The position numbers and the translations under genes are program-made. From the sequence record OR769032.1: DNA of 64,000 bases; one strand, 5' to 3'. This document shows, piece by piece, positions 1 through 64,000 of the stretch. The notes beneath the pieces were generated by a model. It searched no databases and had not been told where the DNA came from. It saw nothing but the letters and a program-made list of their open reading frames with translations. This stretch comes from Escherichia phage JoYop. Numbering within the stretch: the stretch's first letter is position 1; each line of letters opens with the position of its first letter.

Positions 1-40
1 CTTCTAGTTTAATGACAATCTCCTGGATAACATTTTCCAT
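1..40 (-). CDS. 5' end of an ORF downstream of uvsX (T4 gene 40 position); continues past the window start
   Basis: Minus-strand ATG at 38-40 translating MENVIQEIVIKLE... and running off the window edge. Confidence 0.3.
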   Translation of the reverse strand, partial: MENVIQEIVIKLE

Positions 41-96
41 AGCGGATTTAATTATCTTAAGAGATTCATTAAAAAGACGTTCTTTTCTTTCTTCTT

Positions 97-114
97 CCCC
101 CTCCGAAGAGGGGG
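97..114 (-). terminator. UUCG-tetraloop hairpin between uvsX and the downstream gene
   Basis: ccccctc-cgaa-gaggggg on plus strand, i.e. CCCCCUC-UUCG-GAGGGGG on the transcribed strand. Confidence 0.4.
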
Positions 115-152
115 ATTCATCGATAATTTCTAGATCTAAATCTAAATCATCT

Positions 153-1334
153 TTATTCATTAAATTCTTCCATATCACTTAACTGATCTAGGTCAGTTTC
201 TAAATCAGCTGCTGATTTACTTTTACTTTCTGGAAATTTAAATTTTTCAACCTTTGAGTTAATTAATTCATCAACTTCAGCTTCAACAATTTCATTACTA
301 TCAATAGCACCTAACTGATAAGCACGTTTAATAGCATCTCGGAATGGTTGATGCTTAAATAAAGGACCCCAGAATGTAGTACAGTTGGTATCTTTTGCAC
401 GCCAAGATTTTTCTTCGCGAATCATCTCGCCGGTTTCTTCATCAAGAAATTCACGAGCATACCAACCATTTTTAGGTTTTACTACAAATCCTAATTCTAG
501 AGCCATATCTAACAATCCAGAATAAGGATCGATACCACCGTCAAATTTAACATCAATAAAGAATTTACTTTTTTCTTTAACGGTACGAGATTTTTCTACA
601 TTTAGAACAAATTGATACCCCTGAAGATCAGAACCATCTTTAATCTGGCGCTTACCGATAATGAATACGGTATCAGCCGAATACATTACGCCTGTACCAC
701 CTGTCATCACGGTTTTACTAAACATTTCAATTGTTTCAATTGTATGGTTAACCGCAACACATGGAATATTTTTAATGCTAAAATAAGGAGTAACAATACG
801 GAATAATGACTTCAGCGATTTAGCACGAGTCATATCTGCCACAGATTTTTCATTCAAGGCATCTTCCGTTTCTTTCTTAGAAGCCATATTACCGATTGAG
901 TCGATGAAAACAATAACCTTTTCACCACGCTCAATAGCTTCAAGCTGATTCACCATATCAATTTTCAGTTGTTCAACTGACTGAATTGGTGTATGAATTA
1001 CTCGTTCCGGGTCAACACCCATGGATCGCAAATAAGCTGGAGTAATACCAAATTCGCTATCATAAAATAGACAAACCGCGTCAGGATATTTGTTCAAATA
1101 CGCCGCAACCATAGTCAAAGACATATTTGATTTAAAGTGTTTAGAAGGACCTGCAAAAATAGTTAAACCAGACTGCATACCACCATCAATCGCACCAGAA
1201 ATAGCGATATTAAGCATTGGGATTTTTGTGCGAATTACATCCTTTTCATTAAAGAATTTAGATGTAGTCAGTTCAGCAGTCATTTTAGAAGTGGAAGCTT
1301 TAATCAAACGGGATTTTAAATCTGCAATAGACAT
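153..1334 (-). CDS. uvsX: UvsX RecA-like recombinase
   Basis: 393 aa; N-terminus MSIADLKSRLIKASTSK and full-length resemblance to T4 UvsX as recalled; RecA-type ATPase core. Confidence 0.95.
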   Translation of the reverse strand: MSIADLKSRLIKASTSKMTAELTTSKFFNEKDVIRTKIPMLNIAISGAIDGGMQSGLTIFAGPSKHFKSNMSLTMVAAYLNKYPDAVCLFYDSEFGITPAYLRSMGVDPERVIHTPIQSVEQLKIDMVNQLEAIERGEKVIVFIDSIGNMASKKETEDALNEKSVADMTRAKSLKSLFRIVTPYFSIKNIPCVAVNHTIETIEMFSKTVMTGGTGVMYSADTVFIIGKRQIKDGSDLQGYQFVLNVEKSRTVKEKSKFFIDVKFDGGIDPYSGLLDMALELGFVVKPKNGWYAREFLDEETGEMIREEKSWRAKDTNCTTFWGPLFKHQPFRDAIKRAYQLGAIDSNEIVEAEVDELINSKVEKFKFPESKSKSAADLETDLDQLSDMEEFNE

Positions 1335-1411
1335 TCATTTTTTCCATAGGCATCATTATATTTTCCTCACTGGTTAAAGATAAAGTAATTATAACACAAT
1401 AAATTTAGGCA

Positions 1412-2260
1412 TTAATCAACTGCTATTGGATGAATAGCATTAAACTTATGAAATGCTTCTGATTTTTCTTTACGCGAAACACACATGCGAAGAACCTTTA
1501 ATGGCTCGTCTTCTTCACCCAACGATTTTCGCTTTTCAATATTAGATGTTTTCCAACGAGCTTGCTCTGGAAACTCTTTATTAATTTGCTCAAGCGCTCT
1601 ATTATGTTTAGAATTACTACGAATTGAACTACACCCACCCGGAGCCTGTGCTTTTCCAGATACAACCAGATATTTGAACAAGGCCAAATGCGGATAACCT
1701 TGATTAATTAAATTGAGAAATGCATACATATCTTCGCATAAATCAATTTTTCCATACCCAATTTGTTCTGTCGTAAGTTTTCCGAGGTCATACCATGTAT
1801 TCGTGAATCCATATGAATTTTCACGATAATTACCCCAAGATGAAGTAATTTTAAAAATTGGTAGACGAGCATGGCCATGATAATACCCACAATCCATAGC
1901 ATCTTCAACGTATTGAATTAATTCGTAGAATTGTTCACGGGTTAATTGATTGACTTTATCTACACAACGACGATCGTCTCTTTTTCGCATTGAGCTCATA
2001 CGAATCGTAGTATCATCGTCAATCATCCAGATTCGTTGACCTGCATACATATCAGTAATTGCTTTACGAGTACCAGCAATTCCATTTACATCATCAGGAA
2101 TGGTTATAATTTTAGCTCTAGACCCGTAAGCGTCATAATAAGCTTTTTCTTCATGTTCACGTACTACGATATGAGGTTCATAATCAGTCGGAAACATATC
2201 AAGGGCAGAAACTGCCCCTACGCGTTGATAGCTTGGAATTACAAATTGAATCATTTCCAC
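1412..2260 (-). CDS. GT-A fold glycosyltransferase in the beta-gt position (T2/T6-type beta-glucosyl-HMC-alpha-glucosyltransferase candidate)
   Basis: 282 aa; FVIPSYQR N-terminal GT-A signature and DDD motif (WMIDDDTTI); sits between uvsX and gene 42 where T4 has beta-gt; does not match T4 beta-gt as recalled. Confidence 0.7.
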   Translation of the reverse strand: MEMIQFVIPSYQRVGAVSALDMFPTDYEPHIVVREHEEKAYYDAYGSRAKIITIPDDVNGIAGTRKAITDMYAGQRIWMIDDDTTIRMSSMRKRDDRRCVDKVNQLTREQFYELIQYVEDAMDCGYYHGHARLPIFKITSSWGNYRENSYGFTNTWYDLGKLTTEQIGYGKIDLCEDMYAFLNLINQGYPHLALFKYLVVSGKAQAPGGCSSIRSNSKHNRALEQINKEFPEQARWKTSNIEKRKSLGEEDEPLKVLRMCVSRKEKSEAFHKFNAIHPIAVD

Positions 2261-2991
2261 TCACCGTTATAATCTTTTTTCATAATATGAGTTTCGCCAG
2301 TATTCCACCAATGATCAACCAAGTAAAAATGACGGGAATATACATGAAGACTTCCAACATTCCATATAATAGAACCTGCTTTATACTGACGAGTTGAATC
2401 GCCTGCATTCAAATCAGATACTAATTTATCTAGTACGTATTTTTGCCATGCATAGTCATTACGGAATCCGAAGACCACGTCATTTGAGCGCATGCTAACA
2501 ACTGCATTGATTTTCTTGTCACGAATCAAGTATTGTACTGTATTCGTGCACATGAAATCTGACATACCATCTTTATTGTAGTCAAATTGCATGGATGGAC
2601 GAGTATAAATCATGATACCACGTCGAGAATCAGGATTTTGACCAAGTTCAGCTAAGCACATATCATACTGGGCATAGTTATCTTCTGACCAGATAGCCCA
2701 ACCATAATTCGAGTTAATTTCGCCTTTAGAAGATGCTACCTGTTGCCAAATCTTTGGTGTTTCACCTGGAATATCTTTAACAAACAGGCTTTGAGACTTG
2801 TACCATTCAAGTTCACGCTGAATGTATTCATCATTAAGAGCACCAAAAATAAAGGGTTCATCTGCTACAAATGATGCGCCAATAATTTCAATAGTTTTAA
2901 CACCAGTTTTATCAATTACGAAATCTTTTTCCTTTAATGCAGTTCCCAAATAAAGACGGATTTCTTCAACTGTCATAGAGTCATTAATCAT
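2251..2991 (-). CDS. 42: dCMP hydroxymethylase
   Basis: 246 aa; near-identical to T4 gp42 as recalled (MI.DSMTVEEIRL...GASFVADEPFIFGALNDEYIQRELEWYKS). Confidence 0.95.
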   Translation of the reverse strand: MINDSMTVEEIRLYLGTALKEKDFVIDKTGVKTIEIIGASFVADEPFIFGALNDEYIQRELEWYKSQSLFVKDIPGETPKIWQQVASSKGEINSNYGWAIWSEDNYAQYDMCLAELGQNPDSRRGIMIYTRPSMQFDYNKDGMSDFMCTNTVQYLIRDKKINAVVSMRSNDVVFGFRNDYAWQKYVLDKLVSDLNAGDSTRQYKAGSIIWNVGSLHVYSRHFYLVDHWWNTGETHIMKKDYNGEWK

Positions 2992-2998
2992 TTAAACC

Positions 2999-3148
2999 TC
3001 AATTGATGCATTCATATTTAAATTGTAACAGTAATAAACCCCACCCTATGATAAGAGTTGGAATCATAACAGGAACTGTTACGCTATAGTATATACTTAT
3101 TATAACCATCAAGATTAAAAGCAACACTGCTATAATTTTGCTTTTCAT
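2999..3148 (-). CDS. small membrane peptide (imm.1 position)
   Basis: 49-aa hydrophobic ORF MKSKIIAVLLLILMV...; start overlaps the imm stop (ATGA); not in the supplied ORF track (<60 aa). Confidence 0.45.
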   Translation of the reverse strand: MKSKIIAVLLLILMVIISIYYSVTVPVMIPTLIIGWGLLLLQFKYECIN

Positions 3149-3396
3149 TCTTTCTCTCTGATGATAATTACTTGATTTGGCTGTGCAGACTTTTTGGTTT
3201 CACCCGCAATTGACCAAATAAATGTAATAAACCAACCGATAATTGACCAGTTAAACAGTAAAGACGTGAAAAAGATTCCTACTGTCGATTTTGACCCACG
3301 CATCAAGGCAATGAACCATGGAAGCATGTATATAATAATAGCCAACACGCCTGAAACTAAAACCATAAAAATTGAACCTGCTACTAAAGTTTCCAT
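3145..3396 (-). CDS. imm: Imm-like two-helix membrane protein (superinfection immunity)
   Basis: 83 aa, two hydrophobic segments, located between gene 42 and gene 43 as in T4. Confidence 0.65.
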   Translation of the reverse strand: METLVAGSIFMVLVSGVLAIIIYMLPWFIALMRGSKSTVGIFFTSLLFNWSIIGWFITFIWSIAGETKKSAQPNQVIIIREKE

Positions 3397-3403
3397 ATTT
3401 TCC

Positions 3404-3784
3404 TCACTTAGTCAAATTTTTTACACATGAATTATAAGAATTCACCACATACTCCATCGGAGCATTTTTACCTGTACGCCATTGGTAATTATTAGCCCAA
3501 TTTGCCCAAAGTTCAGCGCAATAATTTTCAATTTTTTCTTCGTGTGTAATTACATCTGAATTACGATATGCTTGAGCAGATTCATCTGGGCGAATAGCTT
3601 CGTCAAAATTCGCCTGCATTTGTTCTACTGTCTGCTTTGGAGCTTCTTTATAACACTTGACATTAGGATTATAAAATTTGCTTGAGCAGTTTACAATTTT
3701 TCCTACATCAGATTGATTTACTACCGGTCCTTGAGCTACACAACCAGTAAGACCCAATGCAATAACCAAAATAGCGATTTTCAT
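3404..3784 (-). CDS. predicted lipoprotein, unknown function
   Basis: 126 aa; signal peptide with lipobox (ALGLTGC); several Cys; no T4 counterpart recalled at this position. Confidence 0.6.
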   Translation of the reverse strand: MKIAILVIALGLTGCVAQGPVVNQSDVGKIVNCSSKFYNPNVKCYKEAPKQTVEQMQANFDEAIRPDESAQAYRNSDVITHEEKIENYCAELWANWANNYQWRTGKNAPMEYVVNSYNSCVKNLTK

Positions 3785-3794
3785 AACAATTTCC

Positions 3795-4031
3795 TCAAAT
3801 GCAAGTAGTAATTACACCTGTAGTGCTCACACATGTATTCCCTAATTGAACACCTAAAGATCCGTTAGTATTCATATGAAGATTATCACCAATTTTAGTT
3901 GATACTTTCCCATTCATATGAATAATAACACTAGATTCAATAGGAGTCTGAATATCATTTTCAACATCAATAAATGGAATTGTTGCTAATGCAACTAAAC
4001 AAACTGCTAAGCAACCATAAACAATTTTCAT
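3795..4031 (-). CDS. small secreted protein, unknown function
   Basis: ATG at 4029-4031 (track start 4043 is a TTG); MKIVYGCLAVCLVALA signal peptide; RBS GGAG upstream; directly behind an early promoter. Confidence 0.5.
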   Translation of the reverse strand: MKIVYGCLAVCLVALATIPFIDVENDIQTPIESSVIIHMNGKVSTKIGDNLHMNTNGSLGVQLGNTCVSTTGVITTCI

Positions 4032-4053
4032 TTTGTTCTCCAAATCCGTATCA

Positions 4054-4095
4054 GTTGATAGTTGTATAGTACCATGGAAGAACAGTGATGTAAAC
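4054..4095 (-). promoter_or_regulatory. T4-type early promoter
   Basis: On transcribed strand GTTTAC (4090-4095) then conserved GGTACTATACAACTATCAAC block (4054-4074); same module repeated at 29261, 31396, 34972, 47296. Confidence 0.6.
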
Positions 4096-4182
4096 AGTTT
4101 TGTGAAAAAATTTTCAATGAATTCTAAAGACCCAGAATCATCTGTTTTTCACAAGTATAGATTTATATTACTTGTATGAAAA

Positions 4183-4200
4183 AGGGACCCGGAGGTCCCT
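4183..4200 (-). terminator. hairpin downstream of gene 43
   Basis: agggacc-cgga-ggtccct, 7-bp stem. Confidence 0.45.
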
Positions 4201-4212
4201 AGATTTATTCTA

Positions 4213-6909
4213 TCAGCCAAACAGGAAGTCTAACGAAGCTTTTTCTTCATAGTCCATACCTGCCGATTCACACATACCTGCAAGTGGTTTAACAAACGAT
4301 TTTTGGAACAAAGTTGAGTAGTCAATCCAAGATAGTACGTCAGAACGAATTTCCTTTGGAAGTTCTGTTCCCGATGGCCAAGCAATACACTTATCACCAA
4401 ATGGGTTTCCTTCACGTAATGGAAGAACCATTACTTTATTTCCATCCAAAATTGGAGCTACACCTAAACCGCTAACAGCTCGACGATAAGTTAGCACACC
4501 ACGAATATGGAACGGGCATTTAAATCCTGGCCAACCTTTATCATCGTATTTCGCTATATCGTTCGCAGTTTTTACTTCAGCAATAACTTTATAGTCAAGT
4601 TGACGATATTCTTTCTCAAAGTTCTTGTAATATTCTTGGACAGACTCTTCACCTTCCTGAAGAATACGACGAATACTTTCTTCGAGAGCTTCTTGTACTG
4701 CTTTTGGTGTTGAACTCTGTTGAGTTTCCATACCCATGATTTTTAGATGCGGTTCAGCAAATCGCTTATCTTCCATATCATAAACGTTCAGAGCATAACG
4801 CTTTTTCGCTTTCCAAAAACCACCGACACCCTTTGAACCAAGTGGAGGACAAGAAATAGCTTCACGGTCCATATGCATCAGATGCTCGCGGTTATTCATA
4901 TAATCACATAACTCACGATATGCAACATCAATCATAGGTTCCATCTTTTTCTTACCGAACTGATTCATGAATTCAACTAAATCATTTTGTTCTTTAAAGC
5001 GGTCAAGACCTACTTTTTCAATAACTTTATCTACGCAAACATATACCGAATCAGTGTCACCAGCTGCGATGAAGTCTTCACCATTAGTTCCACACACTTT
5101 ATTCAGATACTCATTAATTTTACGAGCAATCCACTGAATACCAACTTGGCCGAAAATTGTGATAGCAGTAGCATTTCGCAAATCATAGTAACGGAAATGA
5201 ATATTACCAAGAGCACCATAAAGACTGTTAATAAGAATTTTACGGTTCAGCTGATTTGTATTAGCAAGTGTAGCAGCTTTTTCACATTCTTCAATCAAAC
5301 TATTGAGAACAGATTCAGTATAATTCGATAGTTCATTTAAGAAATCATCACTGAACTTAACATATCGTTCAACTTCCGGTTTAGTTGAACAAGTCCCTGC
5401 GCCTTTCATAATAATTTTTTTAATAGCTTCGGCATTCATTTCTTCTGCGAACATTTTCTTTTTCCAGTCTTTACGTTGGAAAAATACTTTAGCGATTTCC
5501 TTTGGAATGATACCTTCTTGGTGCTTATCATACATCCATCCATTCGGAGAGCAAGAATATTCATCACTTGGCTTAGGAGCTGTTCCTGCGATATATTCAT
5601 GAATTGGATGAACTTTAAACTGACCACGAATAGTCTCAGGACTAATGTTAACCTGACGAATAATGCTCGGATACAGAGAAGTTAAGTCAAAACTCATAAT
5701 ATACCGACGAGCAATCGGTTTAGGTTCAAACACAAATGCACCCGGAAAACTCTGCTTAACGTGTGAACCTTGCTGAGGAATAACCTTATGTTCACCTTTC
5801 AGTGAGTTAAAAATAATAGCATCCCAAGTTTTAATAGGACTCATTACGCCAGAAAAAGGCATTTTAGCGTAATAAGACATACTTAAAACCAGATCGATAA
5901 ACCCACGAATTTTATCGATTGCTTGAACTGATTCTACGTCAATGATGTTATAACTAATGTATCGTTGATGATTAGTCTCACGAAGTTTATTAATAGGACC
6001 ATCGTACGGTAATTTACCTTTTTTGGTTTCATGTTGAGCAACTGATTCCAAAGAGAATGACGGCAAATTAGTAAACGCGAATTTCTTATACAAATCTAAA
6101 TAATCAAGAATAGATACGCCATCAATAGAATAAATTTCTTTGCTACCGTACATGTTTTGAATTAGTTTAGATTTTACTCGACCGATTGGGGAGAAGCGTT
6201 TCATACTGCGTTCACCAAGAACCATTTTAACACGATTCATGATATACGGAACGTCAAATCCCTCAATATTCCAACCAGTAAAAATAGCAGGTCGTTTCTG
6301 TTCCCAGAGATTAATATATTCCATGAGCATATCACGCTCATTATCAAATGGCATATAAATTACTCGGTCAAGAATTTCTTGAGGAACTTCATCACCACCT
6401 TCACAGTCAAGCTTAGCAGCTAATTTTGCATCCCATTTTGATACTGAGCCATACATTGAATTCAACAAATCAAAGACGTAAAAACGGTCGTCAATTGAAT
6501 CATAATGAGTGATAGCATCAATTTCATATTCTGCTTTCATTGGGTCAGGAAATTTATCACCAGTAACCTCAATGTCACAGTTAGCTACACGAACAAATTT
6601 TCGGTCATAAACAATTTCCGAACCGTATGTATCACTGATATAAGCGAGTTTAAAATCGTTCATACCGAGAGCTTCGAGACCGATGTCTTCCATTCGCTTC
6701 ATCCAGTCTCGTGCATCTTTCATTGATGGAAATTTTTGAGGAGCGCAGTTTTTACCATAGATGTCTTTGTATTTTGACTCTTCCTTACAATGCCTAAACA
6801 TAGTCGGAAGATATTCTACTTCACGAGTACGTTCCTTTCCATTTTCATCAATATAACGCTCAACAATGTTATTTCCGACTGTTTCGATAGAGATATAAAA
6901 TTCTTTCAT
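4213..6909 (-). CDS. 43: DNA polymerase (family B)
   Basis: 898 aa; same length and extensive identity to T4 gp43 as recalled (MKEFYISIETVGNNIVERYIDENGKER..., DTDS motif). Confidence 0.97.
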   Translation of the reverse strand: MKEFYISIETVGNNIVERYIDENGKERTREVEYLPTMFRHCKEESKYKDIYGKNCAPQKFPSMKDARDWMKRMEDIGLEALGMNDFKLAYISDTYGSEIVYDRKFVRVANCDIEVTGDKFPDPMKAEYEIDAITHYDSIDDRFYVFDLLNSMYGSVSKWDAKLAAKLDCEGGDEVPQEILDRVIYMPFDNERDMLMEYINLWEQKRPAIFTGWNIEGFDVPYIMNRVKMVLGERSMKRFSPIGRVKSKLIQNMYGSKEIYSIDGVSILDYLDLYKKFAFTNLPSFSLESVAQHETKKGKLPYDGPINKLRETNHQRYISYNIIDVESVQAIDKIRGFIDLVLSMSYYAKMPFSGVMSPIKTWDAIIFNSLKGEHKVIPQQGSHVKQSFPGAFVFEPKPIARRYIMSFDLTSLYPSIIRQVNISPETIRGQFKVHPIHEYIAGTAPKPSDEYSCSPNGWMYDKHQEGIIPKEIAKVFFQRKDWKKKMFAEEMNAEAIKKIIMKGAGTCSTKPEVERYVKFSDDFLNELSNYTESVLNSLIEECEKAATLANTNQLNRKILINSLYGALGNIHFRYYDLRNATAITIFGQVGIQWIARKINEYLNKVCGTNGEDFIAAGDTDSVYVCVDKVIEKVGLDRFKEQNDLVEFMNQFGKKKMEPMIDVAYRELCDYMNNREHLMHMDREAISCPPLGSKGVGGFWKAKKRYALNVYDMEDKRFAEPHLKIMGMETQQSSTPKAVQEALEESIRRILQEGEESVQEYYKNFEKEYRQLDYKVIAEVKTANDIAKYDDKGWPGFKCPFHIRGVLTYRRAVSGLGVAPILDGNKVMVLPLREGNPFGDKCIAWPSGTELPKEIRSDVLSWIDYSTLFQKSFVKPLAGMCESAGMDYEEKASLDFLFG

Positions 6910-6927
6910 AGATATTCCTTAGTTTAT

Positions 6928-6945
6928 AGCCCGAGTTATTAGGCT
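6928..6945 (-). promoter_or_regulatory. gene 43 translational operator hairpin
   Basis: Transcribed strand AGCC-UAAUAACUCG-GGCU just 5' of the gene 43 RBS; matches the recalled T4 gp43 autoregulatory operator (short stem, AAUAACUC loop). Confidence 0.55.
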
Positions 6946-6967
6946 CTTGATATATTATACTCCAAAT

Positions 6968-6985
6968 AAGGGGCCGAAGCCCCTT
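6968..6985 (-). terminator. UUCG-tetraloop hairpin
   Basis: aaggggc-cgaa-gcccctt. Confidence 0.45.
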
Positions 6986-6987
6986 GC

Positions 6988-7209
6988 TTAAATTAGTACT
7001 ATTTGTCGGGTGAAAATTGTCAATCCATTTGCATCAATTGACTTAACGACTGCAGTAAAGTGTTTTTGTTCTGGGTGAATTAATTTTTGAAATTCTACCT
7101 GAAATTTTAGTTGGAGGTTTTCTGGTAAATCAAAAAGTGTTTCTGTCGCAGAAAGATTGTATTTTTCTTTAAGAGACGCCATGTATTCTTGCGGAGTTAT
7201 AGCAGTCAT
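6988..7209 (-). CDS. hypothetical small protein between regA and gene 43
   Basis: 73 aa from ATG at 7207-7209 (MTAITPQEY...), 2 nt after the regA stop; no obvious RBS. Confidence 0.35.
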   Translation of the reverse strand: MTAITPQEYMASLKEKYNLSATETLFDLPENLQLKFQVEFQKLIHPEQKHFTAVVKSIDANGLTIFTRQIVLI

Positions 7210-7210
7210 A

Positions 7211-7579
7211 TTAATTACCAATCGTATATTTAGGAACGAGTTTCCATTCATGTTTTTGTTTAAAAGAAATAACTCGGAAGTTATTAGTTAAATCTTTCAT
7301 AAAAGTTCTTTGGCCAGGAGCGATTTCAATCAGTCCCCAATCTTCTAACAGCCACGCAATCGAATCACGACGAATTTCATCTTCTTCTGTCATTTCAACT
7401 TGGCGACCATCCATGCGAAGCATTTCTTTAAAATGAACGATATAGTATAGTCCTTTTTTCTGGAGAATATGACAGGACTGATACAGAACTTTATCTTTGT
7501 TATTAGCAATTCCCATACGAGTCAAAGTTTCTTTTACTTTCAGAAAATCTTCAGGTTTTTTAAGAGTAATTTCAATCAT
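7211..7579 (-). CDS. regA: RegA translational repressor
   Basis: 122 aa; matches T4 RegA as recalled; order regA-62-44-45 conserved. Confidence 0.9.
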   Translation of the reverse strand: MIEITLKKPEDFLKVKETLTRMGIANNKDKVLYQSCHILQKKGLYYIVHFKEMLRMDGRQVEMTEEDEIRRDSIAWLLEDWGLIEIAPGQRTFMKDLTNNFRVISFKQKHEWKLVPKYTIGN

Positions 7580-7580
7580 T

Positions 7581-8144
7581 TTACCATTCCAATGCTAGTT
7601 TTTTGAGTTGTTTCTGTTCTTTTACGTTCTTAGTCACTTCTTTCAAAAAATCATCCGTGACTAAACCTTTTAGTTCTTTTAATACTAAAGGAAGTTTTCC
7701 ATTTTTAGTAAGAATTGATTTATAGTTAATTGCATCATTCGTATTAACTTGATACCGCTTAGCAAGTAACTTAATAATCAATACTTCGGTAGAATCTTCA
7801 ACCAGTTTCGCCCATTTACCATATCTTTTACCACGAGGAACTGCAGCCATTAGATAATTAAAATGAGCTTCATCACTTAATCCAGAACCGATTAAATTCA
7901 TTGCATACACTGCCGGCATGCACTCCGGAAATTGTGATAGTGCATTTTCAACCATGAATTTTGAATAATCTTTTTGAGCAATAGAGCATTTAGTTTTATT
8001 ATTAATAGCTCCAATTATTTCAAAAAATTCATTTTCAGCTTTTTCTTTAAAAGAATCAGCAGCAGATTGGACAGCTGTCCAATCTTTTGAATACCAAGCA
8101 ACTTGATGCTCGTTTAATTGAATATCATCTTCAAATAAGCTCAT
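7581..8144 (-). CDS. 62: clamp loader small subunit
   Basis: 187 aa; position and length match T4 gp62. Confidence 0.9.
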
Positions 8145-8145
8145 A

Positions 8146-9105
8146 TCACTTCCACTGCATTTCGCATGCTAATTGAATGAAAAGATAAGCTAAATGTAAT
8201 TCCGTGTTAGCTGCAATTCCATGATACTGGTTATTTTCACCGACAATTTCATACATGCGAATAATACTCTGTGGAGTTACACGTGAATAAATTTCTTCGG
8301 CAAGTTTACCAACGAACCAAGAATAATCAGCCGCATATTTTGGTGCTAAAGCTCTGAGTTGTTTAACATCTTTATTTTTGAGAGACTCAAGAACATCATC
8401 AATAGCACCACGATCGTTAGTAACCAGTGATAAAATACCAGCATCCAAAACACCTTTAGATGAATAACTATCGAGCTCACCAATAGTTTTACGAAAATCA
8501 GGAAAATTCTTTTTAACCAAAGCTGCTACAACTTTCATATCAGCTATAGCAATTCCTTCATGCTTGCAGATTTCAGTCAATCGACGAATCATCTGCTTCA
8601 TCATTTCAATTTTATCTTCATCGGTCGGTTGACCGAACGTAATAACTCGGCAGCGTGACTGAAGTGGTTTAATAATACCATCAATATTGTTAGCAGTAAT
8701 AATAATACTACAGTTTGAACTATAAGCTTCCATAAAGGAACGAAGATGCCGCTGAGACTCTGCTAACCCTGAACGGTCAAATTCATCAATAACGATTACT
8801 TTTTGACGACCATCAAATGAAGCTGCACTGGCAAAATTAGTCAAAGGACCACGAACGAAATCAATTTTACAATCTGACCCATTCACAAACATCATATCAG
8901 CATTTACATCATGGCACAATGCTTTTGCTACGGTTGTTTTACCTGTTCCTGGAGAAGGAGAATGAAGAATAATATGTGGAATCTTACCTTTACTTGTAAT
9001 AGATTTAAAGGTTTCTTTATCAAAGGCGGGAAGAATACATTCATCGATAGTAGATGGACGATATTTCTGTTCAAGAATGTGTTCTTTTTCATTTACAGTA
9101 ATCAT
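8146..9105 (-). CDS. 44: clamp loader large subunit (AAA+)
   Basis: Start taken at MITVNEKEH (319 aa); Walker A SPGTGKTT; matches T4 gp44 as recalled. Confidence 0.93.
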
Positions 9106-9137
9106 AATTTCCTCATTCAAGTTTTAGTGTAAATTAT

Positions 9138-9155
9138 AAAGGGCCGAAGCCCTTT
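9138..9155 (-). terminator. UUCG-tetraloop hairpin between genes 45 and 44
   Basis: aaagggc-cgaa-gcccttt. Confidence 0.45.
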
Positions 9156-9156
9156 A

Positions 9157-9843
9157 TTAAAAGTCGTGGGTAGAATCAGCTTCAAGAGCTACTACATAAT
9201 TCGCATGTTCACCTTCAAATTTAGCAGCACCTTGTTTACCTTTTGCCCAAAGCAGAAGTTTATAATTTCCTGGTTGCATTTTCATATTTGCCATATTGAT
9301 AATGAAATTAAATGTATTTTCACCATCATAATCACCAAGAGTCAAAGAATATTTAACACGAGTCAAAGCAGAATCTTCTACTTTATTAAAACCGTTAATT
9401 ACGATTTTACCTTCTTTTACTGTGATAGCAATTGTATCAATCTGCAGACCACGAGATACACGCAACAGCTGTTGAAGGTCTTCAGCTTTAATTTCAGTAA
9501 CAACAGATGCTACCGGGAATGGAATTGGTTTATTAGGAGCAACTACTGTACTTGGATCGGCTGCTGGCCAAAAAATTGTTGAGCGGGCATCAGCAATTTT
9601 AATATTTCCATCTTCTGACTGGGAAATTTCTGCATCATCATTAACTAAGGACAGAATACCAAGAAAACCGTTCAAATCGTAAATTGCTACATCAAAATCA
9701 ATAACGTCAGAAATATTTGCTTCCGCATAAGTTGTACCATTAACTGCGCGAGTCATAATAAATTGACCTGATTTAAGCATAATACCGGAGTTAATAGTAG
9801 CGAAATTTTTAAGCAGAGCAGTAGTATCTTTAGACAGTTTCAT
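9157..9843 (-). CDS. 45: sliding clamp
   Basis: 228 aa; length and position match T4 gp45. Confidence 0.93.
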   Translation of the reverse strand: MKLSKDTTALLKNFATINSGIMLKSGQFIMTRAVNGTTYAEANISDVIDFDVAIYDLNGFLGILSLVNDDAEISQSEDGNIKIADARSTIFWPAADPSTVVAPNKPIPFPVASVVTEIKAEDLQQLLRVSRGLQIDTIAITVKEGKIVINGFNKVEDSALTRVKYSLTLGDYDGENTFNFIINMANMKMQPGNYKLLLWAKGKQGAAKFEGEHANYVVALEADSTHDF

Positions 9844-9898
9844 GTAATTTCCTTCAATTCAAATGAGATTTAATTTTATAACTAATTTAATAAAGCAA

Positions 9899-10288
9899 TT
9901 AACGATTAAAATCAGAAGCAATTGTTTCTGCAACAATTTGAGCAGCAACAATTAGACGTTCATCTGCATTACCGCAATAATCATCTTCAAGGCGTTCACC
10001 ACATGAAGTCATAATAAATTTAGCACCAGCATTTAGGGATTCTGCAGTATGTTTACGCATTAGTTCAATCCATTTATCACTTACTTCACGATCGATAGCT
10101 TCATAATACGCATGACGAGCTGGAGCAGATTTAATTTTATCCTGAATAATTTCCATTGCGTTTTCAGAAAGAGACAAAACCCATGCTCGACGAATTTTAT
10201 TTTGGTTTTGCGGATTTGAGTCAGAACGCACGTGTTTTGGCTGAATATCTTTTACATCAACGTTATAATTCACAGTAATTTTAGTCAT
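9899..10288 (-). CDS. rpbA: RNA polymerase binding protein RpbA
   Basis: 129 aa directly downstream of gene 45 as in T4. Confidence 0.75.
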
Positions 10289-10297
10289 AATACACCT

Positions 10298-10486
10298 TTA
10301 GTCATAATAATCAGTAACAGTCCAAGCTTCATTTCTGTTGGACATTATTTTTGTATATTCTGATTTAAATGCATTCTTAAGCATAGATTCAGTAACTATA
10401 TGCTCTTCATTAGAAAAATTATTTCTCAGAATATATCGTTTTATTTCAGGAAAAGTTAATAAATGCTGTCCAGTTGAATATTCCAT
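10298..10486 (-). CDS. hypothetical protein (T4 45.2 position)
   Basis: 62-aa ORF between gene 46 and rpbA. Confidence 0.5.
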   Translation of the reverse strand: MEYSTGQHLLTFPEIKRYILRNNFSNEEHIVTESMLKNAFKSEYTKIMSNRNEAWTVTDYYD

Positions 10487-10541
10487 GTTTTTCCTCCATA
10501 GAGATTATACTCTAATAAATTAAAGCATAATCTCTTGTAAA

Positions 10542-12224
10542 TTAAGCCATTACAGTAAATCGACCAACTTTCTTCATTTGAAGATGCTGACCATATTCTT
10601 GTGGGTCATGGTCTTTATGCGAAATTATAAAAACATTAGTATTTTTCATTGAATTTATAATATTCGCTACACCTTTAATACCTTCGGCATCAAATGACCC
10701 ATCAAACACTTCATCGAGTATTAATGTACTAATACTAACACCAGATACAATAGAAGCAATATCACGCCAAGTAAATAAAAGAGCAATATCAATTCTTGCC
10801 TTTTCACCTTCACTAAATGAAGCATAACTAAAATCTTCACGACCGCGGGATTTAATTGTCTCATTAAATTCTTCATCTAATGTAAACACATAATCCGCTT
10901 CCATTATTTTAAGATAATGGTTAATCTGCTTATTGAATAATGGAATGTACTTTTTAATAATAGCACCTTTAATACCAGAATCTTTGAGCATATCAGTCAA
11001 AATTCCTCGGTGGTATTTTTCCATTACTAAATTAGTTTTTGTCTTAACAATTTTATCAAGTTCTTCTTGAAGCAGTGCTATTTCATCAGCATGGTCAATA
11101 AACTCAGAAGATGCTTTTTCTATAGCCGCTTTAACCTTTTTAGCTTTATCTACCGTCGTGATTAAAGATTGCTTTTTATTGCGAATATCATTTGCCAACG
11201 ACTGCTGGGTTTTAATATTATCTCGATATTCATCAACAAGAACTTTTAAATTATCACGATGTGTTGAAAGCTGTTCAAACGAATGCGTGCATTCAGAAAC
11301 TTTATCTTTAATTTTAGAAACAACTTTGTCACCGGAACTTAATTGTGACAAACAGGTTGGACATAATCCACCTTCGTGATACATATTAATGACTTTATTA
11401 TACGAGTCAATTTTTGATTTAATTAAAAATGCTTCTTGACCGATTTTATTAAATGCATCAGTCGGGTCTTCATCTAAAACAATATTAACTAATCTTTCAT
11501 TAGCTTCTTCAATTTCTGATTTTAGCGTTCTAGCTTCTTTTGCTAAATCATCATACATATTCTGCAGACGAGTAAGGTTGTCACCAGTTAATTTTTTCTG
11601 GCGTTCAACGTTATCATTATATATTTTAATTTGTTGGATAATACTATCTTTTTTAACGTCAAGCACTTGGTTTTGTGAATTTAATTCACGTATTAGTGCT
11701 TTATTAAGCTTATCCATTTCAGCTAATGTTCCTACCTCGAGCAGGTCTTCCACAAGCTTTCTTCGCGCAGGGGTCGACAAACCCATGAAAGGGGTATACC
11801 CTGCTGTACCAAGGACAACAATCTGCTTGAAACTGGCATATGACATTCCGATAAGCTGTTCAAATTCTGCTTGGAAATCTTTACTGCTGGCAGATTCATT
11901 AAGACGTGTACCGTTAACGGTGATTTCGAAAACGTTTGGTTTTTGTCCTCTTTTGATATAGTACTTTTTCTCATCATATTCCATCCACAGTTCAACTAAA
12001 AGTTCTTTCTTATTTGTGCTGTTTATTAATTGGCCTTTCTTTACATCGCGAAATGGCTTGCCAAAAAGCCCAAATGTGATGGCTTCTAACATAGTAGACT
12101 TACCACCGCCATTTCGTCCAGTAATAAGAGTTTTTTGAACCTTATCTAATTGAATGTCAATAGGATTTTGTCCAACTGACATTATATTTTTATATTTTAC
12201 TCTGTTAAGTTTAAAATTCTTCAC
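10542..12224 (-). CDS. 46: recombination nuclease subunit, SbcC/Rad50-like ATPase
   Basis: 560 aa; Walker A GRNGGGKST, coiled-coil middle, CPTC zinc hook; matches T4 gp46. Confidence 0.95.
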   Translation of the reverse strand: MKNFKLNRVKYKNIMSVGQNPIDIQLDKVQKTLITGRNGGGKSTMLEAITFGLFGKPFRDVKKGQLINSTNKKELLVELWMEYDEKKYYIKRGQKPNVFEITVNGTRLNESASSKDFQAEFEQLIGMSYASFKQIVVLGTAGYTPFMGLSTPARRKLVEDLLEVGTLAEMDKLNKALIRELNSQNQVLDVKKDSIIQQIKIYNDNVERQKKLTGDNLTRLQNMYDDLAKEARTLKSEIEEANERLVNIVLDEDPTDAFNKIGQEAFLIKSKIDSYNKVINMYHEGGLCPTCLSQLSSGDKVVSKIKDKVSECTHSFEQLSTHRDNLKVLVDEYRDNIKTQQSLANDIRNKKQSLITTVDKAKKVKAAIEKASSEFIDHADEIALLQEELDKIVKTKTNLVMEKYHRGILTDMLKDSGIKGAIIKKYIPLFNKQINHYLKIMEADYVFTLDEEFNETIKSRGREDFSYASFSEGEKARIDIALLFTWRDIASIVSGVSISTLILDEVFDGSFDAEGIKGVANIINSMKNTNVFIISHKDHDPQEYGQHLQMKKVGRFTVMA

Positions 12225-12436
12225 AAAAGATTCCTTTTAATGTATCTTTTAGACCATTCTATCATATCATCATAATCTAAAAAGTATTCATCAAATTCAG
12301 CCATACAAACAACGCCTTGTGCTGCTTTTGATGTGATATAAATTATTCCAACATATCTAGAATCTTCTTCGGTGTAATCAATATTTGCTATGAATTCATC
12401 ATTAATGTCAAATGTCGAAAACTTCACAGTATGCAT
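12221..12436 (-). CDS. hypothetical protein (46.1 position)
   Basis: ORF with internal ATG at 12434-12436; overlaps gene 46 start. Confidence 0.4.
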   Translation of the reverse strand: MHTVKFSTFDINDEFIANIDYTEEDSRYVGIIYITSKAAQGVVCMAEFDEYFLDYDDMIEWSKRYIKRNLL

Positions 12437-12671
12437 CCTTAATACAAGATACAGCCATATCTTGTAATGATTTAGGTGTATCATTATCTAAAATGTTGAA
12501 GTTAAAAGATACAGCCCAGTCAGTGCAGACTGTAACCTTTTTAATACAATTATCTTCAACCTCTAGCGGTTCAAACCAGTATTCAATAATATCTTTATGA
12601 CCAATATCATCTTTTACTTCGCATTCAAAATGCTGACTCATCATAACATTTTTAAATTCATCAAAAGTCAT
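12408..12671 (-). CDS. hypothetical protein (46.2 position)
   Basis: 87-aa ORF; start overlaps gene 47 stop. Confidence 0.45.
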   Translation of the reverse strand: MTFDEFKNVMMSQHFECEVKDDIGHKDIIEYWFEPLEVEDNCIKKVTVCTDWAVSFNFNILDNDTPKSLQDMAVSCIKDAYCEVFDI

Positions 12672-13687
12672 TGTGTTGCCTCTACATATAACTGATTTGC
12701 ATATTGAATAAGTGCTTCACGGTCAGAATCAGTGATGTCTGGAATTGCATTAATATACTCTTCCATCAACGTCTGAAGCGATTGAACTTCAACTTCTTCA
12801 CTATCATCTGACTCGACAGAGTTATCAATCTTTGACACAACTCGTAATGAATGCACAACTTTTTCTAGCTCAGATTCGAACTTCGTCAGATTTTTGTCTA
12901 CCTCAGTTACTATAACACGTACTGATAGATTTGTAAAATCTTTATAATCAATTTTTCCCTTAAATGGATATTGAATTCGACGATGCCAAGTAGTATTGTT
13001 TGGAATAAATTCCATTCGTTCTGTTTCTGTGTCAAACATCCAGAACCCACGAGGGTCATTCTCGTCACCTGCAGTTAGTGTCCATGGTGTCCCAATATAT
13101 TTGACGTTTGCAGCCTCAGAAATAGTATGGAAGTGACCAGACCACACTTCTTTATAAGTCTTAAGGAAATCAGGTTCAAGACCGTGAGATTTCATTCCTT
13201 TATAAAAATAAAATCCATTCAGTTCCCAGTGACCGACACAAAAAGAAGCAGATGAAGTTTTGATATGCTCAAGAATTTCACCAGTATTTTCTTCGCACAT
13301 CCAAGGAATCAAATCAATCAAACATCCGTCAAAATCTACTGTAGTAGGCTTATCATATACTTTAACATTAGGATATTTAGCCAAAAGCTCAGTAGAGGCA
13401 TTTGGAGTTAAAGTATTTTTGAAGTGCATATCATGGTTTCCTACAATAGTATGTAGGGTAATACCAGCATCATCAAGCATTTGAACTATTTCACGAGCGA
13501 ACTCCATAGTTTTATGCGTGATTGCTTTTCGCACATCAAAAATATCGCCGTATTGAATCCAGGTAGTAATTCCATTTTTCTTAGAATATTCTATAGCTTG
13601 CTTAATTCCATCCAGCTGAATGGATTGAACCCACTCATCATCGGCTTTAACGCCTAAATGCCAATCACCTAAATTTAAAATTTTCAT
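12668..13687 (-). CDS. 47: recombination nuclease subunit, SbcD/Mre11-like phosphoesterase
   Basis: 339 aa; calcineurin-like motifs (GDWHLG, GNHD); matches T4 gp47. Confidence 0.95.
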   Translation of the reverse strand: MKILNLGDWHLGVKADDEWVQSIQLDGIKQAIEYSKKNGITTWIQYGDIFDVRKAITHKTMEFAREIVQMLDDAGITLHTIVGNHDMHFKNTLTPNASTELLAKYPNVKVYDKPTTVDFDGCLIDLIPWMCEENTGEILEHIKTSSASFCVGHWELNGFYFYKGMKSHGLEPDFLKTYKEVWSGHFHTISEAANVKYIGTPWTLTAGDENDPRGFWMFDTETERMEFIPNNTTWHRRIQYPFKGKIDYKDFTNLSVRVIVTEVDKNLTKFESELEKVVHSLRVVSKIDNSVESDDSEEVEVQSLQTLMEEYINAIPDITDSDREALIQYANQLYVEATQ

Positions 13688-13824
13688 ATATCAAGAACCG
13701 TCATTGAAATGCAAAATAAAATTATTGAAATAAATCCATCTGGAGTGTTAAAAAACCCAATCCAACATGCTCTAGCGAATAGATAAAATGCAAGAAAAAG
13801 TATCACATATCCAAGAAATATCAT
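13684..13824 (-). CDS. small hydrophobic peptide
   Basis: 46 aa MIFLGYVILFLAFYLF...; stop overlaps gene 47 start (ATGA); hand-translated, not in ORF track. Confidence 0.35.
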   Translation of the reverse strand: MIFLGYVILFLAFYLFARACWIGFFNTPDGFISIILFCISMTVLDI

Positions 13825-13847
13825 TATATCAAACTCCGTATAAAGCT

Positions 13848-13865
13848 AAAGGGCCGAAGCCCTTT
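13848..13865 (-). terminator. UUCG-tetraloop hairpin downstream of alpha-gt
   Basis: aaagggc-cgaa-gcccttt. Confidence 0.45.
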
Positions 13866-15066
13866 ATTTTGTAATAATGTCAAACTGTTCTTTAAAACAG
13901 AAGCTTGAATCTTGGTGCTGATACAAAAATTCATAAGCTTTTTCACGTTCACGATCATAAAGAGCTCGGTCAGATGACAGTTCTTTAATTCGTTCAAATG
14001 TTGATTCCATGTCATTTTCATCAAACCAAACGATACCGCTATCATGCGAAATTAACGGAGTATTATCAACACGGAATTTTAAATTTTCGCCAGTAGATTT
14101 CCAAAATACCGGAATTGTTCCGCACGCACCAAGCTCGAGATGAGTATATTCTAAAGAACGTTGTAGATATTTTTTGTCCAACTTACTCAGCTGATAACCA
14201 AATCCGGATTTACTCATGCGTTCAAGCATTTCGCTATTTACATAACGGTCAAGAATTTGCGTTGGCAAATTAGGAGCAATTTTAATTTGGTCTACTTGAT
14301 GAAGACGATAATACTCGTATGGAATTCCTTTTTCTTTAATAGGAATGAATGCCGGAGAACGTTCCAGACCTTCCATAATAGTACTTAGTCCTGCAGGTTT
14401 AAGATGTTTTTCGTGAAAATCAAACATCTGATAAAAACCTTTCCACGTAGTTGTACGACCAATCCAACGGTTGATATTCATGTTAATTTCAGAAACATCT
14501 TTCCAGTAAGTTGATCGAACCTTCGCAATATCCATAGGAGGCTGAAAGTTATATACGGTCGGTGCTTCTTCAATATCATCAAACAAAGAAACTGTTTCTG
14601 GATACCATTCTTTCATCAAAACTTTATTAAAGTCACCATTATCAGAATGACTAAAAATAACATCAGCTCGACGAACAGTTTCTTCTAATCCCAAATTTCG
14701 GCGTAAAGAAAGAGAAGAATGGTCATGTTGATAAACTACAACACGAACAGAAGGTTTAATGTTATCAATAATTTTTTTATAGTTATTAATTGTGTCTTCT
14801 TCAACTGAAGTAGCAGGAACTGAATTGATAACTAGAATATCACAATCATTTACCAGCTTAAGTGTTTTATCGTATTCTTTTGCCAATAAAACTGGAATTG
14901 AAAATGACTTATAATCATGCGCGCAATTACGAGTAAATGATTTATCTTTAGCATAAACCAAAGTTACTTCATGACCATTTTTAATAAACCAATCACGCTG
15001 CTCAAGAGAAAATTTAGTTACGCCACAACCTTCAAGACCTCGAGCCATAAAAATGCATACTTTCAT
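13864..15066 (-). CDS. agt: DNA alpha-glucosyltransferase
   Basis: 400 aa; near-identical to T4 alpha-gt as recalled (M..CIFMARGLEGCGVTKFSLEQRDWFIKNGHEVTLVYAKDKSF). Confidence 0.95.
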   Translation of the reverse strand: MKVCIFMARGLEGCGVTKFSLEQRDWFIKNGHEVTLVYAKDKSFTRNCAHDYKSFSIPVLLAKEYDKTLKLVNDCDILVINSVPATSVEEDTINNYKKIIDNIKPSVRVVVYQHDHSSLSLRRNLGLEETVRRADVIFSHSDNGDFNKVLMKEWYPETVSLFDDIEEAPTVYNFQPPMDIAKVRSTYWKDVSEINMNINRWIGRTTTWKGFYQMFDFHEKHLKPAGLSTIMEGLERSPAFIPIKEKGIPYEYYRLHQVDQIKIAPNLPTQILDRYVNSEMLERMSKSGFGYQLSKLDKKYLQRSLEYTHLELGACGTIPVFWKSTGENLKFRVDNTPLISHDSGIVWFDENDMESTFERIKELSSDRALYDREREKAYEFLYQHQDSSFCFKEQFDIITK

Positions 15067-15117
15067 TTAATATCCTCATTGTTTTGGTTTATTTTACCAA
15101 AAATTTATAAAGCAATA

Positions 15118-15135
15118 TAGGAGCCGAAGCTCCTA
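15118..15135 (-). terminator. UUCG-type hairpin
   Basis: taggagc-cgaa-gctccta. Confidence 0.4.
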
Positions 15136-15306
15136 TCCGCATAATACGCCATACAGAGGCTCATTAGAACTTCTAAATTTTATACGCTTATATTTTATAG
15201 TTCCTTCTGCTTTAGCTTTATCATGAGACTCTTTAAAGCGTCTCATCATTTCTTCTTTAGAGGAACGAATTTTATTATAATCTATTTCAGAGGTCTGGGC
15301 GTTCAT
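15133..15306 (-). CDS. hypothetical small protein
   Basis: 57-aa minus ORF MNAQTSEIDYNKIRSSKEEMMRRF...; weak RBS. Confidence 0.3.
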   Translation of the reverse strand: MNAQTSEIDYNKIRSSKEEMMRRFKESHDKAKAEGTIKYKRIKFRSSNEPLYGVLCG

Positions 15307-15309
15307 CTT

Positions 15310-15516
15310 TCACAGTTGCCACCATTTTTTGACTTGATAAGAATCAACCCACACTTTCATATTAGGGTCTGCTCTTACAATAGGAGGATTAACTTCTTTA
15401 ATTGAACTATCATGGTATTCTTTTTCAGAAATTTTCACACAAAGATGACCATTCAAAGATTCAGTAAATCCTGCATTAATTTTAAGACGCTTGAATTTTA
15501 CGTGTGTAAGCATCAA
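15310..15516 (-). CDS. hypothetical protein
   Basis: 68-aa ORF in the alpha-gt to 55 interval. Confidence 0.45.
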   Translation of the reverse strand: MMLTHVKFKRLKINAGFTESLNGHLCVKISEKEYHDSSIKEVNPPIVRADPNMKVWVDSYQVKKWWQL

Positions 15517-15799
15517 TCATATCCTCAATCTGTGATCTAGTAGTCTTCCAAAGAATACTAATGAGTTCATCGTTATATGGCTGTTTAAGAATATCCCGAC
15601 TTTTCTTGATAGCATATTCGTACTGAGCAAAATTATTATTTTCAGCTGCAATCTGAGCGTGCTTGTAAAGACGGTTCAGTTCGCGTTTGTTTTTAGACAA
15701 TAACTTGTTTGCTTTTCTTTCTGCTTCAAGACGGTTCTTTTCTTCAATAGAAGAAATAAGCTTTTCCACTTCATCATTAATTTCGGGTTTATCAGTCAT
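15482..15799 (-). CDS. hypothetical protein
   Basis: 105-aa charged, helical ORF. Confidence 0.5.
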   Translation of the reverse strand: MTDKPEINDEVEKLISSIEEKNRLEAERKANKLLSKNKRELNRLYKHAQIAAENNNFAQYEYAIKKSRDILKQPYNDELISILWKTTRSQIEDMIDAYTRKIQAS

Positions 15800-15800
15800 A

Positions 15801-16019
15801 TTATTTCTCTAATATAAAATAAAAATCATCATCTGTTAAATGATACCGATAGTTTAATTCTACACCATTAGATTTAAAAGCGGTATCATACGGATTTTCT
15901 GGGTCAATATCAATGTCAAGAGCTAAAACTTCCCTGAGATACATTTTAAGTAAATAGGGAATAGCTTCAACTTCAGGTATTTCTTCCAAGAATCCGGAGA
16001 GGTTAATCGTTAGCCTCAT
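15801..16019 (-). CDS. hypothetical protein
   Basis: 72-aa ORF, stop adjacent to previous ORF start. Confidence 0.5.
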
Positions 16020-16560
16020 ATAAAAAATCCAAACTAGGAGAATCGTCTACAACACTTTTCTTTTCAGCCCCCGGTGTTCTATAGGTTGATTCTTCGTAAT
16101 GCGTCATTTTATCGTAGATATCTTGAATAAAAGTTTCATCTACTAACGCAACCATATCGTCGTCACGACTGTCATAGACATTGTGAACGAAGTAACTATA
16201 TTTCTTTGCAACTTCCTTACGCTCTTTTTTAATACGTTGGACGAATGCATTAAAACAAGCTTGAGTTATATATGCATGTGGGTTTTTATATTTCGTTTCA
16301 TCAAAATTATGAAGCCCCTTAATAGAAGCTTCTATACCATCTGCAATCATTTCTTGTTTCCAAGACTGGGTGTATCCTGAAAAGTTGAAACGTTTAGATA
16401 AGCCTTCTGCAATAAGCATAATGGCTAATCCGATAGTATCATTCTGACGAACTACTTTATTTGGGTCTTTATTATTTGCTAATTCTGTTTTCCAATCAAT
16501 AATAGCTTGTAAAAGCTCTTTATTGTTTACGTAATTATATTTAGGCTTAGTTTCTGACAT
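16003..16560 (-). CDS. 55: late-transcription sigma factor
   Basis: Start at [23 protein letters not shown] (185 aa); matches T4 gp55 as recalled. Confidence 0.93.
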
Positions 16561-16638
16561 TTTCACCTCTTAGCTCAATTCATAGATCTATTATATCATA
16601 ATATTTGAAGACCTATCTTAAAGCATAGAGGATATCAG

Positions 16639-16908
16639 TTATCTAAGTAAGCAGTATGCTTGGAACACTTTCTCCATCATCTTTTTAAATTCATGAATAT
16701 CTATATAATGACTAGTTAAATCAGCATGATATAAAAAGTCTAAAAACTTTTCATGTGTGCTAACATATTCACTTTCATTTAATTCAGAAACATGACTTTC
16801 CCAATATCCAACACCAGTCTTATTTGGGAAAAATGAAATTTTCATGTATTGGTCAACATAGAAAATTCCATAATTTTCAATAGTAATAGAAATATTAATT
16901 AATTTCAT
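16639..16908 (-). CDS. hypothetical protein (55.x)
   Basis: 89-aa ORF. Confidence 0.45.
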   Translation of the reverse strand: MKLINISITIENYGIFYVDQYMKISFFPNKTGVGYWESHVSELNESEYVSTHEKFLDFLYHADLTSHYIDIHEFKKMMEKVFQAYCLLR

Positions 16909-17120
16909 GCATTCATCAACTTAGCCGCTCCAAGAGCTGCATCTAGTGAATCAAATTGGTCAACATATTCAATCAATTCGCCGTAATTGGCGTATAACCA
17001 CCATTGATTGAATTCATACTCAAGGATGAATCCATTTCCTTCAATTTGAGTTAAACCAATGCCATTTGTATTTACTTCATATCCAGCAAGGCGTAAATCG
17101 TTAATAAGAGCTTCGTTCAT
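16905..17120 (-). CDS. hypothetical protein (55.x)
   Basis: 71-aa ORF, coupled to neighbours. Confidence 0.45.
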   Translation of the reverse strand: MNEALINDLRLAGYEVNTNGIGLTQIEGNGFILEYEFNQWWLYANYGELIEYVDQFDSLDAALGAAKLMNA

Positions 17121-17122
17121 AA

Positions 17123-17449
17123 TTATGCCTTAGTAATTTTCAGGTCTGCAAATTTTTTCTTGCGTTGATTTTTCATGCGACGAATAGTTTTATCAGAAAT
17201 TTCATGCTTTTGATAAGCTTTCGATTCTACACCAAAGGCTTTAACATCAAATTCTGACAAGATATATTGAACCAGCAATTCACGGACAGTATTGCGTCCA
17301 ATCTTCTGATCATTCTGTTTCATCGTCTGATGAAGCTCTTTTTCCCAGTTATCCAAAATTTGAGGAGTTACAATATCGCCTTTTTCTAGCAAAGAAACTA
17401 CTTTATCATATGCATAAGAATTAATGGCGTTTTTAATTTGAATAGTCAT
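17123..17449 (-). CDS. hypothetical protein (55.x)
   Basis: 108-aa ORF. Confidence 0.5.
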   Translation of the reverse strand: MTIQIKNAINSYAYDKVVSLLEKGDIVTPQILDNWEKELHQTMKQNDQKIGRNTVRELLVQYILSEFDVKAFGVESKAYQKHEISDKTIRRMKNQRKKKFADLKITKA

Positions 17450-17501
17450 ACATTATCCTCAATTGCGTTAAAATTTTATTATCCAAAAAGGGCCGAAGCC
17501 C

Positions 17502-17702
17502 TTAGCTAAACTGTTTGGCGCCCTTCCAGCCTTCGTACATCATTGCAGCTGATATTAATATTGCTCCTGCGCATTTTGAATATTTGTGATTCCAAAACCA
17601 GTTCAGAAAAACTTCGTCATCAATACCTTGGGCTATCATATTTTCAAAGAACTGACGACGAGCTTCGGCAATTCGTTGTGATAATTTAGATTCAGGATTC
17701 AT
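17502..17702 (-). CDS. hypothetical protein (55.x)
   Basis: 66-aa ORF following a UUCG hairpin at about 17488-17504. Confidence 0.45.
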   Translation of the reverse strand: MNPESKLSQRIAEARRQFFENMIAQGIDDEVFLNWFWNHKYSKCAGAILISAAMMYEGWKGAKQFS

Positions 17703-17841
17703 TTAAATTTTCCAGTTACCATTTTCATCAATAAATTTAATCCAGTCATTTACTGACCACTTAGTTGTATCACCTTTTGGAGTAACATTTAAAGTGTATA
17801 ACCCCTGCTTAAAAAGCATTCGTTTGATATTCATATTTTCC

Positions 17842-18135
17842 TCAGCTGTAACGATAACACTCGTTTGATTTACGTTTAGCAACTCGTTGAGAAGTATTAT
17901 AATCAAAATCATCATCAATGTAAATTGATTTTTTCAACTTTCTTACTTCACCACGTAATTGGCGATTTAGCTCATCTTTAACTTCTGAATCAATGCCTTT
18001 CATTCTACGCCATTTATCTGAGCGAAAAATGTTTTCAACCATATCTTTATGACTTACACCATCAGGAGCTTTACGCTTTCCGAAATAGTCATAATCACGA
18101 ACTTTCAAGTCTTTACGACGATACGTTTTACCCAT
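17842..18135 (-). CDS. hypothetical basic protein (55.x)
   Basis: ATG at 18133-18135 with RBS AGGAAA (MGKTYRRKDLK...); 97 aa. Confidence 0.5.
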   Translation of the reverse strand: MGKTYRRKDLKVRDYDYFGKRKAPDGVSHKDMVENIFRSDKWRRMKGIDSEVKDELNRQLRGEVRKLKKSIYIDDDFDYNTSQRVAKRKSNECYRYS

Positions 18136-18310
18136 GGAGTTTAATTTCCTTAGCAACTGAACTAAATACAGCACGGTCACAAATCATCTGTTTATTTAAC
18201 TTAAGTATAAGATAATAAACTTCAAAACCGTTTACATAAGTAACACGAACAACATTACCATTAATAAGATAATATTGTCCCTTTTTAATTTCTTTATCAA
18301 CCACAACCAT
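18128..18310 (-). CDS. hypothetical protein
   Basis: 60-aa ORF immediately downstream of an early promoter. Confidence 0.4.
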   Translation of the reverse strand: MVVVDKEIKKGQYYLINGNVVRVTYVNGFEVYYLILKLNKQMICDRAVFSSVAKEIKLHG

Positions 18311-18334
18311 ATCAATTCCTCAAAGGCAATTCAT

Positions 18335-18372
18335 ATGTTAATAATACCACGGTTTGAACTCGTTGTAAACAA
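18335..18372 (-). promoter_or_regulatory. T4-type early promoter
   Basis: GTTTAC at 18365-18370 on transcribed strand with ggtattatta -10 region. Confidence 0.45.
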
Positions 18373-18449
18373 CTTTGTGAAAATTTTTAGGGAATGATAA
18401 GAAGGGAACGATAGCTTAGAATGGTAATATACAGAATGTGAGAAAGAAA

Positions 18450-18463
18450 GGCCCAGAGGGCCC
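18450..18463 (-). terminator. hairpin downstream of nrdH
   Basis: ggccc-agag-gggcc followed by U-rich tract on the transcribed strand. Confidence 0.45.
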
Positions 18464-18466
18464 GTC

Positions 18467-18775
18467 TTAGTCTTCTATGATATCTCTATCATATCCAAGT
18501 GAAATGAGAGTTTCTTTGAAGTGTTTAATGTTCTTTTGTCTAGAATCATTAATGAAAATGACTGGATAACGAATGTTAAGAGATGTGAATCCAGCGCGTT
18601 TAGCAAGAGATACAATCAGCGGACGATCATACTCAATCTTACCGTTATTTGTAAGAACTTTATAGAAAGTAAAAGGAGCATTAAGCTCCTTTAGAAGTTT
18701 TGTAACTGATTGACATCCAGGACAACGACCTACTTCTTCAGGGATACCATAAATCTCAATTAAGTTTTGACCCAC
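18467..18775 (-). CDS. nrdH: glutaredoxin-like protein
   Basis: 102 aa; CPGC redox motif near the N-terminus; T4 nrdH position. Confidence 0.7.
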   Translation of the reverse strand: MGQNLIEIYGIPEEVGRCPGCQSVTKLLKELNAPFTFYKVLTNNGKIEYDRPLIVSLAKRAGFTSLNIRYPVIFINDSRQKNIKHFKETLISLGYDRDIIED

Positions 18776-19067
18776 AGGAAATTACCCCCTGATAGTTCCA
18801 GGTTTTTAGAACTTCTTCGCAAACAGCTTCTTCATCAACGGTTTCATAAGGAACATAAACCTGGATAAGGAATCCGGTATCGTCGAAGCTGAAATAAACT
18901 GTAGGCTTAATACCATGAATCTCAGACAATGCATAGATGTCTTTAAGGTCGTCTTCTTTACCCACAAAGAACTCTGGATTCAGGTCACAATCATGGAAAT
19001 ACCATTCATCACCGAACTTGTCCCATGCATTCCAGTTTGTTACAACATATTCTTCAAATCTAATCAT
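18756..19067 (-). CDS. hypothetical protein
   Basis: 103-aa ORF. Confidence 0.5.
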   Translation of the reverse strand: MIRFEEYVVTNWNAWDKFGDEWYFHDCDLNPEFFVGKEDDLKDIYALSEIHGIKPTVYFSFDDTGFLIQVYVPYETVDEEAVCEEVLKTWNYQGVISCGSKLN

Positions 19068-19069
19068 AA

Positions 19070-19309
19070 TTAAGCCTTTTTATCAAGAACAGAATTCAGC
19101 TTATTAGTAATTTTATCCAGACGCGCATTGAACTCGCTAGAAGACAGTCCTTTTTCTGGAGAAATCAAACTAATCACGAAAAATATAACAATAAAAGGAA
19201 TAAGGAAAATAGCTCCAACTGCCATAAACAGAAAGAATGTTACAGTTGTAAGAAAATCAGCTAAACCTTTACGAAATTTATACATATTTACCCTTAATTG
19301 ATTAACCAA
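19070..19309 (-). CDS. small membrane protein
   Basis: 79 aa with one long hydrophobic helix. Confidence 0.5.
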   Translation of the reverse strand: MVNQLRVNMYKFRKGLADFLTTVTFFLFMAVGAIFLIPFIVIFFVISLISPEKGLSSSEFNARLDKITNKLNSVLDKKA

Positions 19310-19399
19310 GCATTGATAAGCACTAAACTATATTGTGAATAAAATTCTGGACCAAAATGAAAAATCATATCATTTATAGTATCCATAATATAATTCAAT

Positions 19400-19870
19400 T
19401 TAATCATGTTTCCACACCCCATCGGTATTTGACCAAAGTCGCTGATTATCTGATCCTCGCCACAGCTTTTTGGTAGGAAGATTTTTCTCATACTTCCCAT
19501 CAATAATAACATCAACATATTTAAGCATTTCTAGTTGTTTAATATCTTCAAACTTATACCCTGTCCACAACCAAATGCTTTTATTGGGATAAAGATTTTT
19601 AATAGTTTGTACCACAGAGTGAATCACGTCTCTGTTATCAGGATAGAGAGGGTCTCCTCCAGTTATAGTTAATCCTTCTATATAATCATTATTCAAACAT
19701 TCAATTAATTGTTCTAGTGTTTCACCAGTGAATGGAATACCGTTTCTAGCATTCCATGTTGATTTATTATAACACCCTTCGCATTTATGCAAACATCCAG
19801 TAACAAAAAGAACGGTCCTGCACCCAGGACCATTAACAAAATCACAAGGATAAATTCTATCGTAATTCAT
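19400..19870 (-). CDS. nrdG: anaerobic ribonucleotide reductase activating protein (radical SAM)
   Basis: 156 aa; Cys cluster CLHKCEGC; directly downstream of nrdD. Confidence 0.9.
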   Translation of the reverse strand: MNYDRIYPCDFVNGPGCRTVLFVTGCLHKCEGCYNKSTWNARNGIPFTGETLEQLIECLNNDYIEGLTITGGDPLYPDNRDVIHSVVQTIKNLYPNKSIWLWTGYKFEDIKQLEMLKYVDVIIDGKYEKNLPTKKLWRGSDNQRLWSNTDGVWKHD

Positions 19871-21684
19871 TGATGCTTAACCCTATGCATGATTTCTTTA
19901 TTTTTGCCGAGATTAAATCCGCGTTCATTCGGATTTCCCAAATAGCCGCATGTTCTTCTTATGGTATTCATCTTTTTAGGATCAGTTTCTCCACAAATAG
20001 AACAAACAAATCCATTTTCAGTCGGAGTCATTTCATGGGTACTTCCGCATGTAAAACACTTATCTACTGGCATGTTAACACCAAAATAATCTAAATGCTG
20101 TGCAGCATAATCCCATACAGCCTCAAGACCTTTTAGGTTGTTTTTCATATCAGGAAGTTCAACATAAGAAATGTGACCACCTGTCGCAATGAAATGATAT
20201 GGTGCTTCACGAGAAATCTTTTCAAACGGAGTAATATTTTCTTCTACTGAAACATGGAAACTGTTAGTGTACCATCCTTTATCAGTAACATCCTTTACAC
20301 TTCCATATTTTTCGGTATCGAGTTTACAGAAGCGATAACAAAGGTTTTCAGCAGGAGTAGAATACAAGCTAAAAGCAAATCCGGTTCTTTCTGTCCACTG
20401 CTTAAGACGAGCATTCATTTTAGTTAAAATTTCTTGTCCAATATCACGACCAACAAGAATATTCAATTCGTGAATACCAATGTATCCTAGGGACACTGAA
20501 CTTCTACCGTTTTTAAATAACTCAATTATATCGTCATCAGGTTTAAGACGAACCCCGAATGCACCTTCTTGGTAAAGAATAGGAGCAACAGTCGCTTTAA
20601 CTCCTTTTAAGGAACTAATTCTACACATCAATGCTTCAAAACACAAATCCATTCGCTCATTGAATAATTCGGCAAATTTCTGTTCATTGAACTGTGTTCC
20701 AATATAAGAATCTAGCGCAATGCGAGGAAGATTCAGTGTTACAACACCAAGATTATTACGTCCATCAAGAATTTCATTACCAGTCGAATCTTTCCATACA
20801 CTCAAGAAACTGCGGCAACCCATCGGAGAAACAGGAATAGATGAACCGGTGATAGCTTTATTATTCTTAGCTGAAATAATATCAGGATACATCCTTTTGC
20901 TTGCGCACTCTAGAGCAAGCTGCTTAATATCATAGTTCGGATCGTCTTTGTAAAGATTAACGCCTTCTTCGACGAACATAACAAGCTTAGGAAAAATAGG
21001 AGTTATCCCATCACGACCAAGACCTTTAATACGATTTTTCAGAATTGCTTTCTGAATCATTCGTTCAGTCCAGTCAGTTCCCGTACCAAATGTAATTGTT
21101 ACAAAAGGCGTTTGCCCGTTTGAACTAAAGAGAGTATTTACTTCATATTCATAAGCTTGGAATGCATCGTATACGTCTTTTTCTGTTTTAGATTGAGCAT
21201 AATTCAACGCATCAGCGATTTGCCATTTTTCTGCATCCTCGATATGTTTTGCATAGGTGCGTTTAACATAAGGAGAAAGTACTTTATCTACATTCGCAAA
21301 AGTCGTTCCGCCATATTGATGAGAAGCAACTTGTGCAGTAATTTGTGCCATAATTGCAGTAGCAACGCCAATTGATTTAGGAGTTTCAATCTGCGCATTA
21401 CCAAGCTTAAATCCATTCTCAAGCATTCCTTTTAAATCTACTAAACAGCAATTAGTAAATGGAAGAGCAGGTGAATAATCAATATCATGAAAATGGATAA
21501 TTCCGCTTTCATGCGCTTTCATAATAAAAGACGGGACCATATTTTTGGCAATGTGTTTAGACACAATACCAGCCATAAGGTCCCGTTGAGTTGGAAAAAC
21601 ACGAGAATCTTTATTAGCATTCTCGTTTAAAAGGTCTTTATTAGTTTTATGAATTAATCCTTCAATTTCTTTTTCAATTGTCAT
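19867..21684 (-). CDS. nrdD: anaerobic ribonucleotide reductase, glycyl-radical enzyme
   Basis: 605 aa single ORF; C-terminal Cys cluster and RTCGYLG glycyl-radical motif; no intron interruption. Confidence 0.95.
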   Translation of the reverse strand: MTIEKEIEGLIHKTNKDLLNENANKDSRVFPTQRDLMAGIVSKHIAKNMVPSFIMKAHESGIIHFHDIDYSPALPFTNCCLVDLKGMLENGFKLGNAQIETPKSIGVATAIMAQITAQVASHQYGGTTFANVDKVLSPYVKRTYAKHIEDAEKWQIADALNYAQSKTEKDVYDAFQAYEYEVNTLFSSNGQTPFVTITFGTGTDWTERMIQKAILKNRIKGLGRDGITPIFPKLVMFVEEGVNLYKDDPNYDIKQLALECASKRMYPDIISAKNNKAITGSSIPVSPMGCRSFLSVWKDSTGNEILDGRNNLGVVTLNLPRIALDSYIGTQFNEQKFAELFNERMDLCFEALMCRISSLKGVKATVAPILYQEGAFGVRLKPDDDIIELFKNGRSSVSLGYIGIHELNILVGRDIGQEILTKMNARLKQWTERTGFAFSLYSTPAENLCYRFCKLDTEKYGSVKDVTDKGWYTNSFHVSVEENITPFEKISREAPYHFIATGGHISYVELPDMKNNLKGLEAVWDYAAQHLDYFGVNMPVDKCFTCGSTHEMTPTENGFVCSICGETDPKKMNTIRRTCGYLGNPNERGFNLGKNKEIMHRVKHQ

Positions 21685-22154
21685 TTTAAACTCTTTCTAA
21701 GCTGCTTCTTAAATGAAGCTATTAATTGTGTTTTAGTGTCAGATTCATTATATTCAAATCCTCTTTGAAGCATCTCGGCCATCATTTCCTCTTTTCCTAA
21801 ACGAGAAAATTCCTTTGATTTATCTCCAACAAAGTTAGGGTGAATATTATTTTGGGTGTAATCGGATTTTAAATAAGTGAGTAAATTTTCTAACCATTCA
21901 AGATAATCAACGCCTTGTCCCTTTAAACCAGAACGATTAAATTTGTGCTTCATTTGACCTTCTGCAGCATTACACAGATTACATAACAATCCACGTACCT
22001 TTCCTGCTTTCGGTCCATTTAATTCATGGTCATGATCGAGGTGATTAGCTTGAACATCAGGATTTAATTCTCGTTGGCAAATTAAGCATTTACCATTTTG
22101 TGCATTATAAAATTTTTGTTTTTCTTCTTTGTATAATTTGCCAGTCAATAACAT
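21681..22154 (-). CDS. 49: endonuclease VII (Holliday junction resolvase)
   Basis: 157 aa; matches T4 gp49 as recalled. Confidence 0.9.
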   Translation of the reverse strand: MLLTGKLYKEEKQKFYNAQNGKCLICQRELNPDVQANHLDHDHELNGPKAGKVRGLLCNLCNAAEGQMKHKFNRSGLKGQGVDYLEWLENLLTYLKSDYTQNNIHPNFVGDKSKEFSRLGKEEMMAEMLQRGFEYNESDTKTQLIASFKKQLRKSLK

Positions 22155-22203
22155 AATAAAACCCTTACCTTAAATAGATAAGGGTATTTATTATTTTCAA
22201 GTA

Positions 22204-22668
22204 TTAAAACGCTCGGTCAGAAAAAGAAATTTGAGTTTCAAGCCATTCAATGTACTCTGCAGCAGCTTGCATCAAATTTCCTTCATAGCCATCGTTATTT
22301 TCTTGTGAAGCTAATTTAGCTAATGCATATGAAATACGTTCACCTTGAAAAGCGGCTTTAGGCTTCTGGGCAGCTTGATCAATTCGTTCTACAACTTCTT
22401 CAATTTCGCCATTTTCTGCGGATTCAGTATTCCACAAGCACCAATACGTAATTGGCTTATCATAGATGTTAATAATCTTTCCATCAGAAAGTTCAATTTC
22501 AATAATTCCAGTATCAGGTTCTATATCATCTTCACATTCTTTTGCAAGTTCACGAACTTTAAAGACAGTACCTGCACTAAGTTCCGGCCAATAATTACAC
22601 AGCCCTTTATCAGCACGATTAATTCTAAACCACTTATCTACTGCAATCATGTCCCATCTCCATATCAA
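22204..22668 (-). CDS. hypothetical protein (T4 pin position)
   Basis: 154-aa ORF; identity to T4 Pin not verified. Confidence 0.5.
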   Translation of the reverse strand: MIWRWDMIAVDKWFRINRADKGLCNYWPELSAGTVFKVRELAKECEDDIEPDTGIIEIELSDGKIINIYDKPITYWCLWNTESAENGEIEEVVERIDQAAQKPKAAFQGERISYALAKLASQENNDGYEGNLMQAAAEYIEWLETQISFSDRAF

Positions 22669-22773
22669 TTAAGTCATTTATTGTTGGTTCATTATATACT
22701 GTTTCTTCATCAGTGTAAACCGGTTCTTCCGGCTCTGGCTCTACAGTTTCCCATCTAGCCGCCCACCAAGGTT

Positions 22774-23094
22774 TTATAGCGTAATCCATTCTCGTACTGT
22801 CTGAGTTACTACACGTTCACGGGGCTCGACTAATTCAACAGTCGGAACTGCATAATACCAGTCAGAATGATAAGAACCTGATCGAGATTCATTTACCGCT
22901 ACATGTACATTATGTTTTGGACTAAAGTAAACACACTGACGATATTGGCATTTACCATCTTGCACCCAATCTTCTATTTCGACAGGTTTAAGATAATCCG
23001 AAAAATCGAAATCATAATTTTCTGAAAATGCATCGTGGTCTTCAATAATTTCACTCAGAACTGCATCAACATCTAATTTATTTTCAATAGTCAT
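22774..23094 (-). CDS. hypothetical protein
   Basis: 106-aa ORF. Confidence 0.5.
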   Translation of the reverse strand: MTIENKLDVDAVLSEIIEDHDAFSENYDFDFSDYLKPVEIEDWVQDGKCQYRQCVYFSPKHNVHVAVNESRSGSYHSDWYYAVPTVELVEPRERVVTQTVREWITL

Positions 23095-23104
23095 TTGTCA
23101 CCAC

Positions 23105-23314
23105 TTAATTTCGCAATTTATTAAGTTCTTCATAATCAATCCAGGATTCTAATCCTGATGGCAAATCAGATTCAATTTCCCAAAGAAGTTCTTCAATTTT
23201 CTGAAGACGATCCAATTCTTCAGCTGGAATAGTAACCATTGCCGGAGCTCTTGCTGCACTAATATCGTAAATCATATTTACCCCAGTTTGACCATGCAAT
23301 CGCCATATTTCCAC
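23105..23314 (-). CDS. hypothetical protein
   Basis: 69-aa ORF. Confidence 0.4.
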   Translation of the reverse strand: MEIWRLHGQTGVNMIYDISAARAPAMVTIPAEELDRLQKIEELLWEIESDLPSGLESWIDYEELNKLRN

Positions 23315-23492
23315 TTAGAAATAGACTTTTCGTCATTAGAATAATAAACTTCGAGTTTAGCACGGTTATTTTAATTTGAATAACCTTAGCTGTCATTAAA
23401 GTTCCATACCCATAGTAAACTGCAACTTCATCACCTACATATACCGCGCTTCCGCGGTAGTCATGGATATAATCAGTTCCTTCGAGCATCAT
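23259..23492 (-). CDS. hypothetical protein
   Basis: 77-aa ORF overlapping the nrdC stop. Confidence 0.4.
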   Translation of the reverse strand: MMLEGTDYIHDYRGSAVYVGDEVAVYYGYGTLMTAKVIQIKITVLNSKFIILMTKSLFLSGNMAIAWSNWGKYDLRY

Positions 23493-23752
23493 TTAAAGTA
23501 TTCCCGCAATTGGTCAAATCCACCAATATGACTTCCATCAGGAGCAAATACTTGAGGCATCGTCAAGCCGATTTGAGTATCACGACCTAGTTTCGTCAGA
23601 AGCTCAGCAATTTTCTCATCATCAAAAACACCTTTTTCCGGCATAATGTTGATAAATTCAAACGGCTGCTTCTTCACGGTCAAAAGACGTTTTGCATTAT
23701 CGCAATACACACATTTATGGATGTTGCTATCATAACCGTATACTTTAAACAT
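23489..23752 (-). CDS. nrdC: thioredoxin/glutaredoxin
   Basis: 87 aa; CVYC active site; matches T4 NrdC as recalled. Confidence 0.9.
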   Translation of the reverse strand: MFKVYGYDSNIHKCVYCDNAKRLLTVKKQPFEFINIMPEKGVFDDEKIAELLTKLGRDTQIGLTMPQVFAPDGSHIGGFDQLREYFK

Positions 23753-23753
23753 A

Positions 23754-24011
23754 TTATTCCTTAATTCCTAGTACTTGTTTAAAAGTCTCATCGTAATCAA
23801 GACTTTGGCCCGTTTGTTCTTTATGTTTGTATATAATATCACTTACTTCTGATAGCATATTTTTATATGAACGAGTTAAAGCAGATTTAAGAACGCTGTA
23901 TCTATCAGGAAATTTACCATGTTCATTATAATAAGCTATTGCTAATTCACGGACTGCCTTTTCAGCAGCCTCCATATATTCTTTACGCTTGGTCATTTTC
24001 TTCTCGGTCAA
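23754..24011 (-). CDS. hypothetical protein
   Basis: 85-aa ORF. Confidence 0.5.
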
Positions 24012-24300
24012 ATCGGTGTTTACAATGGCGACATTTATAACGAAGATTACTATTCTGCCAATGAACTAATTGTACCTGTTCAGTGCCGCACTTTGGGCAA
24101 TTAGGAATATTCTTAGAAGCTCTTTCACGTCGTTCAACCATGGCCATAATAGCATCCCATGCTGGAGGTTTAAAATCTAAATCGTCGCAACCATGAATCT
24201 TTCCACGCATTTCCATATCATCTTCCTCACCAGCCATAATAATTTTAATTAAACTGGAATTACTTGAAGCTGCGATGTCTTCTAATAAACGCTTTTTCAT
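23983..24300 (-). CDS. zinc-ribbon protein
   Basis: CPKCG...CRHCKH four-Cys motif; true start may be the internal MAGEEDD. Confidence 0.5.
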
Positions 24301-25226
24301 TTCAATACCTCGATGGCATTACGTAAACCATTTGCTTTGGCGGTTAAAGCCTTAAGAACTTTAGTATGCTCTTCAATTTGTTTTTCAACTTCAGCCAAAC
24401 GTATATTGAGATATTCACGTTCTTCGCTCAGATTATCAACCTTTTCTACTTTAGGTTCTTTTATAACTGACTTATATGTATTAGGGTTCTTCAGTTTAAT
24501 TAGAATGCGTGAACTATATAACATTGAACCATTATCTTCGGTTTCGTCATACATTTCTACTACGTCCATGATTTTTAACATCATGCGGAGTTTATAAGAC
24601 AACGAACGAATAGTTTTGTTGTGCTTATTAATTTCTCTAGAGTTCATGGTGCCGAGATTACGTGAGTAATAATAAGGAACCTGGATATTAATTAATACTG
24701 ATGAACCACCTGGCTTGTGTGTTACTTCATCAGCAATAACCCAGTCCTTAACATGAACTGTATTTGTACGATCATCGCCCGCGGTGAACAGTTTGCGAGC
24801 ATGCTTAAAAAGCATATTCACTTGGTCATTGAATTGGCAAGCAAATTTATCAGCAAATTTGGTTTCAGGAATGGTAGAAAACCAATCAGCCAAATGAGTC
24901 TTTTTAACATCATTAACAATAGTAAATTCAACCAAATCGGTTATAGATGTCTCAGATTTAATGAAGCTCGGCTTCATAAAGTTTTTAATGTTCTCATGAG
25001 CTACAGTAGAAGATAACATACGAGAACGTTTAAACCATTCAAGCAAATTGCCTAACGAATGAGAATAAGCGTTTTGAGTATCTTTACAGATATGATTTTC
25101 CTGTCCAACATATTGAAGGAAATCACGAAGAATATTATTAACTACTGCTCTGTGTCCTATCTGATAATTGCGATGTTTAGTAATAAGACTGTCAAAATAA
25201 TCAATATAATGTTTACGAGTTTTCAT
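24297..25226 (-). CDS. coiled-coil protein A of a four-gene tandem set
   Basis: 309 aa; ATG 25224-25226 with RBS; C-terminal heptad-rich helix. Confidence 0.65.
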   Translation of the reverse strand: MKTRKHYIDYFDSLITKHRNYQIGHRAVVNNILRDFLQYVGQENHICKDTQNAYSHSLGNLLEWFKRSRMLSSTVAHENIKNFMKPSFIKSETSITDLVEFTIVNDVKKTHLADWFSTIPETKFADKFACQFNDQVNMLFKHARKLFTAGDDRTNTVHVKDWVIADEVTHKPGGSSVLINIQVPYYYSRNLGTMNSREINKHNKTIRSLSYKLRMMLKIMDVVEMYDETEDNGSMLYSSRILIKLKNPNTYKSVIKEPKVEKVDNLSEEREYLNIRLAEVEKQIEEHTKVLKALTAKANGLRNAIEVLK

Positions 25227-25280
25227 ATTCTTCTCACTTAGTTAATGATTTATGCTCCAAGCCATCCTTGGCTTTAAATT

Positions 25281-26282
25281 TTACTTAATTAACTGTAAAG
25301 CTTGTTCAAGACGATCAAGACGATTAACAGATTCTTCCCAAATCCTTTTAGCCTGTTCATATTCTTTCTGTGCTTTATTAGAAATTTCTAGAACTTCTTT
25401 ATAAGCTTTTTCTAGTGCAATAACTTCTGGACGAATTTCTACCGGTTCAGGTGAATCATCAAGACATTCTATTAGTTCCTCAAGAGTAGTTTCTTCTTTA
25501 GGAGTATTCACAATTTCCTCGCATTTTTGTTGATAAATTTCTTTATCAGTCGGTGAGTACGCGCATTTCACTTCACGAAGGCTAATTATAATTTTATATC
25601 CTTCCCAACCACATATATTTTTGAAAGGATACGTATGAATACTTTTTACAGTTTCCATACAGCCCAAAGCCGCCTCTAACTGATGGGTTATAGTACTAGC
25701 AATTGAGAAAAATTTATTAATATTCTTTTGGTTAACTTCCGGTGTAAAAAATCCATAATTCACAAAAATAGCTACTTTATTTTTATCAAGCTCATATTCT
25801 TTTACGATAATCATATCAGAAGCTAAAGGATGAATTTGACGATAATCACCATAACATAATTTAGAAGCTGATTTTAAAATTTGTCCTTTAAAAAGTCTGA
25901 AATTACTAATCCAACGACGAGTAAAAATATTCTCAGGGTCTTCTTTATTATTAAGATGATAAGAATTAACATCACCGAACCAATTATATCCTACTACATC
26001 TTTGGTTCGTTTAATTTCTTTCCCAAATTTACCAAAAATATCCCGATTAACCAAATATGAAAGAAGACGAGACCCTTTAAAGGTTTCCTTAATATCATCT
26101 TTATCTACACGGCTAGAAATTTTACAAACTTCATGAATAAATTTACTTGAAGAAACTATACTTGCATCAATACTATTGAGCCATTGATTGATAATAGAAA
26201 GAACACCGTGATGACTAGACATGGGTTTAACTTTATCATCAATAACGCTATTGAATGATTTGATATATTCGTTACGAGTCAT
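25281..26282 (-). CDS. coiled-coil protein B of the tandem set
   Basis: Start at ATG 26280-26282 (MTRNEYIKSF) with RBS GAGGAG; 334 aa; C-terminal coiled coil. Confidence 0.65.
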   Translation of the reverse strand: MTRNEYIKSFNSVIDDKVKPMSSHHGVLSIINQWLNSIDASIVSSSKFIHEVCKISSRVDKDDIKETFKGSRLLSYLVNRDIFGKFGKEIKRTKDVVGYNWFGDVNSYHLNNKEDPENIFTRRWISNFRLFKGQILKSASKLCYGDYRQIHPLASDMIIVKEYELDKNKVAIFVNYGFFTPEVNQKNINKFFSIASTITHQLEAALGCMETVKSIHTYPFKNICGWEGYKIIISLREVKCAYSPTDKEIYQQKCEEIVNTPKEETTLEELIECLDDSPEPVEIRPEVIALEKAYKEVLEISNKAQKEYEQAKRIWEESVNRLDRLEQALQLIK

Positions 26283-26307
26283 AATAATCTCCTCAGTAGA
26301 AAGTAAG

Positions 26308-26340
26308 AACATTATACCACATTCTTGTGGCAAAGTAAAC
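26308..26340 (-). promoter_or_regulatory. early promoter candidate upstream of protein B
   Basis: GTTTAC at 26335-26340 and tggtataat-like -10 on the transcribed strand. Confidence 0.4.
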
Positions 26341-27347
26341 TAGTTCAGTGCATTTAGTGCATTGTTCAGTTTAGAACGTTGTTTTGTCAGATTTTGAACC
26401 CTTGACTGTGCTTGTTCTAACACCTTTTCAGCTTCTAACATTTCATTAGTTGCTTTAACAAGTTCATCATCTACTGCTTTAAGAGACTTCTCAATCGCAT
26501 CGGCGTGCCATTTTTCTACAGGTTTAAAATTTGAATTTTCAGTAGGAAGAAAACTCACTTTATTAAGTTTCCATGCATCTGTACTACTTGAACTGTACAT
26601 CCAACATTTAGGATCGTTGGATGAGCGATTAGTTTGAGGTTCAGGTTTTTTCTCTTGCGTAACTTCATCCTTTCTCAAATAATCATATTTAAATGAAACG
26701 ACCATATCAAGTTCATATGTTGTCGTATCTAATTTAAATCGTTCGAAATGCTGCGAAATCTTAGACTGAACAGCGGAAACAACATCCATATACTTAAATG
26801 CTTCTGTCAATTGTGATTTAAGGCATTCACAGATTGAAAGAGAATTTTTTGTATTAGGTTTAAAGCTAATTCGTGCAGTTCTGTTATTTTCTTTTAATGG
26901 TCTTACTTCCATCTGAAGAGTATAACCATCAAATTTCAGATTCTTTAAGTTAATGTCAGAGCCTTTTAATCGACTAGCTGTGGACAAAATTTGCTTTAGT
27001 TGTTTACGAAATAGAGCAATAAATCTCCATTCAATACGATAATGATTTGGATTGAAAAATCCAGATGATAAATCGACCTTACTTTGACCAACGCCTTGAA
27101 CAAATAGAGGATTTTTATAATCAATAGTTTTACAGAAATCAACGAGTTGTTCACGAGCAGTCATTTGTGTAATATACCCCGCTTTACTAAAATGACGTAA
27201 CCATTCACTGCTATTCAGATGCTTAAAGGCATGAATGGAACAATTAACTTTACCAAGGTCTAAATTATTTTCGCACAAAAATGTCATAACATCACGAGTA
27301 TAACTGGCATTACGAACAATATCTTCAATTTGAGAACGAGTTTTCAT
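26340..27347 (-). CDS. coiled-coil protein C of the tandem set
   Basis: 335 aa; ATG 27345-27347 with RBS AAGGAA; C-terminal coiled coil. Confidence 0.65.
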   Translation of the reverse strand: MKTRSQIEDIVRNASYTRDVMTFLCENNLDLGKVNCSIHAFKHLNSSEWLRHFSKAGYITQMTAREQLVDFCKTIDYKNPLFVQGVGQSKVDLSSGFFNPNHYRIEWRFIALFRKQLKQILSTASRLKGSDINLKNLKFDGYTLQMEVRPLKENNRTARISFKPNTKNSLSICECLKSQLTEAFKYMDVVSAVQSKISQHFERFKLDTTTYELDMVVSFKYDYLRKDEVTQEKKPEPQTNRSSNDPKCWMYSSSSTDAWKLNKVSFLPTENSNFKPVEKWHADAIEKSLKAVDDELVKATNEMLEAEKVLEQAQSRVQNLTKQRSKLNNALNALN

Positions 27348-27355
27348 AGTATTCC

Positions 27356-28246
27356 TTAAGATTTAAGTAAATCAACAATTTTAATTAACTTTTCACGCTC
27401 AGATTTAGCTTTACTACTCAATCCAGATAGTCTAAAAATTTCATCATCATATTGTTGAATAGAAATATTCAGTTCTTCAATCTGTTTATTAAAATAATCA
27501 ATTTGTTCAGAATGTTTTTCGTTACTACGAACTGGTACAGGTTTTGTAGGCAATTCAATTGAACTGGATTCATCCGGGCGATAAATTAAAATACAACTTG
27601 AACCAATTGGGCATTTTGCACCAGATGAATATTCTAATGTTCCAGCTTCTTTTAAAACTTCAAAAGCTAAGCAGAGATGATGCCCCATATTAACATAATC
27701 TGTAGAGCGAGCTCTAATGTAATAATCAATTCCACGAGTACTAAATTTAAAGCATTTAAGGTCTTCTGTATTATTAGTCTTAAAAATCATTTGTTTATCT
27801 AGACCTTTAGCCAATCGAGCGCCTAATGCTAATAATCGTCGTTGATTTTCCCACAAATCTGTAATCATTTGATCGAATGATAATTTCGGCATTAGTCGAC
27901 CATAAAGGTCATATCCTTTATTATAATTGCGAAGGATTTCACTCGCGTTAATACGAGACAATGCTCCAATTTTATTAAGGGCTTTCATAATGCGATTAGA
28001 TAAACTCATTCCAGACCCATTTGTTCGCTGTAAATGTTTTTCTAATCCAAATCCAATATCAATTTTAAATTTATCTAAAATTTCAGCATGAACATCTCTG
28101 TCAATAACATTCAAATCCAAAGTTGGGTTAAATCTATGAAAAAATTTATCTGGCTCTCCACGACGAAATACAGTCCATTCATTCATCATTTTTTTATTAA
28201 CTAAAGATTTAATTACTGCATTGACATTATTAATTACTACTGACAT
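27356..28246 (-). CDS. coiled-coil protein D of the tandem set
   Basis: Start at ATG 28244-28246 (MSVVINNVNAV) with RBS GAGGA; 296 aa; C-terminal coiled coil. Confidence 0.6.
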   Translation of the reverse strand: MSVVINNVNAVIKSLVNKKMMNEWTVFRRGEPDKFFHRFNPTLDLNVIDRDVHAEILDKFKIDIGFGLEKHLQRTNGSGMSLSNRIMKALNKIGALSRINASEILRNYNKGYDLYGRLMPKLSFDQMITDLWENQRRLLALGARLAKGLDKQMIFKTNNTEDLKCFKFSTRGIDYYIRARSTDYVNMGHHLCLAFEVLKEAGTLEYSSGAKCPIGSSCILIYRPDESSSIELPTKPVPVRSNEKHSEQIDYFNKQIEELNISIQQYDDEIFRLSGLSSKAKSEREKLIKIVDLLKS

Positions 28247-28253
28247 ATTTTCC

Positions 28254-28661
28254 TCACTCAATTTCAATTTTACTAAATACACAGAATATGATTGAACAGA
28301 CTACATAAGCACCACACACAGATTGAACTAATACCATCCCAAAGAACCAAACAATATTATCAAACAGTGTCTGTTTTACGTCGAAAGGACGTAAACTTAC
28401 AGTAATATTATCACCTTTTTCTATTGAAGAATACATCTCTGGGGAAATATATTCACTAAATCTATAACCGTCTTTGAGTTCATATACGGCAATAAACGAT
28501 AAACTAGACCCTTTTCCTTGTGTTCCTGTAATAGTATTAACTACAGTAACATCATAATCTTTATAATGCATATAATCATTAATAGCATAATAACCATATG
28601 CAACTACTATACATAAACAACATATCAATAAATTCAATCTTTTAATTATCAACTGTTTCAT
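28254..28661 (-). CDS. membrane protein
   Basis: 135 aa; N- and C-terminal hydrophobic helices. Confidence 0.55.
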   Translation of the reverse strand: MKQLIIKRLNLLICCLCIVVAYGYYAINDYMHYKDYDVTVVNTITGTQGKGSSLSFIAVYELKDGYRFSEYISPEMYSSIEKGDNITVSLRPFDVKQTLFDNIVWFFGMVLVQSVCGAYVVCSIIFCVFSKIEIE

Positions 28662-28716
28662 AATAATCTCAATTAAAAGGGCTTAGAACCATTATACCAT
28701 CCTTGGTATAAAGCGG

Positions 28717-29244
28717 TTATGCGAGTACCGTCTTTAACCGTTCTTCAAACTTCCGAAGAGTATTTTGGCGTTCAGCTCTTTGCTTTTTGTAAGTTTCAAT
28801 ACGCTCTGAAATGAGAGTGTATCGTTCATTCACTGATTCTTTCATAAAATCAGGAATTTCACGAGAAGCTTTAATCTCGTCAAATTTATCAATAACAGCT
28901 TGCTCTTCAGCAATTAAGTTATCATACATTAAAATATCTTTCTTGATGAACTCAATATCTTCTTGAGTTACACGAGATAATTTAGATGCTTTATCCTTTT
29001 TGTACTGTTCGTTAGTATCACGAGACCAGTGTAATGTACGATTTTTATTCGTATTTTTGTAAATTTCTACAATACCAATCTCATCAATAATAACGATCCA
29101 ATTCCAACGGGATTTGTAAATCTGTCCTCCATCAACCGTAATTTCACCTCCGATTGAGATGTCATTAAAGAACTTGCTTTGTGCTTCTGACTTAAATTTA
29201 CCATCGTTGTAATTTACCAGGTTGAAAATATCTTTAGCATTCAT
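28717..29244 (-). CDS. hypothetical protein
   Basis: Start at ATG 29242-29244 (MNAKDIF) with RBS GGAGG; track ORF over-extended into the promoter. Confidence 0.6.
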   Translation of the reverse strand: MNAKDIFNLVNYNDGKFKSEAQSKFFNDISIGGEITVDGGQIYKSRWNWIVIIDEIGIVEIYKNTNKNRTLHWSRDTNEQYKKDKASKLSRVTQEDIEFIKKDILMYDNLIAEEQAVIDKFDEIKASREIPDFMKESVNERYTLISERIETYKKQRAERQNTLRKFEERLKTVLA

Positions 29245-29260
29245 TTTCTGTTCCTCCGTA

Positions 29261-29302
29261 GTTGATAGTTGTATAGTACCACAGAGGAACAGTCTTGTAA
29301 AC
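29261..29302 (-). promoter_or_regulatory. T4-type early promoter
   Basis: GTTTAC 29297-29302 plus the conserved -10 block 29261-29281. Confidence 0.6.
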
Positions 29303-29304
29303 AA

Positions 29305-29619
29305 CTAAAAGAAACTTCTTTCACAATTTTTTCCACTGAACCAGGCGCTCACTGCTTTCTTAGTCTCGGGAGCAGTGTTATCCATAAACCATTCAAAGGC
29401 AGCCTTTTTATGATTCTGGAGGGCTTCTCGGGCTTTAATCTGCTCACGGTCTATTAACACTAACATATGAGCCTTTCTTGTCACCATGGGCTTCTTATGA
29501 TTTTTTGAATACTCCCAATCATTTGTCCATCGCATTGTCGTTGCGAATTGAAGTACAGCTTCTTTAATTTTAGTTTCGTAAATTTCACGAGCCTTTGAGT
29601 ATAACATTATTACCTCCAT
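29305..29619 (-). CDS. hypothetical protein
   Basis: 104-aa ORF. Confidence 0.5.
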   Translation of the reverse strand: MEVIMLYSKAREIYETKIKEAVLQFATTMRWTNDWEYSKNHKKPMVTRKAHMLVLIDREQIKAREALQNHKKAAFEWFMDNTAPETKKAVSAWFSGKNCERSFF

Positions 29620-29689
29620 TCACCAGTTTAATTCTAGTCATCTTTTCGATGGCAGTCCATATAATCTATTTCTGAACTGCCTTTTTGTC

Positions 29690-30409
29690 TTACGATTCTT
29701 CTAAATGTCTTTTCTGAAAAGTTGATACCATACTACGATATGGTTCATTTGGATACCCGTGTTTTATAGCTTCCTTTGTAAATTTTCTCCATCCATATTT
29801 GGTTTCTTTCCAAAGCTCGAATAATTCATCTTCATATTGCCATATAGTTAAATGAGAACGCTTTGCAGCTTTAATTCCATTAATGTGCTTTTCTTTTACT
29901 GTAGGATTGCTTAGTGTCTTTTTAATAATATTACTAACTTTTCTAACAAAAGCTGGGTCCTTATATCGTTGTGAAGTTTTTATTGAAGTGTTTAATTTAG
30001 CTTCCGGCGTGGATGTGACCTCTTTCATCTTTTTCTTCATATGCTGTATATGATTAGGATTTTTCCATAAATTTATAGAATGCTTTTTACATTTTATCCT
30101 AGTTTCATCTGCAACCTTTCCTCCTTCACCCCCATATGACAGGTTAACACAGTTTTTTCCATATTTCAATTTACCTGCCATGATATATAATATTTCAGCT
30201 TGTACCATTTTATCATAATTATCAAAAACTTCTAAAACCGTTTTTGATAATATGTGGTCATTTGACACTTTTACACGTTCTATATAATTTCCACTACCAA
30301 CATATGAATCATTGATGTTATTAGTTATATGTCGACCATAATAGTATTTCTTAATACCTGTCTTTAAATTTAATATTTCAGTTTTATAGATAGTAAAATA
30401 TTTTTTCAT
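29690..30409 (-). CDS. GIY-YIG-type homing endonuclease candidate (Seg-like)
   Basis: 239 aa; N-terminal TIYKTEILNLKTGIKKYYYGRH...YVGSG resembling the GIY...YIG core; lysine-rich C-terminal half typical of DNA-binding modules. Confidence 0.55.
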   Translation of the reverse strand: MKKYFTIYKTEILNLKTGIKKYYYGRHITNNINDSYVGSGNYIERVKVSNDHILSKTVLEVFDNYDKMVQAEILYIMAGKLKYGKNCVNLSYGGEGGKVADETRIKCKKHSINLWKNPNHIQHMKKKMKEVTSTPEAKLNTSIKTSQRYKDPAFVRKVSNIIKKTLSNPTVKEKHINGIKAAKRSHLTIWQYEDELFELWKETKYGWRKFTKEAIKHGYPNEPYRSMVSTFQKRHLEES

Positions 30410-31374
30410 TTTAATAATACCGTTTCAGCAATTTCTTCCCAATGGTTTTTGTCGGTCATAATAAAGTCAGCAAGATAAAGAGCAGTACGCAGTGAAACAT
30501 TGCGTAAACGATTAACATTAACTTTCATCCATGATAATGCTTTATAAGTTTCTTCATCAGAAAGACCACGTTTTTGCATCATGTCAGTTGAAAGAATAAC
30601 ATCTTCAACCCTGACCATAATTTCTTCATTAGTGTGAACACCTAAATCTAAATAAACTGAGCGGGACACTAATGCTTGTAAATGTGGAGCAAGTTTAGTT
30701 CCACGGTCTAATTCACGGTCAATGTCAACGTTTGTGATAAAAACAATCGTTCCTTTAAATTCAAACTCACGCTCAATGCCTTTTTCTTCTAAGTAAGAAG
30801 ATGCAGTGCTCCAGCAGACTTTACGGGTCTCTCCAGTGTCCAGAGCAGCTTTTAGAAGATTAAGAATGTCCATATCAGAGAAAACATCCACATCATCAAT
30901 TAAAAGGACAGAATTCTCTTCACGATTATTCCAGAGCTGCTCATAAAGACCGATACCAGAGATTTTACCATTAATGCTTTTATATTCAATGTATCCAACA
31001 TCATTTGCTTTATTTAAAGCTTTATCTAAAGAATACGTTTTACCAATACCTGCCGCACCAGAGATAATTAATGAACGAATGTTTCCGTTAATAATACCAT
31101 TCGTCATCATTCCCATAACATTAAATCTTTTATTAATGCGGGTTTTCATATCTTCATATGATTCTTTAACTTCTTCAACTTTTACACCATCATATGAAAT
31201 ATCTGATTTGTAAACCCAAACACCGCGACGCTTACCGTCAATTTCAACAAAAACTTTACCATCTCCTTGTGCATCTACCGGAGCATTATCTGGGAACCAT
31301 TCACCTAAGAGCTCAAAAGTTCCAGAGATTTCTTTACCGAAGTAGATACCCTTATTGATAGTTACAGTTTTCAT
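30406..31374 (-). CDS. P-loop NTPase
   Basis: Start at ATG 31372-31374 (MKTVTINKG); Walker A GAAGIGKT, Walker B LLIDDVD. Confidence 0.7.
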   Translation of the reverse strand: MKTVTINKGIYFGKEISGTFELLGEWFPDNAPVDAQGDGKVFVEIDGKRRGVWVYKSDISYDGVKVEEVKESYEDMKTRINKRFNVMGMMTNGIINGNIRSLIISGAAGIGKTYSLDKALNKANDVGYIEYKSINGKISGIGLYEQLWNNREENSVLLIDDVDVFSDMDILNLLKAALDTGETRKVCWSTASSYLEEKGIEREFEFKGTIVFITNVDIDRELDRGTKLAPHLQALVSRSVYLDLGVHTNEEIMVRVEDVILSTDMMQKRGLSDEETYKALSWMKVNVNRLRNVSLRTALYLADFIMTDKNHWEEIAETVLLK

Positions 31375-31395
31375 TTTGTTCTCCAAATCCGTATC

Positions 31396-31438
31396 AGTTG
31401 ATAGTTGTATAGTACCATAAAGCTTTATGCTTGTAAAC
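31396..31438 (-). promoter_or_regulatory. T4-type early promoter
   Basis: GTTTAC 31433-31438 plus conserved -10 block 31396-31416; 49 nt at 31368-31416 identical to 4026-4074. Confidence 0.6.
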
Positions 31439-31469
31439 TGTTTTGTGAAAAATTTTTAAAAATAAAAAA

Positions 31470-31487
31470 GGGAGCCCGAAGGCTCCC
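31470..31487 (-). terminator. UUCG-tetraloop hairpin
   Basis: gggagcc-cgaa-ggctccc. Confidence 0.5.
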
Positions 31488-31489
31488 TA

Positions 31490-32503
31490 TCATTTATAAT
31501 AACTTCGGTGGTTTTCAAGATAAACCTTCTCAAGGAAGTCATCCCAGAAACTCATGTCTACTTTTTGCTGCATACCGTTCTTAGAAGCTTCAGTAGATGC
31601 TGCTTCTACTTGATCGACCACATCTTCCAAAAACTCTTGAACCGTTTTAAACGGATGCTTACCCAACTTCACGTCGAGAATAAATGGAGCATCTTTGAGT
31701 GGATAGACCAAGTCACCAGTTTTGTAAATTTCCAATAGTTGGAGTCCACCACGACAAGCATGACTTAGTGCTTTCCAGTCAATACCTTCATTGGCTTCAG
31801 CCTTACGAGCACGTTCACCGTATTCAGCATCTAATTTGTTCAGTGACTGCTTAAGCTCAATAAGAGAAAGCGTTGTCTGATATTTACGACCCAACACAGT
31901 GTAGAACGTTTGAGGGCCTGTTTTCTCATGATTATGGAATACCCATTCACAGAATTCGTTTTCTGGAAGACGATGCTTAATATCTTCAACCTTGGTACGA
32001 CGCTGCTTAATATAACCATCTTCTTGATAGTCAACCCACTGATCAGGGATTTGATTAACTACTTTCAATACATCACGTAATGCAGCCAAACGAGAACCCT
32101 TAACGCCATATTTAGAAGCTTGCTTACGAACATATCCTAAATAGGATTTCATGTTAGTCGTATAAAAACGAGAACGGTTGTCTTGAATAAACTTCCATAC
32201 GTCAGGCAAATCAGATTTAACCACTAGTTCAGGTGGAGTGTGAAGCATATCTAATGCTACAGTTTCACCATCTGCTGCTAATTTAAAGAAATACTTAAGA
32301 CTATACAATTCGTGGTCAATATCATCTTTAGTGTTTTTAGATGATGTGTTGTTAGTGTTTTTACTCATGTGCTCTTTAACGTTTCCGATAAGAATATCAC
32401 GAGCAGGAGGAACAAAAATTTCTTTAAAATCTACATCAGATTCTGGAGTAGAAGTTCCATAAAGATGACTACCAAAATAGCTTTTCATTACTGTTTTCAT
32501 CAT
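31490..32503 (-). CDS. Pol-beta-superfamily nucleotidyltransferase-like protein
   Basis: 337 aa; N-terminal GSHLYGTSTPESDVDF (GS-x9-11-DxD motif) followed by a helical domain. Confidence 0.6.
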   Translation of the reverse strand: MMKTVMKSYFGSHLYGTSTPESDVDFKEIFVPPARDILIGNVKEHMSKNTNNTSSKNTKDDIDHELYSLKYFFKLAADGETVALDMLHTPPELVVKSDLPDVWKFIQDNRSRFYTTNMKSYLGYVRKQASKYGVKGSRLAALRDVLKVVNQIPDQWVDYQEDGYIKQRRTKVEDIKHRLPENEFCEWVFHNHEKTGPQTFYTVLGRKYQTTLSLIELKQSLNKLDAEYGERARKAEANEGIDWKALSHACRGGLQLLEIYKTGDLVYPLKDAPFILDVKLGKHPFKTVQEFLEDVVDQVEAASTEASKNGMQQKVDMSFWDDFLEKVYLENHRSYYK

Positions 32504-32961
32504 TCAGCCTTATATTCAATAACAGGACATACTTTAGCTTTACGCGCTTTTAAAAATTCGATAATAAGAGATTTCTTGGGTTGAATAGGAGGTAAATCTT
32601 TATACGCTCTATTAATATTTTCTACGTGTAAAGCATAATCCTTTTTCCATTTATAATTTTTATATTTTTCACGCAAATGCGCAGGAATAACAAATGAACC
32701 GATAATAAGTAAAACAACCAAAAGAGCAAGTATAAATGCCGATGGAAGAAGAGTCCATAAACTACCGAAAATAAGCCAACGTTGTAGACTTTCTGCACAA
32801 ATAATTGTTAGCCCTACGAGTATAGCACACCCAAAAATAGAAACGAAAAATGTAGGGATAGCAATAGACCAAAAGTATGCACATAGTGTCTTAGGTCGTT
32901 GCCATTCGTCGTTAAACAATTTGAACAATTTATAGTGCCAGGAGTTTTCATTAATAATCAT
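32500..32961 (-). CDS. multi-pass membrane protein
   Basis: 153 aa; three or four hydrophobic segments. Confidence 0.55.
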   Translation of the reverse strand: MIINENSWHYKLFKLFNDEWQRPKTLCAYFWSIAIPTFFVSIFGCAILVGLTIICAESLQRWLIFGSLWTLLPSAFILALLVVLLIIGSFVIPAHLREKYKNYKWKKDYALHVENINRAYKDLPPIQPKKSLIIEFLKARKAKVCPVIEYKAE

Positions 32962-32963
32962 AA

Positions 32964-33485
32964 TTATCCTTTCATTGAAGGTGTAACAGTTGTTAAATAC
33001 TTAATCATAGCTTCAGCTTCTGATTTTGATAATGAAATTTCTCCATTGTTTTGACGAATAGAAATAAAATCCGGATGACGGTCACCACCAGCTTTTAAAA
33101 CACACATATAAGTATCAGTTTCATCTTCAATATCTGAAATGATTGAAGCAGTTCCGCATGAATGCGGTTTTTGATAAATCAATACAGCTTTTCTTCCACC
33201 GTTTGACTGTTCATAAACTTTTAATACATCAAACAAATCAGTTCTTTTATCAATAGCTAAAATGTTATTTTCATCTTCAATGTTAAATCCTTCGGATACT
33301 TCATAAAGCGTTACCCATAAATCGCCAATATCAATAACAGCATTTACGTTTCCACGACTTTCAAGAGTATGACAAATTTTCTTGATTTCATCATAACTCA
33401 TTTTAATAATATCATCTCCTTGAATAAGGAAAATATCATTTTTAAATTCAACACGAATTAAACCACTTTCACTTGAAATATACAT
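32964..33485 (-). CDS. hypothetical protein, paralog 1
   Basis: 173 aa; C-terminus ISIRQNNGEISLSKSEAEAMIKYLTTVTPSMKG resembles the next gene. Confidence 0.55.
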   Translation of the reverse strand: MYISSESGLIRVEFKNDIFLIQGDDIIKMSYDEIKKICHTLESRGNVNAVIDIGDLWVTLYEVSEGFNIEDENNILAIDKRTDLFDVLKVYEQSNGGRKAVLIYQKPHSCGTASIISDIEDETDTYMCVLKAGGDRHPDFISIRQNNGEISLSKSEAEAMIKYLTTVTPSMKG

Positions 33486-33491
33486 ATTTCC

Positions 33492-34037
33492 TCACTTTGA
33501 AATCATAGTTGGAATGACAGAATCAAGATAAGTCTTTAGCGCAATAGCTTCGTCTTTGTTTAATGTAATGATATGTGATCGAAAATCGTCAATTTGACGA
33601 ATAGATACTACATCTCCCTCTTCATAGCATTTTGACACATTTAAAATAGTTTCATCATTCTGATTACAGGAGTTAGTAATAATAGCATTACATTTTTTAA
33701 ACCATTTTAAATTATGTTTTCTTTTAGTAGAATCATAAAAATATTTAATCTTAGTTATAAAATTATCCCAATTATTAATTGATAAGCATATTGACTCGCT
33801 TTCAATGTTAAATCCTGGGCATAAAGAATAAAAATGAATTTTATGCTCATCATTAATGCTTACAATTTTATCAGTATAAGGATTTTCAATTTGGGTTAAA
33901 TGAATGATTTCACTAGGCGTAAAATATAGCATATCGTCTTCTTGCGTCAAACGATACATATTATTTACTTTTTCTATAGCCAATTCACCAAAAAGTGAAC
34001 TAACTTCTAATACTAATCGTTTCGCCTCTCCCATCAT
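33492..34037 (-). CDS. hypothetical protein, paralog 2
   Basis: 181 aa; C-terminus VSIRQIDDFRSHIITLNKDEAIALKTYLDSVIPTMISK. Confidence 0.55.
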   Translation of the reverse strand: MMGEAKRLVLEVSSLFGELAIEKVNNMYRLTQEDDMLYFTPSEIIHLTQIENPYTDKIVSINDEHKIHFYSLCPGFNIESESICLSINNWDNFITKIKYFYDSTKRKHNLKWFKKCNAIITNSCNQNDETILNVSKCYEEGDVVSIRQIDDFRSHIITLNKDEAIALKTYLDSVIPTMISK

Positions 34038-34201
34038 TACATACTCCTCTGAATCATATCAATAATGTTGTTCACCAAATTATAAGTAAACATTGGGTAA
34101 TTATATTGAATCATCACATACACAACAAGCAAAACTTTCATTCTCTTCTCCTTGGCAGTTGACAAGATTACTATACCATAACCTTGCCAACTTGTAAACC
34201 A

Positions 34202-34375
34202 TTAAATGACGTTTTCGATAAAATTCTGAAGCTTTGTGTGAGCATCAACCATGATTTTCATTTCTTCTTTGGCGAAAGCTGTACCTCTTTCCCGAGAAGA
34301 ATATTCATAGTCAGAAACTGCATTAGCATATTCTTCAATTAGCTTCATTAAAAACATCTGCTTTTCAGTTTTCAT
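34202..34375 (-). CDS. hypothetical small protein
   Basis: 57-aa minus ORF MKTEKQMFLMKLIEEYANAV... with RBS AGGTGG; hand-translated. Confidence 0.35.
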   Translation of the reverse strand: MKTEKQMFLMKLIEEYANAVSDYEYSSRERGTAFAKEEMKIMVDAHTKLQNFIENVI

Positions 34376-34559
34376 TATTCCACCTAATCATTTCAAGATA
34401 TTGAACTAACTTAGCTTTGGATTTATCCAAATCCTTTTTAGCTGCTTCTATACCGTCGTATGAATATCCTTCACAATGCTCAACTGCTAATTGGTATGAA
34501 TCTATTTCAATATCACGTGCTAATTTAATGATTTTTTCAAACTGTTCACGTGTCAGCAT
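34365..34559 (-). CDS. hypothetical protein
   Basis: 64-aa ORF. Confidence 0.45.
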   Translation of the reverse strand: MLTREQFEKIIKLARDIEIDSYQLAVEHCEGYSYDGIEAAKKDLDKSKAKLVQYLEMIRWNNEN

Positions 34560-34561
34560 AC

Positions 34562-34801
34562 TTAAACTCTCGTATTATGATCGATAATTTCATCAAGAAA
34601 CATATCTAAAGCTTCTACAGCATTATCAACTTTAGCTTCAAATTCATCAATACCTTTATTTGCAATACCAGATGAAGCCCAAGCAAAGTCGCTAAGTTCC
34701 TCATCTGCTTTACGAATTAAAGCTACTAATTCTTTAATCTTATCCGCTTGTTCGATACTAATCATTATTCCACCACATATGAAAGAGAGAATATTGCACA
34801 C
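34562..34801 (-). CDS. hypothetical protein
   Basis: 79-aa ORF. Confidence 0.45.
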
Positions 34802-34953
34802 GCCATGTGAGTTGCAACTTCATCACACATATTATAGCGTTTCTTAAGAAGTTCTACAAGTTCTTCACTAGTAACTTCATCCATGTCGACGAAAAAATCA
34901 CCATTAATGATGACGTAGATATTTCCTTCTTGATTGAGTGCTTCAATTTTCAT
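34765..34953 (-). CDS. hypothetical protein
   Basis: Start at ATG 34951-34953 ([10 protein letters not shown]) with RBS GAGGAG; 62 aa. Confidence 0.5.
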
Positions 34954-34971
34954 GATGTTCTCCTCTTTATC

Positions 34972-35011
34972 TGATAGTTGTATAGTACCACAGCTCAAAC
35001 GGAAAGTAAAC
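34972..35011 (-). promoter_or_regulatory. T4-type early promoter
   Basis: GTTTAC 35006-35011 plus conserved -10 block 34972-34990. Confidence 0.55.
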
Positions 35012-35026
35012 CGGTAAAATGAAAAA

Positions 35027-35044
35027 AGTCTCCCGAAGGAGACT
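35027..35044 (-). terminator. UUCG-tetraloop hairpin
   Basis: agtctcc-cgaa-ggagact. Confidence 0.45.
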
Positions 35045-35048
35045 AATG

Positions 35049-35435
35049 TTATTCGAGGGAAAGAAGATATTTACTTTGATAAAACATTCCAGTAATATCA
35101 TCTATCGTGCTTTGAATGGCTGGAGGCATTTCTTTATAAATGCTGTTAGATTGGTCTAGTATGTGATCAATCATTTTAATTGTATCGGTAGGAAGTTTAC
35201 TAGCATCTGGAATTGAAGGAGTGTATTTTCTACCAGAATACCCCAAATACTGCTCACCAAATTTGTCAATCAAATCTGGTAACTCAGAAAAAATAAAATC
35301 GTATGCTTTGTGTCTAGCATAGCTTTTAGTTTCAAAATGTGCAGAATGAAAATAAGCTTGTGCAGCCATTAATAAACCTAAGTATTCATCTGCCTTTGAA
35401 GGTTTTCCACTTTGTGAAAAGTCGCTGAATTTCAT
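35049..35435 (-). CDS. hypothetical protein (rI.-1 position)
   Basis: 128-aa ORF immediately upstream of rI. Confidence 0.55.
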
Positions 35436-35725
35436 TCAGTCTCCAATTTAATGTTCATAATTCTAGCGTATGATTGTGCCATCTCCGCGCCTCGTTCTAT
35501 ACATTCAAAATCAGAAGAGCACGGGTCATTTTTATAGGTCGTTCTCATAAAACTATAGAATTGTTCAGACGATTCTACGCTTTTGTTTTCAAAAAGTGTA
35601 TAAACATGTCTAATACCAGATTCCATAAATTTATCAAAATGAGGATCGACATTCGCTTCAATAGATGGAGATAAAACAAATGACAATCCTAGCATGGCAA
35701 ATAGTGCCGTTGCTTTTAAGGCCAT
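35432..35725 (-). CDS. rI: lysis inhibition regulator rI
   Basis: 97 aa; signal-anchor start MALKATALFAMLGLSFVLSPS; matches T4 RI as recalled. Confidence 0.88.
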   Translation of the reverse strand: MALKATALFAMLGLSFVLSPSIEANVDPHFDKFMESGIRHVYTLFENKSVESSEQFYSFMRTTYKNDPCSSDFECIERGAEMAQSYARIMNIKLETE

Positions 35726-35737
35726 AAAGGCCTCCTA

Positions 35738-35950
35738 TCATTTTTGTCCTGTATTTACTTTATGCCGATGCACGGCCTTAACTTTATCAAGGTATTTTTC
35801 AAAATTTCGCAATCTGGTATAGTCTGCCGGAGATTGGTTGATTGATACTTCTCGACGCAAAGCTGAAATAACATTTCCAACTTCTCTACGAATTTCATCT
35901 AATTGAAGCACAGTAAGATTGCGAAGTTGCTTTTCAGTTAATTGTAGCAT
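35738..35950 (-). CDS. hypothetical protein (rI.1 position)
   Basis: 70-aa ORF. Confidence 0.5.
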
Positions 35951-35992
35951 ATATACCCCTTTAGTTAGATAAACCTATTTATAACTTTTGCG

Positions 35993-36574
35993 CTAATCTA
36001 GCTTTTTAGTTAATTCGTTCCAATGTTTTCTACATAAAGATACGTAAATTTCATCACCAATACAAATTTGATCGCCTTCTTTAACTGGGGTTCCATCTTC
36101 CATTAATCGAGCGGTCATAATAGCTTTTTTACCACAGTGACAAACCGCTTTAAGCTCAATAAGTTTATCAGCAATCGCCAAAAGTTCTTTAGAACCTTCA
36201 AATAACTTTCCTGCGAAATCAGTTCTTAATCCATAAGCCATAACAGGAACATTATATGTATCAACAATTCGGCTTAATTGGTGTACTTGTTCAGTTTTTA
36301 AAAACTGAGCTTCATCTACAAATACGCAATGAATATCTTTTTGTGCTTCAGCCCATTTATAGAACTCGAAAATATCCATATCATCCGTAATAATATTCGC
36401 TTCCTGTTTAATTCCAATGCGAGAAACAACTTCACAAACAGAATCGCGAGTATCAATAGCAGGTTTAAGAACTAATACACCCATTCCACGTTCTTTATAA
36501 TTATGCGCAGCAGTCAAAAGAGAAGCAGATTTTCCAGCATTCATTGCTGCATAAGTAAAAATTAAACTCGCCAT
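35993..36574 (-). CDS. tk: thymidine kinase
   Basis: 193 aa; P-loop AAMNAGKS; matches T4 Tk as recalled. Confidence 0.93.
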   Translation of the reverse strand: MASLIFTYAAMNAGKSASLLTAAHNYKERGMGVLVLKPAIDTRDSVCEVVSRIGIKQEANIITDDMDIFEFYKWAEAQKDIHCVFVDEAQFLKTEQVHQLSRIVDTYNVPVMAYGLRTDFAGKLFEGSKELLAIADKLIELKAVCHCGKKAIMTARLMEDGTPVKEGDQICIGDEIYVSLCRKHWNELTKKLD

Positions 36575-36583
36575 ATCACCTTC

Positions 36584-36769
36584 TTAAAGCGTATTCACAT
36601 AAGCTATTAATTCATTTTCTTTCTTATCAAACCGATCAGCAAATTCTTCCTGCTGTTCGGGAGATAGCGGGCCGTATTCATCATAAAAGGTGTTTGCTTC
36701 TGTATGCTCATCTAGAAGTTCATGGATAAGCTCAAACAATTTATCTTTTTGTTCTTTACTTAGGCTCAT
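36584..36769 (-). CDS. hypothetical acidic protein
   Basis: 61-aa ORF. Confidence 0.45.
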   Translation of the reverse strand: MSLSKEQKDKLFELIHELLDEHTEANTFYDEYGPLSPEQQEEFADRFDKKENELIAYVNTL

Positions 36770-36935
36770 ATATTAATTTCCAAAAGTTTTAAAATAATTC
36801 GCTTTTGCTTAAATATTTCCATAGTTAAATGATCAGTATCTTTTTGACCAATTCCAATAGCAAAACCTTTATTAACAGCGAGTTCAATCAAATTATCAAT
36901 TTCACGCAACACTTCATATTGCATCTCAGAATTAT

Positions 36936-37142
36936 TCATTTCGGTTTGCCTTCTTTAACGAAATCTGGATAAGGATAAAACCCCGAATAAAATCCTTCAC
37001 CTTTATGATTGATGCATCCTTTATTAGAACAATAGCACCAATAATCAAAATCACAAGCCATTTCATCATTACATAAAGCAAAGACAACTGGCCATTTACA
37101 CTTTCCACAATGGGCATTTTTAAGAATACTAGTTTGGCTCAT
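36936..37142 (-). CDS. cysteine-rich small protein
   Basis: About 68 aa from MSQTSILK; multiple CxxC-type pairs (CGKCKW...CYCSNKGC). Confidence 0.45.
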   Translation of the reverse strand: MSQTSILKNAHCGKCKWPVVFALCNDEMACDFDYWCYCSNKGCINHKGEGFYSGFYPYPDFVKEGKPK

Positions 37143-37351
37143 AACCATGTAACCTTTAAGCAATATTCTTCTACGTGTTGTTTACGACCTTTCTTATCAA
37201 TAAAAGTATATTCAACGAATGTTCCAATATAGTCTTTATCTACATCATGTGGACTATTAATTGGGCATTTAGTACGGCAAATGCGTTCCCATTGACGAAT
37301 AATTTCCACTTTGTTTTTAGGGTCAAATGGATGCGGGTAATGTGCTTTCAT
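37139..37351 (-). CDS. hypothetical protein
   Basis: 70-aa ORF. Confidence 0.45.
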   Translation of the reverse strand: MKAHYPHPFDPKNKVEIIRQWERICRTKCPINSPHDVDKDYIGTFVEYTFIDKKGRKQHVEEYCLKVTWL

Positions 37352-37802
37352 AATCTACCACTATTAAATCAATATCAGGAGTAAACATGTCGATTAATTT
37401 AGAAACCTTATCCCAATCACCGCCAGCAATACCACAACCTATACGTGGAATGTAAATTACCGGTTTAAACAAAAGGGTTTCTGCCTGCAGATTTAATTCT
37501 ATCATACAGTTTACTAAAGCACCATAATCAAGATTAGGACCTGGTTCATATTGCGTATACAGGTTGTAACATATGCCAAAACCATTAGGTTTATGTTTAA
37601 AAACTATAGACATATCACCGAGTTTTTCACGCGAACCATATTCAGTTGTAGTCTTATCTATTTCTAAAATTTTAGGATAAGCCCTTGCTAATTGACCAGC
37701 TACACCACTGCCCATCGTATGAAAACAGTTGCACCCGTGCGCAATAATATTACCTTCAAGAAAGAGGGCGACAATATCGCCCTTGATATATTTTACAATC
37801 AT
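37323..37802 (-). CDS. macro-domain-like protein (putative ADP-ribose binding or hydrolase)
   Basis: 159 aa; KGDIVALFLEGNIIAHGCNCFHTMGSGVAG and later IPRIGCGIAGGDW parallel the macro-domain GDIT...NAAN...GGGV and ...GxGxxG blocks. Confidence 0.5.
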   Translation of the reverse strand: MIVKYIKGDIVALFLEGNIIAHGCNCFHTMGSGVAGQLARAYPKILEIDKTTTEYGSREKLGDMSIVFKHKPNGFGICYNLYTQYEPGPNLDYGALVNCMIELNLQAETLLFKPVIYIPRIGCGIAGGDWDKVSKLIDMFTPDIDLIVVDYESTLPASI

Positions 37803-38146
37803 CTAGTACTCAATCCTCGATTATAAGAATCTACTAAACGGTCAACCATTGAACGACAAGCGGCTTTGTCTTTTTCCTCCGCAACTGAACATTCTAAGGT
37901 ATTCCACTTTTTAGCATATCGTTTTAATAATGTATCGTTTTTGTATCTACTTGTTTTATCTCTTTCTCCGTCTTTATATGCATATATTAATTTCTGCGCA
38001 AACTCAGATTGACATGCTTTATTTTTCCCACAATAATCTGCCGCAGTGCGGTTCACATACTCCCTAATTTCAGTATATGATGTATCTGCTGACGCATAAG
38101 CAGAAAATGAAATTAATCCTATACATAAAACCAAAATTTTAGTCAT
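37799..38146 (-). CDS. secreted cysteine-containing protein (T4 vs position)
   Basis: 115 aa; N-terminal signal peptide MTKILVLCIGLISFSAYASA; four Cys. Confidence 0.55.
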   Translation of the reverse strand: MTKILVLCIGLISFSAYASADTSYTEIREYVNRTAADYCGKNKACQSEFAQKLIYAYKDGERDKTSRYKNDTLLKRYAKKWNTLECSVAEEKDKAACRSMVDRLVDSYNRGLSTR

Positions 38147-38684
38147 TTACTATTTCCAAAAGTTTATTATTTTTAAGGTAATTAGCCTTTTCTAGGACTT
38201 CAGAAGCATATTTAGAACCTGCTTTAACATTCCATCCCGAATTATAAGAGGATATTGCTTTTCTTATATCGCCCTTATGTATATTTAACCAATAAGAAAG
38301 TTCAATGTACGCCCATGAAGCTGAATTGGATCGTTTATTCAACATTCTTTTTATTTCAGCATCGGTCATATTATAACCAAGTTCCTTAACTCTTGCTCTC
38401 ATAGTAGGCAAATAATTTTGGAACATTCCATAAGCGTGATGCTTTGGTTTAGATTTTAAATTAACTCCGCCAGAGCTTTCTTGCCATAAAATGGCTGCCA
38501 TTATATGACCTAATCCACTCTTATGAACATTTTGGTGTGTTTTATATTTTCCATCCTTAGAAAACTGTTCCCCGAATTGATACGCGTAACGCATGTTATC
38601 GAGTTGGACATTACTGAAAGTATGCTCGGAGCTATGTGCCATCATTGAAATGGCCAATAGACCAGCGAGTAGTGCTTTTCTCAT
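38139..38684 (-). CDS. secreted lytic-transglycosylase-like protein
   Basis: 181 aa; signal peptide; AAILWQESSGG resembles the SLT catalytic Glu-Ser block. Confidence 0.55.
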   Translation of the reverse strand: MRKALLAGLLAISMMAHSSEHTFSNVQLDNMRYAYQFGEQFSKDGKYKTHQNVHKSGLGHIMAAILWQESSGGVNLKSKPKHHAYGMFQNYLPTMRARVKELGYNMTDAEIKRMLNKRSNSASWAYIELSYWLNIHKGDIRKAISSYNSGWNVKAGSKYASEVLEKANYLKNNKLLEIVND

Positions 38685-38691
38685 GTTTGCC

Positions 38692-39153
38692 TCATTGAGT
38701 TTTAATTACTGCTTTAGAAGCCTTTCCTGGTAAACGACGACTGTTGATAATTGCCATCCTGCATTGAAGTGACGGGTCTTTGAACTTCTCATTAGGTTTA
38801 CAAACCGTAAATCCAAGCCAAAGATTTCCATCAGTGATTTCTAAACGTCCAGGGCGATATTCAATTCCATCGATAAAATCTTCATCAATATCAGGACGCG
38901 GAGGCATACTCAGGAATTCATTAACTTCTAAAACATGGTCTTTTATTTTATGGAATAATTCAAAAACATATGTCTCATCAATCTCCCGTTGAATTGCACG
39001 ATCAAGAAGATGCTGAGAATATTTTAGATGAAACGATGAGACCCCTGCTGCTTTTGATGCCTCACGAATCTCATTGTTAATTTGACGAAACTCCGACTCA
39101 AAGTGACGACGAAGCTTATTTCGACGGATAAAAACTTCTGTGTTGATAGTCAT
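38692..39153 (-). CDS. regB: RegB site-specific endoribonuclease
   Basis: 153 aa; matches T4 RegB in length and position; sequence consistent with recall. Confidence 0.85.
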   Translation of the reverse strand: MTINTEVFIRRNKLRRHFESEFRQINNEIREASKAAGVSSFHLKYSQHLLDRAIQREIDETYVFELFHKIKDHVLEVNEFLSMPPRPDIDEDFIDGIEYRPGRLEITDGNLWLGFTVCKPNEKFKDPSLQCRMAIINSRRLPGKASKAVIKTQ

Positions 39154-39179
39154 GTTATTCTCCTCTTAACTGATAGAAA

Positions 39180-39210
39180 AATTATACCACAGTCAAGAGG
39201 AAAAGTAAAC
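39180..39210 (-). promoter_or_regulatory. T4-type early promoter upstream of regB
   Basis: GTTTAC 39205-39210 with tggtataat-like -10. Confidence 0.5.
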
Positions 39211-39212
39211 AG

Positions 39213-39491
39213 TTATTCTTTAAATCTGATCAATTTATTCATAGACTTTGAAACTTCTGCACGAACCTCATGCAGATTTTTGAGCTGTTCAAGACGCTGC
39301 GTATAGTAAGCAATTTCATCTTCTTCAAGACAGTCCTGCGAATCTTCTTTAAGATAGCGTGCATAATCCTGGAAAGCATTACGAATTACTTCTTGGAAGT
39401 CATCAAGACTTTGAATTTTCTTAGGAGCGGCAGATACACGACGAGGTGCAGTATAATACTCATAACCAAACCCTGCGCTTAATTGAGCCAT
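39213..39491 (-). CDS. hypothetical protein (vs.3 position)
   Basis: About 92 aa from [13 protein letters not shown]. Confidence 0.5.
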
Positions 39492-39793
39492 TAGTATTTT
39501 TCCTCTGGTTGGAACACAGCACGGCAAGCCCACATACTTGCTTCTTTGAGTTTCGTTTTAGCAATAGTTAACTGATCGAGGCTTTCGGCGTAATTCTTCG
39601 CGAGTTCATCATCTTCACAGCTATCAAATGCTTCCCAAAATTCATCGTATAAAGCATCAAAGATAAGTCCTAAACGAACTTCAGCGTCTTTGATAGCATT
39701 TACTTTACCGATTTTTTCGTCGGTATGTGGCTTATAACCTTTAATATCTTCAATCATATTTGACTTCCTCACCAGTGCATAAATCGTATTCAA
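39491..39793 (-). CDS. hypothetical small helical protein (vs.4 position; Acb2-type sponge candidate)
   Basis: 100 aa; second gene after regB, the position of T4 vs.4. Confidence 0.45.
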
Positions 39794-39971
39794 CTAAACG
39801 AATAGGTTCATGAATGCCATATCCTTGAACAGATATTTCTGTCGTAGGATAAATTCCATCAATATCACCCATATTCCACGCTTCATTAAATTGCTGTTCG
39901 CCTGAATTACTAAACCACTCGGCGAAAGCATTTAGCACATCTTTAGAACCTTCAATAATTATCTTTGCCAT
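39750..39971 (-). CDS. hypothetical protein
   Basis: 73-aa ORF. Confidence 0.45.
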   Translation of the reverse strand: MAKIIIEGSKDVLNAFAEWFSNSGEQQFNEAWNMGDIDGIYPTTEISVQGYGIHEPIRLVEYDLCTGEEVKYD

Positions 39972-40333
39972 TACAGACTCTCGGTAAAGGTACGAGCGAT
40001 AACGTCGCGCTGCTGTTCCGGAGTCAGAGAGTTAAAGCGAACTGCATAACCTGATACACGGATGGTCAGCTGCGGATATTTTTCCGGATGCTTAACTGCA
40101 TCTTCCAGAGTTTCACGACGCAGAACGTTAACGTTCAGGTGCTGACCACCTTCAATTTTAACTGTAGGCTGTGGCTCAATTTCAATTTCACGGGCATGCA
40201 AACCATAGAAAATTTCTGGGTCTACAAAAGAGTCCTCTTTAAAGGTTTTAGAAACGATAATTCGTGCTTGAATACCATCTTCAAAATAAATAGTACCTTT
40301 GTGCGTGCCTTCAAGAATTTGATATGCTTTCAT
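39971..40333 (-). CDS. autonomous glycyl-radical cofactor (GrcA/YfiD-like)
   Basis: 120 aa; C-terminal [28 protein letters not shown] carries the RVSGY glycyl-radical motif. Confidence 0.8.
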
Positions 40334-40340
40334 ATAAACC

Positions 40341-40721
40341 TCAATTAGAAAATAAATTTATCCAAGATTGTTCTTTAATTAAAAATGGCTCAGAATCATA
40401 TGCCATTAAACTCTGGGTAATTAATCCTTTAAATGGTCCATCAATAAATTCCATTGTAAAATATGGAATTTTATTCATTAACCGTGCATTAGGAGCAGTG
40501 CACAAAACTCTGCATCCTTTGAATACGCCTTTCTGCAATTTATACTGCTTAGGATAAAATTCGCTCAAAATGTTGTTATTTGCCAAAATTTCAAAATGAT
40601 TCACCAATTTATTTTTAATAGTTTTTGGCGAAAAATAAAGATATTCGAAAAGCTGTGCATCTGTCATCATTGCATTCCGATTACGAAAAACTGTGGACGA
40701 GTAATACCACCAATGCAGCAT
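40341..40721 (-). CDS. hypothetical protein
   Basis: 126-aa ORF; true start uncertain. Confidence 0.45.
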
Positions 40722-41206
40722 TTACTTTTACAGCAATGTTGCACAGTGTCAATATGAATGTCGTAAATCTTATCCATATCAGGAGATTTAACGGGCTCAT
40801 CAATTATATACAAAATTCGTGAAAGCGATAAACCTCTGAACTTGCTTCCTTTATTACCAATAAAACTGCGCACAGAATCAGTAAATAAACGAAAACGTAT
40901 ATCATCGTTAGAATAACGCGAAAATTCCTTTTTAATGTTATTTGCAGAAATTTTAGCGTAAGCTGAAGTATTAGAAAGAACAATAACTGTTCCGCCATCA
41001 TACAACCAATTGGCAGCAAAATTAGTCACAGCAATTGATTTACCGGATTGACGTCCACCGTCAAGTCGAAGTGTGCAGTACTGTTTAAGTAAGTCTTCAA
41101 ATGGCGGGATATATTCGTTTTTACAAATTTCTTCTACTCTAGCATCAGAATGGTGTGTAAAAGCATTCATCAGGGATAGATAAGGACCAGTCAAAAATGT
41201 TCTCAT
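40667..41206 (-). CDS. small P-loop protein
   Basis: Start at ATG 41204-41206 (MRTFLTGPY); Walker A-like GGRQSGKS and Walker B-like ILYIIDEP. Confidence 0.5.
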   Translation of the reverse strand: MRTFLTGPYLSLMNAFTHHSDARVEEICKNEYIPPFEDLLKQYCTLRLDGGRQSGKSIAVTNFAANWLYDGGTVIVLSNTSAYAKISANNIKKEFSRYSNDDIRFRLFTDSVRSFIGNKGSKFRGLSLSRILYIIDEPVKSPDMDKIYDIHIDTVQHCCKSKCCIGGITRPQFFVIGMQ

Positions 41207-41270
41207 TTTGTTCTCTCTAGATTTGGGCCATTCCATGGCGCATGAATTGTCCATTCCTGTATTTACCCCT

Positions 41271-41316
41271 CCAAGTAATTATGAATATACTATCACAATT
41301 CTAGGAGAAAGTAAAC
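41271..41316 (-). promoter_or_regulatory. T4-type early promoter
   Basis: GTTTAC 41311-41316 with a -10 block in 41271-41295. Confidence 0.45.
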
Positions 41317-41318
41317 TG

Positions 41319-41621
41319 TTATTTACCTTTAATTACTTTAGCTGCTTCGATAGCCGCTTGCTGAAGGTCATCCATAGACATACCGAATTTAGAAGCAAAG
41401 TTATCAATTTTCTTTTCGACAGCATTCAAAGGCTTGGCCTGTTTACCTTCATTAGCGCCAGGAAGAGCGAGAATACGCTCTTTGTCAATATAAAGGCTTA
41501 CAAGTTTCTTACGGTCTTTATCGGACAAATCATGAAATGAATGGGCCTTTTTATTTATAGCGGCTTCTAATTTACCTGCACTCACTCGCGCTTCAGTAAT
41601 AAATTCTTGATAGGTTTTCAT
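41319..41621 (-). CDS. ipII: internal protein II-like
   Basis: 100 aa; N-terminal capsid-targeting sequence MKTYQEFITEA; length matches T4 IPII. Confidence 0.75.
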   Translation of the reverse strand: MKTYQEFITEARVSAGKLEAAINKKAHSFHDLSDKDRKKLVSLYIDKERILALPGANEGKQAKPLNAVEKKIDNFASKFGMSMDDLQQAAIEAAKVIKGK

Positions 41622-41661
41622 ATGTTTCCTTTAATGTAAATAGATTTGAGTATTCGTTTTA

Positions 41662-42240
41662 TTAGGAATTACGGGCTGCATTAGCAACGGCGTAAGCGTA
41701 CTGAATATTGACGTCTTTAAACGTACCTTTGGAGGTATCTATTTCTGCCTTAAAGCCGCCTTTAGTCATAACATCGGCAAATTCTTTACGGAAAGCCATT
41801 GCATCAAGACCTTTCCATGATGATTTATGCTTAGCAAATTCAAGACCAGCGTAGTTGACAGCCTTAGCTAATTTATTATCAATAACCCATTTACCGGCTT
41901 TAGGTACAAACACTGGGCCTTTCTGTTTAGAGAATAGTTTTAAATTCCAACGACGAAGGTCACCGTCAGCTTTAACAAAAGCTGCGTCCAAGTTACTAGC
42001 AACAACATCTTGAATATGGCCAAATTTAAGCCCATCAACTTCAATATTTAGATCAGTACGCCAGCGAAGTCCTTCCCAAGCGAAAGCTTTAAAGTCAGAA
42101 GCTTTTGTAGCTAAGTACCGTTCAATAGGAGCCGTTTTAGGGTCAAAGCCGTTTCCCGATCGATAGGTCCACTCATCTTTATTAATGCCTTTGGCCTTTT
42201 CCACAGAAGCTTCAGCGATAAATTCTTTATACGTTTTCAT
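41662..42240 (-). CDS. ipIII: internal protein III-like
   Basis: 192 aa; N-terminus MKTYKEFIAEA; length matches T4 IPIII. Confidence 0.75.
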   Translation of the reverse strand: MKTYKEFIAEASVEKAKGINKDEWTYRSGNGFDPKTAPIERYLATKASDFKAFAWEGLRWRTDLNIEVDGLKFGHIQDVVASNLDAAFVKADGDLRRWNLKLFSKQKGPVFVPKAGKWVIDNKLAKAVNYAGLEFAKHKSSWKGLDAMAFRKEFADVMTKGGFKAEIDTSKGTFKDVNIQYAYAVANAARNS

Positions 42241-42259
42241 GTGTTTCCTTGTTTGTTTT

Positions 42260-42298
42260 GATAGAGTAATTATACCATATTAATACTTAAGCGTAAAC
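42260..42298 (-). promoter_or_regulatory. T4-type early promoter
   Basis: GTTTAC 42293-42298 with tggtataat -10. Confidence 0.45.
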
Positions 42299-42301
42299 TG
42301 T

Positions 42302-42562
42302 TTAAGCTTTACCGCCAGAAATAATTCCGAAGTTGTTAAAATCGTATCCAATATCGTCAACATCTACTTTAGGGCTTGCTACAACATAAGCAATTTCACT
42401 ACGTTTTGCATAGGTGTTTATTTCTTTACCATCACCGCCTAGGAAAGAATACCCATTACGTTTTAATGAGCCAAAGTCTTCCGCATCACCAATGAAAGCT
42501 TTAACTTTAAATTTAGGACCTTTGGCATCTGCTTCAGTGATAAATTCTTGATACATTTTCAT
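42302..42562 (-). CDS. internal-protein-like small protein
   Basis: 86 aa; N-terminus MKMYQEFITEA matches the IP capsid-targeting motif. Confidence 0.6.
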   Translation of the reverse strand: MKMYQEFITEADAKGPKFKVKAFIGDAEDFGSLKRNGYSFLGGDGKEINTYAKRSEIAYVVASPKVDVDDIGYDFNNFGIISGGKA

Positions 42563-42568
42563 TTTTCC

Positions 42569-42982
42569 TTAGTAAATTGATTTACCATAGTATTTGTACC
42601 AAGTAGGACGTTGAGCAATTTTTTCGTCTAAGCGTGCTTGACTTATCGCAATGGACGCTTCGGACGGGACATAATTATTACGAAATTCGGCAGGGATGTC
42701 AGAAATATCCTGGACAGATGTGTCCTTGATTTTGAAACCACGTTTCAAGCATTCGGCGATTAGCTCGATTTGACGTAAACGTAAAAATTCAAGTTTGTCG
42801 TAAAAGAATGTTACATGACCTGTGCCTAAGATAAATGTTGGAGAGATTTTAAAATCCTTTACACGTTTACCGTTTTGAACATGTTTACGGACTGCACCAA
42901 ATACGCGTGGTAATTCACGATACTCAGCCATAAGATGTTGGTCGGTCAGTTCAGAAACAAGTGTTAAATTGATACGAGTCAT
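42569..42982 (-). CDS. denV: endonuclease V (pyrimidine dimer DNA glycosylase)
   Basis: Start at [12 protein letters not shown] (138 aa); matches T4 DenV as recalled. Confidence 0.92.
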
Positions 42983-42997
42983 AATTTCCTCCAAGTA

Positions 42998-43039
42998 GTT
43001 GATGAATGTATAGTATCAAAGTCCTTGGAGGAAGTAAAC
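42998..43039 (-). promoter_or_regulatory. T4-type early promoter upstream of denV
   Basis: GTTTAC 43034-43039 with a -10 block at 42998-43018. Confidence 0.45.
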
Positions 43040-43040
43040 A

Positions 43041-43322
43041 CTATTTTTCTGAAGCGCCTGAAATATATTTTTCAAGACGTTGTTTCATCAGCGAGCCGTT
43101 CTTAGCGATTTCTTCCGGTTTATCGCACATACGCAACAAAGCTTCAAGCTTAACGATATCACTGGTACGTTCAAATTTGCGAGTATCTATCTTACTAGCA
43201 AGTTCAGAAATACGTGCTAATAGACTTTCGGCTTCAACCAAAGCTGCACCTAGCTTAGTTGCAAATGTGTCAGTAGCTTCGTTAAGAATAGATTCTGATA
43301 AAAATTCACTATATGTTTTCAT
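43041..43322 (-). CDS. internal-protein-like small protein
   Basis: ATG 43320-43322 ([11 protein letters not shown]), overlapping the e stop; 93 aa. Confidence 0.6.
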
Positions 43323-43807
43323 ATATACGCTTTCCAAGTTCCTGTTTTAAATGTTGAGATTACGCGTTTCGCGCGATTAGGTGTCTGACGGTACCATTTA
43401 GATTGGGCTAGATTTACTGCCGCTTCATCCCAACGTTTCTGTTGAAGCATACGAAGAGAATTAGTAAAACCAGCGACGCCTGCTACACCCATTTGGAAGA
43501 CCATATTGACCAACGCACATCGACGAACTGCATCTAAAGAATCATATACCGGTTTAAGTTTAGCATTACCCAAGATTCCGCGAACGGCTTTATCAACGTC
43601 TTCATTAAATAGCTTTTCAGCCTCATCAAGGGTAATTGTACCGTTGCATTTACGTCCGATCATTCTGTCAAGTTCAGCTTTAGCTACGGCTAAAGACGGG
43701 TTCTTTGTTACTAAATGGCCTATGCCAATCGTCCAAAAGCCTTCAGTGTCTTTGTATAAAGTCAGTCTAAGACCTTCATCTATACGTAACATTTCAAATA
43801 TATTCAT
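43319..43807 (-). CDS. e: lysozyme (endolysin)
   Basis: 162 aa; [15 protein letters not shown]...TIGIGH; near-identical to T4 lysozyme as recalled. Confidence 0.95.
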
Positions 43808-43843
43808 AATACCTCCTAAGTATTTATAGAAGGTATTTATAAA

Positions 43844-44284
43844 TTAAAAGAGGCTGTTCATTATTCGGTAAAGTGAAGGACCCATCACATATTGCCACTG
43901 AGTACGAGGAATAAGAGCAAAAGCGTCCATCTCTGGAATCATAACGCCATCTTTATTTTCAAAATAAGACTCACAATGGCAATTTCTGAACATCTCATGC
44001 TCTACTGGAATCATATAATAAAATAGCTGTAAGTCTTTATTACTAGAATATTTAAATACACCTAGGTCTTCTAGAAGGTCTGGATTATAATTACTAAAAC
44101 CAGTCTCTTCTAAGCATTCTCTTCGTGCTGCATCTAGTGCGTTTAAATCAGAATTTTCTACACGGCCCTTTGGAATATCCCAACGATGTGCCATCATTCC
44201 AGGCTTACGAGAACCAGTAACCCGACCCATAAATAAATCTTTATCTTCTGTCATAAAGATAATACCAGCTGATAATGTTTTCAT
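43844..44284 (-). CDS. nudE: Nudix hydrolase
   Basis: Nudix box GRVENSDLNALDAARRECLEETGF; follows e as in T4. Confidence 0.85.
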   Translation of the reverse strand: MKTLSAGIIFMTEDKDLFMGRVTGSRKPGMMAHRWDIPKGRVENSDLNALDAARRECLEETGFSNYNPDLLEDLGVFKYSSNKDLQLFYYMIPVEHEMFRNCHCESYFENKDGVMIPEMDAFALIPRTQWQYVMGPSLYRIMNSLF

Positions 44285-44784
44285 TTTAATTTCCTGCATT
44301 CAGTGATAAAGTTATTTAAATTTTGAGTATATTTCTTTTCATCAAAAATCTTTTGCTGCCTACGTAAACGCCATGGCATTTCAATGAACACGCACCATAT
44401 TCCTGATAATATTGCTGCAGTAAAAATATTAACAAATATAGTACAAAGAGCCCAATCTCCTATTCTGTCCATTGGATTTTTTCCAAAGAAGTAAAATACG
44501 AATGATGACACAGGAAGACTGATAATATACCACAGAAGCATATTCTTGTCTGTAAACCAATCAGCGTTCGTTAACTTAGCGCGACCATTATGAATACACA
44601 CGAATTTATCATCTGTTACAGTAGATGGCTTAACTGGTTGATATCCCATTCTAAACTCCCTAATTAAACAGTTTTTCATATCTTCGGAACAGCCATTCCA
44701 GTCAACTCTATCAACTGAAATGCCATCATCCCCATCATCTAAATCATACCAACGAGTTTTTAAAATCATCTGATTTTCCTGCAA
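44281..44784 (-). CDS. membrane protein, junction-motif family member 1
   Basis: 167 aa; two hydrophobic helices; C-terminus NNFITECRKLK. Confidence 0.55.
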   Translation of the reverse strand: MQENQMILKTRWYDLDDGDDGISVDRVDWNGCSEDMKNCLIREFRMGYQPVKPSTVTDDKFVCIHNGRAKLTNADWFTDKNMLLWYIISLPVSSFVFYFFGKNPMDRIGDWALCTIFVNIFTAAILSGIWCVFIEMPWRLRRQQKIFDEKKYTQNLNNFITECRKLK

Positions 44785-45128
44785 TCACTCACAAACTCTT
44801 TCATTGATTCATTTTCAATATAAGACATGTAGCTGTTATATTCTTTTAATTGTATTTTGTAATCCTTTTTTCTTTGCCAATTTATTTTAAAATTATCATA
44901 ATGAAAATATAACATGATACCAAAGAATGAAAATGATGAAATCGCTATAGTATAATGAAGTTCACTCCAAACTTCTGTTATAATTACTGTGCCATCGATG
45001 TTTAAAATAAAACAGTCAATTAACAATCCAATAAGACTACCCGCAAGAGCTGCAGCCAACGCCACAGCAAAAATTAAAAATGACTCAGGAAACGAATATT
45101 TGACTTTATTTAGTTTTGGCTTTTGCAT
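44766..45128 (-). CDS. membrane protein, junction-motif family member 2
   Basis: 120 aa; two helices; C-terminus KEFVSDCRKIR; overlaps the downstream gene by 19 nt. Confidence 0.55.
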   Translation of the reverse strand: MQKPKLNKVKYSFPESFLIFAVALAAALAGSLIGLLIDCFILNIDGTVIITEVWSELHYTIAISSFSFFGIMLYFHYDNFKINWQRKKDYKIQLKEYNSYMSYIENESMKEFVSDCRKIR

Positions 45129-45523
45129 CGTGATTCCTTAACAAATTTCATAATTTCATCAAATTCATACGCAGCAAGTTTAAGCTGGTGTTCCTTTTTA
45201 ATCTTTTTACACTGTGCTTTCCAATCGCGTATGCGTTTACGATAATGTCTTCCTTGATACCAGTATCCTACCCAATTTACAGGTACTAATAAAAATGGAA
45301 CTATCATTGGAAGAATTAATGTTGACGCAAATATTATATTAGATTCAATATCAGTCATAACATCTATAACTATTCCAACCCCCAGTAGAATTACAAATGA
45401 TACAGCTATTACAGGACCTATTAATACATCAGTAGAAATTAGCTGGCGCTTTAATTCATACTTCAACGGTTTACTTGGAAGATACATTGATGGCTTTGAC
45501 ATATTCTCTACATTCCTTAACAA
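45110..45523 (-). CDS. membrane protein, junction-motif family member 3
   Basis: 137 aa; two helices; C-terminus MKFVKESRCKSQN. Confidence 0.55.
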   Translation of the reverse strand: MLRNVENMSKPSMYLPSKPLKYELKRQLISTDVLIGPVIAVSFVILLGVGIVIDVMTDIESNIIFASTLILPMIVPFLLVPVNWVGYWYQGRHYRKRIRDWKAQCKKIKKEHQLKLAAYEFDEIMKFVKESRCKSQN

Positions 45524-46079
45524 ATTTTTCTAATAATAAATCGCTTTCAAAATTAGGATTTTCCACGAATTTATCAAAAAGATCATCAACAATGGTTAAA
45601 ATATTCTTTTTGCTAAGAATACGTTTATTTTCATGCTTCGTTTCAGAATCAACTATAAGAGTAAAGAAATATTTCTTGCCACGAAATTTTACAGTAGTAT
45701 CAATATAAAATAAATTTGACTTTTGTAAATTACGTTTAAACCATGCGTCACTTAAACTATAAATGCCAAGATAATCATAATCGTCATTTAAATAACAAAC
45801 TGTCCATTCAGGAGAAATGAAATCAGTAAATTCAACATCAAAATCGCATGTCAATGAATGAATTGATTCAATACTTTTAATGAGTATTCCAGGACGTATT
45901 AAAGACTTTTTACCTCTACAAAATCTTCCAGAAAGGCTTTCATCAGTTTCATATGAAGACCCCCAATAGTAATTACGTCCTTCTGCCATGCGTTTAAGAG
46001 CATTTAGTAATTGGTCTGGAACATCAACCTGTCTTTGGAACTCTTCAAACATTGAATTGAAATCACTTTGCATTTTCAT
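45471..46079 (-). CDS. hypothetical protein, junction-motif family member 4
   Basis: 202 aa, soluble; C-terminal EKFVKECREYVK. Confidence 0.55.
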   Translation of the reverse strand: MKMQSDFNSMFEEFQRQVDVPDQLLNALKRMAEGRNYYWGSSYETDESLSGRFCRGKKSLIRPGILIKSIESIHSLTCDFDVEFTDFISPEWTVCYLNDDYDYLGIYSLSDAWFKRNLQKSNLFYIDTTVKFRGKKYFFTLIVDSETKHENKRILSKKNILTIVDDLFDKFVENPNFESDLLLEKFVKECREYVKAINVSSK

Positions 46080-46099
46080 TCCTATTTACTCCAAGTAAT

Positions 46100-46115
46100 A
46101 GGGGCCGAAGCCCCT
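46100..46115 (-). terminator. UUCG-tetraloop hairpin
   Basis: aggggc-cgaa-gcccct. Confidence 0.45.
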
Positions 46116-46120
46116 TATCA

Positions 46121-46714
46121 TTATTTCAGAGAATTAATGTATTCCTGAACATCGGCAGAGGTGGTTTCAACCCCAGAAATATTACCGTTAAAGGTTTCAA
46201 CTCGAGCAAGAGTATCTTCAATATCAACCTTAGTCAGTGCTGCAATTTCAACTACATCATCAGCAGTACTAATTCCAAGGGCATTCGCTGCACGAGTTTC
46301 ACGGATATATTCCAATTTAACTGCAAGTTCTTGGCGAGCATCATCTAACTCAACTACTTTCTTGGCGATTTCAATTCGCATTTCAGCATAACCATCAGCT
46401 TTAGTAGTTAACTGTTCAGCTGTTCGACGATATAACAAGCCGAGTTTAGCATGCATTGTTACATCTTGACCTTCGGAAAGAAGCTTACGAATTTCACGCT
46501 CTTTTGATTCGGCCTGCTTATTCTTTTCGACAATAAGTTCACGAATACGTTTTTCTTCATTAATAGATTTAACAGAAGCAGTTTTTAGGTCTTTAATTTT
46601 ATCAAGTAGTTTTGCTGCTGCAGCAGTATACTGTTCTTCAACAGATAGATTTTTAGCCATAGCAGAACCAAGTTTAGTGCGAATAAACTCAACAATTTTC
46701 TTCAGTGTGTTCAT
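46121..46714 (-). CDS. long alpha-helical coiled-coil protein (PspA/IM30-like candidate)
   Basis: 197 aa; charged heptad-rich sequence throughout; similarity to PspA judged by composition only. Confidence 0.5.
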
Positions 46715-46757
46715 AGTATTTCCTTAGGTTAATTAAGATTTAAAATCCATGAGAGTA

Positions 46758-46934
46758 TTATACTCCGGATAGTTTGTAAACTATTTTAACATCGCCTTTT
46801 GCTGCTTTATAACCTTCAGCCCAAGATACAACCGAGTTTTTATCTGAAGATTCAAATTCTGGCATTGGGCTTTCACCAATGTTCACACAATATGTTTCTT
46901 CATTTTCGTCGAACCAAATAGTTAAAGTAGTCAT
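46758..46934 (-). CDS. hypothetical small protein
   Basis: 58-aa minus ORF MTTLTIWFDENEETY...; hand-translated. Confidence 0.3.
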   Translation of the reverse strand: MTTLTIWFDENEETYCVNIGESPMPEFESSDKNSVVSWAEGYKAAKGDVKIVYKLSGV

Positions 46935-47002
46935 TTATTTCTCCGTTTCTATATTTGTTTTGATAAGTCTATAATAACACCGTCCTTGGTGTTTGTACAC
47001 AA

Positions 47003-47266
47003 TTATTTCATATTATTGAAATATTCTTCTGCGATTTCGTCGTTATCATGGTAAACTTTAGAAGACAGCTTAACATAACCTTCAGCAGTGAACATGTTAA
47101 TCACAACCTTTACAGTATACCACTGACCGTCTTCATTACCCATTACTGCATAGGTTTCAAACATCGGATGGTCAGGACCGATAACTTTAATATCATTCAC
47201 CGTACGACCAAAATCTTCTGAAACACATTTCATAAAGAAGTTGAACAGTTCACCGTAATTATCCAT
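47003..47266 (-). CDS. hypothetical protein
   Basis: Start at ATG 47264-47266 (MDNYGELF) with RBS GGAG; 87 aa; directly behind an early promoter. Confidence 0.55.
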   Translation of the reverse strand: MDNYGELFNFFMKCVSEDFGRTVNDIKVIGPDHPMFETYAVMGNEDGQWYTVKVVINMFTAEGYVKLSSKVYHDNDEIAEEYFNNMK

Positions 47267-47295
47267 TTCGTTCTCCAAGTTGTTTTCTGTATCAG

Positions 47296-47337
47296 TAGTT
47301 GATAGTTGTATAGTACCACAGAAGAACAGGGATGTAA
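47296..47337 (-). promoter_or_regulatory. T4-type early promoter
   Basis: GTTTAC 47332-47337 plus conserved -10 block 47296-47316. Confidence 0.6.
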
Positions 47338-47472
47338 ACAGTTTTGTGAAAAAATTTTTAAAAAGTTTTGGGGAATTCTAGGGCAGGGAGGGGCAATTAA
47401 AGGATAGGATAATATATTATAAAGGGTAGAAACTAAATGATGCCTAGAGAGGCCCGGAAAGGCCTAGATATC

Positions 47473-47497
47473 AAAAACCCCAACCTTTCGGCTGAGG
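47473..47497 (-). terminator. rho-independent terminator downstream of the IP-like gene
   Basis: On minus strand CCUCAGCC-GAAA-GGUUGGGG plus U-run; pairing needs G-U wobbles so works only on the minus transcript. Confidence 0.6.
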
Positions 47498-47506
47498 CTA
47501 AGAATG

Positions 47507-47980
47507 TTATTTGATTTGTTTAGCAGACCAAATGCGGTCTTTAATAATTTTTTGGATGTCTTCAACATACTCAAGAGAGTGAACATGCGGGTTATCTTTG
47601 AAACTATAAGCACGAGCTAGCTTTTGGCCTTCAGTTTTGATTACTAAAAGCTCTTTAAGGATAGCTTCATATTTGGAAATAATTCCTTTAACAATATTTT
47701 TCTCTTGTGCGACTTTAGGATCTGCTTTAGGAGCAGGTTTACCTGAAGCTTTTGCAAAAGCAGCTCCAGTAGCAACTAAACTTTTCCAAGCCATACTAAC
47801 TGCATTTCCCGTAAATCCTTCTGCTTTCATATCGCGAGCAAATTGGAATCGCGATTCATCAGAAGCATCTTTATAGGAATATTTACCCGCGGCAATGGCA
47901 GCTTTTGCGACAGCTTGAATTTCGGTGCTAGATGCTTCATTTAACACCGCTTCATTTAAAAATTGAGCATATGATTTCAT
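47507..47980 (-). CDS. internal-protein-like protein with capsid-targeting N-terminus
   Basis: 157 aa; MKSYAQFLNEA; RBS AGGAAA; own late promoter upstream; bounded by terminators on both sides. Confidence 0.65.
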   Translation of the reverse strand: MKSYAQFLNEAVLNEASSTEIQAVAKAAIAAGKYSYKDASDESRFQFARDMKAEGFTGNAVSMAWKSLVATGAAFAKASGKPAPKADPKVAQEKNIVKGIISKYEAILKELLVIKTEGQKLARAYSFKDNPHVHSLEYVEDIQKIIKDRIWSAKQIK

Positions 47981-48016
47981 CTTATTTCCTGTTTTAATTC
48001 GGGGTTTTAATATACT

Positions 48017-48024
48017 TATTTATA
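48017..48024 (-). promoter_or_regulatory. T4-type late promoter (TATAAATA)
   Basis: tatttata on plus = TATAAATA on minus, about 37 nt upstream of the ATG at 47980. Confidence 0.5.
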
Positions 48025-48026
48025 CT

Positions 48027-48053
48027 AAAAAGCCCCAACCTTTCGGTTGGGGC
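48027..48053 (-). terminator. rho-independent terminator
   Basis: Minus strand GCCCCAACC-GAAA-GGUUGGGGC followed by UUUUU. Confidence 0.7.
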
Positions 48054-48059
48054 TAAGCC

Positions 48060-48385
48060 TTGCGGCAACCTTGTCGGGGTTCCACCTGCTAAGGCAAGTG
48101 TTTGTACGAAACGCCGGGATTCGAACCCGGTTATCAAGCAGTTGACGCTACTCAATATTTTTAAAAGGCCATATCTCGACCATATCCGAACGTTCCGTCA
48201 AAAACGCTACTCGGCTTACGGCAAAGATATTTCCTCGAATCGATAATTCGGTGCGCCGTTTCTGCTGTGATATAAGGGAACATTAACAGATCGTAAAGAT
48301 TTGTTAATGCCGGTCCTTAAACAGGGAGCATCAGTCCGACGACTTACCGGTAGCGACCCGGTTTCTTAATATTCTTTTAAAGCAT
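48060..48385 (-). ncRNA. structured non-coding RNA region distal to the tRNA cluster (possible T4 stable-RNA homolog)
   Basis: No convincing ORF; tRNA-like T-arm gggattcgaacccgg at 48116-48130; bounded by terminator and tRNA-Arg side gene. Confidence 0.35.
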
Positions 48386-48389
48386 CAAT

Positions 48390-48716
48390 TTATTCACAGC
48401 GTTTACGCCATAAATCAATTGCTTCATAAGCGGATTCAGCATTTCGAATTAGCCGGCATTTATGTAAAGACTTATGATTTTGATATTGTGTAGATAATGG
48501 AATTGTATCTAAAAGGTCTTTACGATCAAAGTATTCGTAACCATCTAAACCAAATGAACGATTTTTGAGAAATTGCCAATGGCCAAATTCATTTTCAACA
48601 TAAACATAATCTGCATGCTGATAAAGCAAATTAATTACGCGTTCAGAAATAACAGTATCATTATGATTAAAATAAAATGTTAAATCATGAACTACTAAAT
48701 AAACATTACCTTTCAT
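48390..48716 (-). CDS. hypothetical protein inside the tRNA/ncRNA region
   Basis: ATG 48714-48716 with RBS GAGGA (MKGNVYLVVHDL...); 108 aa; track ORF over-extended into tRNA-Arg. Confidence 0.55.
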   Translation of the reverse strand: MKGNVYLVVHDLTFYFNHNDTVISERVINLLYQHADYVYVENEFGHWQFLKNRSFGLDGYEYFDRKDLLDTIPLSTQYQNHKSLHKCRLIRNAESAYEAIDLWRKRCE

Positions 48717-48734
48717 ATTTTCCTCACTTATAAT

Positions 48735-48811
<77 letters not shown>

Positions 48812-48815
48812 TATT

Positions 48816-48890
48816 TGGCGGACATGCATGGATTCGAACCATGGACCAATTGATTAACAGTCAACTGCTCTACCACTGAGCTACACATCC
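48816..48890 (-). tRNA. tRNA-Asn (anticodon GUU)
   Basis: GGATGTG...GCTCAGTGGTAGAGC D-arm, loop CTGTTAA, T-arm CATGGTTCGAATCCATG, CCA end. Confidence 0.8.
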
Positions 48891-48894
48891 AAAT

Positions 48895-48981
48895 TGGTGG
48901 GGAGTGATGGAGTCGAACCACCCGAGTCGCAATGACAATGGATTTACAGTCCACACCGCTACCTCTACGGGATAACTCCCC
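48895..48981 (-). tRNA. tRNA-Tyr (anticodon GUA), long variable arm
   Basis: Loop CTGTAAA; class II variable arm; acceptor GGGGAGT/ACTCCCC; CCA end. Confidence 0.75.
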
Positions 48982-48994
48982 TTAATTCTTAATT

Positions 48995-49069
48995 TGGTGG
49001 CCCTGGGTGGAATTGAACCACCATCTGGCGATTATGAGTCGCTTGCTTGAACCTTCCAGCTACAGGGCC
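48995..49069 (-). tRNA. tRNA with CAU anticodon (Met, or Ile if the wobble C is modified as in T4)
   Basis: Loop CTCATAA; acceptor GGCCCTG/CAGGGCC; T-arm GGTGGTTCAATTCCACC. Confidence 0.75.
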
Positions 49070-49070
49070 T

Positions 49071-49146
49071 TGGTGCTGATTGACGGAATCGAACCGCCGA
49101 CCTTCTCATTACAAGTGAGTTGCTCTACCTACTGAGCTAAATCAGC
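49071..49146 (-). tRNA. tRNA-Thr (anticodon UGU)
   Basis: Loop CTTGTAA; acceptor GCTGATT/AATCAGC; T-arm GGCGGTTCGATTCCGTC. Confidence 0.8.
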
Positions 49147-49150
49147 AAAA

Positions 49151-49241
49151 CTGGCGGAGGCGATAGGATTTGAACCTATGAGTCGCCGGAGCGACTGCCG
49201 GTTTTCAAGACCGGTGCATTAAACCACTCTGCCACGCCTCC
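49151..49241 (-). tRNA. tRNA-Ser (anticodon UGA), long variable arm
   Basis: Loop CTTGAAA in CCGGT/ACCGG stem; class II variable arm; acceptor GGAGGCG/CGCCTCC. Confidence 0.8.
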
Positions 49242-49243
49242 AG

Positions 49244-49317
49244 TCTCCATACAAGGATTTGAACCTTGGACCTCCTGATCCCAAATCAGGCGCTCTACCA
49301 AACTGAGCTACACGGAG
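49244..49317 (-). tRNA. tRNA-Pro (anticodon UGG), CCA not encoded
   Basis: Loop TTTGGGA; C1-G72 acceptor; 3' end abuts tRNA-Ser without CCA. Confidence 0.75.
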
Positions 49318-49327
49318 TAAATTAAAT

Positions 49328-49401
<74 letters not shown>

Positions 49402-49406
49402 AAATT

Positions 49407-49493
49407 TGGTGCGAGAAGTGGGACTCGAACCCACAAGGAAATCATTCCGCAGCATTTTAAGTGCTGTGCCTTTACCAATTTGACCATTCTCGC
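49407..49493 (-). tRNA. tRNA-Leu (anticodon UAA), long variable arm
   Basis: Loop CTTAAAA in CAGCA/TGCTG stem; class II variable arm; T-arm GTGGGTTCGAGTCCCAC. Confidence 0.8.
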
Positions 49494-49499
49494 GCTATA

Positions 49500-50132
49500 T
49501 TATTTATTACGTGAAAAAGACTGTTCTATCAATTCTGGACACTTTCGTTCTATCCATTTTCTAGCTTTTTGTGGGCTTATACCTATTATTTTAGCAGCTT
49601 TACTAACCCATCCAAATTTAGAATAATCGATTTTAACTAATTCTTCGTAAATTTCATCAGTTAAAATCTTTTCATTAATATTTACCAGTAAATGATATAA
49701 TTTATTATCATTAGCAATTTTAATGAATCTTTTATAGTTTCCGCCTTTACTTAAACCTAATGAAGTAATTGCAGATGATATAGTAGCCGAATTTAATAGT
49801 GCGTTTAAAATTTCTTCATCACTAACATTATAACGCTTTTTATTATTTTTAATATTTTTACCAGCAAAAGTATCAGTTTGCGAATGGCAATTTGGACATA
49901 ATAATCTTAAATTTGATTTAAGATGATTTTTGTTATTTCCATCAATATGATCTAATTGCAGAACAATATGCTTATTTTGCCATTTTGAAATTTTACAAAT
50001 TGCACACTCATATGGAAAAATATTTTCTTTTATTATTTTGTCTTTCAGCTTTCCTGTACTAAAATTTGGATGTTTTCCTTCAAAAATTTCAGCTAATTTA
50101 GTATCCATAATATAATTCCCAATTATTAACAA
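49500..50132 (-). CDS. HNH homing endonuclease
   Basis: 210 aa; HNH core LQLDHIDGNNKNHLKSNLRLLCPNCHSQ; sits at the 5' head of the tRNA cluster. Confidence 0.75.
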   Translation of the reverse strand: MLIIGNYIMDTKLAEIFEGKHPNFSTGKLKDKIIKENIFPYECAICKISKWQNKHIVLQLDHIDGNNKNHLKSNLRLLCPNCHSQTDTFAGKNIKNNKKRYNVSDEEILNALLNSATISSAITSLGLSKGGNYKRFIKIANDNKLYHLLVNINEKILTDEIYEELVKIDYSKFGWVSKAAKIIGISPQKARKWIERKCPELIEQSFSRNK

Positions 50133-50218
50133 AGGCTCTCAAGCAAGAACCCTTGATGATAGAGGGTATTAATCAGTGCGATATGAGTTAATAATAACAA
50201 ATAATTCTTAAAGCATAT

Positions 50219-50506
50219 TTACCATTTATGCCGATACGTATTTACGATACATTCAAGACCCAAAGGATTCTTGAAAACATCATATTCAAGAGGACCTTTT
50301 TCTGTTTCAATAAAGAAATCAAAATTTACTATATTAAATTTACGGTCTTCCTTTACTAATTTAACTTGAGAAGATGAACGGTCAATGTAAACCTTTTCAA
50401 CTTCAAAACATGTTAAAATGCCATAATCATCAATCAAGGCTTTAGCTGCTTCTTGATCATATTTATATCCATTTTCAACGGATGATACTTTCGCATAAAG
50501 AATCAT
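50219..50506 (-). CDS. hypothetical protein
   Basis: 95-aa ORF. Confidence 0.5.
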   Translation of the reverse strand: MILYAKVSSVENGYKYDQEAAKALIDDYGILTCFEVEKVYIDRSSSQVKLVKEDRKFNIVNFDFFIETEKGPLEYDVFKNPLGLECIVNTYRHKW

Positions 50507-50508
50507 TA

Positions 50509-50889
50509 TCAGCCTTCATCAACAATAGTGTGCGTATTGGCATTTACAATTTGCCACCAATCAAAGCGATTAGAACCATACATTGGTTTGTTCTCATTTT
50601 CTTTAATGATATCACGGAGTTCATCTTCGGTAGCAGCTTTCGCGATTAAATCGGCATATCCACCACGAGGATAATAATTATCACCTGCAAAAAGTAAAAA
50701 ATTTGGTGTAATATTATTAAACTCTTCAAGAGTAATAACTGTTCCACCAGGTTGAACAATTTCTACATATTTATATCCTAATTTTTGAGCAGCATCTACT
50801 GCTTCAAGCAGGGTATCATGGGCCCATCCAATTTGGCAATCTGGCTTTTCAGATGGATTAGCCTGATAATCCGCGTACACTTTATACAT
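50509..50889 (-). CDS. hypothetical protein
   Basis: Start taken at MYKVYADYQANP; about 126 aa. Confidence 0.5.
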   Translation of the reverse strand: MYKVYADYQANPSEKPDCQIGWAHDTLLEAVDAAQKLGYKYVEIVQPGGTVITLEEFNNITPNFLLFAGDNYYPRGGYADLIAKAATEDELRDIIKENENKPMYGSNRFDWWQIVNANTHTIVDEG

Positions 50890-50890
50890 T

Positions 50891-51076
50891 CTATTCACCT
50901 TTAGAAATTTTATCCATAACAATAGCGATTAAACCAATTAAAAATGCTACTACAAGTGAAAAAACATTTTCTGCTGTAGTTAATAATCCGCATATAAATC
51001 CAACAAACATTGAAAAACTAAAAGCAGAAGCAGAAATTGCAATAGCAACATTTCGAATTAATTCACAACGTTTCAT
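50891..51076 (-). CDS. small membrane protein
   Basis: 61 aa; two hydrophobic segments; directly behind an early promoter. Confidence 0.5.
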   Translation of the reverse strand: MKRCELIRNVAIAISASAFSFSMFVGFICGLLTTAENVFSLVVAFLIGLIAIVMDKISKGE

Positions 51077-51090
51077 TTTATTCTCCTCGG

Positions 51091-51134
51091 TAGTTGATAG
51101 GGTAATAGTATCACTACCCCATCTAAAAGTAAAC
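51091..51134 (-). promoter_or_regulatory. T4-type early promoter
   Basis: GTTTAC 51129-51134 with -10 block ggtagtgatactattaccc on the transcribed strand. Confidence 0.45.
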
Positions 51135-51144
51135 AGTTTATAAA

Positions 51145-51453
51145 CTATTTTATTCCGCGTGATGCAATTGTATTCTGTCGTTTAACACTAGTTTGTTTAA
51201 AGTCATGATTGTCGATTTGATCGGTACGAGCAACCCCGAATGATGATTTAATCTTAGCTTTAGATCCTTTAGTTATAGAAATAAACATCTCGGAAGCCCC
51301 TTTCTTAAAGTCAGAAGCGATTACTTCAACACCGTTCTTAGCAAGTGACCCCAGAATTGCCTCCGCATACTCATCGTCAAGACTAGCCTGAGTATTAATA
51401 ACGAATGTCTTTGGTGCAACTGCTTCATTGATAAATTCTTTGAAAGTTTTCAT
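51145..51453 (-). CDS. internal-protein-like protein at the ipI locus
   Basis: 102 aa; N-terminus MKTFKEFINEA; adjacent to 57B as T4 ipI is; body differs from what I recall of T4 IPI. Confidence 0.6.
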   Translation of the reverse strand: MKTFKEFINEAVAPKTFVINTQASLDDEYAEAILGSLAKNGVEVIASDFKKGASEMFISITKGSKAKIKSSFGVARTDQIDNHDFKQTSVKRQNTIASRGIK

Positions 51454-51480
51454 TTTATTTTCCTAATTAATTTTGATGAG

Positions 51481-51513
51481 ATAATAGTATCACTACCTCA
51501 TCAGTATGTAAAC
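51481..51513 (-). promoter_or_regulatory. T4-type early promoter upstream of the ipI-locus gene
   Basis: GTTTAC 51508-51513. Confidence 0.45.
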
Positions 51514-51525
51514 AACTTTGTGAAA

Positions 51526-52222
<697 letters not shown>

Positions 52223-52223
<1 letters not shown>

Positions 52224-52936
52224 TATAGTACCTTTAGTGTATTTTTAATTTTAGAAAAAAGTTCTTCAAGAGAACCATCGTTTGTAATTACTAAATCGCC
52301 ATCACGAATTGGCAATCCAGCTTCTGTAATATGTGTATCATTGGATTTTTGACCAGGACGAACTACATGAATTACTGTAGCACCCATCGCCCTAGCCGCA
52401 TCCATTTCATGATCTTGACGAGTATCAGGAACGATATAATAATCATAACCTGAGTTAAATTTATCAAGATAATCTAAAGCAAATAATTTTACCCAATACA
52501 TGCGATCGAAGTTATTAACAATCAAATCCGTACCTAGGGCTTGCATCAGACGACGGACTGACCATTGATCTTCAATAGTATTTATAACGTCAGCAATCTT
52601 GTTAAATGCTACGAAATTAACTGCGTCATCAAAAACAAACACACCTTTAATCGGGCTTTTACTATTAAGATAGCAAAATGCTTGTTCCATAATCGTGATT
52701 ACTTCTAATTTAGTCAGATTTAAATTAGTCTCACGATCATAGTCAATTCCTTCAAACTCTTTACGAGTTAAGCAAGGATAGCCAGTGTTTGCTGCAAATA
52801 CACCCCATGCATAAGCTAATGCGTCCTTAATAGGACCAGCAAGTTGGTATTTAACTGCAGAATAATTGCTCATTATAAAATCAGCAGTAGTATCTTTTCC
52901 ACTGCGCTTTACACCGCTTAAAAAGATTAGTTTCAT
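52223..52936 (-). CDS. 1: deoxynucleoside monophosphate kinase
   Basis: Start at MKLIFLSGVKRSGKDTTADF; P-loop GVKRSGKDT; matches T4 gp1 as recalled. Confidence 0.9.
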
Positions 52937-52985
52937 GTGTTTCTCCTCAAATTTAATTAAGATTATAACACACAAAACTGAAGCA

Positions 52986-53516
52986 TTAAACTTCTGCTAT
53001 AATTTTACCATCTTTTTCTACTTGAAAATAGGTGTAAGGAATCGTTGCAGTACATACTAAAGCCGGGTCTGAATCTTCTGTGTAGCTAAATTCTACTTCA
53101 GATAGGTCAGAAACCCAAGGCTTATAAAAATTTATTGACATCACGATTTCGGTTTTGCTATTATCTAAGATGTAAAGCGTAATGTACTCAGGACCAGTTT
53201 TTTGAGCAGTATTTTCACCTGTAAGATAGTTGCTAGTTCCTAGCATCCATTCATACATTCCTATCCATGACTTAAGTTCTTCATCAACTATAAATCTCAC
53301 GATGAGTGGATCGTATTCAAATGTAACACCTGGACGTTGTGCTCGGCCTAGTCCAAACGGCCCAGTCACGGTATCAGTAACAGGTATTCTAATTCCTGGA
53401 ATAGGAACTGACTGAGCATTTAAAGTAAAAGCAGATGTAGTATTACTATGTGGTATTGATATTACAAAGTTAGTTGTATTTGCTTGGTTAAAAATTTGTT
53501 GCAGAGCTTGCGACAT
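52986..53516 (-). CDS. 3: tail completion / sheath stabiliser protein
   Basis: Start at MSQALQQIFNQANTTNF (176 aa); matches T4 gp3 as recalled. Confidence 0.9.
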   Translation of the reverse strand: MSQALQQIFNQANTTNFVISIPHSNTTSAFTLNAQSVPIPGIRIPVTDTVTGPFGLGRAQRPGVTFEYDPLIVRFIVDEELKSWIGMYEWMLGTSNYLTGENTAQKTGPEYITLYILDNSKTEIVMSINFYKPWVSDLSEVEFSYTEDSDPALVCTATIPYTYFQVEKDGKIIAEV

Positions 53517-53622
53517 ATATTCCTCATAATGCTTTATAACTGTTGGTGGTATAATGGGTCTAAGTCCCTTCCATTCAATTCCATTTAGAACAAACAACAG
53601 AAAAGAATGGAAGATAATAGAA

Positions 53623-54447
53623 TTAAATATTTGACCAGACTTTGTTTGCAGAGAAACGTTTTCCTTTTGAAACGAACTGCTGAAGTGGCATCAACACAAC
53701 GTTCGCCCAGTCTTTCGGGGCGATTTCAACAAGGCTACCCATAATATTACCAGGTATATATGCCTTAATCATTTGGTCTGCACCCCTAAATCCTTTCACT
53801 TGACTCCAATCAATTTTTAATCTTGTTTTGTTAGTAATAGTAGGTGTATTTGAATATTGCTTTAAAAGCTCTTCTAGAAACTGTTGACGAGCTTTAGGTG
53901 GAATATAGTGCAAGTTCAATCCATACATTAAATTATGTTTACCTAAACCAAGGTAAATTATCAAAGGAAATTTATCCCAGTAAGGAAGAGTTTCCTTGTG
54001 TTTAGCATCATAAGCAAAAGCATATATTCGTCCCGGCTGCGGGCGAACAACTTTATGTCCTTTTACTTGCTTAATAGTTTCAGCAAACCACTTTCTGGTT
54101 TTATTATTAATTGCTGCGCCTTCATTACGAATTTTATCGCGTAATGATTGTCTGAATGAATTTATCATAAGCAGTTGTCTTTCTTGCTTATTGAGTTTAT
54201 TCATTGGTTTTGATTCAAGCTTTTGAATCTTTTCGGCAGTTTTAATTCCTGAAGCATATTTTGACATTGCTGAAGTAAATGTAGAGTATTTGATTCCTCT
54301 TTCTTCGGCAAATTGCTTTCCTGTCATTCCTTTTGCTTTGGCCTTTTTATATTCAAGACCTATCTGAATCCATTTCTTTTCGTTTAATGATTGCTTAACC
54401 TTTGGAACTTGGGGAGTGCTTTCATTAATTATCTGAAAAATAGCCAT
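53623..54447 (-). CDS. 2: DNA end protector protein
   Basis: 274 aa; length and position match T4 gp2. Confidence 0.88.
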
Positions 54448-54899
54448 TATGCCCCCTTAAAGCCAAGAGCTCGTAATCCATCTTCTGTTAGAATTCTAAA
54501 TTTTATTCCACGCTTTTCAGCTAACGATTGTGCTGCTTTCCATTTGTCAGTGTTAACAGAATATGTATAAATTTCATTCATAAATCTTTTCTTCGCTGCG
54601 GTTGTTAGATGTGCTGGTTTAACTGGTGGTTGTGTTTCTTTTTTAGGTTTTATTTCAATAAAAAATTCTTGTCCAGAAGAATCTTTCATCCAAATATCCA
54701 TGAAGTATCTACGTTTTTTCCCTTCTGCATTACAAAAATAAGGAATTACTGCTGTTTCACTACCCCACGCAATAATTTCTGGATTTTTATCTAACCATTC
54801 AAAAAAGAATTTTTCCCAATTTGATCTATACGTAATTTTTTTAGGGTCACCTCTATATTTTGATATATTTTTAGGAACCCATTTTCCAGAATATGCCAT
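54447..54899 (-). CDS. 4: head completion protein
   Basis: 150 aa; length and position match T4 gp4; start overlaps gp2 stop. Confidence 0.88.
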
Positions 54900-54910
54900 T
54901 GGATTCTCCT

Positions 54911-54918
54911 TATAAATA
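54911..54918 (+). promoter_or_regulatory. T4-type late promoter (TATAAATA) for gene 53
   Basis: TATAAATA about 29 nt upstream of the gene 53 ATG at 54947. Confidence 0.55.
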
Positions 54919-54925
54919 GATAATA

Positions 54926-54933
54926 TATTTATA
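54926..54933 (-). promoter_or_regulatory. T4-type late promoter (TATAAATA) for gene 4
   Basis: tatttata on plus; divergent partner of the gene 53 promoter. Confidence 0.5.
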
Positions 54934-54946
54934 AACAGGAGGGCCC

Positions 54947-55537
54947 ATGCTCTTTACATTTTTTGACCCGATTGAATATGCGGCCAAAACGGTGAATAAA
55001 AACGCGCCGACTATTCCTATGACAGATATTTTTAGAAACTATAAAGACTATTTTAAGCGTGCTCTTGCGGGATATCGCTTACGTACTTATTACATTAAAG
55101 GTTCACCACGCCCGGAAGAATTAGCAAATGCTATATATGGAAATCCACAACTGTATTGGGTTTTATTGATGTGTAATGATAATTATGACCCGTATTATGG
55201 ATGGATTACTTCACAAGAAGCTGCTTATCAAGCATCTATACAAAAATACAAAAATGTAGGTGGAGACCAAATAGTATACCATGTGAATGAGAATGGTGAA
55301 AAATTTTATAATTTAGTATCATACGATGATAATCCATATGTTTGGTATGATAAAGGTGATAAAGCAAGAAAATATCCTCAATATGAAGGAGTGCTTGCTG
55401 CGGTCGATACGTATGAAGCTGCTGTTCTTGAAAATGAAAAACTTCGTCAAATAAAAATAATAGCAAAATCAGACATCAATTCATTTATGAACGACCTTAT
55501 ACGTATAATGGAGAAATCTTATGGAAATGATAAGTAA
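54947..55537 (+). CDS. 53: baseplate wedge protein
   Basis: 196 aa; length and position match T4 gp53. Confidence 0.9.
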   Translation: MLFTFFDPIEYAAKTVNKNAPTIPMTDIFRNYKDYFKRALAGYRLRTYYIKGSPRPEELANAIYGNPQLYWVLLMCNDNYDPYYGWITSQEAAYQASIQKYKNVGGDQIVYHVNENGEKFYNLVSYDDNPYVWYDKGDKARKYPQYEGVLAAVDTYEAAVLENEKLRQIKIIAKSDINSFMNDLIRIMEKSYGNDK

Positions 55538-57248
55538 TAACCTTAATTGGTTTGTTGGTGTTGTTGAAGATAGAATGGACCCATTAAAATTAGGCCGTGT
55601 TCGTGTTCGTGTAGTTGGTTTGCATCCACCTCAACGAGCGCAAGGTGATGTAATGGGTATTCCAACCGATAAATTACCATGGATGTCAGTTATTCAACCT
55701 ATAACTTCGGCAGCTATGTCTGGAATTGGAGGTTCTGTTACTGGACCAGTAGAAGGAACTAGAGTTTATGGTCATTTTTTAGACAAATGGAAAACTAACG
55801 GAATTGTCCTTGGCACGTATGGTGGAATAGTTCGTGAGAAACCTAATAAACTTGAAGGATTTTCTGATCCAACTGGGCAATATCCTAGACGTTTAGGAAA
55901 TGATACGAACGTATTAAACCAAGGCGGAGAAGTAGGATATGATTCCTCTTCTAACATTATCCAAGATAGCAACTTAGACACTGCAATAAATCCAGATGAT
56001 AGACCACTATCAGAGATTCCAACTGATGATAATCCAAATATGTCAATGGCTGAAATGCTTCGCCGTGATGAAGGATTAAGACTAAAAGTTTACTGGGATA
56101 CTGAAGGATATCCAACAATTGGTATTGGTCATCTTATCATGAAGCAACCAGTTCGTGATATGACTCAAATTAATAAAGTTTTATCAAAACAAGTTGGTCG
56201 TGAAATTACTGGAAATCCTGGTTCCATTACAATGGAAGAAGCGGTAGCTTTATTTGAACGTGATTTGGCTGATATGCAACGCGACATTAAATCACATTCT
56301 AAAGTAGGACCGGTTTGGAAAGCTGTCAACCGTTCTCGCCAAATGGCATTAGAAAATATGGCATTTCAAATGGGTGTTGGCGGTGTAGCTAAATTTAACA
56401 CAATGCTAACTGCCATGTTAGCAGGGGATTGGGAAAAAGCATATAAAGCCGGTCGTGATTCATTGTGGTATCAACAAACAAAGGGTCGTGCATCCCGTGT
56501 TACTATGATTATTCTTACGGGAAATTTGGAATCATACGGTATTGAAGTTAAAACTCCAGCTAGGTCTTTGTCGGCAATGGCTGCTACTGTGGCGAAGTCT
56601 TCTGATCCAGCTGACCCTCCTATTCCAAATGACTCGAGAATTTTATTCAAAGAACCAGTTTCTTCGTATAAAGGCGAATATCCTTATGTGCATACAATGG
56701 AAACTGAGAGCGGTCATATCCAAGAATTTGATGATACTCCCGGGCAAGAACGATATAGATTAGTTCATCCTACGGGAACTTATGAAGAAGTATCACCGTC
56801 AGGAAGAAGAACAAGAAAAACTGTCGATAATTTGTATGACATAACAAATGCTGATGGTAACTTTTTGGTAGCCGGTGATAAAAAGACTAACGTCGGTGGT
56901 TCAGAAATTTATTACAACATGGATAATCGTCTTCACCAAATAGATGGAAGCAATACAATATTTGTGCGTGGCGATGAAACTAAGACGGTTGAAGGTAATG
57001 GAACTATCCTAGTTAAAGGTAATGTTACTATTGTAGTTGAAGGTAATGCTGACATTACAGTTAAAGGAGATGCTACCACTTTAGTTGAAGGAAATCAAAC
57101 TAATACAGTAAATGGAAATCTTTCTTGGAAAGTTGCTGGGACAGTTGATTGGGATGTTGGTGGCGATTGGACAGAAAAAATGGCATCTATGAGTTCTATT
57201 TCATCTGGTCAATACACAATTGATGGATCGAGGATTGACATTGGCTAA
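55521..57248 (+). CDS. 5: baseplate hub and tail lysozyme
   Basis: 575 aa; central lysozyme domain (LRLKVYWDTEGYPTIGIGH); C-terminal VxGxxxxx beta-helix repeats. Confidence 0.95.
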   Translation: MEMISNNLNWFVGVVEDRMDPLKLGRVRVRVVGLHPPQRAQGDVMGIPTDKLPWMSVIQPITSAAMSGIGGSVTGPVEGTRVYGHFLDKWKTNGIVLGTYGGIVREKPNKLEGFSDPTGQYPRRLGNDTNVLNQGGEVGYDSSSNIIQDSNLDTAINPDDRPLSEIPTDDNPNMSMAEMLRRDEGLRLKVYWDTEGYPTIGIGHLIMKQPVRDMTQINKVLSKQVGREITGNPGSITMEEAVALFERDLADMQRDIKSHSKVGPVWKAVNRSRQMALENMAFQMGVGGVAKFNTMLTAMLAGDWEKAYKAGRDSLWYQQTKGRASRVTMIILTGNLESYGIEVKTPARSLSAMAATVAKSSDPADPPIPNDSRILFKEPVSSYKGEYPYVHTMETESGHIQEFDDTPGQERYRLVHPTGTYEEVSPSGRRTRKTVDNLYDITNADGNFLVAGDKKTNVGGSEIYYNMDNRLHQIDGSNTIFVRGDETKTVEGNGTILVKGNVTIVVEGNADITVKGDATTLVEGNQTNTVNGNLSWKVAGTVDWDVGGDWTEKMASMSSISSGQYTIDGSRIDIG

Positions 57249-57258
57249 TATAATTCCA

Positions 57259-57777
57259 ATGAGCACTGATTTAGGGGAATCCATGGAAGGTTCTTCTATC
57301 GACGTCACCTTTACTGCTCAATTAGAAACAGGTGAAACGTTAGTATCTATAAATATAACTAGTTACGAAGAAACTCCGGGAGTTTCAGTAGAAGAAAACC
57401 GCTTATATGGAACGTATGAATCTGTATTTGGTTTTGGAAGTGACGCATTAAAATATCGTTTAGGCGATGAATTTAAAACTGCTTCTTCATGGGAAGAACT
57501 TCCAACTGATTCTAATACTCAGTTGTATTTATGGAAAGCTCCCCAAAACCTCCAGAAGACATTCACATATGAAGTAACATTAATATATGACTATCAAGAA
57601 CAAAGTGAATCTGGAGGTTCTGGCAGTAATTCTAGGTCATCTTCTGATACTACTGAACCGACAGACCCTCCTGCTCCAGTAAGAAAAACTCTTGTTAAAA
57701 ATTATACTAAAACTATAGTTGGAAATTGGAGTCGTTGGGCTAATAAATTAAGAAGCTATGTGTATGAGAGGCCATAA
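57259..57777 (+). CDS. hypothetical protein (5.1 position)
   Basis: ATG at 57259 ([11 protein letters not shown]); 172 aa; track ORF extended upstream into gene 5. Confidence 0.6.
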
Positions 57778-58071
57778 ATGTCAGGATTAAGTTATGATAA
57801 ATGTGTTACTGCTGGTCATGAAGCATGGCCTCCAACAGTTGTGAATGCTACACAGAGTAAAGTATTCACTGGAGGAATTGCTGTTCTCGTAGCAGGCGAT
57901 CCAATTACAGAACATACAGAAATCAAAAAGCCATATGAAACACATGGCGGAGTGACACAACCTAGAACATCTAAGGTATATGTCACGGGAAAGAAAGCTG
58001 TTCAAATGGCTGATCCAATATCATGCGGCGATACTGTGGCTCAGGCATCATCTAAAGTATTCATTAAATAG
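57778..58071 (+). CDS. 5.4: PAAR-repeat baseplate spike tip protein
   Basis: 97 aa; PAAR-like repeats; immediately before gene 6. Confidence 0.85.
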
Positions 58072-58079
58072 GATTTAAA

Positions 58080-60062
58080 ATGGCAAATACCCCTGTAAAT
58101 TATCAATTAACAAGAACAGCAAATGCTATTCCCGAGATATTCGTCGGGGGTACATTTGCTGAAATAAAACAAAACCTGATTGAATGGCTTAATGGCCAAA
58201 ATGAGTTTTTGGATTATGATTTTGAAGGCTCAAGATTAAACGTTCTGTGTGACCTTTTGGCTTATAATACATTATACATTCAGCAGTTTGGTAATGCTGC
58301 TGTGTATGAAAGCTTCATGCGTACTGCTAACTTACGAAGTTCAGTTGTTCAGGCTGCACAAGATAACGGATATTTACCTACTTCAAAATCAGCTGCACAG
58401 ACTGAAATTATGTTAACATGTACAGACGCATTGAATAGAAACTATATCACCATTCCACGTGGCACTCGTTTTTTAGCATATGCAAAAGACACTTCCGTTA
58501 ATCCATATAACTTCGTTTCTACCGAAGACGTTATTGCTATTCGTGATAAAAATAACCAATATTTTCCACGTTTAAAACTTGCTCAGGGACGTATAGTAAG
58601 AACCGAAATCATTTATGATAAATTGACACCTATTATCATTTATGATAAAAATATTGATAGAAACCAAGTTAAATTATATGTTGATGGAGCGGAATGGATC
58701 AACTGGACAAGAAAATCAATGGTTCATGCTGGTTCTACATCAACAATTTACTACATGCGTGAAACTATTGATGGAAATACTGAATTTTATTTTGGTGAAG
58801 GTGAGATTTCCGTTAATGCGGCAGAAGGAGCTCTAACTGCTAACTATATTGGAGGTCTTAAACCTACTCAGAACTCAACTATCGTTATTGAATATATCAG
58901 TACTAATGGTGCAGATGCGAATGGCGCAGTCGGATTTTCATATGCAGATACATTGACAAATATAACTGTCATCAATATTAATGAAAATCCAAATGATGAC
59001 CCAGATTTTGTTGGTGCTGATGGCGGTGGTGATCCAGAAGATATTGAACGTATTCGTGAATTGGGTACTATTAAGCGTGAAACTCAGCAGCGATGCGTAA
59101 CTGCGACAGATTATGATACATTTGTCTCAGAAAGATTTGGTTCTATTATTCAAGCTGTCCAGACTTTCACTGATTCTACTAAACCTGGTTATGCATTTAT
59201 TGCTGCTAAACCAAAATCAGGACTGTATTTGACTACTGTACAACGTGAAGATATTAAAAATTATCTCAAAGATTATAATTTAGCACCTATTACACCATCA
59301 ATTATTTCTCCTAATTATCTTTTCATTAAGACTAATTTAAAAGTCACATATGCTTTAAATAAGCTGCAAGAATCTGAACAGTGGCTTGAAGGTCAAATAA
59401 TTGATAAAATTGATCGCTATTATACTGAAGATGTAGAAATTTTTAACTCATCTTTCGCTAAGTCTAAGATGTTAACTTATGTAGATGATGCAGATCATTC
59501 TATCATTGGTTCATCAGCGACTATTCAAATGGTTCGTGAAGTACAAAACTTCTATAAAACGCCTGAAGCTGGTATTAAATACAATAATCAAATAAAAGAC
59601 CGTTCTATGGAATCTAATACGTTTTCATTTAATTCTGGACGAAAAGTTGTAAATCCTGATACTGGTTTAGAAGAAGATGTATTATACGATGTTCGTATAG
59701 TATCAACAGACCGAGATTCTAAAGGAATTGGTAAAGTTATTATCGGTCCATTTGCTTCTGGCGATGTTACAGAAAATGAAAATATTCAGCCATACACAGG
59801 AAATGATTTTAACAAATTAGCAAACTCCACAGGACGCGACAAATACTATGTTATTGGTGAAATAAACTATCCAGCTGACACAATTTACTGGAATATCGCT
59901 AAAATTAATTTAACATCTGAAAAATTTGAAGTTCAGACTATTGAATTATATTCTGACCCAACAGATGATGTTATCTTTACTCGCGATGGTTCACTGATTG
60001 TATTTGAAAATGACTTACGTCCACAATACTTAACTATCGATTTGGAGCCTATATCACAATGA
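58080..60062 (+). CDS. 6: baseplate wedge protein
   Basis: 660 aa; length and position match T4 gp6. Confidence 0.92.
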   Translation: MANTPVNYQLTRTANAIPEIFVGGTFAEIKQNLIEWLNGQNEFLDYDFEGSRLNVLCDLLAYNTLYIQQFGNAAVYESFMRTANLRSSVVQAAQDNGYLPTSKSAAQTEIMLTCTDALNRNYITIPRGTRFLAYAKDTSVNPYNFVSTEDVIAIRDKNNQYFPRLKLAQGRIVRTEIIYDKLTPIIIYDKNIDRNQVKLYVDGAEWINWTRKSMVHAGSTSTIYYMRETIDGNTEFYFGEGEISVNAAEGALTANYIGGLKPTQNSTIVIEYISTNGADANGAVGFSYADTLTNITVININENPNDDPDFVGADGGGDPEDIERIRELGTIKRETQQRCVTATDYDTFVSERFGSIIQAVQTFTDSTKPGYAFIAAKPKSGLYLTTVQREDIKNYLKDYNLAPITPSIISPNYLFIKTNLKVTYALNKLQESEQWLEGQIIDKIDRYYTEDVEIFNSSFAKSKMLTYVDDADHSIIGSSATIQMVREVQNFYKTPEAGIKYNNQIKDRSMESNTFSFNSGRKVVNPDTGLEEDVLYDVRIVSTDRDSKGIGKVIIGPFASGDVTENENIQPYTGNDFNKLANSTGRDKYYVIGEINYPADTIYWNIAKINLTSEKFEVQTIELYSDPTDDVIFTRDGSLIVFENDLRPQYLTIDLEPISQ

Positions 60063-63000
60063 CAGTAAAAGCACCTTCAGTCACTAGTCTCAGAATTTCC
60101 AAGTTATCCGCAAATCAGGTGCAAGTACGCTGGGATGACGTTGGTGCTAATTTCTACTATTTTGTAGAAATCGCTGAGACAAAAACAGACTCGGGGGAAA
60201 ATCTCCCGAGCGATCAATATCGTTGGATTAATTTAGGATATACAGCAAATAATAGTTTCTTTTTTGATGACGCTGATCCACTTACATCGTATGTTATTAG
60301 AGTAGCTACGGCGGCTCAAGATTTTGAGCAGTCTGACTGGATTTATACTGAAGAGTTTGAAACTTTTGCTACGAATGCTTACACATTTCAAAATATGATT
60401 GAAATGCAATTAGCTAATAAATTCATTCAGGAAAAGTTCACTCTTAATAATTCTGATTATGTTAATTTTAATAATGACACCATAATGGCTGCATTGATGA
60501 ATGAATCGTTCCAATTCAGCCCATCGTATGTTGATGTCTCATCAATCAGTAATTTTATTATTGGCGAAAATGAGTATCATGAAATACAAGGTTCTATTCA
60601 GCAAGTATGTAAGGATATTAACCGAGTTTATTTGATGGAATCGGAAGGTATTCTATATCTTTTTGAGCGCTATCAACCCGTAGTTAAAGTATCTAATGAT
60701 AAAGGACAAACCTGGAAAGCTGTAAAGCTCTTCAATGACCGTGTAGGGTATCCTTTATCTAAGACTGTATATTACCAATCTGCAAACACAACATACGTTC
60801 TAGGATACGACAAGATTTTCTATGGCCGTAAATCGACTGACGTTAGATGGTCAGCAGATGATGTCAGATTCAGTTCACAGGATATAACATTTGCTAAATT
60901 AGGAGACCAACTTCATTTAGGATTCGATGTTGAAATCTTCGCTACTTATGCTACTTTACCAGCGAATGTATATCGTATAGCTGAGGCTATTACTTGCACG
61001 GATGATTATATCTATGTTGTTGCCAGAGATAAAGTTAGATACATAAAAACGAGTAATGCACCCATAGATTCTGATCCATTATCTCCAACATACTCGGAAA
61101 GACTTTTTGAACCTGACACAATGACTATAACCGGAAATCCTAAAGCAGTATGCTATAAAATGGATTCTGTCGGTGATAAAGTTTTTGCTCTTATTATTGG
61201 TGAAGTTGAAACATTAAATGCCAATCCTAGAACATCAAAAATAATTGATTCCGCTGATAAAGGAATATATGTTTTAAACCATGATACGAAAACATGGAAA
61301 AGAGTTTTTGGTAATACCGAAGAAGAGAGAAGACGTATTCAACCTGGATATGCGAATATGTCAACTGATGGTAAATTAGTTTCTCTGTCTTCAAGTAATT
61401 TTAAATTTTTAAGTGATAACGTTGTTAATGACCCTGAAACTGCGGCAAAATATCAGTTAATTGGTGCTGTTAAATATGAATTTCCTCGCGAATGGTTAGC
61501 TGATAAACATTATCACATGATGGCGTTTATAGCGGATGAAAAATCTGATTGGGAGACTTTTACTCCTCAGCCGATGAAATACTACGCAGAACCATTCTTT
61601 AACTGGTCTAAAAAATCTAACACACGCTGTTGGATAAACAACTCTGATAGAGCTGTAGTAGTTTATGCGGATTTAAAATACACCAAAGTTATAGAAAATA
61701 TTCCGGAAACATCACCAGATAGATTAGTACATGAATACTGGGATGATGGCGATTGCACTATAGTAATGCCAAATGTTAAATTCACTGGATTTAAAAAATA
61801 TGCATCTGGGATGCTTTTCTATAAAGCCTCTGGCGAAATAATTTCTTATTATGATTTTAACTATCGTGTGAGAGATACAGTAGAAATTATTTGGAAGCCA
61901 ACCGGGGTATTTTTAAAAGCGTTTTTACAAAATCAGGAGCATGAAACTCCTTGGTCACCGGAAGAAGAGCATGGATTAGCTGACCCTGATTTAAGACCAT
62001 TAATTGGCACAATGATGCCTGATTCTTATTTGTTACAGGATTCGAATTTTGAGGCATTTTGCGAAGCATATATTCAATATCTTTCTGATGGATACGGAAC
62101 TCAGTATAATAATTTGCGAAATTTAATTCGTAATCAGTATCCACGAGAAGAGCATGCATGGGAATATTTGTGGTCAGAGATATATAAAAGAAACATTTAT
62201 TTAAATGCTGACAAACGCGATGCTGTTGCAAGATTCTTTGAATCACGTAGTTATGATTTTTATTCTACTAAAGGAATTGAAGCATCATACAAATTTCTTT
62301 TTAAAGTTCTTTATAATGAAGAAGTTGAAATTGAAATTGAATCGGGAGCAGGTACTGAATATGATGTAATCATTCAATCTGATTCTCTTACAGAAGATTT
62401 AGTAGGACAGACTATCTATACTGCAACCGGAAGATGCAATGTTACTTATATAGAAAGAAGTTATTCTAATGGTAAATTGCAATGGACTGTGACTATACAT
62501 AATCTTTTGGGGCGTTTAATAGCAGGACAAGAAGTTAAAGCAGAAAGACTTCCGGGATTTGAAGGCGAAATTATTCGTGGTGTTAAAGGAAAGGATTTGC
62601 TTCAAAATAATATAGACTATATTAATAGAAGTCGGTCATACTACGTAATGAAAATTAAATCCAATTTACCTTCTTCCCGCTGGAAATCTGACGTTATTCG
62701 TTTTGTTCACCCAGTAGGATTTGGATTTATAGCAATTACACTTTTAACTATGTTTATTAATGTCGGTTTAACTCTTAAACATACAGAGACAATAATTAAT
62801 AAATATAAAAACTACAAATGGGATTCTGGATTGCCTACTGAATATGCTGATAGAGTAGCTAAATTAACTCCTACCGGTGAAATTGAACACGATTCAGTAA
62901 CAGGCGAAGCAATTTATGAACCTGGTCCAATGGCTGGTGTAAAATATCCTCTTCCTGATGACTATAATGCTGAAAATAATAATTCAATGTTTCAAGGTCA

Positions 63001-63157
63001 ATTGCCGTCTGAACGACGTAAATTAATGAGTCCTCTATTTGATGCATCTGGAACAACATTTGCGCAATTTAGAGATTTAGTTAATAAACGTCTAAAAGAT
63101 AATATAGGAAATCCAAGAGACCCTGAAAATCCAACACAGGTTAAAATAGATGAATGA
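60059..63157 (+). CDS. 7: baseplate wedge initiator
   Basis: 1032 aa; length and position match T4 gp7. Confidence 0.92.
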   Translation: MTVKAPSVTSLRISKLSANQVQVRWDDVGANFYYFVEIAETKTDSGENLPSDQYRWINLGYTANNSFFFDDADPLTSYVIRVATAAQDFEQSDWIYTEEFETFATNAYTFQNMIEMQLANKFIQEKFTLNNSDYVNFNNDTIMAALMNESFQFSPSYVDVSSISNFIIGENEYHEIQGSIQQVCKDINRVYLMESEGILYLFERYQPVVKVSNDKGQTWKAVKLFNDRVGYPLSKTVYYQSANTTYVLGYDKIFYGRKSTDVRWSADDVRFSSQDITFAKLGDQLHLGFDVEIFATYATLPANVYRIAEAITCTDDYIYVVARDKVRYIKTSNAPIDSDPLSPTYSERLFEPDTMTITGNPKAVCYKMDSVGDKVFALIIGEVETLNANPRTSKIIDSADKGIYVLNHDTKTWKRVFGNTEEERRRIQPGYANMSTDGKLVSLSSSNFKFLSDNVVNDPETAAKYQLIGAVKYEFPREWLADKHYHMMAFIADEKSDWETFTPQPMKYYAEPFFNWSKKSNTRCWINNSDRAVVVYADLKYTKVIENIPETSPDRLVHEYWDDGDCTIVMPNVKFTGFKKYASGMLFYKASGEIISYYDFNYRVRDTVEIIWKPTGVFLKAFLQNQEHETPWSPEEEHGLADPDLRPLIGTMMPDSYLLQDSNFEAFCEAYIQYLSDGYGTQYNNLRNLIRNQYPREEHAWEYLWSEIYKRNIYLNADKRDAVARFFESRSYDFYSTKGIEASYKFLFKVLYNEEVEIEIESGAGTEYDVIIQSDSLTEDLVGQTIYTATGRCNVTYIERSYSNGKLQWTVTIHNLLGRLIAGQEVKAERLPGFEGEIIRGVKGKDLLQNNIDYINRSRSYYVMKIKSNLPSSRWKSDVIRFVHPVGFGFIAITLLTMFINVGLTLKHTETIINKYKNYKWDSGLPTEYADRVAKLTPTGEIEHDSVTGEAIYEPGPMAGVKYPLPDDYNAENNNSMFQGQLPSERRKLMSPLFDASGTTFAQFRDLVNKRLKDNIGNPRDPENPTQVKIDE

Positions 63158-64000
63158 TTCAAGTGTTATCTATCGTGCGATAGTTACTTCAAAATTTAGA
63201 ACAGAAAAAATGTTGAATTTTTATAATTCAATTGGAAGTGGTCCGGATAAAAACACTATCTTTATCACATTTGGAAGATCAGAACCGTGGTCATCAAATG
63301 AAAATGAGGCGGGCTTTGCCCCGCCTTATCCCACTGATTCTGTATTAGGTGTAACTGATATGTGGACGCATATGATGGGAACTGTAAAGGTTCTTCCATC
63401 GATGCTCGATGCAGTTATTCCTCGTCGAGATTGGGGAGATACTAGATATCCGGATCCATACACGTTTAGAATTAATGATATTGTAGTGTGTAACTCAGCT
63501 CCTTACAATGCTACTGAATCAGGCGCGGGTTGGTTAGTGTATCGCTGTTTAGATGTTCCTGATACTGGAATGTGCTCAATAGCATCTTTAACTAATAAGG
63601 ATGAATGTCTTAAATTAGGTGGAAAATGGACACCTTCTGTTAGGTCAATGACTCCTCCTGAAGGTCGAGGAGATGCTGAAGGAACAATTGAACCCGGAGA
63701 CGGATATGTGTGGGAATATCTTTTTGAGATTCCGCCTGATGTATCTATAAATAGATGCACGAATGAATATATCGTGGTTCCTTGGCCTGAGGAATTAAAA
63801 GAAAACCCGACTAGATGGGGATATGAAGATAATCTCACTTGGCAACAAGACGATTTTGGATTAATTTATCGTGTTAAAGCTAATACAATTCGCTTTAAAG
63901 CATATTTAGACTCAGTTTATTTTCCTGAAGCTGCACTGCCAGGAAATAAAGGGTTTAGACAAATATCGATAATTACAAATCCTCTTGAAGCCAAAGCTCA
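63150..64000 (+). CDS. 8: baseplate wedge protein, 5' portion (runs off window end)
   Basis: ATG 63150 overlapping gene 7 stop; MNDSSVIYRAIVTSKFRTEKMLNFYNS matches T4 gp8 as recalled. Confidence 0.9.
   Translation, partial: MNDSSVIYRAIVTSKFRTEKMLNFYNSIGSGPDKNTIFITFGRSEPWSSNENEAGFAPPYPTDSVLGVTDMWTHMMGTVKVLPSMLDAVIPRRDWGDTRYPDPYTFRINDIVVCNSAPYNATESGAGWLVYRCLDVPDTGMCSIASLTNKDECLKLGGKWTPSVRSMTPPEGRGDAEGTIEPGDGYVWEYLFEIPPDVSINRCTNEYIVVPWPEELKENPTRWGYEDNLTWQQDDFGLIYRVKANTIRFKAYLDSVYFPEAALPGNKGFRQISIITNPLEAKA

Follow-up and report, generated by a model that had tools for sequence, protein, structure and literature searches.

Counterparts of the gene analysed here have been described in phages T2 and T6, in which gentiobiosyl-hydroxymethylcytosine (gentiobiosyl-hmC) is produced from alpha-glucosyl-hmC by homologous ba-gt enzymes (PMC6024577; bioRxiv 10.64898/2026.02.25.707755). 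The literature values for gentiobiosyl-hmC differ widely between the two phages, at ~5% in T2 versus ~72% in T6. In T2 DNA the ~5% gentiobiosyl-hmC accompanies ~70% alpha-glucosyl-hmC (PMC6024577; bioRxiv 10.64898/2026.02.25.707755; PMC11078745). Removal of the gene from T6, described in separate publications as T6 delta-ba-gt and T6 delta-g-gt, leaves only alpha-glucosyl-hmC, at ~75% (PMC11078745; bioRxiv 10.64898/2026.02.25.707755). Three further Tequatroviruses from the Durham collection, TB37, Solly and EH2, have been analysed by HPLC/MS and contain ~1/3 5-hmdC and ~2/3 alpha-gentiobiosyl-hmdC, with the alpha-monoglucosyl form at low background and no beta-glucosyl form, a profile that the authors credit to alpha-GT together with a TET-associated glycosyltransferase (TAGT) "at the position syntenic with" T4 beta-GT (PMC13390438). 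That study also mentions a Dam-like gene in those Durham phages whose ratio is 1:2:2. [quoted passage not shown]

Organization of the ba-gt locus

The window, a stretch of 64,000 nucleotides (64 kb) from Escherichia phage JoYop (OR769032.1), begins with the uvsX–42–imm–43 region of a T-even phage, as judged from its ORFs and from annotations (Table 1). The minus strand carries an intact ORF for ba-gt, flanked by uvsX and gene 42, at the place where an earlier note made from the DNA letters had put a glycosyltransferase gene. That note gave the extent of the gene as 1412-2260; the end at the stop codon (1412) stands, while the start is moved from the GTG at 2260 to the ATG at 2254.

Table 1. 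Features of the window discussed in the text.
Feature	Position	Strand	Evidence or remarks
uvsX (RecA-like recombinase)	153..1334	-	ORF and annotations under the nucleotide match; downstream flank of ba-gt
ba-gt / ggt, beta-glucosyl-HMC-alpha-glucosyltransferase (TAGT, GT-A)	1412..2254	-	280 aa; TAA stop at 1412-1414
Maximal GTG-started ORF, 282 codons	1412..2260	-	ORF list
DDD, residues 79-81 of ba-gt	2012..2020	-	GAC GAT GAT on the minus strand
FVIPSYQR, residues 4-11 of the ATG-started ba-gt	2222..2245	-	First beta-strand and loop
ATGA overlap	2251..2254	-	ba-gt start (2254-2252) and gene 42 TGA (2253-2251)
Gene 42 (dCMP hydroxymethylase)	2251..2991	-	ORF; gp42 annotation under the match in T2, RB14 and BASEL phages
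imm, imm.1		-	In the uvsX–42–imm–43 region at the window start
DNA polymerase (43)	4213-6909	-	ORF
a-gt (DNA alpha-glucosyltransferase, GT-B)	13864..15066	-	PF11440 and identity to T4 a-gt

The upstream GTG was rejected as the start because every annotated relative uses ATG, because the ATG forms the ATGA overlap with the gene 42 stop codon, and because a Shine-Dalgarno-like GGTGA lies 6 nt upstream of the ATG. The same overlap is present in T2, TB37, EH2, Solly and T6 NC_054907, in all of which the ATG matching position 2254 is the annotated start and the DNA alignment is colinear at this point. The overlap, the GGTGA and the annotation of the relatives together delimit the gene to 1412..2254, and the ATG at 2254, predicting a protein of 280 aa, is almost certainly the true start. 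The ATGA overlap also suggests that translation of ba-gt may be coupled to that of gene 42 and that the two genes may be co-transcribed.

On the other side, a spacer of 77 bp (1335-1411) separates ba-gt from uvsX, and this interval does not contain the GIY-YIG homing endonuclease gene segA, as is also the case in T2 and T6. A promoter and terminator scan of positions 1200-3200 gave counts that were not above those of shuffled sequences. A GC-rich hairpin of 9 bp with a T-rich tail was observed at 2200-2220 on the minus strand, within ba-gt codons 12-19. It was dismissed as a terminator given its location inside the coding region and the roughly one such site expected by chance (shuffle mean 1.1 for a 2-kb region), and is probably without meaning.

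Relationship to the T2, T6 and Durham-collection enzymes

The predicted protein aligns end to end and without gaps with the T2 enzyme BBC14657 (LC348380), with 277 of 280 residues identical, and T2 shares the length of 280 aa, the ATGA overlap with gene 42, the flanking genes and the alpha-gt partner. Identity rises to 279/280 for the proteins of TB37, EH2 and Solly (CAL1641136, CAL1327621 and CAJ1578263, respectively), which are encoded at the same locus, and for that of one IMG/VR contig. The T6 orthologue (YP_010067197; AXN58083), known as ba-gt or g-gt and likewise found at this locus, is 98-99% identical. The alignment to the T2/T6 beta-alpha-glucosyltransferase that the earlier note had asked for is thus positive, and its description of the gene at 13864-15066 as a T4-like alpha-gt is borne out by a match to PF11440 (E=5.2e-236) and by identity to T4 a-gt NP_049673 at 363 of 400 positions (91%).

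In both T6 genomes on deposit ba-gt is damaged, in each case differently, and the window gene has neither lesion. MH550421 (retrieved locus 3923-3980) has an amber codon at position 10 (CAG to TAG), with the CDS annotated from Met20, and NC_054907/AP018814 (retrieved locus 162-1001) has one GAT missing from GACGATGAT, so that DDD becomes DD. The lesions could be sequencing errors, or else polymorphisms of phage stocks in a gene that is dispensable; with both deposited sequences affected, ba-gt may be dispensable and mutable in laboratory stocks.

The distribution of the gene was surveyed by megablast with the 1.1 kb between positions 1300 and 2400 of the window as the query and 50,697 phage records as the database. 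Matches were obtained to 538 records, at up to 97.5% identity, from phages of Escherichia, Shigella, Yersinia, Salmonella and Citrobacter. Where the matched region has a named product, this is given as beta-alpha-glucosyltransferase or beta-glucosyl-HMC-alpha-glucosyltransferase, with uvsX and 42 on either side. In 472 of the records at least 80% of the query is covered, so at least 472 deposited phage genomes have ba-gt in the uvsX/42 slot. Over its first 25 kb the window is 95-96% identical to many Tequatroviruses, and by its sequence the window phage is an ordinary member of this group. Nine tRNA genes are present on the minus strand at 48735-49493 (Arg-TCT, Asn-GTT, Tyr-GTA, Met/Ile-CAT, Thr-TGT, Ser-TGA, Pro-TGG, Gly-TCC and Leu-TAA); the T4 set comprises eight, from which the nine of the window differ by having Asn and Tyr.

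The earlier note had proposed a T2/T6-style addition of a second glucose to alpha-glucosyl-hmC, and orthology to the T2/T6 enzyme, the genomic slot, the accompanying alpha-gt and the measured DNA of the relatives together support this interpretation. We put the probability that the window gene is the orthologue of T2/T6 ba-gt (ggt, g-gt), with a predicted role in making gentiobiosyl-hmC from the alpha-gt product, at roughly 0.93.

Family assignment and predicted GT-A fold

The only Pfam match of the ba-gt protein at E<=1 is to PF20691 (TAGT), with 38.9 bits against a gathering cut-off of 27.5 (E=1.2e-9), and the match aligns residues 5-209 with profile positions 2-205 of 205. A homologue search of 5.8 billion proteins returned just 11 clusters, at 29-99% identity and nearly all with PF20691, making for a shallow alignment and an AF2 model of moderate quality. 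Nine of the 11 clusters were used for the family alignment, in which I6, P7, S8, Y9, R11, D79, D80 and D81 are invariant; all eight are retained in the window protein, and D79-D81 are unchanged down to 32% identity.

A search of the PDB with the ba-gt protein sequence found nothing at E<=1, and the fold was therefore assessed on the predicted model. The model matches GT-A (nucleotide-diphospho-sugar transferase) folds, displaying a single Rossmann-like nucleotide-diphospho-sugar transferase fold with an acidic DxD-type motif after a central beta-strand. Strand E3-7 coincides in part with FVIPSYQR and DDD directly follows strand E74-78. The GT-A signature read from these two motifs in the earlier note holds. 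By analogy with other GT-A enzymes, FVIPSYQR would be the nucleotide-sugar binding region, and DDD is presumed to be the DxD-type motif that binds metal and the UDP-sugar, a role generally known for this motif in GT-A enzymes.

Predicted extent of the second glucosylation

The sequence does not by itself reveal how far the second glucosylation goes, since T2, with an enzyme 99% identical, makes only ~5% gentiobiosyl-hmC. The most serious alternative accepts the same enzyme with a T2-like outcome, in which a few percent of hmC would be gentiobiosylated and the DNA would consist mostly of alpha-monoglucosyl-hmC and bare hmC. The identity at 277 of 280 residues to the enzyme of a phage with ~70% alpha-glucosyl-hmC is in line with this outcome, and the literature consulted gives no established cause for the difference between T2 and T6. 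The residues that distinguish T2, H11, R226 and S251, are however absent from the window protein, which has R11, K226 and P251 at these positions. The T2 gene lies at 1613-2455 of the retrieved LC348380 locus, and codon 11 of the window gene is at 2222-2224. Arg11 is found in the window, T6, TB37, EH2, Solly and all distant TAGT homologues, including those at 32-52% identity, as well as in five IMG/VR contigs; the scan yielded these five loci, a number insufficient to survey residue 11 across a population. His is found in T2.

In TB37, EH2 and Solly, with ~2/3 gentiobiosyl-hmC in their DNA, the protein differs from that of the window only by the conservative exchange of Arg for Lys at residue 226. 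Lys226 (window 1577-1579) is private to the window protein, with Arg in all 11 close relatives examined, and since this column is variable in distant homologues, no functional effect is expected from it. These observations make the T2-like outcome unlikely. With Arg11 kept and a single conservative residue separating the window protein from those of TB37, EH2 and Solly, we infer that the window phage would have a gentiobiosyl-hmC majority like that of T6 and TB37, and not the ~5% of T2.

The same comparison makes R11H in T2 a candidate explanation of the T2/T6 difference, and we did not find His11 of T2 discussed in the literature consulted on these glucosyltransferases. A tentative extension, which we consider possible but would not favor, is that the window carries the "wild-type" Arg11 allele with a T6-like gentiobiosyl-hmC majority, that the low level in T2 arises largely from R11H, a change at a family-invariant residue of the presumed nucleotide-sugar-binding motif near the N-terminus, and that T2 may thus represent a hypomorphic laboratory variant and not a modification type of its own.

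Comparison with T4 beta-gt and other TAGT enzymes

The window gene resembles T4 beta-gt in occupying the equivalent slot beside gene 42, and its enzyme is predicted likewise to use UDP-glucose and to attach the sugar to modified phage DNA in beta linkage; the product in some records (teqsoen, Sf22 and SH7) is labelled "putative beta-glucosyltransferase". The gene might on these grounds be taken as a stand-in for T4 beta-gt that places a single beta-glucose directly on hmC. The enzymes differ, however, in that T4 beta-gt is a GT-B protein with bare hmC as its acceptor, whereas ba-gt is a predicted GT-A protein expected to act on alpha-glucosyl-hmC, and the sequences are unrelated. BLASTP of the ba-gt protein against T4 beta-gt (NP_049658) gave a best E of 2.2, and a tblastn search of the whole 64-kb window with T4 beta-gt returned no match at E<=10, in agreement with the statement in the earlier note that the protein does not resemble T4 beta-gt. 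The empty tblastn result also led us to reject a diverged or displaced beta-gt elsewhere in the 64 kb. With PF20691 as the lone Pfam match, the protein does not belong with T4 beta-gt by sequence or by profile; the combination within the 64-kb window, an alpha-gt partner present and a T4-type beta-gt absent, is that of ba-gt phages. Phages whose protein differs at one residue have no beta-glucosyl-hmC and leave ~1/3 of hmC unmodified (PMC13390438), and T6 without the gene keeps alpha-glucosyl-hmC only, so that direct beta-glucosylation of hmC by the window enzyme is very improbable.

In T4, segA and b-gt (351 aa) lie between uvsX and 42, whereas the window has the 280-aa ba-gt alone, without segA. 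The claim that the GT-A gene replaces beta-gt is therefore apt relative to T4 but not in general, T4 being the odd one out: most T4-like phages combine alpha-GT with TAGT.

Slighter still is the chance that the enzyme is a TAGT-family transferase for another sugar or acceptor (e.g. arabinose or another hexose), as in the distant solitary TAGT homologues, for although the Pfam family is broad, the match has an E-value of just 1.2e-9, and solitary TAGTs with unknown products occur in 288/753 genomes (PMC13216743), the protein is 99-99.6% identical to enzymes whose product is genetically and chemically defined, and its specificity is very unlikely to have changed.

Proposed modification pathway

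The preferred reading is thus of a T2/T6-type ba-gt, an intact and syntenic orthologue with the full set of family-invariant residues and a predicted GT-A fold, accompanied in the window by alpha-gt and by no beta-gt. The chemistry and product assigned to it below, and the defence effects discussed in the next section, come from the literature on ba-gt orthologues. In the proposed pathway, hm-dCMP would be made by gp42 and hmC would enter the phage DNA during replication. The GT-B alpha-gt would then put an alpha-linked glucose on ~3/4 of the hmC, and the GT-A ba-gt is predicted to add a second glucose from UDP-glucose, in beta-1,6 linkage, onto the alpha-glucose to yield gentiobiosyl-hmC. The hmC out of the reach of alpha-gt (~25-33%) would stay unglucosylated; since there is no T4-type beta-gt in the window, this fraction is expected to remain bare and beta-glucosyl-hmC is not expected to be made.

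Implications for phage defence

The effects of this modification on defence systems have been described for the relatives. In vitro, gentiobiosyl-hmC is resistant to Brig1, and it is also resistant to deglucosylation by BapA (bioRxiv 10.64898/2026.02.25.707755; PMC11078745), and loss of ba-gt from T6 turns its DNA into a substrate for both Brig1 and BapA and renders the phage more sensitive to Brig1 (PMC11078745; bioRxiv 10.64898/2026.02.25.707755). GmrSD still targets gentiobiosyl-hmC (PMC13216743), and ~25-33% of hmC is unglucosylated in such phages (PMC13390438; bioRxiv 10.64898/2026.02.25.707755), which implies exposure of this bare fraction to the 5hmC-specific glycosylase Brig3. On these data from relatives, the altered susceptibility to restriction anticipated in the earlier note would be partial, applying to Brig1 and BapA without extending to GmrSD or to Brig3, to which the bare hmC is open.

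The finding is correct yet ordinary, as the second glucosyltransferase of the T2/T6 type is already known and was recently re-published. It fixes the annotation of the window phage as a Tequatrovirus of the T2/T6 type (alpha-GT plus TAGT), a class whose DNA contains hmC, alpha-glucosyl-hmC and gentiobiosyl-hmC but not beta-glucosyl-hmC. Membership predicts that the DNA is shielded in part from Brig1, a glycosylase for alpha-glucosyl-hmC, and is not readily deglucosylated by BapA, that GmrSD-type enzymes still act on it, and that its bare hmC is exposed to 5hmC-directed systems such as Brig3. While it brings no new biology, the class assignment is useful in the choice of phages for therapy and in the interpretation of host range.

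What the first reader, a model, noticed from the sequence alone, without database searches (positions are those of the whole stretch)
3404..4200. Two signal-peptide genes behind their own early promoter between imm and gene 43
A lipoprotein (lipobox LTGC) and a small secreted protein sit between the superinfection-immunity gene imm and the DNA polymerase gene, preceded by a hairpin (4183-4200) and early promoter (4054-4095). I do not recall genes here in T4. Envelope-targeted proteins next to imm are candidates for receptor masking or injection blocking.
Basis: partly seen in the sequence, partly recalled or inferred. Interest (0 to 1): 0.55.

Follow-up and report, generated by a model that had tools for sequence, protein, structure and literature searches.

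The report
T4 imm.1 lipoprotein plus accessory ORF
The two genes are real, but one is the already annotated and uncharacterised T4 gene imm.1, which sat beside the superinfection-immunity gene imm in every T4-like phage examined, and the other is an optional small secreted-protein gene that T4 and T6 lack.

Summary
These are a terminator hairpin after gene 43, a conserved T4-type early promoter, a 78-aa ORF with a Sec-type signal peptide, and a 126-aa lipoprotein with lipobox LTGC next to imm.

The claim that T4 has no genes here is half wrong. The lipoprotein is the ortholog of T4 imm.1 (98% identical, Pfam DUF5481). It is nearly invariant in T2, T4 and T6.

The 78-aa gene (phrog_4189) is absent from T4 and T6. 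T2 carries an unrelated gene in the same slot. About 325 other phage records, mostly coliphages, have the 78-aa gene. It evolves faster than its neighbours (dN/dS 0.33, against 0.05 for imm.1). A homolog sits elsewhere in another T4-like phage.

The hairpin, promoter and Shine-Dalgarno arrangement matches the published PeSL cassette elements that shuffle small ORFs.

New lead: an Imm.1-type lipoprotein lies next to imm in every T4-like lineage sampled, across several genome contexts. It is often accompanied by a 49-aa membrane ORF. This argues that Imm.1 is a periplasmic partner in the Imm block of genome delivery, not a receptor mask. The sequences are already known and their function is untested. 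Interest is modest.

The parts
4183..4200 (-). Intrinsic-terminator hairpin after gene 43 (AGGGACC-UCCG-GGUCCCU), followed by U5 at 4182-4178. It is the stem-loop part of a PeSL-type element.
   Evidence: Terminator-like site in the scan. RNA fold -13.9 kcal/mol, z = -2.6. Conserved in T4, T6 and T2 and in distant lineages L014 and L017.
4066..4095 (-). T4-type early promoter: -35 GTTTACA, 17-nt spacer, TG-extended -10 TACTAT. An A/T-rich tract lies upstream.
   Evidence: Scan hit. The -35, the TG-TACTAT and the start region ATCAA are invariant in five lineages, including the relocated Mosigvirus copy. The site matches the published PST/T4 PeSL consensus TTTACW-N17-TAYWAT (PMC4122927).
4038..4041 (-). 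Shine-Dalgarno GGAG, 6 nt before the ATG of the 78-aa ORF. In T4 and T6 the same SD serves imm.1 directly.
   Evidence: Sequence; alignment with T4 and T6.
3795..4031 (-). 78-aa accessory ORF (phrog_4189). It has a Sec-type signal peptide (MK + an 11-19-residue apolar stretch + ALA|T). The mature part is about 62 aa and beta-rich, with a conserved C-terminus LGVQLGNTCVSTTGVITTCI carrying Cys67 and Cys77.
   Evidence: phrog_4189 at E = 1.2e-24. No hit in Pfam, NCBIfam or PADLOC. 325 phage records at 57-88% identity. Family alignment. dN/dS 0.33. AF2 model pLDDT 63, six short strands. Absent from T4 and T6.
3404..3784 (-). imm.1 ortholog: a 126-aa predicted lipoprotein (lipobox LTGC, Cys15; Val at +2). 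It has a Cys33/Cys44 pair and an invariant Cys89/Cys120 pair. Its own SD, GAGG, overlaps the stop codon of the upstream ORF.
   Evidence: Pfam DUF5481, 236.8 bits against a cut-off of 27. 98% identical to T4 Imm.1 and to T6. 656 phage records. dN/dS 0.05. Family alignment. AF2 gives a C-terminal helical hairpin at residues 81-125 with pLDDT about 90.
3145..3396 (-). imm, the superinfection immunity membrane protein (83 aa). It is a context gene and the proposed functional partner.
   Evidence: PF14373 at E = 7.7e-16; phrog_1039. 100% identical to many T-even Imm proteins. Imm binds the tape measure protein gp29 (bioRxiv 10.64898/2026.03.06.709160).
2999..3148 (-). 49-aa hydrophobic ORF (called '42.1' in RB51). 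Its start overlaps the imm stop (ATGA). It is a possible third member of the module.
   Evidence: phrog_3610 at E = 2.7e-26. Found directly after imm in T4 (where it is unannotated), in L016 and in SP18, at 53-86% identity. dN/dS 0.35.
4213..6909 (-). Gene 43 DNA polymerase, the upstream context gene.
   Evidence: ORF list; annotation of matching phage records.

Best explanation
The interval is an ordinary T-even early transcription unit. The gene-43 terminator hairpin and a conserved early promoter together form a PeSL-type composite element. This element drives, in order, a 78-aa secreted accessory ORF, imm.1, imm, a 49-aa membrane ORF, and gene 42.

The lipoprotein is the ortholog of T4 Imm.1. 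Inferred mechanism: Imm.1 is exported, lipidated at Cys15 and tethered in the periplasm. With Val at +2 the default destination is the outer membrane. There it acts as the periplasm-side companion of the inner-membrane protein Imm in blocking genome delivery by superinfecting T-even phages. Imm has been reported to bind the tape measure protein gp29. The target of Imm.1 is inferred to be a conserved phage or host component, not a variable receptor.

The 78-aa gene is an optional cassette ORF. It was inserted between the promoter/SD and imm.1 at a short direct repeat (ATGAAAAT). It encodes a small disulfide-bonded periplasmic protein of unknown role and has no conserved linkage to imm.

Shown here: gene identities, export motifs, the promoter footprint, the polymorphism of the slot, and synteny. 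Inferred: lipidation, localisation, and any role in exclusion. The stated confidence is a blend: the identity and architecture part is near certain (about 0.95), while the inferred Imm-partner function of Imm.1 is about 0.45-0.5.
For: Identity. DUF5481 hit of 236.8 bits. 98% identity to T4 Imm.1 and to the T6 protein. T4 annotates imm.1 between imm and gene 43.

Module conservation. DUF5481 homologs at only 33-46% identity sit immediately upstream of a PF14373 gene in four further lineages. Two of these are in other genome contexts: Mosigvirus ST0, between 41/dmd and 61 and contiguous with sp; and L016, next to frd.3. The other two are L014 and L017.

T4-like genera without a detectable DUF5481 hit still have a lipoprotein of the same architecture touching imm. 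That architecture is a lipobox, a post-Cys motif QG-x-VV-x-A/S-x-E/D-V/I-GK, and two C-terminal Cys. The cases are S16, Jiaodavirus, Serratia PS2 (upstream of imm), and IME08, UGJNEcP4 and SP18 (downstream of imm). Supporting comparisons: hhalign 97% over the full length; BLASTP E = 6e-11 and 5e-7 for bridging pairs.

Promoter. The promoter footprint travels with the pair.

Periplasmic location. Cys33/Cys44 are present or absent together, and Cys89/Cys120 are invariant.

Constraint. dN/dS is 0.05.

Imm mechanism. Imm binds the TMP, and Imm alone excludes T4.

78-aa ORF. Present in 325 records. Absent in T4 and T6, and replaced in T2. The outgroups L014 and L017 have an empty slot of about 180 nt. 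A homolog lies in another region with similar SD flanks. The PeSL architecture and consensus match.
Against: - No experiment links Imm.1 to exclusion.
- Imm expressed alone from a plasmid already excludes T4, so Imm.1 is at most auxiliary.
- One DUF5481 lineage (P0018) has Phe in place of the lipobox Cys, so lipid anchoring is not universal.
- Homology between DUF5481 and the lipoproteins of S16, IME08, SP18 and PS2 is weak once the signal peptide is removed: hhalign probability 42%, E = 2.6e-4.
- Imm homologs in phages that are not T4-like (LZ35, 37P2) have no adjacent lipoprotein.
- Adjacency in tightly packed phage operons can reflect shared timing rather than shared function.
- The structure models are weak (pLDDT 63-66) and match no known fold.
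Confidence: 0.55

Rival explanations
1. Receptor masking. One or both proteins bind an outer-membrane phage receptor from the periplasmic side and block adsorption or triggering. The model is T5 Llp on FhuA, or Cor of T1/phi80.
For: Both proteins carry export signals, and Imm.1 is a predicted outer-membrane lipoprotein like Llp. They are expressed from an early promoter. The 78-aa protein is variable (57-97% identity, dN/dS 0.33) and polymorphic in presence, as expected for an arms-race gene.
Against: Imm.1 is 97.6-98% identical in T2, T4 and T6, which use different receptors according to established literature. A receptor-specific mask should co-vary with receptor choice. Neither protein shows sequence or fold similarity to any solved structure, Llp-FhuA entries included. 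The most conserved part of the 78-aa protein is its C-terminus, and the protein is dispensable in T4 and T6.
Confidence: 0.12
2. Imm.1 has an envelope function independent of Imm and is merely co-transcribed with it. Examples would be inhibiting a peptidoglycan hydrolase or periplasmic nuclease, stabilising the envelope against lysis from without, or contributing to the lysis-inhibition signal.
For: The protein has a periplasmic, disulfide-containing architecture. In Mosigvirus the gene is contiguous with both imm and sp, and Sp is a periplasmic lysozyme inhibitor (PMC7677548). Imm works without Imm.1.
Against: The pairing persists through relocation and through inversion of gene order in several genera. 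This is more than shared timing requires. There is no similarity to known lysozyme-inhibitor families in Pfam, NCBIfam or PDB.
Confidence: 0.25
3. The 78-aa ORF is passenger cargo of PeSL-mediated shuffling. It has no role in superinfection, or only a host- or niche-specific one, and its position next to imm.1 is accidental.
For: The slot has at least three states: empty in T4 and T6, an unrelated 83-aa gene in T2, RB27 and RB51, and the 78-aa gene elsewhere. A homolog at 59% identity lies in a different region near nudE and lysozyme e. It is truncated in phage Shinka. PeSL elements are documented next to such indels (PMC4122927).
Against: It is retained in about 325 genomes under purifying selection (dN/dS 0.33), with a conserved signal peptide, a conserved Cys pair and a conserved C-terminus. 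Some function is therefore selected.
Confidence: 0.3
4. The ORFs are chance open frames in an AT-rich intergenic region.
For: Both are short. The promoter consensus match alone is at chance level.
Against: There are strong family matches. The ORFs are conserved across hundreds of genomes. dN/dS is well below 1. SD spacing is proper.
Confidence: 0.01

Closest known systems
T4 imm.1 (NP_049661; Pfam DUF5481 / PF17578; phrog_1754)
   Same: Ortholog: 98% identity, the same position between imm and gene 43, the same promoter, and the same lipobox region (LAGC in T4, LTGC here).
   Different: One extra C-terminal Lys and two substitutions. In this window it is the second gene after the promoter rather than the first.
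T4 Imm / Sp superinfection exclusion system
   Same: Early-expressed, envelope-located small proteins. Imm.1 is adjacent to imm in all T4-like lineages sampled, and adjacent to both imm and sp in Mosigvirus.
   Different: Imm is a polytopic inner-membrane protein that binds TMP gp29. Sp is a soluble periplasmic inhibitor of gp5 lysozyme. Imm.1 is a lipoprotein with no sequence similarity to either and no demonstrated activity.
T5 Llp and Cor-type receptor-blocking lipoproteins
   Same: Small phage-encoded lipoproteins made early after infection and proposed to prevent superinfection (PMC9586334, listed).
   Different: No sequence or fold similarity. Imm.1 does not vary with receptor specificity across T2, T4 and T6.
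PeSL (promoter-early stem-loop) cassettes of T4-like phages (Arbiol et al. 2010; Comeau et al. 2014)
   Same: A stem-loop upstream of an A/T-rich tract, a promoter fitting TTTACW-N17-TAYWAT, then SD and ATG. The element sits exactly at an indel/replacement site between close relatives.
   Different: Only one PeSL flanks the 78-aa ORF. The distal junction is an 8-nt direct repeat (ATGAAAAT) plus a second SD, not a second PeSL. The published papers do not, in the text read, list this particular locus.
phrog_4189 (hypothetical proteins of Tequatrovirus, e.g. Shfl2p051, HY01_0043)
   Same: The 78-aa ORF is a full-length member (E = 1.2e-24). It is 88.5% identical to the closest GenBank phage and 97% identical to an ENA metagenome protein.
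   Different: The allele in this window is not identical to any database entry. Some family members carry 7-aa signal-peptide duplications that create a lipobox.

Membership tests
DUF5481 / T4 Imm.1 | Pfam PF17578 match above the gathering score | tested here: met
   236.8 bits against a cut-off of 27; residues 22-124 cover the whole 103-position profile.
DUF5481 / T4 Imm.1 | Orthology to T4 imm.1: high identity and the same locus | tested here: met
   123/125 residues identical. Located between imm and gene 43, as in NC_000866.
Bacterial lipoprotein (SPase II substrate) | Positively charged n-region, hydrophobic h-region, and lipobox [LVI][ASTVI][GAS]C within the first ~35 residues | tested here: met
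   MKIAILVIALGLTGC, with LTGC at residues 12-15. The lipobox is conserved in 6 of 7 DUF5481 lineages.
Bacterial lipoprotein (SPase II substrate) | Actual lipid modification and outer-membrane sorting | not testable with these tools
   Requires globomycin or palmitate labelling and membrane fractionation.
Sec-secreted protein (78-aa ORF) | n-region, h-region and an AXA-type cleavage site | tested here: met
   MK, then an apolar run at residues 3-21 (Kyte-Doolittle 19-residue mean 2.46), then ALA at 14-16. LVALA is invariant in the family. No dedicated predictor was available, and a signal-anchor topology is not excluded.
phrog_4189 | Profile match | tested here: met
   E = 1.2e-24; residues 5-82 of the 82-aa reading cover the whole 71-position profile.
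PeSL composite terminator/promoter element | Stem-loop upstream of an early promoter fitting TTTACW-N17-TAYWAT, followed by SD and start codon | tested here: met
   Hairpin at 4200-4183. TTTACA-N17-TACTAT at 4094-4066. GGAG at 4041-4038. ATG at 4031.
PeSL composite terminator/promoter element | Association with an indel or replacement between closely related phages | tested here: met
   Empty in T4 and T6, the 78-aa ORF here, an unrelated 83-aa ORF in T2.
PeSL composite terminator/promoter element | Promoter activity and recombination through the element | not testable with these tools
   Needs transcript mapping and recombination assays.
Llp/Cor-type receptor-masking lipoproteins | Sequence or structural similarity to Llp or Cor | tested here: not met
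Llp/Cor-type receptor-masking lipoproteins | Specificity tracks the receptor used by the phage | tested here: not met
   Imm.1 is 97.6-98% identical in T2, T4 and T6. That these phages use different receptors is established knowledge, not tested here.
T-even superinfection immunity module (Imm-associated) | Conserved adjacency to an Imm_superinfect (PF14373) gene across diverged lineages | tested here: met
   Adjacent in Tequatrovirus, Mosigvirus, three metagenomic DUF5481 lineages, Gelderlandvirus, Jiaodavirus, Dhakavirus, Gaprivervirus and Muldoonvirus.
T-even superinfection immunity module (Imm-associated) | Contribution to exclusion of superinfecting phage | not testable with these tools
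   Needs a knockout and expression assays. No published test was found.

The most novel reading that the evidence does not exclude
Imm.1, and possibly the 49-aa ORF 42.1, may be a so-far unrecognised component of the T-even superinfection immunity machinery. In this reading an outer-membrane-tethered periplasmic lipoprotein engages the incoming tail-tube tip or tape measure protein, or positions and stabilises Imm at the penetration site. Immunity would then be an envelope-spanning two- or three-protein system rather than Imm alone. Separately, the 78-aa secreted protein would be a strain-variable add-on that tunes exclusion against particular competitors.
Probability: 0.3. Interest if true: 0.6.

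Novelty: already known. Interest (0 to 1): 0.3.

Why it matters
As sequence features, both genes are already catalogued. One is T4 imm.1 (DUF5481). The other is a hypothetical protein family present in hundreds of T-even genomes. The regulatory element is a described PeSL type. The finding therefore does not reveal a new kind of system.

The useful by-product is a testable lead. An Imm.1-type lipoprotein lies next to imm in every T4-like genus sampled, while imm homologs outside the T4-like phages lack it. A 2026 preprint showed that Imm binds the tape measure protein. That makes it timely to ask whether the conserved lipoprotein neighbour, and the 49-aa membrane ORF, take part in the block to genome delivery.

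The 78-aa slot is a clean natural example of cassette gain, loss and replacement at an early promoter.

Tried and rejected
Searches that gave nothing useful:
- Pfam, NCBIfam and PADLOC gave no hit for the 78-aa protein and only chance-level hits for Imm.1 beyond DUF5481.
- PDB sequence-profile searches for both families found nothing relevant.
- The AlphaFold2 models were weak: pLDDT 62.8 for the 78-aa protein and 66.5 for Imm.1.
- Foldseek against viral models returned only the Imm.1 family itself.
- The afdb50 library was unavailable.
- An exhaustive HMMER search of 1.84 billion representatives found only 7 Imm.1 relatives, all phage-type. The word-indexed searches found 14 relatives of the 78-aa protein and 8 of Imm.1.
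- Rfam found no RNA family in the interval.

Literature:
- 'DUF5481' returned no papers.
- 'imm.1' appears in one comparative-genomics paper, which only speculates about exclusion.
- Miller et al. 2003 and Lu & Henning 1989 are not held.

Readings rejected:
- Chance ORFs. Rejected on dN/dS and conservation.
- The 82-aa TTG start. It overlaps the SD.
- A lipobox in this window's 78-aa protein. Cys7 is too close to the N-terminus, and LAVC at residues 8-11 has Val at position -1.
- The RefSeq product name 'iduronate sulfatase' for T4 imm.1. No family search supports it.
Full report
**What is there**

The window is a T-even (Tequatrovirus) genome segment, about 96% identical over 24 kb to several sequenced coliphages. 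All genes in the region run on the minus strand:
- uvsX, 153-1334
- beta-glucosyl-HMC-alpha-glucosyltransferase, 1412-2260
- gene 42, 2251-2991
- a 49-aa hydrophobic ORF, 2999-3148
- imm, 3145-3396 (Pfam PF14373, E = 7.7e-16)
- a 126-aa ORF, 3404-3784
- a 78-aa ORF, 3795-4031
- gene 43, 4213-6909

Directly after the gene 43 stop codon lies the hairpin AGGGACC-UCCG-GGUCCCU (4200-4183), followed by five U. The scan calls it terminator-like. It folds at -13.9 kcal/mol, z = -2.6 against shuffles.

About 90 nt downstream lies TTTACA-N17-TACTAT (4094-4066), with TG before the -10 hexamer. As a bare consensus match this is at chance level: 7 sites found against 6.3 expected. Conservation supplies the evidence. 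GTTTACA, TG-TACTAT, ATCAA, the SD and the ATG are invariant in five lineages whose spacers and coding sequences have diverged strongly. One of these is a Mosigvirus in which the unit sits in another part of the genome.

The 78-aa ORF starts at ATG 4031, six nucleotides after GGAG (4041-4038). The 82-aa TTG reading overlaps the SD and is unlikely.

**The two proteins**

The 126-aa protein begins MKIAILVIALGLTGC, which is a canonical lipobox with Cys15. It matches Pfam DUF5481 at 236.8 bits against a cut-off of 27.
- It is 98% identical to T4 Imm.1. T4 annotates that gene between imm and gene 43.
- It is 98% identical to the T6 protein and 97.6% identical to the T2 protein.
- The statement that T4 has no gene here is therefore wrong for this ORF.

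The family is very small:
- It has 656 phage records. About 500 are Tequatrovirus at 95% identity or more, and 155 are Mosigvirus-type at about 33%.
- Only seven representatives turned up among 1.84 billion proteins.
- In the family alignment, Cys89 and Cys120 are invariant, and Cys33/Cys44 are present or absent together. This fits two disulfides in an oxidising compartment.
- dN/dS is 0.05, as low as for imm at 0.02.

The 78-aa protein has MK, an apolar run at residues 3-21, and ALA at residues 14-16. It matches only phrog_4189.
- Its relatives are confined to T-even-type phages: 325 records at 57-88% identity, and 14 clusters in the 5.8-billion-protein collection.
- The signal peptide core LVALA, the segment LGVQ-GN, and Ser69, Thr70, Thr71, Gly72, Thr76 and Cys77 are invariant across the family.
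- dN/dS is 0.33, with dN about twelve times that of imm.1.
- It is a real gene, but a faster-evolving one.

**Comparison with T4, T2 and T6**

- T4 and T6 lack the 78-aa gene. In both, the same promoter and SD run straight into imm.1, and gene 43 and imm.1 are about 180 nt apart.
- T2, RB27, RB51 and about 30 other records carry an unrelated, non-secreted 83-aa ORF in the same slot.
- The junctions of the 78-aa cassette are an 8-nt direct repeat, ATGAAAAT. This repeat is the start of both ORFs.
- Two distant outgroups also have an empty slot of about 180 nt. Insertion into an ancestrally empty site is therefore the more parsimonious reading.
- A 59%-identical homolog lies in a different region of another T4-like phage, near nudE and lysozyme e, with similar SD-containing flanks.
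- In one phage, Shinka, the gene is truncated.

The hairpin, A/T-rich tract, promoter, SD and ATG arrangement matches the published PeSL element of the PST/T4 pair. The promoter also fits the consensus TTTACW-N17-TAYWAT. PeSLs are described as sitting next to indels and replacements of small ORFs (PMC4122927).

**What the lipoprotein probably does**

No functional study of imm.1 was found. One comparative paper merely lists it as possibly exclusion-related. The strongest evidence obtained here is gene neighbourhood.

DUF5481 homologs at only 33-46% identity lie immediately upstream of an Imm_superinfect gene in:
- Mosigvirus ST0, where the pair sits between 41/dmd and 61 and is followed directly by spackle
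- a lineage where the pair follows frd.3
- two further lineages in the 43-42 interval

T4-like genera in which tblastn finds Imm but no DUF5481 hit nevertheless have a lipoprotein touching imm. These proteins are 147-168 aa long:
- upstream of imm in Salmonella phage S16, Jiaodavirus and Serratia phage PS2
- downstream of imm in Dhakavirus (IME08, UGJNEcP4) and Gaprivervirus SP18

These proteins share three features with Imm.1: the lipobox, a post-Cys motif (QG-x-VV-x-A/S-x-E/D-V/I-GK), and two C-terminal cysteines.
- Profile-profile comparison gives 97% probability over the full length.
- On mature parts alone it gives only 42%, E = 2.6e-4.
- Bridging pairs give BLASTP E = 6e-11 and 5e-7.
- I treat them as probable remote homologs, and at least as analogs.

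Imm homologs in phages that are not T4-like (Obolenskvirus LZ35, a Guernseyvirinae phage) have no such neighbour.

A 2026 preprint shows that Imm binds the helical-bundle domain of the tape measure protein gp29. It also shows that Imm alone, expressed from a plasmid, excludes T4.

Putting this together, I infer that Imm.1 is a periplasm-side auxiliary of the Imm block to genome delivery, aimed at a conserved target. Receptor masking of the Llp/Cor kind is unlikely for two reasons. The protein is almost invariant among T2, T4 and T6, which use different receptors according to established knowledge. It also has no similarity to solved structures.

An independent envelope function is a serious rival, for example inhibition of a hydrolase, or a role in lysis inhibition.

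**What the 78-aa protein probably does**

It is exported, most likely as a small disulfide-bonded beta-rich periplasmic protein. The AF2 model is weak (pLDDT 63) and has no fold match. Its linkage to imm is not conserved, it is dispensable in T4 and T6, and it behaves as a mobile cassette ORF. A role in competition between phages or in host-envelope interaction is possible but unsupported. It may equally be niche-specific cargo.

**Verdict**

It describes a known, annotated T4 gene plus a known family of hypothetical accessory ORFs behind a described type of promoter/terminator cassette. It is not supported for receptor masking, nor for the 78-aa gene. The one point worth carrying forward is the imm.1-imm (and 42.1) module seen in every T4-like lineage sampled, which appears not to have been tested experimentally.

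Noticed in passing
window 2999-3148 (-): A 49-aa hydrophobic ORF whose ATG overlaps the imm stop (ATGA). It is intact in T4 but not annotated in NC_000866, and it is called 42.1 in RB51. It is found directly after imm in a metagenomic lineage (61% identity) and in Gaprivervirus SP18 (53% identity), so it may belong to the imm module.
   Followed up: partly
L020 1201-1458 (phage PEC04) and proteins P0004, P0009, P0011: Homologs of the 78-aa protein carry 7-aa tandem duplications inside the signal peptide (CLVALAA). In the 85-aa HY01/PEC04 variant the duplication creates a canonical lipobox LAAC, which could convert a secreted protein into a lipoprotein.
   Followed up: no
L003 1237-1488 (phage T2): T2, RB27, RB51 and about 30 other phages carry an unrelated 83-aa ORF without an export signal in the same slot. 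Homologs at 54% identity occur in Dhakavirus genomes.
   Followed up: partly
L006 2495-3530 (Mosigvirus ST0): The imm.1-like gene, imm and spackle are contiguous, between the 41/dmd and 61 regions. This places both known exclusion genes, imm and spackle, next to the imm.1-like lipoprotein gene in one cluster.
   Followed up: partly
L016 718-1086 (protein P0018): One DUF5481 lineage has Phe instead of the lipobox Cys, plus an SPase I-type AHA|SD site. This would give a soluble periplasmic version rather than a lipoprotein.
   Followed up: no
L035 1477-1671 (Klebsiella phage 37P2, Guernseyvirinae): An Imm homolog sits on the opposite strand between the tail assembly chaperone / tape measure genes and the tail tube gene. 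This is notable given the report that Imm targets the tape measure protein.
   Followed up: no
L001 4637-5014 (T4 imm.1, NP_049661): RefSeq names the T4 imm.1 product 'iduronate sulfatase'. No Pfam or NCBIfam result supports this, and it looks like an annotation error that has spread to other records such as ECO4.
   Followed up: partly
window 1412-2260 (-): The window encodes beta-glucosyl-HMC-alpha-glucosyltransferase where T4 has beta-gt, and it lacks segA between this gene and uvsX. This is the T2/T6-type glucosylation arrangement.
   Followed up: no
L023 1201-1395 (phage Shinka): The 78-aa gene is truncated to 64 aa and loses the conserved Cys-containing C-terminus. This is likely pseudogenisation in progress.
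   Followed up: no
L002 1590-1691, L003 1133-1240, L005 1141-1257: Several GenBank records annotate a 33-38-aa ORF overlapping the conserved early promoter upstream of the slot. The window has no such ORF of 30 aa or more, so these calls are probably spurious.
   Followed up: no

Follow-up and report, generated by a model that had tools for sequence, protein, structure and literature searches.

Early promoter-leader cassettes of a T4-like coliphage probably also act as recombination substrates, with the downstream gene normally retained

The window, i.e., the whole stretch of 64,000 nt that was analysed, derives from a T4-like coliphage of the genus Tequatrovirus, with ~96% identity to RB32, RB33 and T6, and is collinear with T4 from 22 kb onward. 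An 18-nt core, GGTACTATACAACTATCA, occurs on its minus strand in five exact copies (4056-4073, 29263-29280, 31399-31416, 34972-34989 and 47300-47317), when 0.11 copies are expected, and none of 100 shuffled sequences reached five copies, which bears out the recurrence at five sites claimed in an earlier note on this DNA. The 49-nt identical block described in that note is real, but it measures 51 nt (4025-4075 = 31368-31418; the first pair of coordinates had been off by one) and begins at the extended -10 element and ends with the fourth base past the ATG. In addition, positions 4053-4117 and 47297-47361, which belong to the cassettes P4095 and P47339, are 94% identical over 65 nt. In the T4 orthologs the core is exact at four of the five sites and has 2 mismatches at the fifth.

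Alignment of the five promoter regions, which the earlier note had proposed, revealed GTTTAC, TGG and TACTAT in all of them. GTTTAC is located 16 nt upstream of the core (GTTTAC-N16-GGTACTATAC), GTTTAC-N18-TACTAT being equal to TTTACA-N17-TACTAT. TGG precedes TACTAT as an extended -10 in 5/5 cassettes. The UP element AAAATTTTTTCACAAAAC was found upstream in P4095, P31438 and P47339, and the upstream regions of P29302 and P35011 are A/T-rich and of a sequence that differs from AAAATTTTTTCACAAAAC. The elements follow one another as AT-rich region, early promoter, SD and start codon, which is the order of the composite known as PeSL (promoter-early stem-loop). The leaders carry a GGAG ribosome site and are unstructured, the leader fold giving z = 0.28.

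All the cassettes and their genes lie on the minus strand. At the imm.1 site, cassette P4095 (4029-4125) consists of the UP element, a -35 (4090-4095), TGG with the -10 (4066-4071), the core and a GGAG SD, and its start codon is the ATG (4029-4031) of ORF78 (3795-4031), which encodes 78 aa with a hydrophobic N-terminus and matched no Pfam family. Next to it lies the conserved imm.1 (3404-3784; DUF5481), so that what had been taken for one gene at 3404-4031 is in fact two ORFs. Cassette P29302 (29242-29330; -35 29297-29302, -10 29273-29278, ATG 29242-29244) overlaps the nrdC.9 stop and precedes nrdC.8 (28717-29244). Cassette P31438 (31372-31462; -35 31433-31438, -10 31409-31414, ATG 31372-31374), which has 51 identical nt in common with P4095, precedes nrdC.10 (30406-31374), for which weak, sub-threshold AAA/STAND NTPase-like matches were obtained. 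Cassette P35011 (34951-35020; -35 35006-35011, -10 34982-34987, ATG 34951-34953) precedes mobD.5 (34765-34953; 62 aa), and cassette P47339 (47264-47365; -35 47334-47339, -10 47310-47315, ATG 47264-47266) precedes e.8 (47003-47266). Each gene has a cassette at its 5′ side only, and the genes are not bracketed by cassettes as had been thought.

In a panel formed by T4, RB32, T6, RB14 and Shfl2, all five cassettes were present at the same loci, each before its own gene. Judged by sequence, each repeat is the ortholog of a T4 immediate-early promoter, namely that of imm.1 (P4095), nrdC.8, nrdC.10, mobD.5 or e.8, and the five form a single paralogous family of promoter-leader cassettes. For msp1 (= e.8), the T4 record L13089 gives -35/-10 signals together with a stem-loop upstream, and in the fPS-65 record a predicted early promoter is annotated at the site homologous to P4095. 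Given this orthology, the T4 literature and annotation would predict that the cassettes are active promoters in this phage as well.

The earlier note had placed a UUCG hairpin at most copies. UUCG terminators abut the promoter at only two of the five cassettes, in both cases on the minus strand: the nrdC.11 terminator (31463-31488, hairpin 31469-31488; AGGGAGCC-UUCG-GGCUCCCU plus U6; -16.2 kcal/mol, z = -3.8) lies directly upstream of the P31438 UP element, and the rI.-1 terminator (35021-35044, hairpin 35027-35044; AGUCUCC-UUCG-GGAGACU plus U6; -10.8 kcal/mol, z = -4.5) directly upstream of P35011. At P4095 the hairpin has a UCCG loop and is that of the gene 43 terminator (4178-4200, minus strand, hairpin 4183-4200; GGGACC-UCCG-GGUCCC plus a U-tract; -13.9 kcal/mol, z = -3.55), ~80 nt ahead of the P4095 -35, and the fPS-65 record likewise has an annotated terminator at this site. 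At P47339 a GAAA-loop terminator (47471-47499, minus strand, hairpin 47476-47499) lies ~130 nt upstream, and its second copy (48031-48054) forms a direct repeat around ORF 47507-47980 (repeat family D14). These five hairpins (z = -3.3 to -4.5, then 5-6 T) have the stable GC-rich stem, the U-tract and the position at a gene end of intrinsic terminators. No terminator was found at P29302, which has just a weak, non-significant AT-rich stem (z = 0.34). UUCG-loop hairpins are present in the window at 31469-31488, 35027-35044, 6968-6985, 9136-9157, 13847-13866, 15117-15136, 17488-17503 and 46100-46115; since most of them are not beside an early promoter, the hairpin does not belong to the repeat as such.

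The cassettes are dispersed direct repeats of 50-100 nt in a highly recombination-active phage, and hence may also act as recombination substrates. Several footprints are consistent with this. The imm.1 cassette of RB14 carries a spacer and a leader of the e.8 type, and the imm.1-site cassette has an nrdC.10-type leader in T6, Shfl2 and the window and a leader of another type in T4. Three window cassettes read GGAGAAC where all three read GGAGAAT in the other five phages; the variant is also found at e.8 in another contig, and it could have arisen by three independent changes or represent a polymorphism. Elsewhere in T-even genomes, identical spacer-plus-leader subtypes stand before unrelated genes. 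In Shfl2 a 36-nt tandem duplication covers core and leader, in ZN18 hairpins are fused to the -10, and in RB69 ORF102c sits between two cassettes. Immediately past the core, at 31386|31398, an insert of two ORFs is found in ECML-134, in ZN18 and in one metagenomic contig, and beyond it lies a second early promoter. The 4.27-kb deletion of Shinka has an end inside the -10 element of P35011, the junctions of the denV/IP block and the edge of a 4.1-kb deletion in T6 are in or at the promoters 41316 and 39210, and one more junction coincides with the start codon that follows promoter 42298.

We infer from these comparisons that the cassettes have a role in recombination: they clearly appear to recombine with each other, and small genes appear to be gained and lost beside them. 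Recombination between cassette copies is seen in its footprints only, i.e., mosaic leaders and spacers, the tandem duplication and the hairpin-promoter fusions. The suggestion of the earlier note that the modules recombine is upheld by the mosaic leaders, the ORFs between cassettes in RB69 and ECML-134, the Shfl2 duplication and the Shinka deletion. Our preferred reading, to which we assign a probability of about 85%, is that the repeats are early promoter-leader cassettes which also serve as recombination substrates, the downstream gene being normally retained.

When rearrangement edges were counted in a five-genome panel, they were not enriched at the cassettes (5/12 cassette junctions vs 28/84 other gene junctions, Fisher p = 0.39), so that the recombination role is statistically indistinguishable from indels falling at gene boundaries. 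About 7 of the 29 events in the region consisted of the presence, absence or replacement of a homing-endonuclease gene (segA, mobB, mobC, I-TevII, mobD, the seg-like ORF 29690-30409, and endonuclease genes of RB32 and T6), and such insertions have their own mechanism. These events favor the possibility that variation stems mainly from homing-endonuclease genes and from ordinary homologous exchange in co-infection, mechanisms also named by Comeau et al. 2014 (PMC4122927), with the cassettes as bystanders. As a full account this is possible rather than probable, because it leaves the junctions inside promoters, the ORFs flanked by two cassettes and the leader swaps between distant loci unexplained. 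It complements the reading of the cassettes as recombination substrates, and does not exclude it.

The lack of enrichment of edges at cassette junctions would also fit pure functional conservation, in which selection for promoter strength and a good translation start maintains the repeats and these have no part in rearrangement. The T4 early promoter consensus is unusually extended (PMC2988021), and each cassette is orthologously conserved. Nevertheless, the identity covers the 16-nt spacer and 20-35 nt of leader, for which no promoter role is known, and these parts were reassorted between loci, as with the e.8 leader at the imm.1 site of RB14 and the nrdC.10 leader at that of T6, Shfl2 and the window. 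Together with the Shfl2 duplication, the ZN18 fusions and the insertion and deletion junctions inside cassettes, this renders conservation by function alone unlikely.

The earlier note had regarded the genes beside the cassettes as mobile, in the sense that PeSL modules would move imm.1 plus ORF78, nrdC.8, nrdC.10, mobD.5 and e.8 between phages as exchangeable cargo. ORF78 is the sole truly polymorphic gene among the five modules; it is present in about 316-325 of ~520 close-relative records (~320, or ~60%), absent in ~40%, and missing from T4, RB32, T6 and RB14. A genome with a homolog has just one, which occupied the same locus in all records whose position was checked, so that there is no sign of movement between loci. 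The ORF78 indel lies exactly between two 8-bp ATGAAAAT repeats, which mark the starts of ORF78 and of imm.1; it adjoins the P4095 leader, no second cassette was found at its other side, and its boundaries are also compatible with plain slippage or illegitimate recombination. By contrast, the genes directly downstream of the other cassettes are stable in most or nearly all of ~500 close relatives. The nrdC.8 gene is conserved in place with its own cassette: 651 of 741 matching records span 80% or more of the module, and 501 do so at 95-99% identity. Likewise, nrdC.10 and mobD.5 keep their place and their own cassette in 479/634 and 497/501 matching records, mobD.5 across the genus. The e.8 gene is in place in every panel genome and was kept in the relatives examined while both its neighbours vary; the search gave at least 80% coverage in just 185/637 records because the neighbouring e.7 slot varies, and in sampled rows the e.8 stretch itself was matched without the remainder of the query. 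The differences between relatives concern small ORFs beside the cassettes, namely ORF78, the e.7 slot, an ORF located upstream of e.8 and the inserts before nrdC.10, and not the four downstream genes. RB69, a Mosigvirus and thus of another genus, has nrdC.8 and nrdC.10 in place; its lack of mobD.5 and imm.1, the cassette-flanked inserts at the nrdC.10 site and the application of the published PeSL model to T4/PST would speak for exchange, but no window gene has cassettes at both sides, except for the nrdC.10-HEG-nrdC.9 block. For nrdC.8, nrdC.10, mobD.5 and e.8, exchange as cargo is already mostly refuted, and as a general account it is quite improbable.

Chance recurrence of an AT-rich motif, for which nothing but the low G+C content of the genome speaks, was rejected as practically impossible in view of the five exact 18-mers, the exact identity over 51 nt and the presence of the motif at orthologous sites in all relatives examined.

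If the cassettes are promoters that also recombine, they would function as follows. Each would be a very strong sigma-70 promoter (A/T-rich UP, -35 GTTTAC, TGn and -10 TACTAT), from which host RNA polymerase would fire immediately after infection; T4-type early promoters are by definition transcribed in the first minute by sigma-70 RNA polymerase, unmodified or Alt-modified. The promoter would be followed by an unstructured leader of ~25-45 nt, in which a GGAG ribosome-binding site precedes the start codon; an intrinsic terminator (UUCG, UCCG or GAAA tetraloop plus U-tract) would precede the promoter where the upstream gene closes a transcription unit. Most exchanges between copies would be non-crossover gene conversions that shuffle spacer and leader variants between loci, and occasional unequal or microhomology-mediated events would add or remove small ORFs right beside a cassette. 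The gene directly downstream would normally be retained through these exchanges.

In T4 intercistronic regions, C(UUCG)G tetraloop hairpins were reportedly described by Tuerk et al. in 1988; the eight UUCG-loop hairpins of the window resemble them, although most are away from early promoters. The T4 immediate-early promoters were compiled by Liebig and Rüger, Wilkens and Rüger, and Miller et al., and are reviewed in PMC2988021, where T4 early promoters are portrayed as 'uber' promoters of the UP/-35/TGn/-10 kind that have additional consensus regions. The cassettes share with them the UP element, a GTTTAC -35, TGn and a -10 of the form TAnnnT, at the same genes and positions, and differ in nothing essential; compared with T4, the imm.1-site promoter of the window has a leader of the nrdC.10 type instead of the T4 type and would drive an additional ORF, ORF78, ahead of imm.1. 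The T-even internal-protein (IP) locus shuffling of Repoila et al. 1994, which PMC2839356 and PMC4122927 cite, has a parallel in the window: replacement junctions are in or beside early promoters both in the IP/denV block (41.2-43.3 kb) and at the IP locus of 51.1-51.5 kb, and another junction is located ~20 nt within a gene whose opening codons are part of a repeat common to the IP-locus genes (family D3). These loci lie outside the five modules and, except for that at 51 kb, within the coordinate range considered earlier. PeSLs, whose defining traits include excised mini-circles during infection, for which inverse PCR is the assay (PMC2839356), were described in RB49/phi1 (Arbiol et al. 2010, PMC2839356) and in PST/T4 and nt-1/KVP40 (Comeau et al. 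2014, PMC4122927). The PST/T4 form comprises TTTACW-N17-TAYWAT, an AT-rich upstream region, an upstream stem-loop and, 3′, SD plus ATG (PMC4122927, Fig. 3 legend). The cassettes fit this description, as the earlier note had recognized: they match the consensus, form a composite of AT-rich region, early promoter, SD and ATG, in part with a stem-loop upstream, and lie in hyperplastic regions, and some indel junctions fall between the -10 and the SD/ATG, as in the published mini-circles. In contrast to the PeSLs, an adjacent stem-loop is present at only 2/5 cassettes, the genes that vary are not those flagged downstream, and breakpoints are not enriched at cassettes in the five-genome panel. The cassettes, their recombination, and the gain and loss of neighbouring small genes have all been described before and represent known biology.

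Megablast searches of GenBank phages with window positions 28000-36000 and 1-25000 matched several hundred T-even phages (Tequatrovirus), of which RB32, RB33, T6, AR1 and R5505 were the closest (~96% identity). From uvsX (about 22 kb) through to the baseplate genes the window and T4 are collinear, and all early genes of the window lie on the minus strand. The earlier note had observed an early promoter core that recurs in this DNA, and this was confirmed: the 18-nt core GGTACTATACAACTATCA is present in five exact minus-strand copies (4056-4073, 29263-29280, 31399-31416, 34972-34989 and 47300-47317), against 0.11 expected, and this promoter family is the largest direct-repeat family of the window. 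Each copy reads GTTTAC-N16-GGTACTATAC on the minus strand, i.e., TTTACA-N17-TACTAT with TGG before it (an extended -10 element), and AAAATTTTTTCACAAAAC is found upstream in three of the five. A leader extends 25-45 nt 3′ of the promoter, with a GGAG Shine-Dalgarno (SD) sequence and the ATG of ORF78 and then imm.1 (cassette P4095, named, like the others, by the position of its -35 element), nrdC.8 (P29302), nrdC.10 (P31438), mobD.5 (P35011) or e.8 (P47339). About 14 promoters of early type can be recognized on the minus strand, and these five form the TACTATACAACTATCA subtype. The identical block reported before as 49 nt is real and two bases longer, 51 nt (4025-4075 = 31368-31418), the first coordinate pair having been off by one; P4095 and P47339 share 94% identity over 65 nt (repeat family D1). 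A structured leader RNA was ruled out (z = 0.28).

The cassettes were compared with the 50-kb syntenic regions of T4, RB32, T6, Shfl2, RB14 and RB69. T4 carries the same core 5′ of the same five genes, in four cases exactly and with 2 mismatches at mobD.5. For msp1 (= e.8), one T4 GenBank record annotates a stem-loop on the upstream side along with -35/-10 signals, and in fPS-65 a terminator and a predicted early promoter are annotated 5′ of the ORF78 homolog. In the T4 literature the early promoters figure as ‘uber’ promoters, in which the UP, -35, TGn and -10 elements are joined by further consensus regions (PMC2988021, from which the T4 promoter consensus was taken). The UUCG hairpin said to lie usually just beyond the promoter held for two cassettes and failed for the other three: a stable UUCG terminator lies directly next to P31438 (31469-31488) and P35011 (35027-35044) alone. 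The gene 43 terminator, about 80 nt upstream of P4095, has a UCCG loop, a GAAA-loop terminator lies about 130 nt upstream of P47339, and P29302, which shares sequence with the stop codon of nrdC.9, shows no more than a weak stem. Since six or more intercistronic sites far from any promoter carry UUCG hairpins as well (repeat family D4), the hairpin is a neighbouring terminator that lies outside the repeat. The GGGC-UUCG-GCCC tetraloop family was seen at early-promoter-free intercistronic positions 96-115, 6968-6985, 9136-9157, 13847-13866, 15117-15136, 17488-17503 and 46100-46115, several of these hairpins having no clear U-tract.

Several footprints in the aligned genomes argue that the cassettes do take part in recombination. 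Spacers and leaders are mosaic between loci across the panel: the imm.1 cassette of RB14 has an e.8-type spacer and an e.8-type leader (...GATACAGAAAACAACTTGGAG...), and the leader at the imm.1 site is of the nrdC.10 type in T6, Shfl2 and the window and of a third type in T4. GGAGAAC is found in three window cassettes, and GGAGAAT in all three in the five other phages. In complete T-even genomes identical spacer-plus-leader subtypes stand 5′ of unrelated genes at other loci. An 84-nt megablast query for the RB14-type chimera (e.8 leader on imm.1), aimed at its frequency among phages, did not separate partial e.8-cassette matches from gapped matches to other imm.1 alleles, both having overlapping identity and coverage. 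Structural changes were also observed. In Shfl2, core and leader are duplicated in tandem (36 nt) 5′ of nrdC.10 (28860-28940 in Shfl2 coordinates), and in ZN18 terminator hairpins run straight into the -10 region, with loss of the UP and -35 elements. RB69 carries ORF102c between nrdC.11 and nrdC.10, flanked by two promoter copies that share ATGTTATTATAGACCTATC and with a UUCG hairpin in front. In ECML-134, ZN18 and one metagenomic contig two small ORFs are inserted at window 31386|31398, directly after the core and before the SD, so that a second, different early promoter is predicted to drive nrdC.10; and in Shinka one end of a 4.27-kb deletion (window 30705-34979) falls in the -10 element of P35011. 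A scan of IMG/VR viral contigs for the core supplied further cassette examples, but its 24 stretches from ~9 contigs were too small a sample for statistics on the population.

Nothing pointed to the core as a dedicated site of site-specific recombination; the junctions were spread over several positions (the -35 element at its upstream edge, the spacer, the point directly behind the core, the ATG). A tentative reading, to which we give a probability of about 0.45, is that the cassettes of T-even phages evolve in concert because ectopic gene conversion often links loci separated by 2 to 43 kb, with whole spacer-plus-leader subtypes reassorted among unrelated genes; the e.8 leader at RB14 imm.1 and the one derived GGAGAAC of the three window cassettes may be examples. 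If this is true, the cassette family would report naturally on ectopic recombination in T4-type genomes, and the leader subtypes would seem to be interchangeable expression modules, not gene-specific regulators.

The genes behind the promoters had been proposed to be mobile and exchangeable as well, and for four of the five (nrdC.8, nrdC.10, mobD.5 and e.8) this was wrong. Each cassette is 5′ of the same gene in every Tequatrovirus of the panel, and RB69, which belongs to a different genus, likewise has nrdC.8 and nrdC.10 in position. Among matching records, at least 80% of the module was covered in 651 of 741 for nrdC.8, 479 of 634 for nrdC.10 (500 records at 95-99% identity with any coverage) and 497 of 501 for mobD.5; the lower fraction for e.8 with both flanks (185/637) arose because the query spanned the variable e.7 slot, the e.8 stretch being matched in sampled rows without the rest and e.8 being in place in every panel genome. 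That slot (46758-46934), between conserved e.6 and e.8, holds at least three unrelated alleles in close relatives: T4 e.7, RB32ORF130c, and a 58-aa ORF in the window, RB14 and Shfl2. The exception to this stability is ORF78. What had been taken as one gene at 3404-4031 is imm.1 (3404-3784) plus this separate 78-aa ORF (3795-4031), which T4, RB32, T6 and RB14 lack. About 316-325 of about 520 records contain it, in single copy per genome and at the same locus in the records checked. Its indel is bounded exactly by a pair of ATGAAAAT repeats, one where ORF78 starts and one where imm.1 starts, and no second cassette is involved there. No Pfam family was found for ORF78, nrdC.8, mobD.5, ORF 47507-47980, ORF 46758-46934 or the seg-like ORF 29690-30409; e.8 gave one match and nrdC.10 AAA/STAND matches, all of them sub-threshold.

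From the window and the five Tequatrovirus genomes 29 distinct rearrangement events were compiled. Their edges were not enriched at cassettes (5/12 cassette-bearing gene junctions versus 28/84 others; odds ratio 1.4, Fisher p = 0.39), and in so small a sample the association claimed for promoter-early stem-loop cassettes (PeSLs) is indistinguishable from a simple tendency of viable indels to lie at gene boundaries. About 7 of the 29 events are presence/absence or replacement at homing-endonuclease genes. Other loci of the window show further recombination footprints: both ends of the denV deletion relative to T4 lie inside promoter 41316, an edge of the 4.1-kb T6 deletion coincides with the -35 element of promoter 39210 at its upstream edge, the denV/internal-protein (IP) block replacement begins at the start codon 3′ of promoter 42298, and ORF 47507-47980 is flanked by two terminator hairpin copies.

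The denV/IP block (window 41254-43337) is rearranged relative to T4. Its junctions lie within or directly at two early promoters (-35 elements starting at 41316 and 43039) and at the start codon 3′ of promoter 42298. The window denV (42569-42994) is 78% identical to that of T4; in the window and RB69 it lies between two small ORFs just downstream of e, and in T4 between ipII and vs.8. The T6 record NC_054907 is without the entire vs.3-ipIII segment (window 39212-43323), and e is joined directly to the regB promoter (37786-37860 in T6 coordinates). A 41-nt repeat (41584-41624, 42203-42243, 42525-42565 and 51416-51456) covers the first codons of four small IP-locus genes and is presumably the conserved N-terminal capsid-targeting sequence; a replacement junction, 51433, lies inside it. 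ORF 47507-47980 (157 aa, RB32ORF133c-like) lies within a direct repeat of a GAAA-loop hairpin (window 47471-48054; copies 47476-47499 and 48031-48054, 90% identical). T4 and T6 lack this ORF, their junctions coinciding precisely with the hairpins, and in Shfl2 and RB14 other sequence takes its place. An 87-aa ORF between gene 43 and regA (6988-7251; RB32ORF047c-like, ‘43.1’) is absent from T4, T6 and Shfl2, with the deletion edge (6991) 6 nt from the UUCG hairpin at 6968-6985. The 239-aa ORF inserted between nrdC.9 and nrdC.10 (29690-30409), absent from T4 and Shfl2, bears the annotation of a seg-like site-specific endonuclease in relatives (RB32ORF093c). None of the T4 mobile elements segA, mobB, mobC, mobD and the nrdD intron with I-TevII is present in the window. 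Two ORFs (32500-33485) stand in place of mobD, and in place of T4 b-gt there is a 282-aa ORF (1412-2260), in relatives annotated as a T2/T6-type beta-glucosyl-HMC-alpha-glucosyltransferase; these differences map to 1323-2268, 15058-15081, 19850-19870, 21146-21149 and 32505-33466.

JoYop is one more T-even genome in which early expression signals are reused as near-identical modules, with concrete recombination footprints. For annotation, the sites mark the starts of early transcription units and the places where small ORFs of unknown function come and go. The PeSL idea is tempered, in that promoter-adjacent genes are mostly stable and cassettes show no excess of rearrangement edges over other gene boundaries in this small panel. 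The study that defined PeSLs, on RB49/phi1, demonstrated mini-circles experimentally and noted analogous T4-early-promoter elements at IP loci (PMC2839356); the concept was later extended to the T4/PST pair with the consensus TTTACW-N17-TAYWAT (PMC4122927). The leader-swapping footprints add modestly to this known picture. The window cassettes match the T4/PST PeSLs exactly in consensus and layout, and the stem-loop in its strict sense is present in two of the five. They are therefore T4 early promoters that fit the PeSL description in composition; their classification as PeSL-type early promoter modules was right and already published.

Follow-up and report, generated by a model that had tools for sequence, protein, structure and literature searches.

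The window analysed here, a 64,000-nt stretch of DNA from Escherichia phage JoYop (sequence record OR769032.1), harbours the replication cluster 45-44-62-regA-43, which lies on the minus strand throughout. According to the list of open reading frames, the cluster comprises gene 45 (9157..9843), gene 44 (8146..9120), gene 62 (7581..8144), regA (7211..7579), coding for the translational repressor of 122 amino acids and named as such in phage-record annotation, and gene 43 (4213..6909), which codes for the DNA polymerase of 898 amino acids (annotated as DNA polymerase in all matching phage records) and whose translation would be operator-controlled. One more cistron, orf43.1 (6988..7209, minus strand), is located between regA and gene 43. 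It encodes a protein of 73 amino acids (8.4 kDa, pI 6.0) which is not present in T4, and it was identified as an RB18-type allele from Pfam and PHROG matches, synteny, dN/dS and an AlphaFold model. Two of the listed start codons deserve a remark. Gene 44 is listed with five additional codons from an upstream TTG start; the gp44 of T4 begins with MITVNEK, and the extension is a listing artefact. Gene 46 (10542..12224, minus strand) is listed with a GTG start where the N-terminus of T4 gp46 (MKNFKLNR...) would fall, and this may be a genuine GUG start.

Comparison of positions 1..24000 of the window with deposited phages in INPHARED, where the phage itself is absent, gave a best identity of 95.9%, shared by vB_EcoM_R5505, PE37 and Sf23. 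Since the identity over these 24 kb tops out at this value, the window represents a relative of T4 and not T4 itself. All of the top matches are T4-like phages with the Tequatrovirus replication-gene set, and on these sequence grounds the source is assigned to the replication-gene cluster region of a T-even phage of the genus Tequatrovirus. RegA of the window shares 98% identity with that of T4; gp43 looks near-identical to its T4 counterpart.

The spacing between regA and gene 43 is 301 nt in the window versus 78 nt in T4 (NC_000866), where no gene is annotated in the interval. This bears out the sequence-only reading of the locus, which knew of no gene at this place in T4 and had proposed the comparison. 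Pairwise alignment revealed that the 88 nt preceding the gene 43 ATG are identical to T4 base for base, and that the 223-nt segment by which the two intervals differ consists of one T and the 73-codon ORF including its stop codon (7209..6988), inserted directly after the TAA of regA. In the 5' to 3' direction of the minus strand, the leader shared by the two phages contains a UUCG hairpin, GGAG, TATAAT, the operator hairpin, the Shine-Dalgarno sequence and the ATG.

The leader and operator of gene 43

The operator hairpin of gene 43, AGCCU-AAUAACUC-GGGCU (6928..6945, minus strand), has a 5-bp stem and an 8-nt loop at 6933..6940, and it is present in the minimum-free-energy structure of the region. 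It ends 7 nt upstream of the Shine-Dalgarno sequence AAGGA (6916..6920, minus strand), which belongs to the operator region, is identical to that of T4 and is followed by the ATG at 6909. The gp43 operator of T4 has been described as an upstream hairpin together with the sequence overlapping the ribosome binding site, its hairpin-loop being 18 bases long; the loop has a -UAAC- core, which the first SELEX experiment likewise picked out (PMC3014915). The hairpin of the window agrees with this description: it belongs to the gene 43 leader, where it directly adjoins the ribosome binding site on the 5' side, it is 18 nt long, and the loop AAUAACUC contains the UAAC core. The short-stem hairpin immediately 5' of the gene 43 ribosome binding site had been matched to the T4 polymerase operator in the sequence-only reading, and the identity to T4 confirms this match. 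In T4, gp43 that is not engaged on DNA binds the operator RNA, so that ribosomes cannot load on the gp43 mRNA. By sequence, the hairpin of the window is a T4-type gp43 translational operator unchanged from T4, and its binding by gp43 and the resulting repression would be expected from this identity. The 88-nt leader, the 18-nt hairpin, its loop and the distances to the Shine-Dalgarno sequence and the AUG are all the same as in T4, and the only difference concerns the upstream neighbour: the stop codon found 4 nt before the UUCG hairpin is that of orf43.1 here, whereas in T4 the same place is taken by the stop of regA.

Further support for the structure comes from covariation. Equivalent hairpins of eight lineages were extracted by pattern, as MAFFT/RNAalifold had misplaced the 4-bp stems of VR7 and QL01. 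The hairpin is AGCCU-AAUAACUC-GGGCU in Tequatrovirus, AGACU-AAUAACUC-GGUCU in Moonvirus KM16, AGCCU-AAUUACUC-GGGCU in Moonvirus CF1, AGUCC-AAUCACUC-GGACU in Enterobacter phage MY742, AGUC-AAUCACUC-GACU in Gaprivervirus VR7, AGAC-AAUCACUC-GUCU in Dhakavirus QL01, AGAC-AAUUACUC-GUCU in Kanagawavirus PEi26 and AGAC-AAUAACUC-GUCU in a 173-kb metagenome contig. The loop AAUNACUC is constant across the eight lineages, only its fourth base being variable. The stems covary, with the reservation that 4-bp and 5-bp stems are offset by one register: 90% of the cells pair, versus 63% after shuffling and at most 44% with the partners slid, and 12 cells are altered on both sides, a number reached by none of the 500 shuffles. 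Rfam contains no family matching the operator; the sole match, to a Brucella sRNA (E 0.16), fell on the terminator hairpin. A full-text literature search with the loop AAUAACUC returned unrelated siRNA and miRNA papers only.

A similar motif was noticed at the beginning of regA, where codons 2-8 (~7557..7576, minus strand; AUG AUU GAA AUU ACU CUU AAA) contain UUGA-AAUUACUC-UUAA, that is, the 8-nt loop of the CF1 and PEi26 operators on a weak 4-bp A/U stem. In a pattern search this motif was found in Tequatrovirus loci only, and it lies within the RegA-regulated initiation region. Its resemblance to the operator is probably due to chance.

Upstream of the operator, the G+C-rich hairpin AAGGGGC-UUCG-GCCCCUU (6968..6985, minus strand, core 6970..6983) is predicted by folding and is annotated as a terminator in phage e11/2. 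Its stem covaries across genera as well (GGGGC/GCCCC, GGGAC/GUCCC and GGGCC/GGCCC). A simple terminator scan did not call this hairpin; the e11/2 annotation and what is known of T4 suggest that it may serve as the terminator of the regA/orf43.1 transcripts. The hairpin is followed by GGAG (6960..6963, minus strand), a sequence of the type targeted by the RegB endoribonuclease, which T4 likewise has between its terminator hairpin and its operator; RegB processing is known to stimulate gp43 synthesis (PMC3014915). The adjacent TATAAT (6954..6959, minus strand), a -10-like box retained in most genera in the alignment, is, with GGAG upstream, a probable promoter element of gene 43. The promoter scan gave three promoter-like sites, equal to the chance expectation, and no -35 box was found. 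The arrangement of the UUCG hairpin ~8 nt upstream of TATAAT resembles the promoter-early stem-loop (PeSL) architecture described for RB49/phi1.

orf43.1, its product and its start

The ORF between regA and gene 43 matches the Pfam family PF25760 ('Phage RB18 ORF43.1 protein', Phage_RB18_ORF43) over its full length, with residues 5-73 aligned to model positions 1-69 of 69 (E 5.6e-29, 100.3 bits against a cut-off of 27), and PHROG 3826, a family of unknown function, with residues 1-73 of 73 (E 8.5e-37). The extra small ORF that had been pointed out in this interval, but was not recognised then, is hence the catalogued orf43.1 (PF25760). The gene is annotated as 'gp43.1 / ORF43.1' in ime09 and as 'similar to RB18 43.1' in RB51. 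It was reportedly first described by Miller and Jozwik in J Bacteriol in 1990 ('conserved regA and variable orf43.1 genes in T4-like bacteriophages'); the Pfam name and the GenBank notes corroborate the identity of orf43.1 independently of this paper. A full-text literature search found no paper on orf43.1, and a review of T4-related genomes does not mention 43.1.

Homologues were detected by tblastn in 309 phage records, 177 of them with more than 90% and 132 with less than 60% identity. The window protein is 93-97% identical to its counterparts in RB14, Sf23, e11/2 and ime09, the best match being that of Sf23 (97%), and no identical sequence was present among the matches listed. With RB18 orf43.1 (PF25760; PHROG 3826; gp43.1 of ime09; ORF047c of RB14/RB32) the window gene shares the family, the length of 73 amino acids, the position and the junctions, and it differs from these relatives by a few private substitutions (I44, D59, N61). 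In the window and in all 11 loci examined, the gene is flanked by regA and gene 43 and shares their strand; the loci opened included RB51, REP1, VR7, CF1, MY742, QL01, PEi26, e11/2 and two metagenome contigs. It thus occurs in Tequatrovirus, Gaprivervirus, Dhakavirus, Moonvirus and Kanagawavirus, as well as in an unclassified Enterobacter phage and two metagenome contigs; a scan of IMG/VR returned 8 loci only. The RB51-type homologues and those of Gaprivervirus, Dhakavirus, Moonvirus and Kanagawavirus occupy the same slot and share the predicted fold and the motif K..Y.L......FDL.E..Q..FQ...P...F.....G.....R...EI, but are only 36-47% identical to ORF43.1 of the window. RB51-type proteins differ additionally by a 6-residue N-terminal insertion.

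In the alignment of the family, residues K14, Y17, L19, F26-D27-L28 and E30 are invariant, and Q33, F36, Q37, P46, F51, G62, R68 and the C-terminal E72-I73 are nearly so; the type found in the window ends with LI in place of this EI. The residues before the first helix are poorly conserved. The dN/dS ratio (Nei-Gojobori) is 0.04-0.39 at every divergence level, and all indels comprise whole codons. An AlphaFold model (pLDDT 89.4, pTM 0.72) contains helices at residues 6-16 and 30-44 and a beta-hairpin formed by residues 50-58 and 64-72. ORF43.1 is accordingly modelled as a small alpha-alpha-beta-beta protein, and Foldseek searches against BFVD showed that divergent members of the family share the predicted fold (TM 0.74-0.90). 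Some RB51-type alleles (REP1, locus L008, 853..1077; NBEco003, P0031) carry different in-frame deletions of four codons in the conserved Q..EFQ helix segment; because of these deletions, ORF43.1 appears to tolerate a shortening of helix 2.

The start of orf43.1 adjoins regA. The ATG at 7209 follows the regA TAA (7213..7211) with the single base 7210 in between, in accordance with the sequence-only reading, which had put the start 2 nt after the regA stop. This TAA-T-ATG junction (7207..7213, minus strand) is of the coupling type, its spacing is kept in relatives, and stop-start gaps of one nucleotide are also found between genes 44 and 62 (TGA-T-ATG) and between gene 62 and regA (TAA-A-ATG). 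In other genera the regA-orf43.1 junction is either a 1-nt gap or a TAATG overlap. Coupling is not universal: the RB51-type, and this type only, has a 10-nt gap after regA and an AAGG Shine-Dalgarno sequence of its own. In the window the only upstream signal is a weak Shine-Dalgarno-like GGU. From this weak GGU and from the ATG located one base past the regA stop, we infer that orf43.1 is most likely translated by termination-reinitiation coupling to regA, which would tie the output of ORF43.1 to regA translation. The anatomy of the locus also suggests that orf43.1 may be the last cistron of the transcripts covering 45-44-62-regA, because its stop codon lies 4 nt before a hairpin that is annotated as a terminator elsewhere and has a covarying stem.

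It has to be considered whether the 73 codons stay open by chance alone in an A+T-rich spacer and yield no protein, as many spurious ORFs of 30-70 codons occur in the same A+T-rich region and the Shine-Dalgarno sequence is weak. A chance frame would hardly be conserved as a protein down to ~40% identity in at least five named genera and at a constant position, with a dN/dS of 0.04-0.39 and in-frame indels; nor would it belong to curated Pfam and PHROG families and yield a confident AlphaFold fold common to divergent members. This explanation is already effectively refuted, and we regard it as next to inconceivable. It is also very improbable, if less extremely so, that the true product is an 87-residue form initiated inside regA in overlapping frames. 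An in-frame ATG does exist at 7251, this start is used in the annotation of KK4/GADU22 (P0001), and the same extension is open in the Dhakavirus loci. The extension is, on the other hand, nothing but regA in another frame, and an upstream ATG is missing from the VR20-type Gaprivervirus locus (L012). Moreover, the Pfam model begins at residue 5 of the 73-residue form, most records annotate 71-73 amino acids, and conservation is already poor in the N-terminal residues that precede the first helix.

Variation at the site and its possible meaning

Within Tequatrovirus the site exists in three states: empty, RB18-type or RB51-type, the proteins of the latter two sharing ~40% amino acid identity. 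T4 and T2 have the empty state, as do about half of the 30 records in a spread sample, while the RB18-type allele, the state of the window, was present in 177 of the 504 matching records. The absence of the gene from T4 and T2 indicates that orf43.1 is dispensable. The similarity of ORF43.1 does not follow that of RegA: the window and RB51 have RegA proteins that are 98% identical and ORF43.1 proteins that are 39% identical, and the respective values for a metagenomic phage and the window are 76% and 74%. Because of this discordance, the alleles of orf43.1 appear either to have been exchanged between lineages or to be far older than their flanks. The GC content is 0.33 in both orf43.1 and regA, and base composition and GC3 match those of the neighbouring genes.

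The empty site of T4 probably arose from an RB18-type site by a precise deletion of 223 nt between the imperfect direct repeats TAATTAA, situated at the end of regA, and TAATTTAA, at the end of orf43.1. The 3' flank TAAGCAAGGGG is the same in T4 and the RB18-type, whereas the RB51-type differs. The junction alone fits deletion and insertion alike. Since five or more named genera have the gene in this slot and its base composition is that of regA, the best reading of the sequences is that orf43.1 would be ancestral to Tevenvirinae at the regA-43 position, and that the state of T4 and T2 would represent a loss.

The opposite direction of change, in which orf43.1 is a recently acquired mobile cassette (a moron or a PeSL-type element) that entered a T4-like empty site, seems rather unlikely to us, though there are several observations in its favour. 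The indel is base-exact and flanked by TAATT(T)AA repeats, very divergent alleles reside within flanks that are 98-99% identical, and the discordant similarity of the alleles and of RegA speaks for recombinational exchange. In addition, the downstream GGGG...CCCC stem-loop with its promoter-like box resembles a PeSL; a role in ORF shuffling among T4-type phages has been proposed for PeSL cassettes, and plasticity of the gene 43 locus has been described (PMC2839356). As in the PeSL cassettes of RB49/phi1 (PMC2839356), a GGGG...CCCC stem-loop is found beside a -10 box, the two separating a small variable ORF from the gene that follows. The locus of the window differs in that it has one element only, located 3' of the ORF (6954..6985), a 5' border formed by the coupled stop and start codons, and no -35 box. 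The promoter and stem-loop that would mark a PeSL mobile cassette on both sides of the ORF are thus found on one side, the other being the regA stop codon, and this assignment was rejected; because only one flank carries such an element, excision between two PeSLs is inapplicable. That five or more named Tevenvirinae genera carry the gene at this place, and that its base composition and GC3 are neighbour-like, likewise argues against a recent acquisition and for the ancestral presence of orf43.1.

Searches for relatives of ORF43.1 outside the T4-like phages detected none. The best match in a sequence search of the PDB was an esterase with a meaningless E of 0.25, Foldseek against the PDB gave at best an E of 0.33 with TM below 0.4, and against BFVD it retrieved uncharacterised family members only. 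Neither NCBIfam nor PADLOC contained a match to ORF43.1, and when 1.84 billion representatives were searched exhaustively with an HMMER profile, 10 clusters were returned with nothing beyond the ORF43.1 family. The top profile match of that search, a 3009-aa translation of 49 identical tandem repeats (P0032), is an artefact of additive scoring and no relative; the same applies to a 469-aa EF-hand repeat protein (P0036, E 4.6e-4), whose score is the sum of weak contributions from five repeats. An EF-hand in ORF43.1 itself was also dismissed. Measured against a 12-residue loop of the form D-x-[DN]-x-[DN]-G-x-[ILV]-x-x-x-E between two helices, the segment FDLPENLQLKFQVEF has P at loop position 3, L at position 6 and V at position 12; furthermore, no Pfam EF-hand was matched even at E<=10, and in the AlphaFold model residues 30-44 form one helix which is followed by the beta-hairpin.

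As for the role of the protein, our best guess, which is a tentative one, is that ORF43.1 is an accessory factor of the kind used in host takeover or counter-defence, useful under certain conditions and acting through binding to a protein of the host or the phage. This guess is based on the presence/absence polymorphism and on the very divergent alleles found inside near-identical flanks. We give a lower probability to a role in modulating RegA, gp43 or the replisome, because RegA and gp43 stay 98-100% identical while the orf43.1 alleles differ by ~60%. In its most specific version, with ORF43.1 as a dedicated regulator that binds RegA or gp43 and tunes translational repression, such a role would fit the gene's strict linkage, in every genus, to regA on one side and the gene 43 operator on the other, as well as its coupling-type junction with regA, and yet we consider it unlikely. 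Both circuits run in T4 and T2, which have no ORF43.1, and alleles that differ by ~60% next to RegA and an operator that are 98-100% identical speak against co-evolving partners. The protein is, moreover, near-neutral (pI 6.0) and has no nucleic-acid-binding signature, and because of its near-neutral pI a simple nucleic-acid binder is disfavoured too. The accessory role may be carried further, to a picture of orf43.1 as a three-state 'plug-in' slot in an otherwise frozen replication operon, filled by an 8-kDa factor that serves counter-defence or takeover in particular hosts, has a fold not met with among solved structures, is made in step with RegA by translational coupling and is swapped between genera by flank recombination; as a whole, this picture is a speculative one that we think quite unlikely.

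That the two elements of the interval are the gp43 translational operator and orf43.1 is, by contrast with any guess as to function, highly probable, and this concerns their identities only. Both are already known, and there is nothing new in either of them. The first SELEX experiment used the gp43 operator as its RNA target, while orf43.1 was catalogued decades ago and now makes up a Pfam family and a PHROG family of its own. The window comes from a close relative of T4 with a textbook operator and a catalogued small gene that is widespread among T4 relatives, so that the result is correct but ordinary. The point of interest is that the best-studied phage replication operon contains a widely conserved small gene under purifying selection whose product has no structural relative in the PDB. 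As orf43.1 is polymorphic between near-identical flanks, being present as one of two very divergent alleles or absent altogether, it is a cheap and tractable candidate for study in RB18-type phages.
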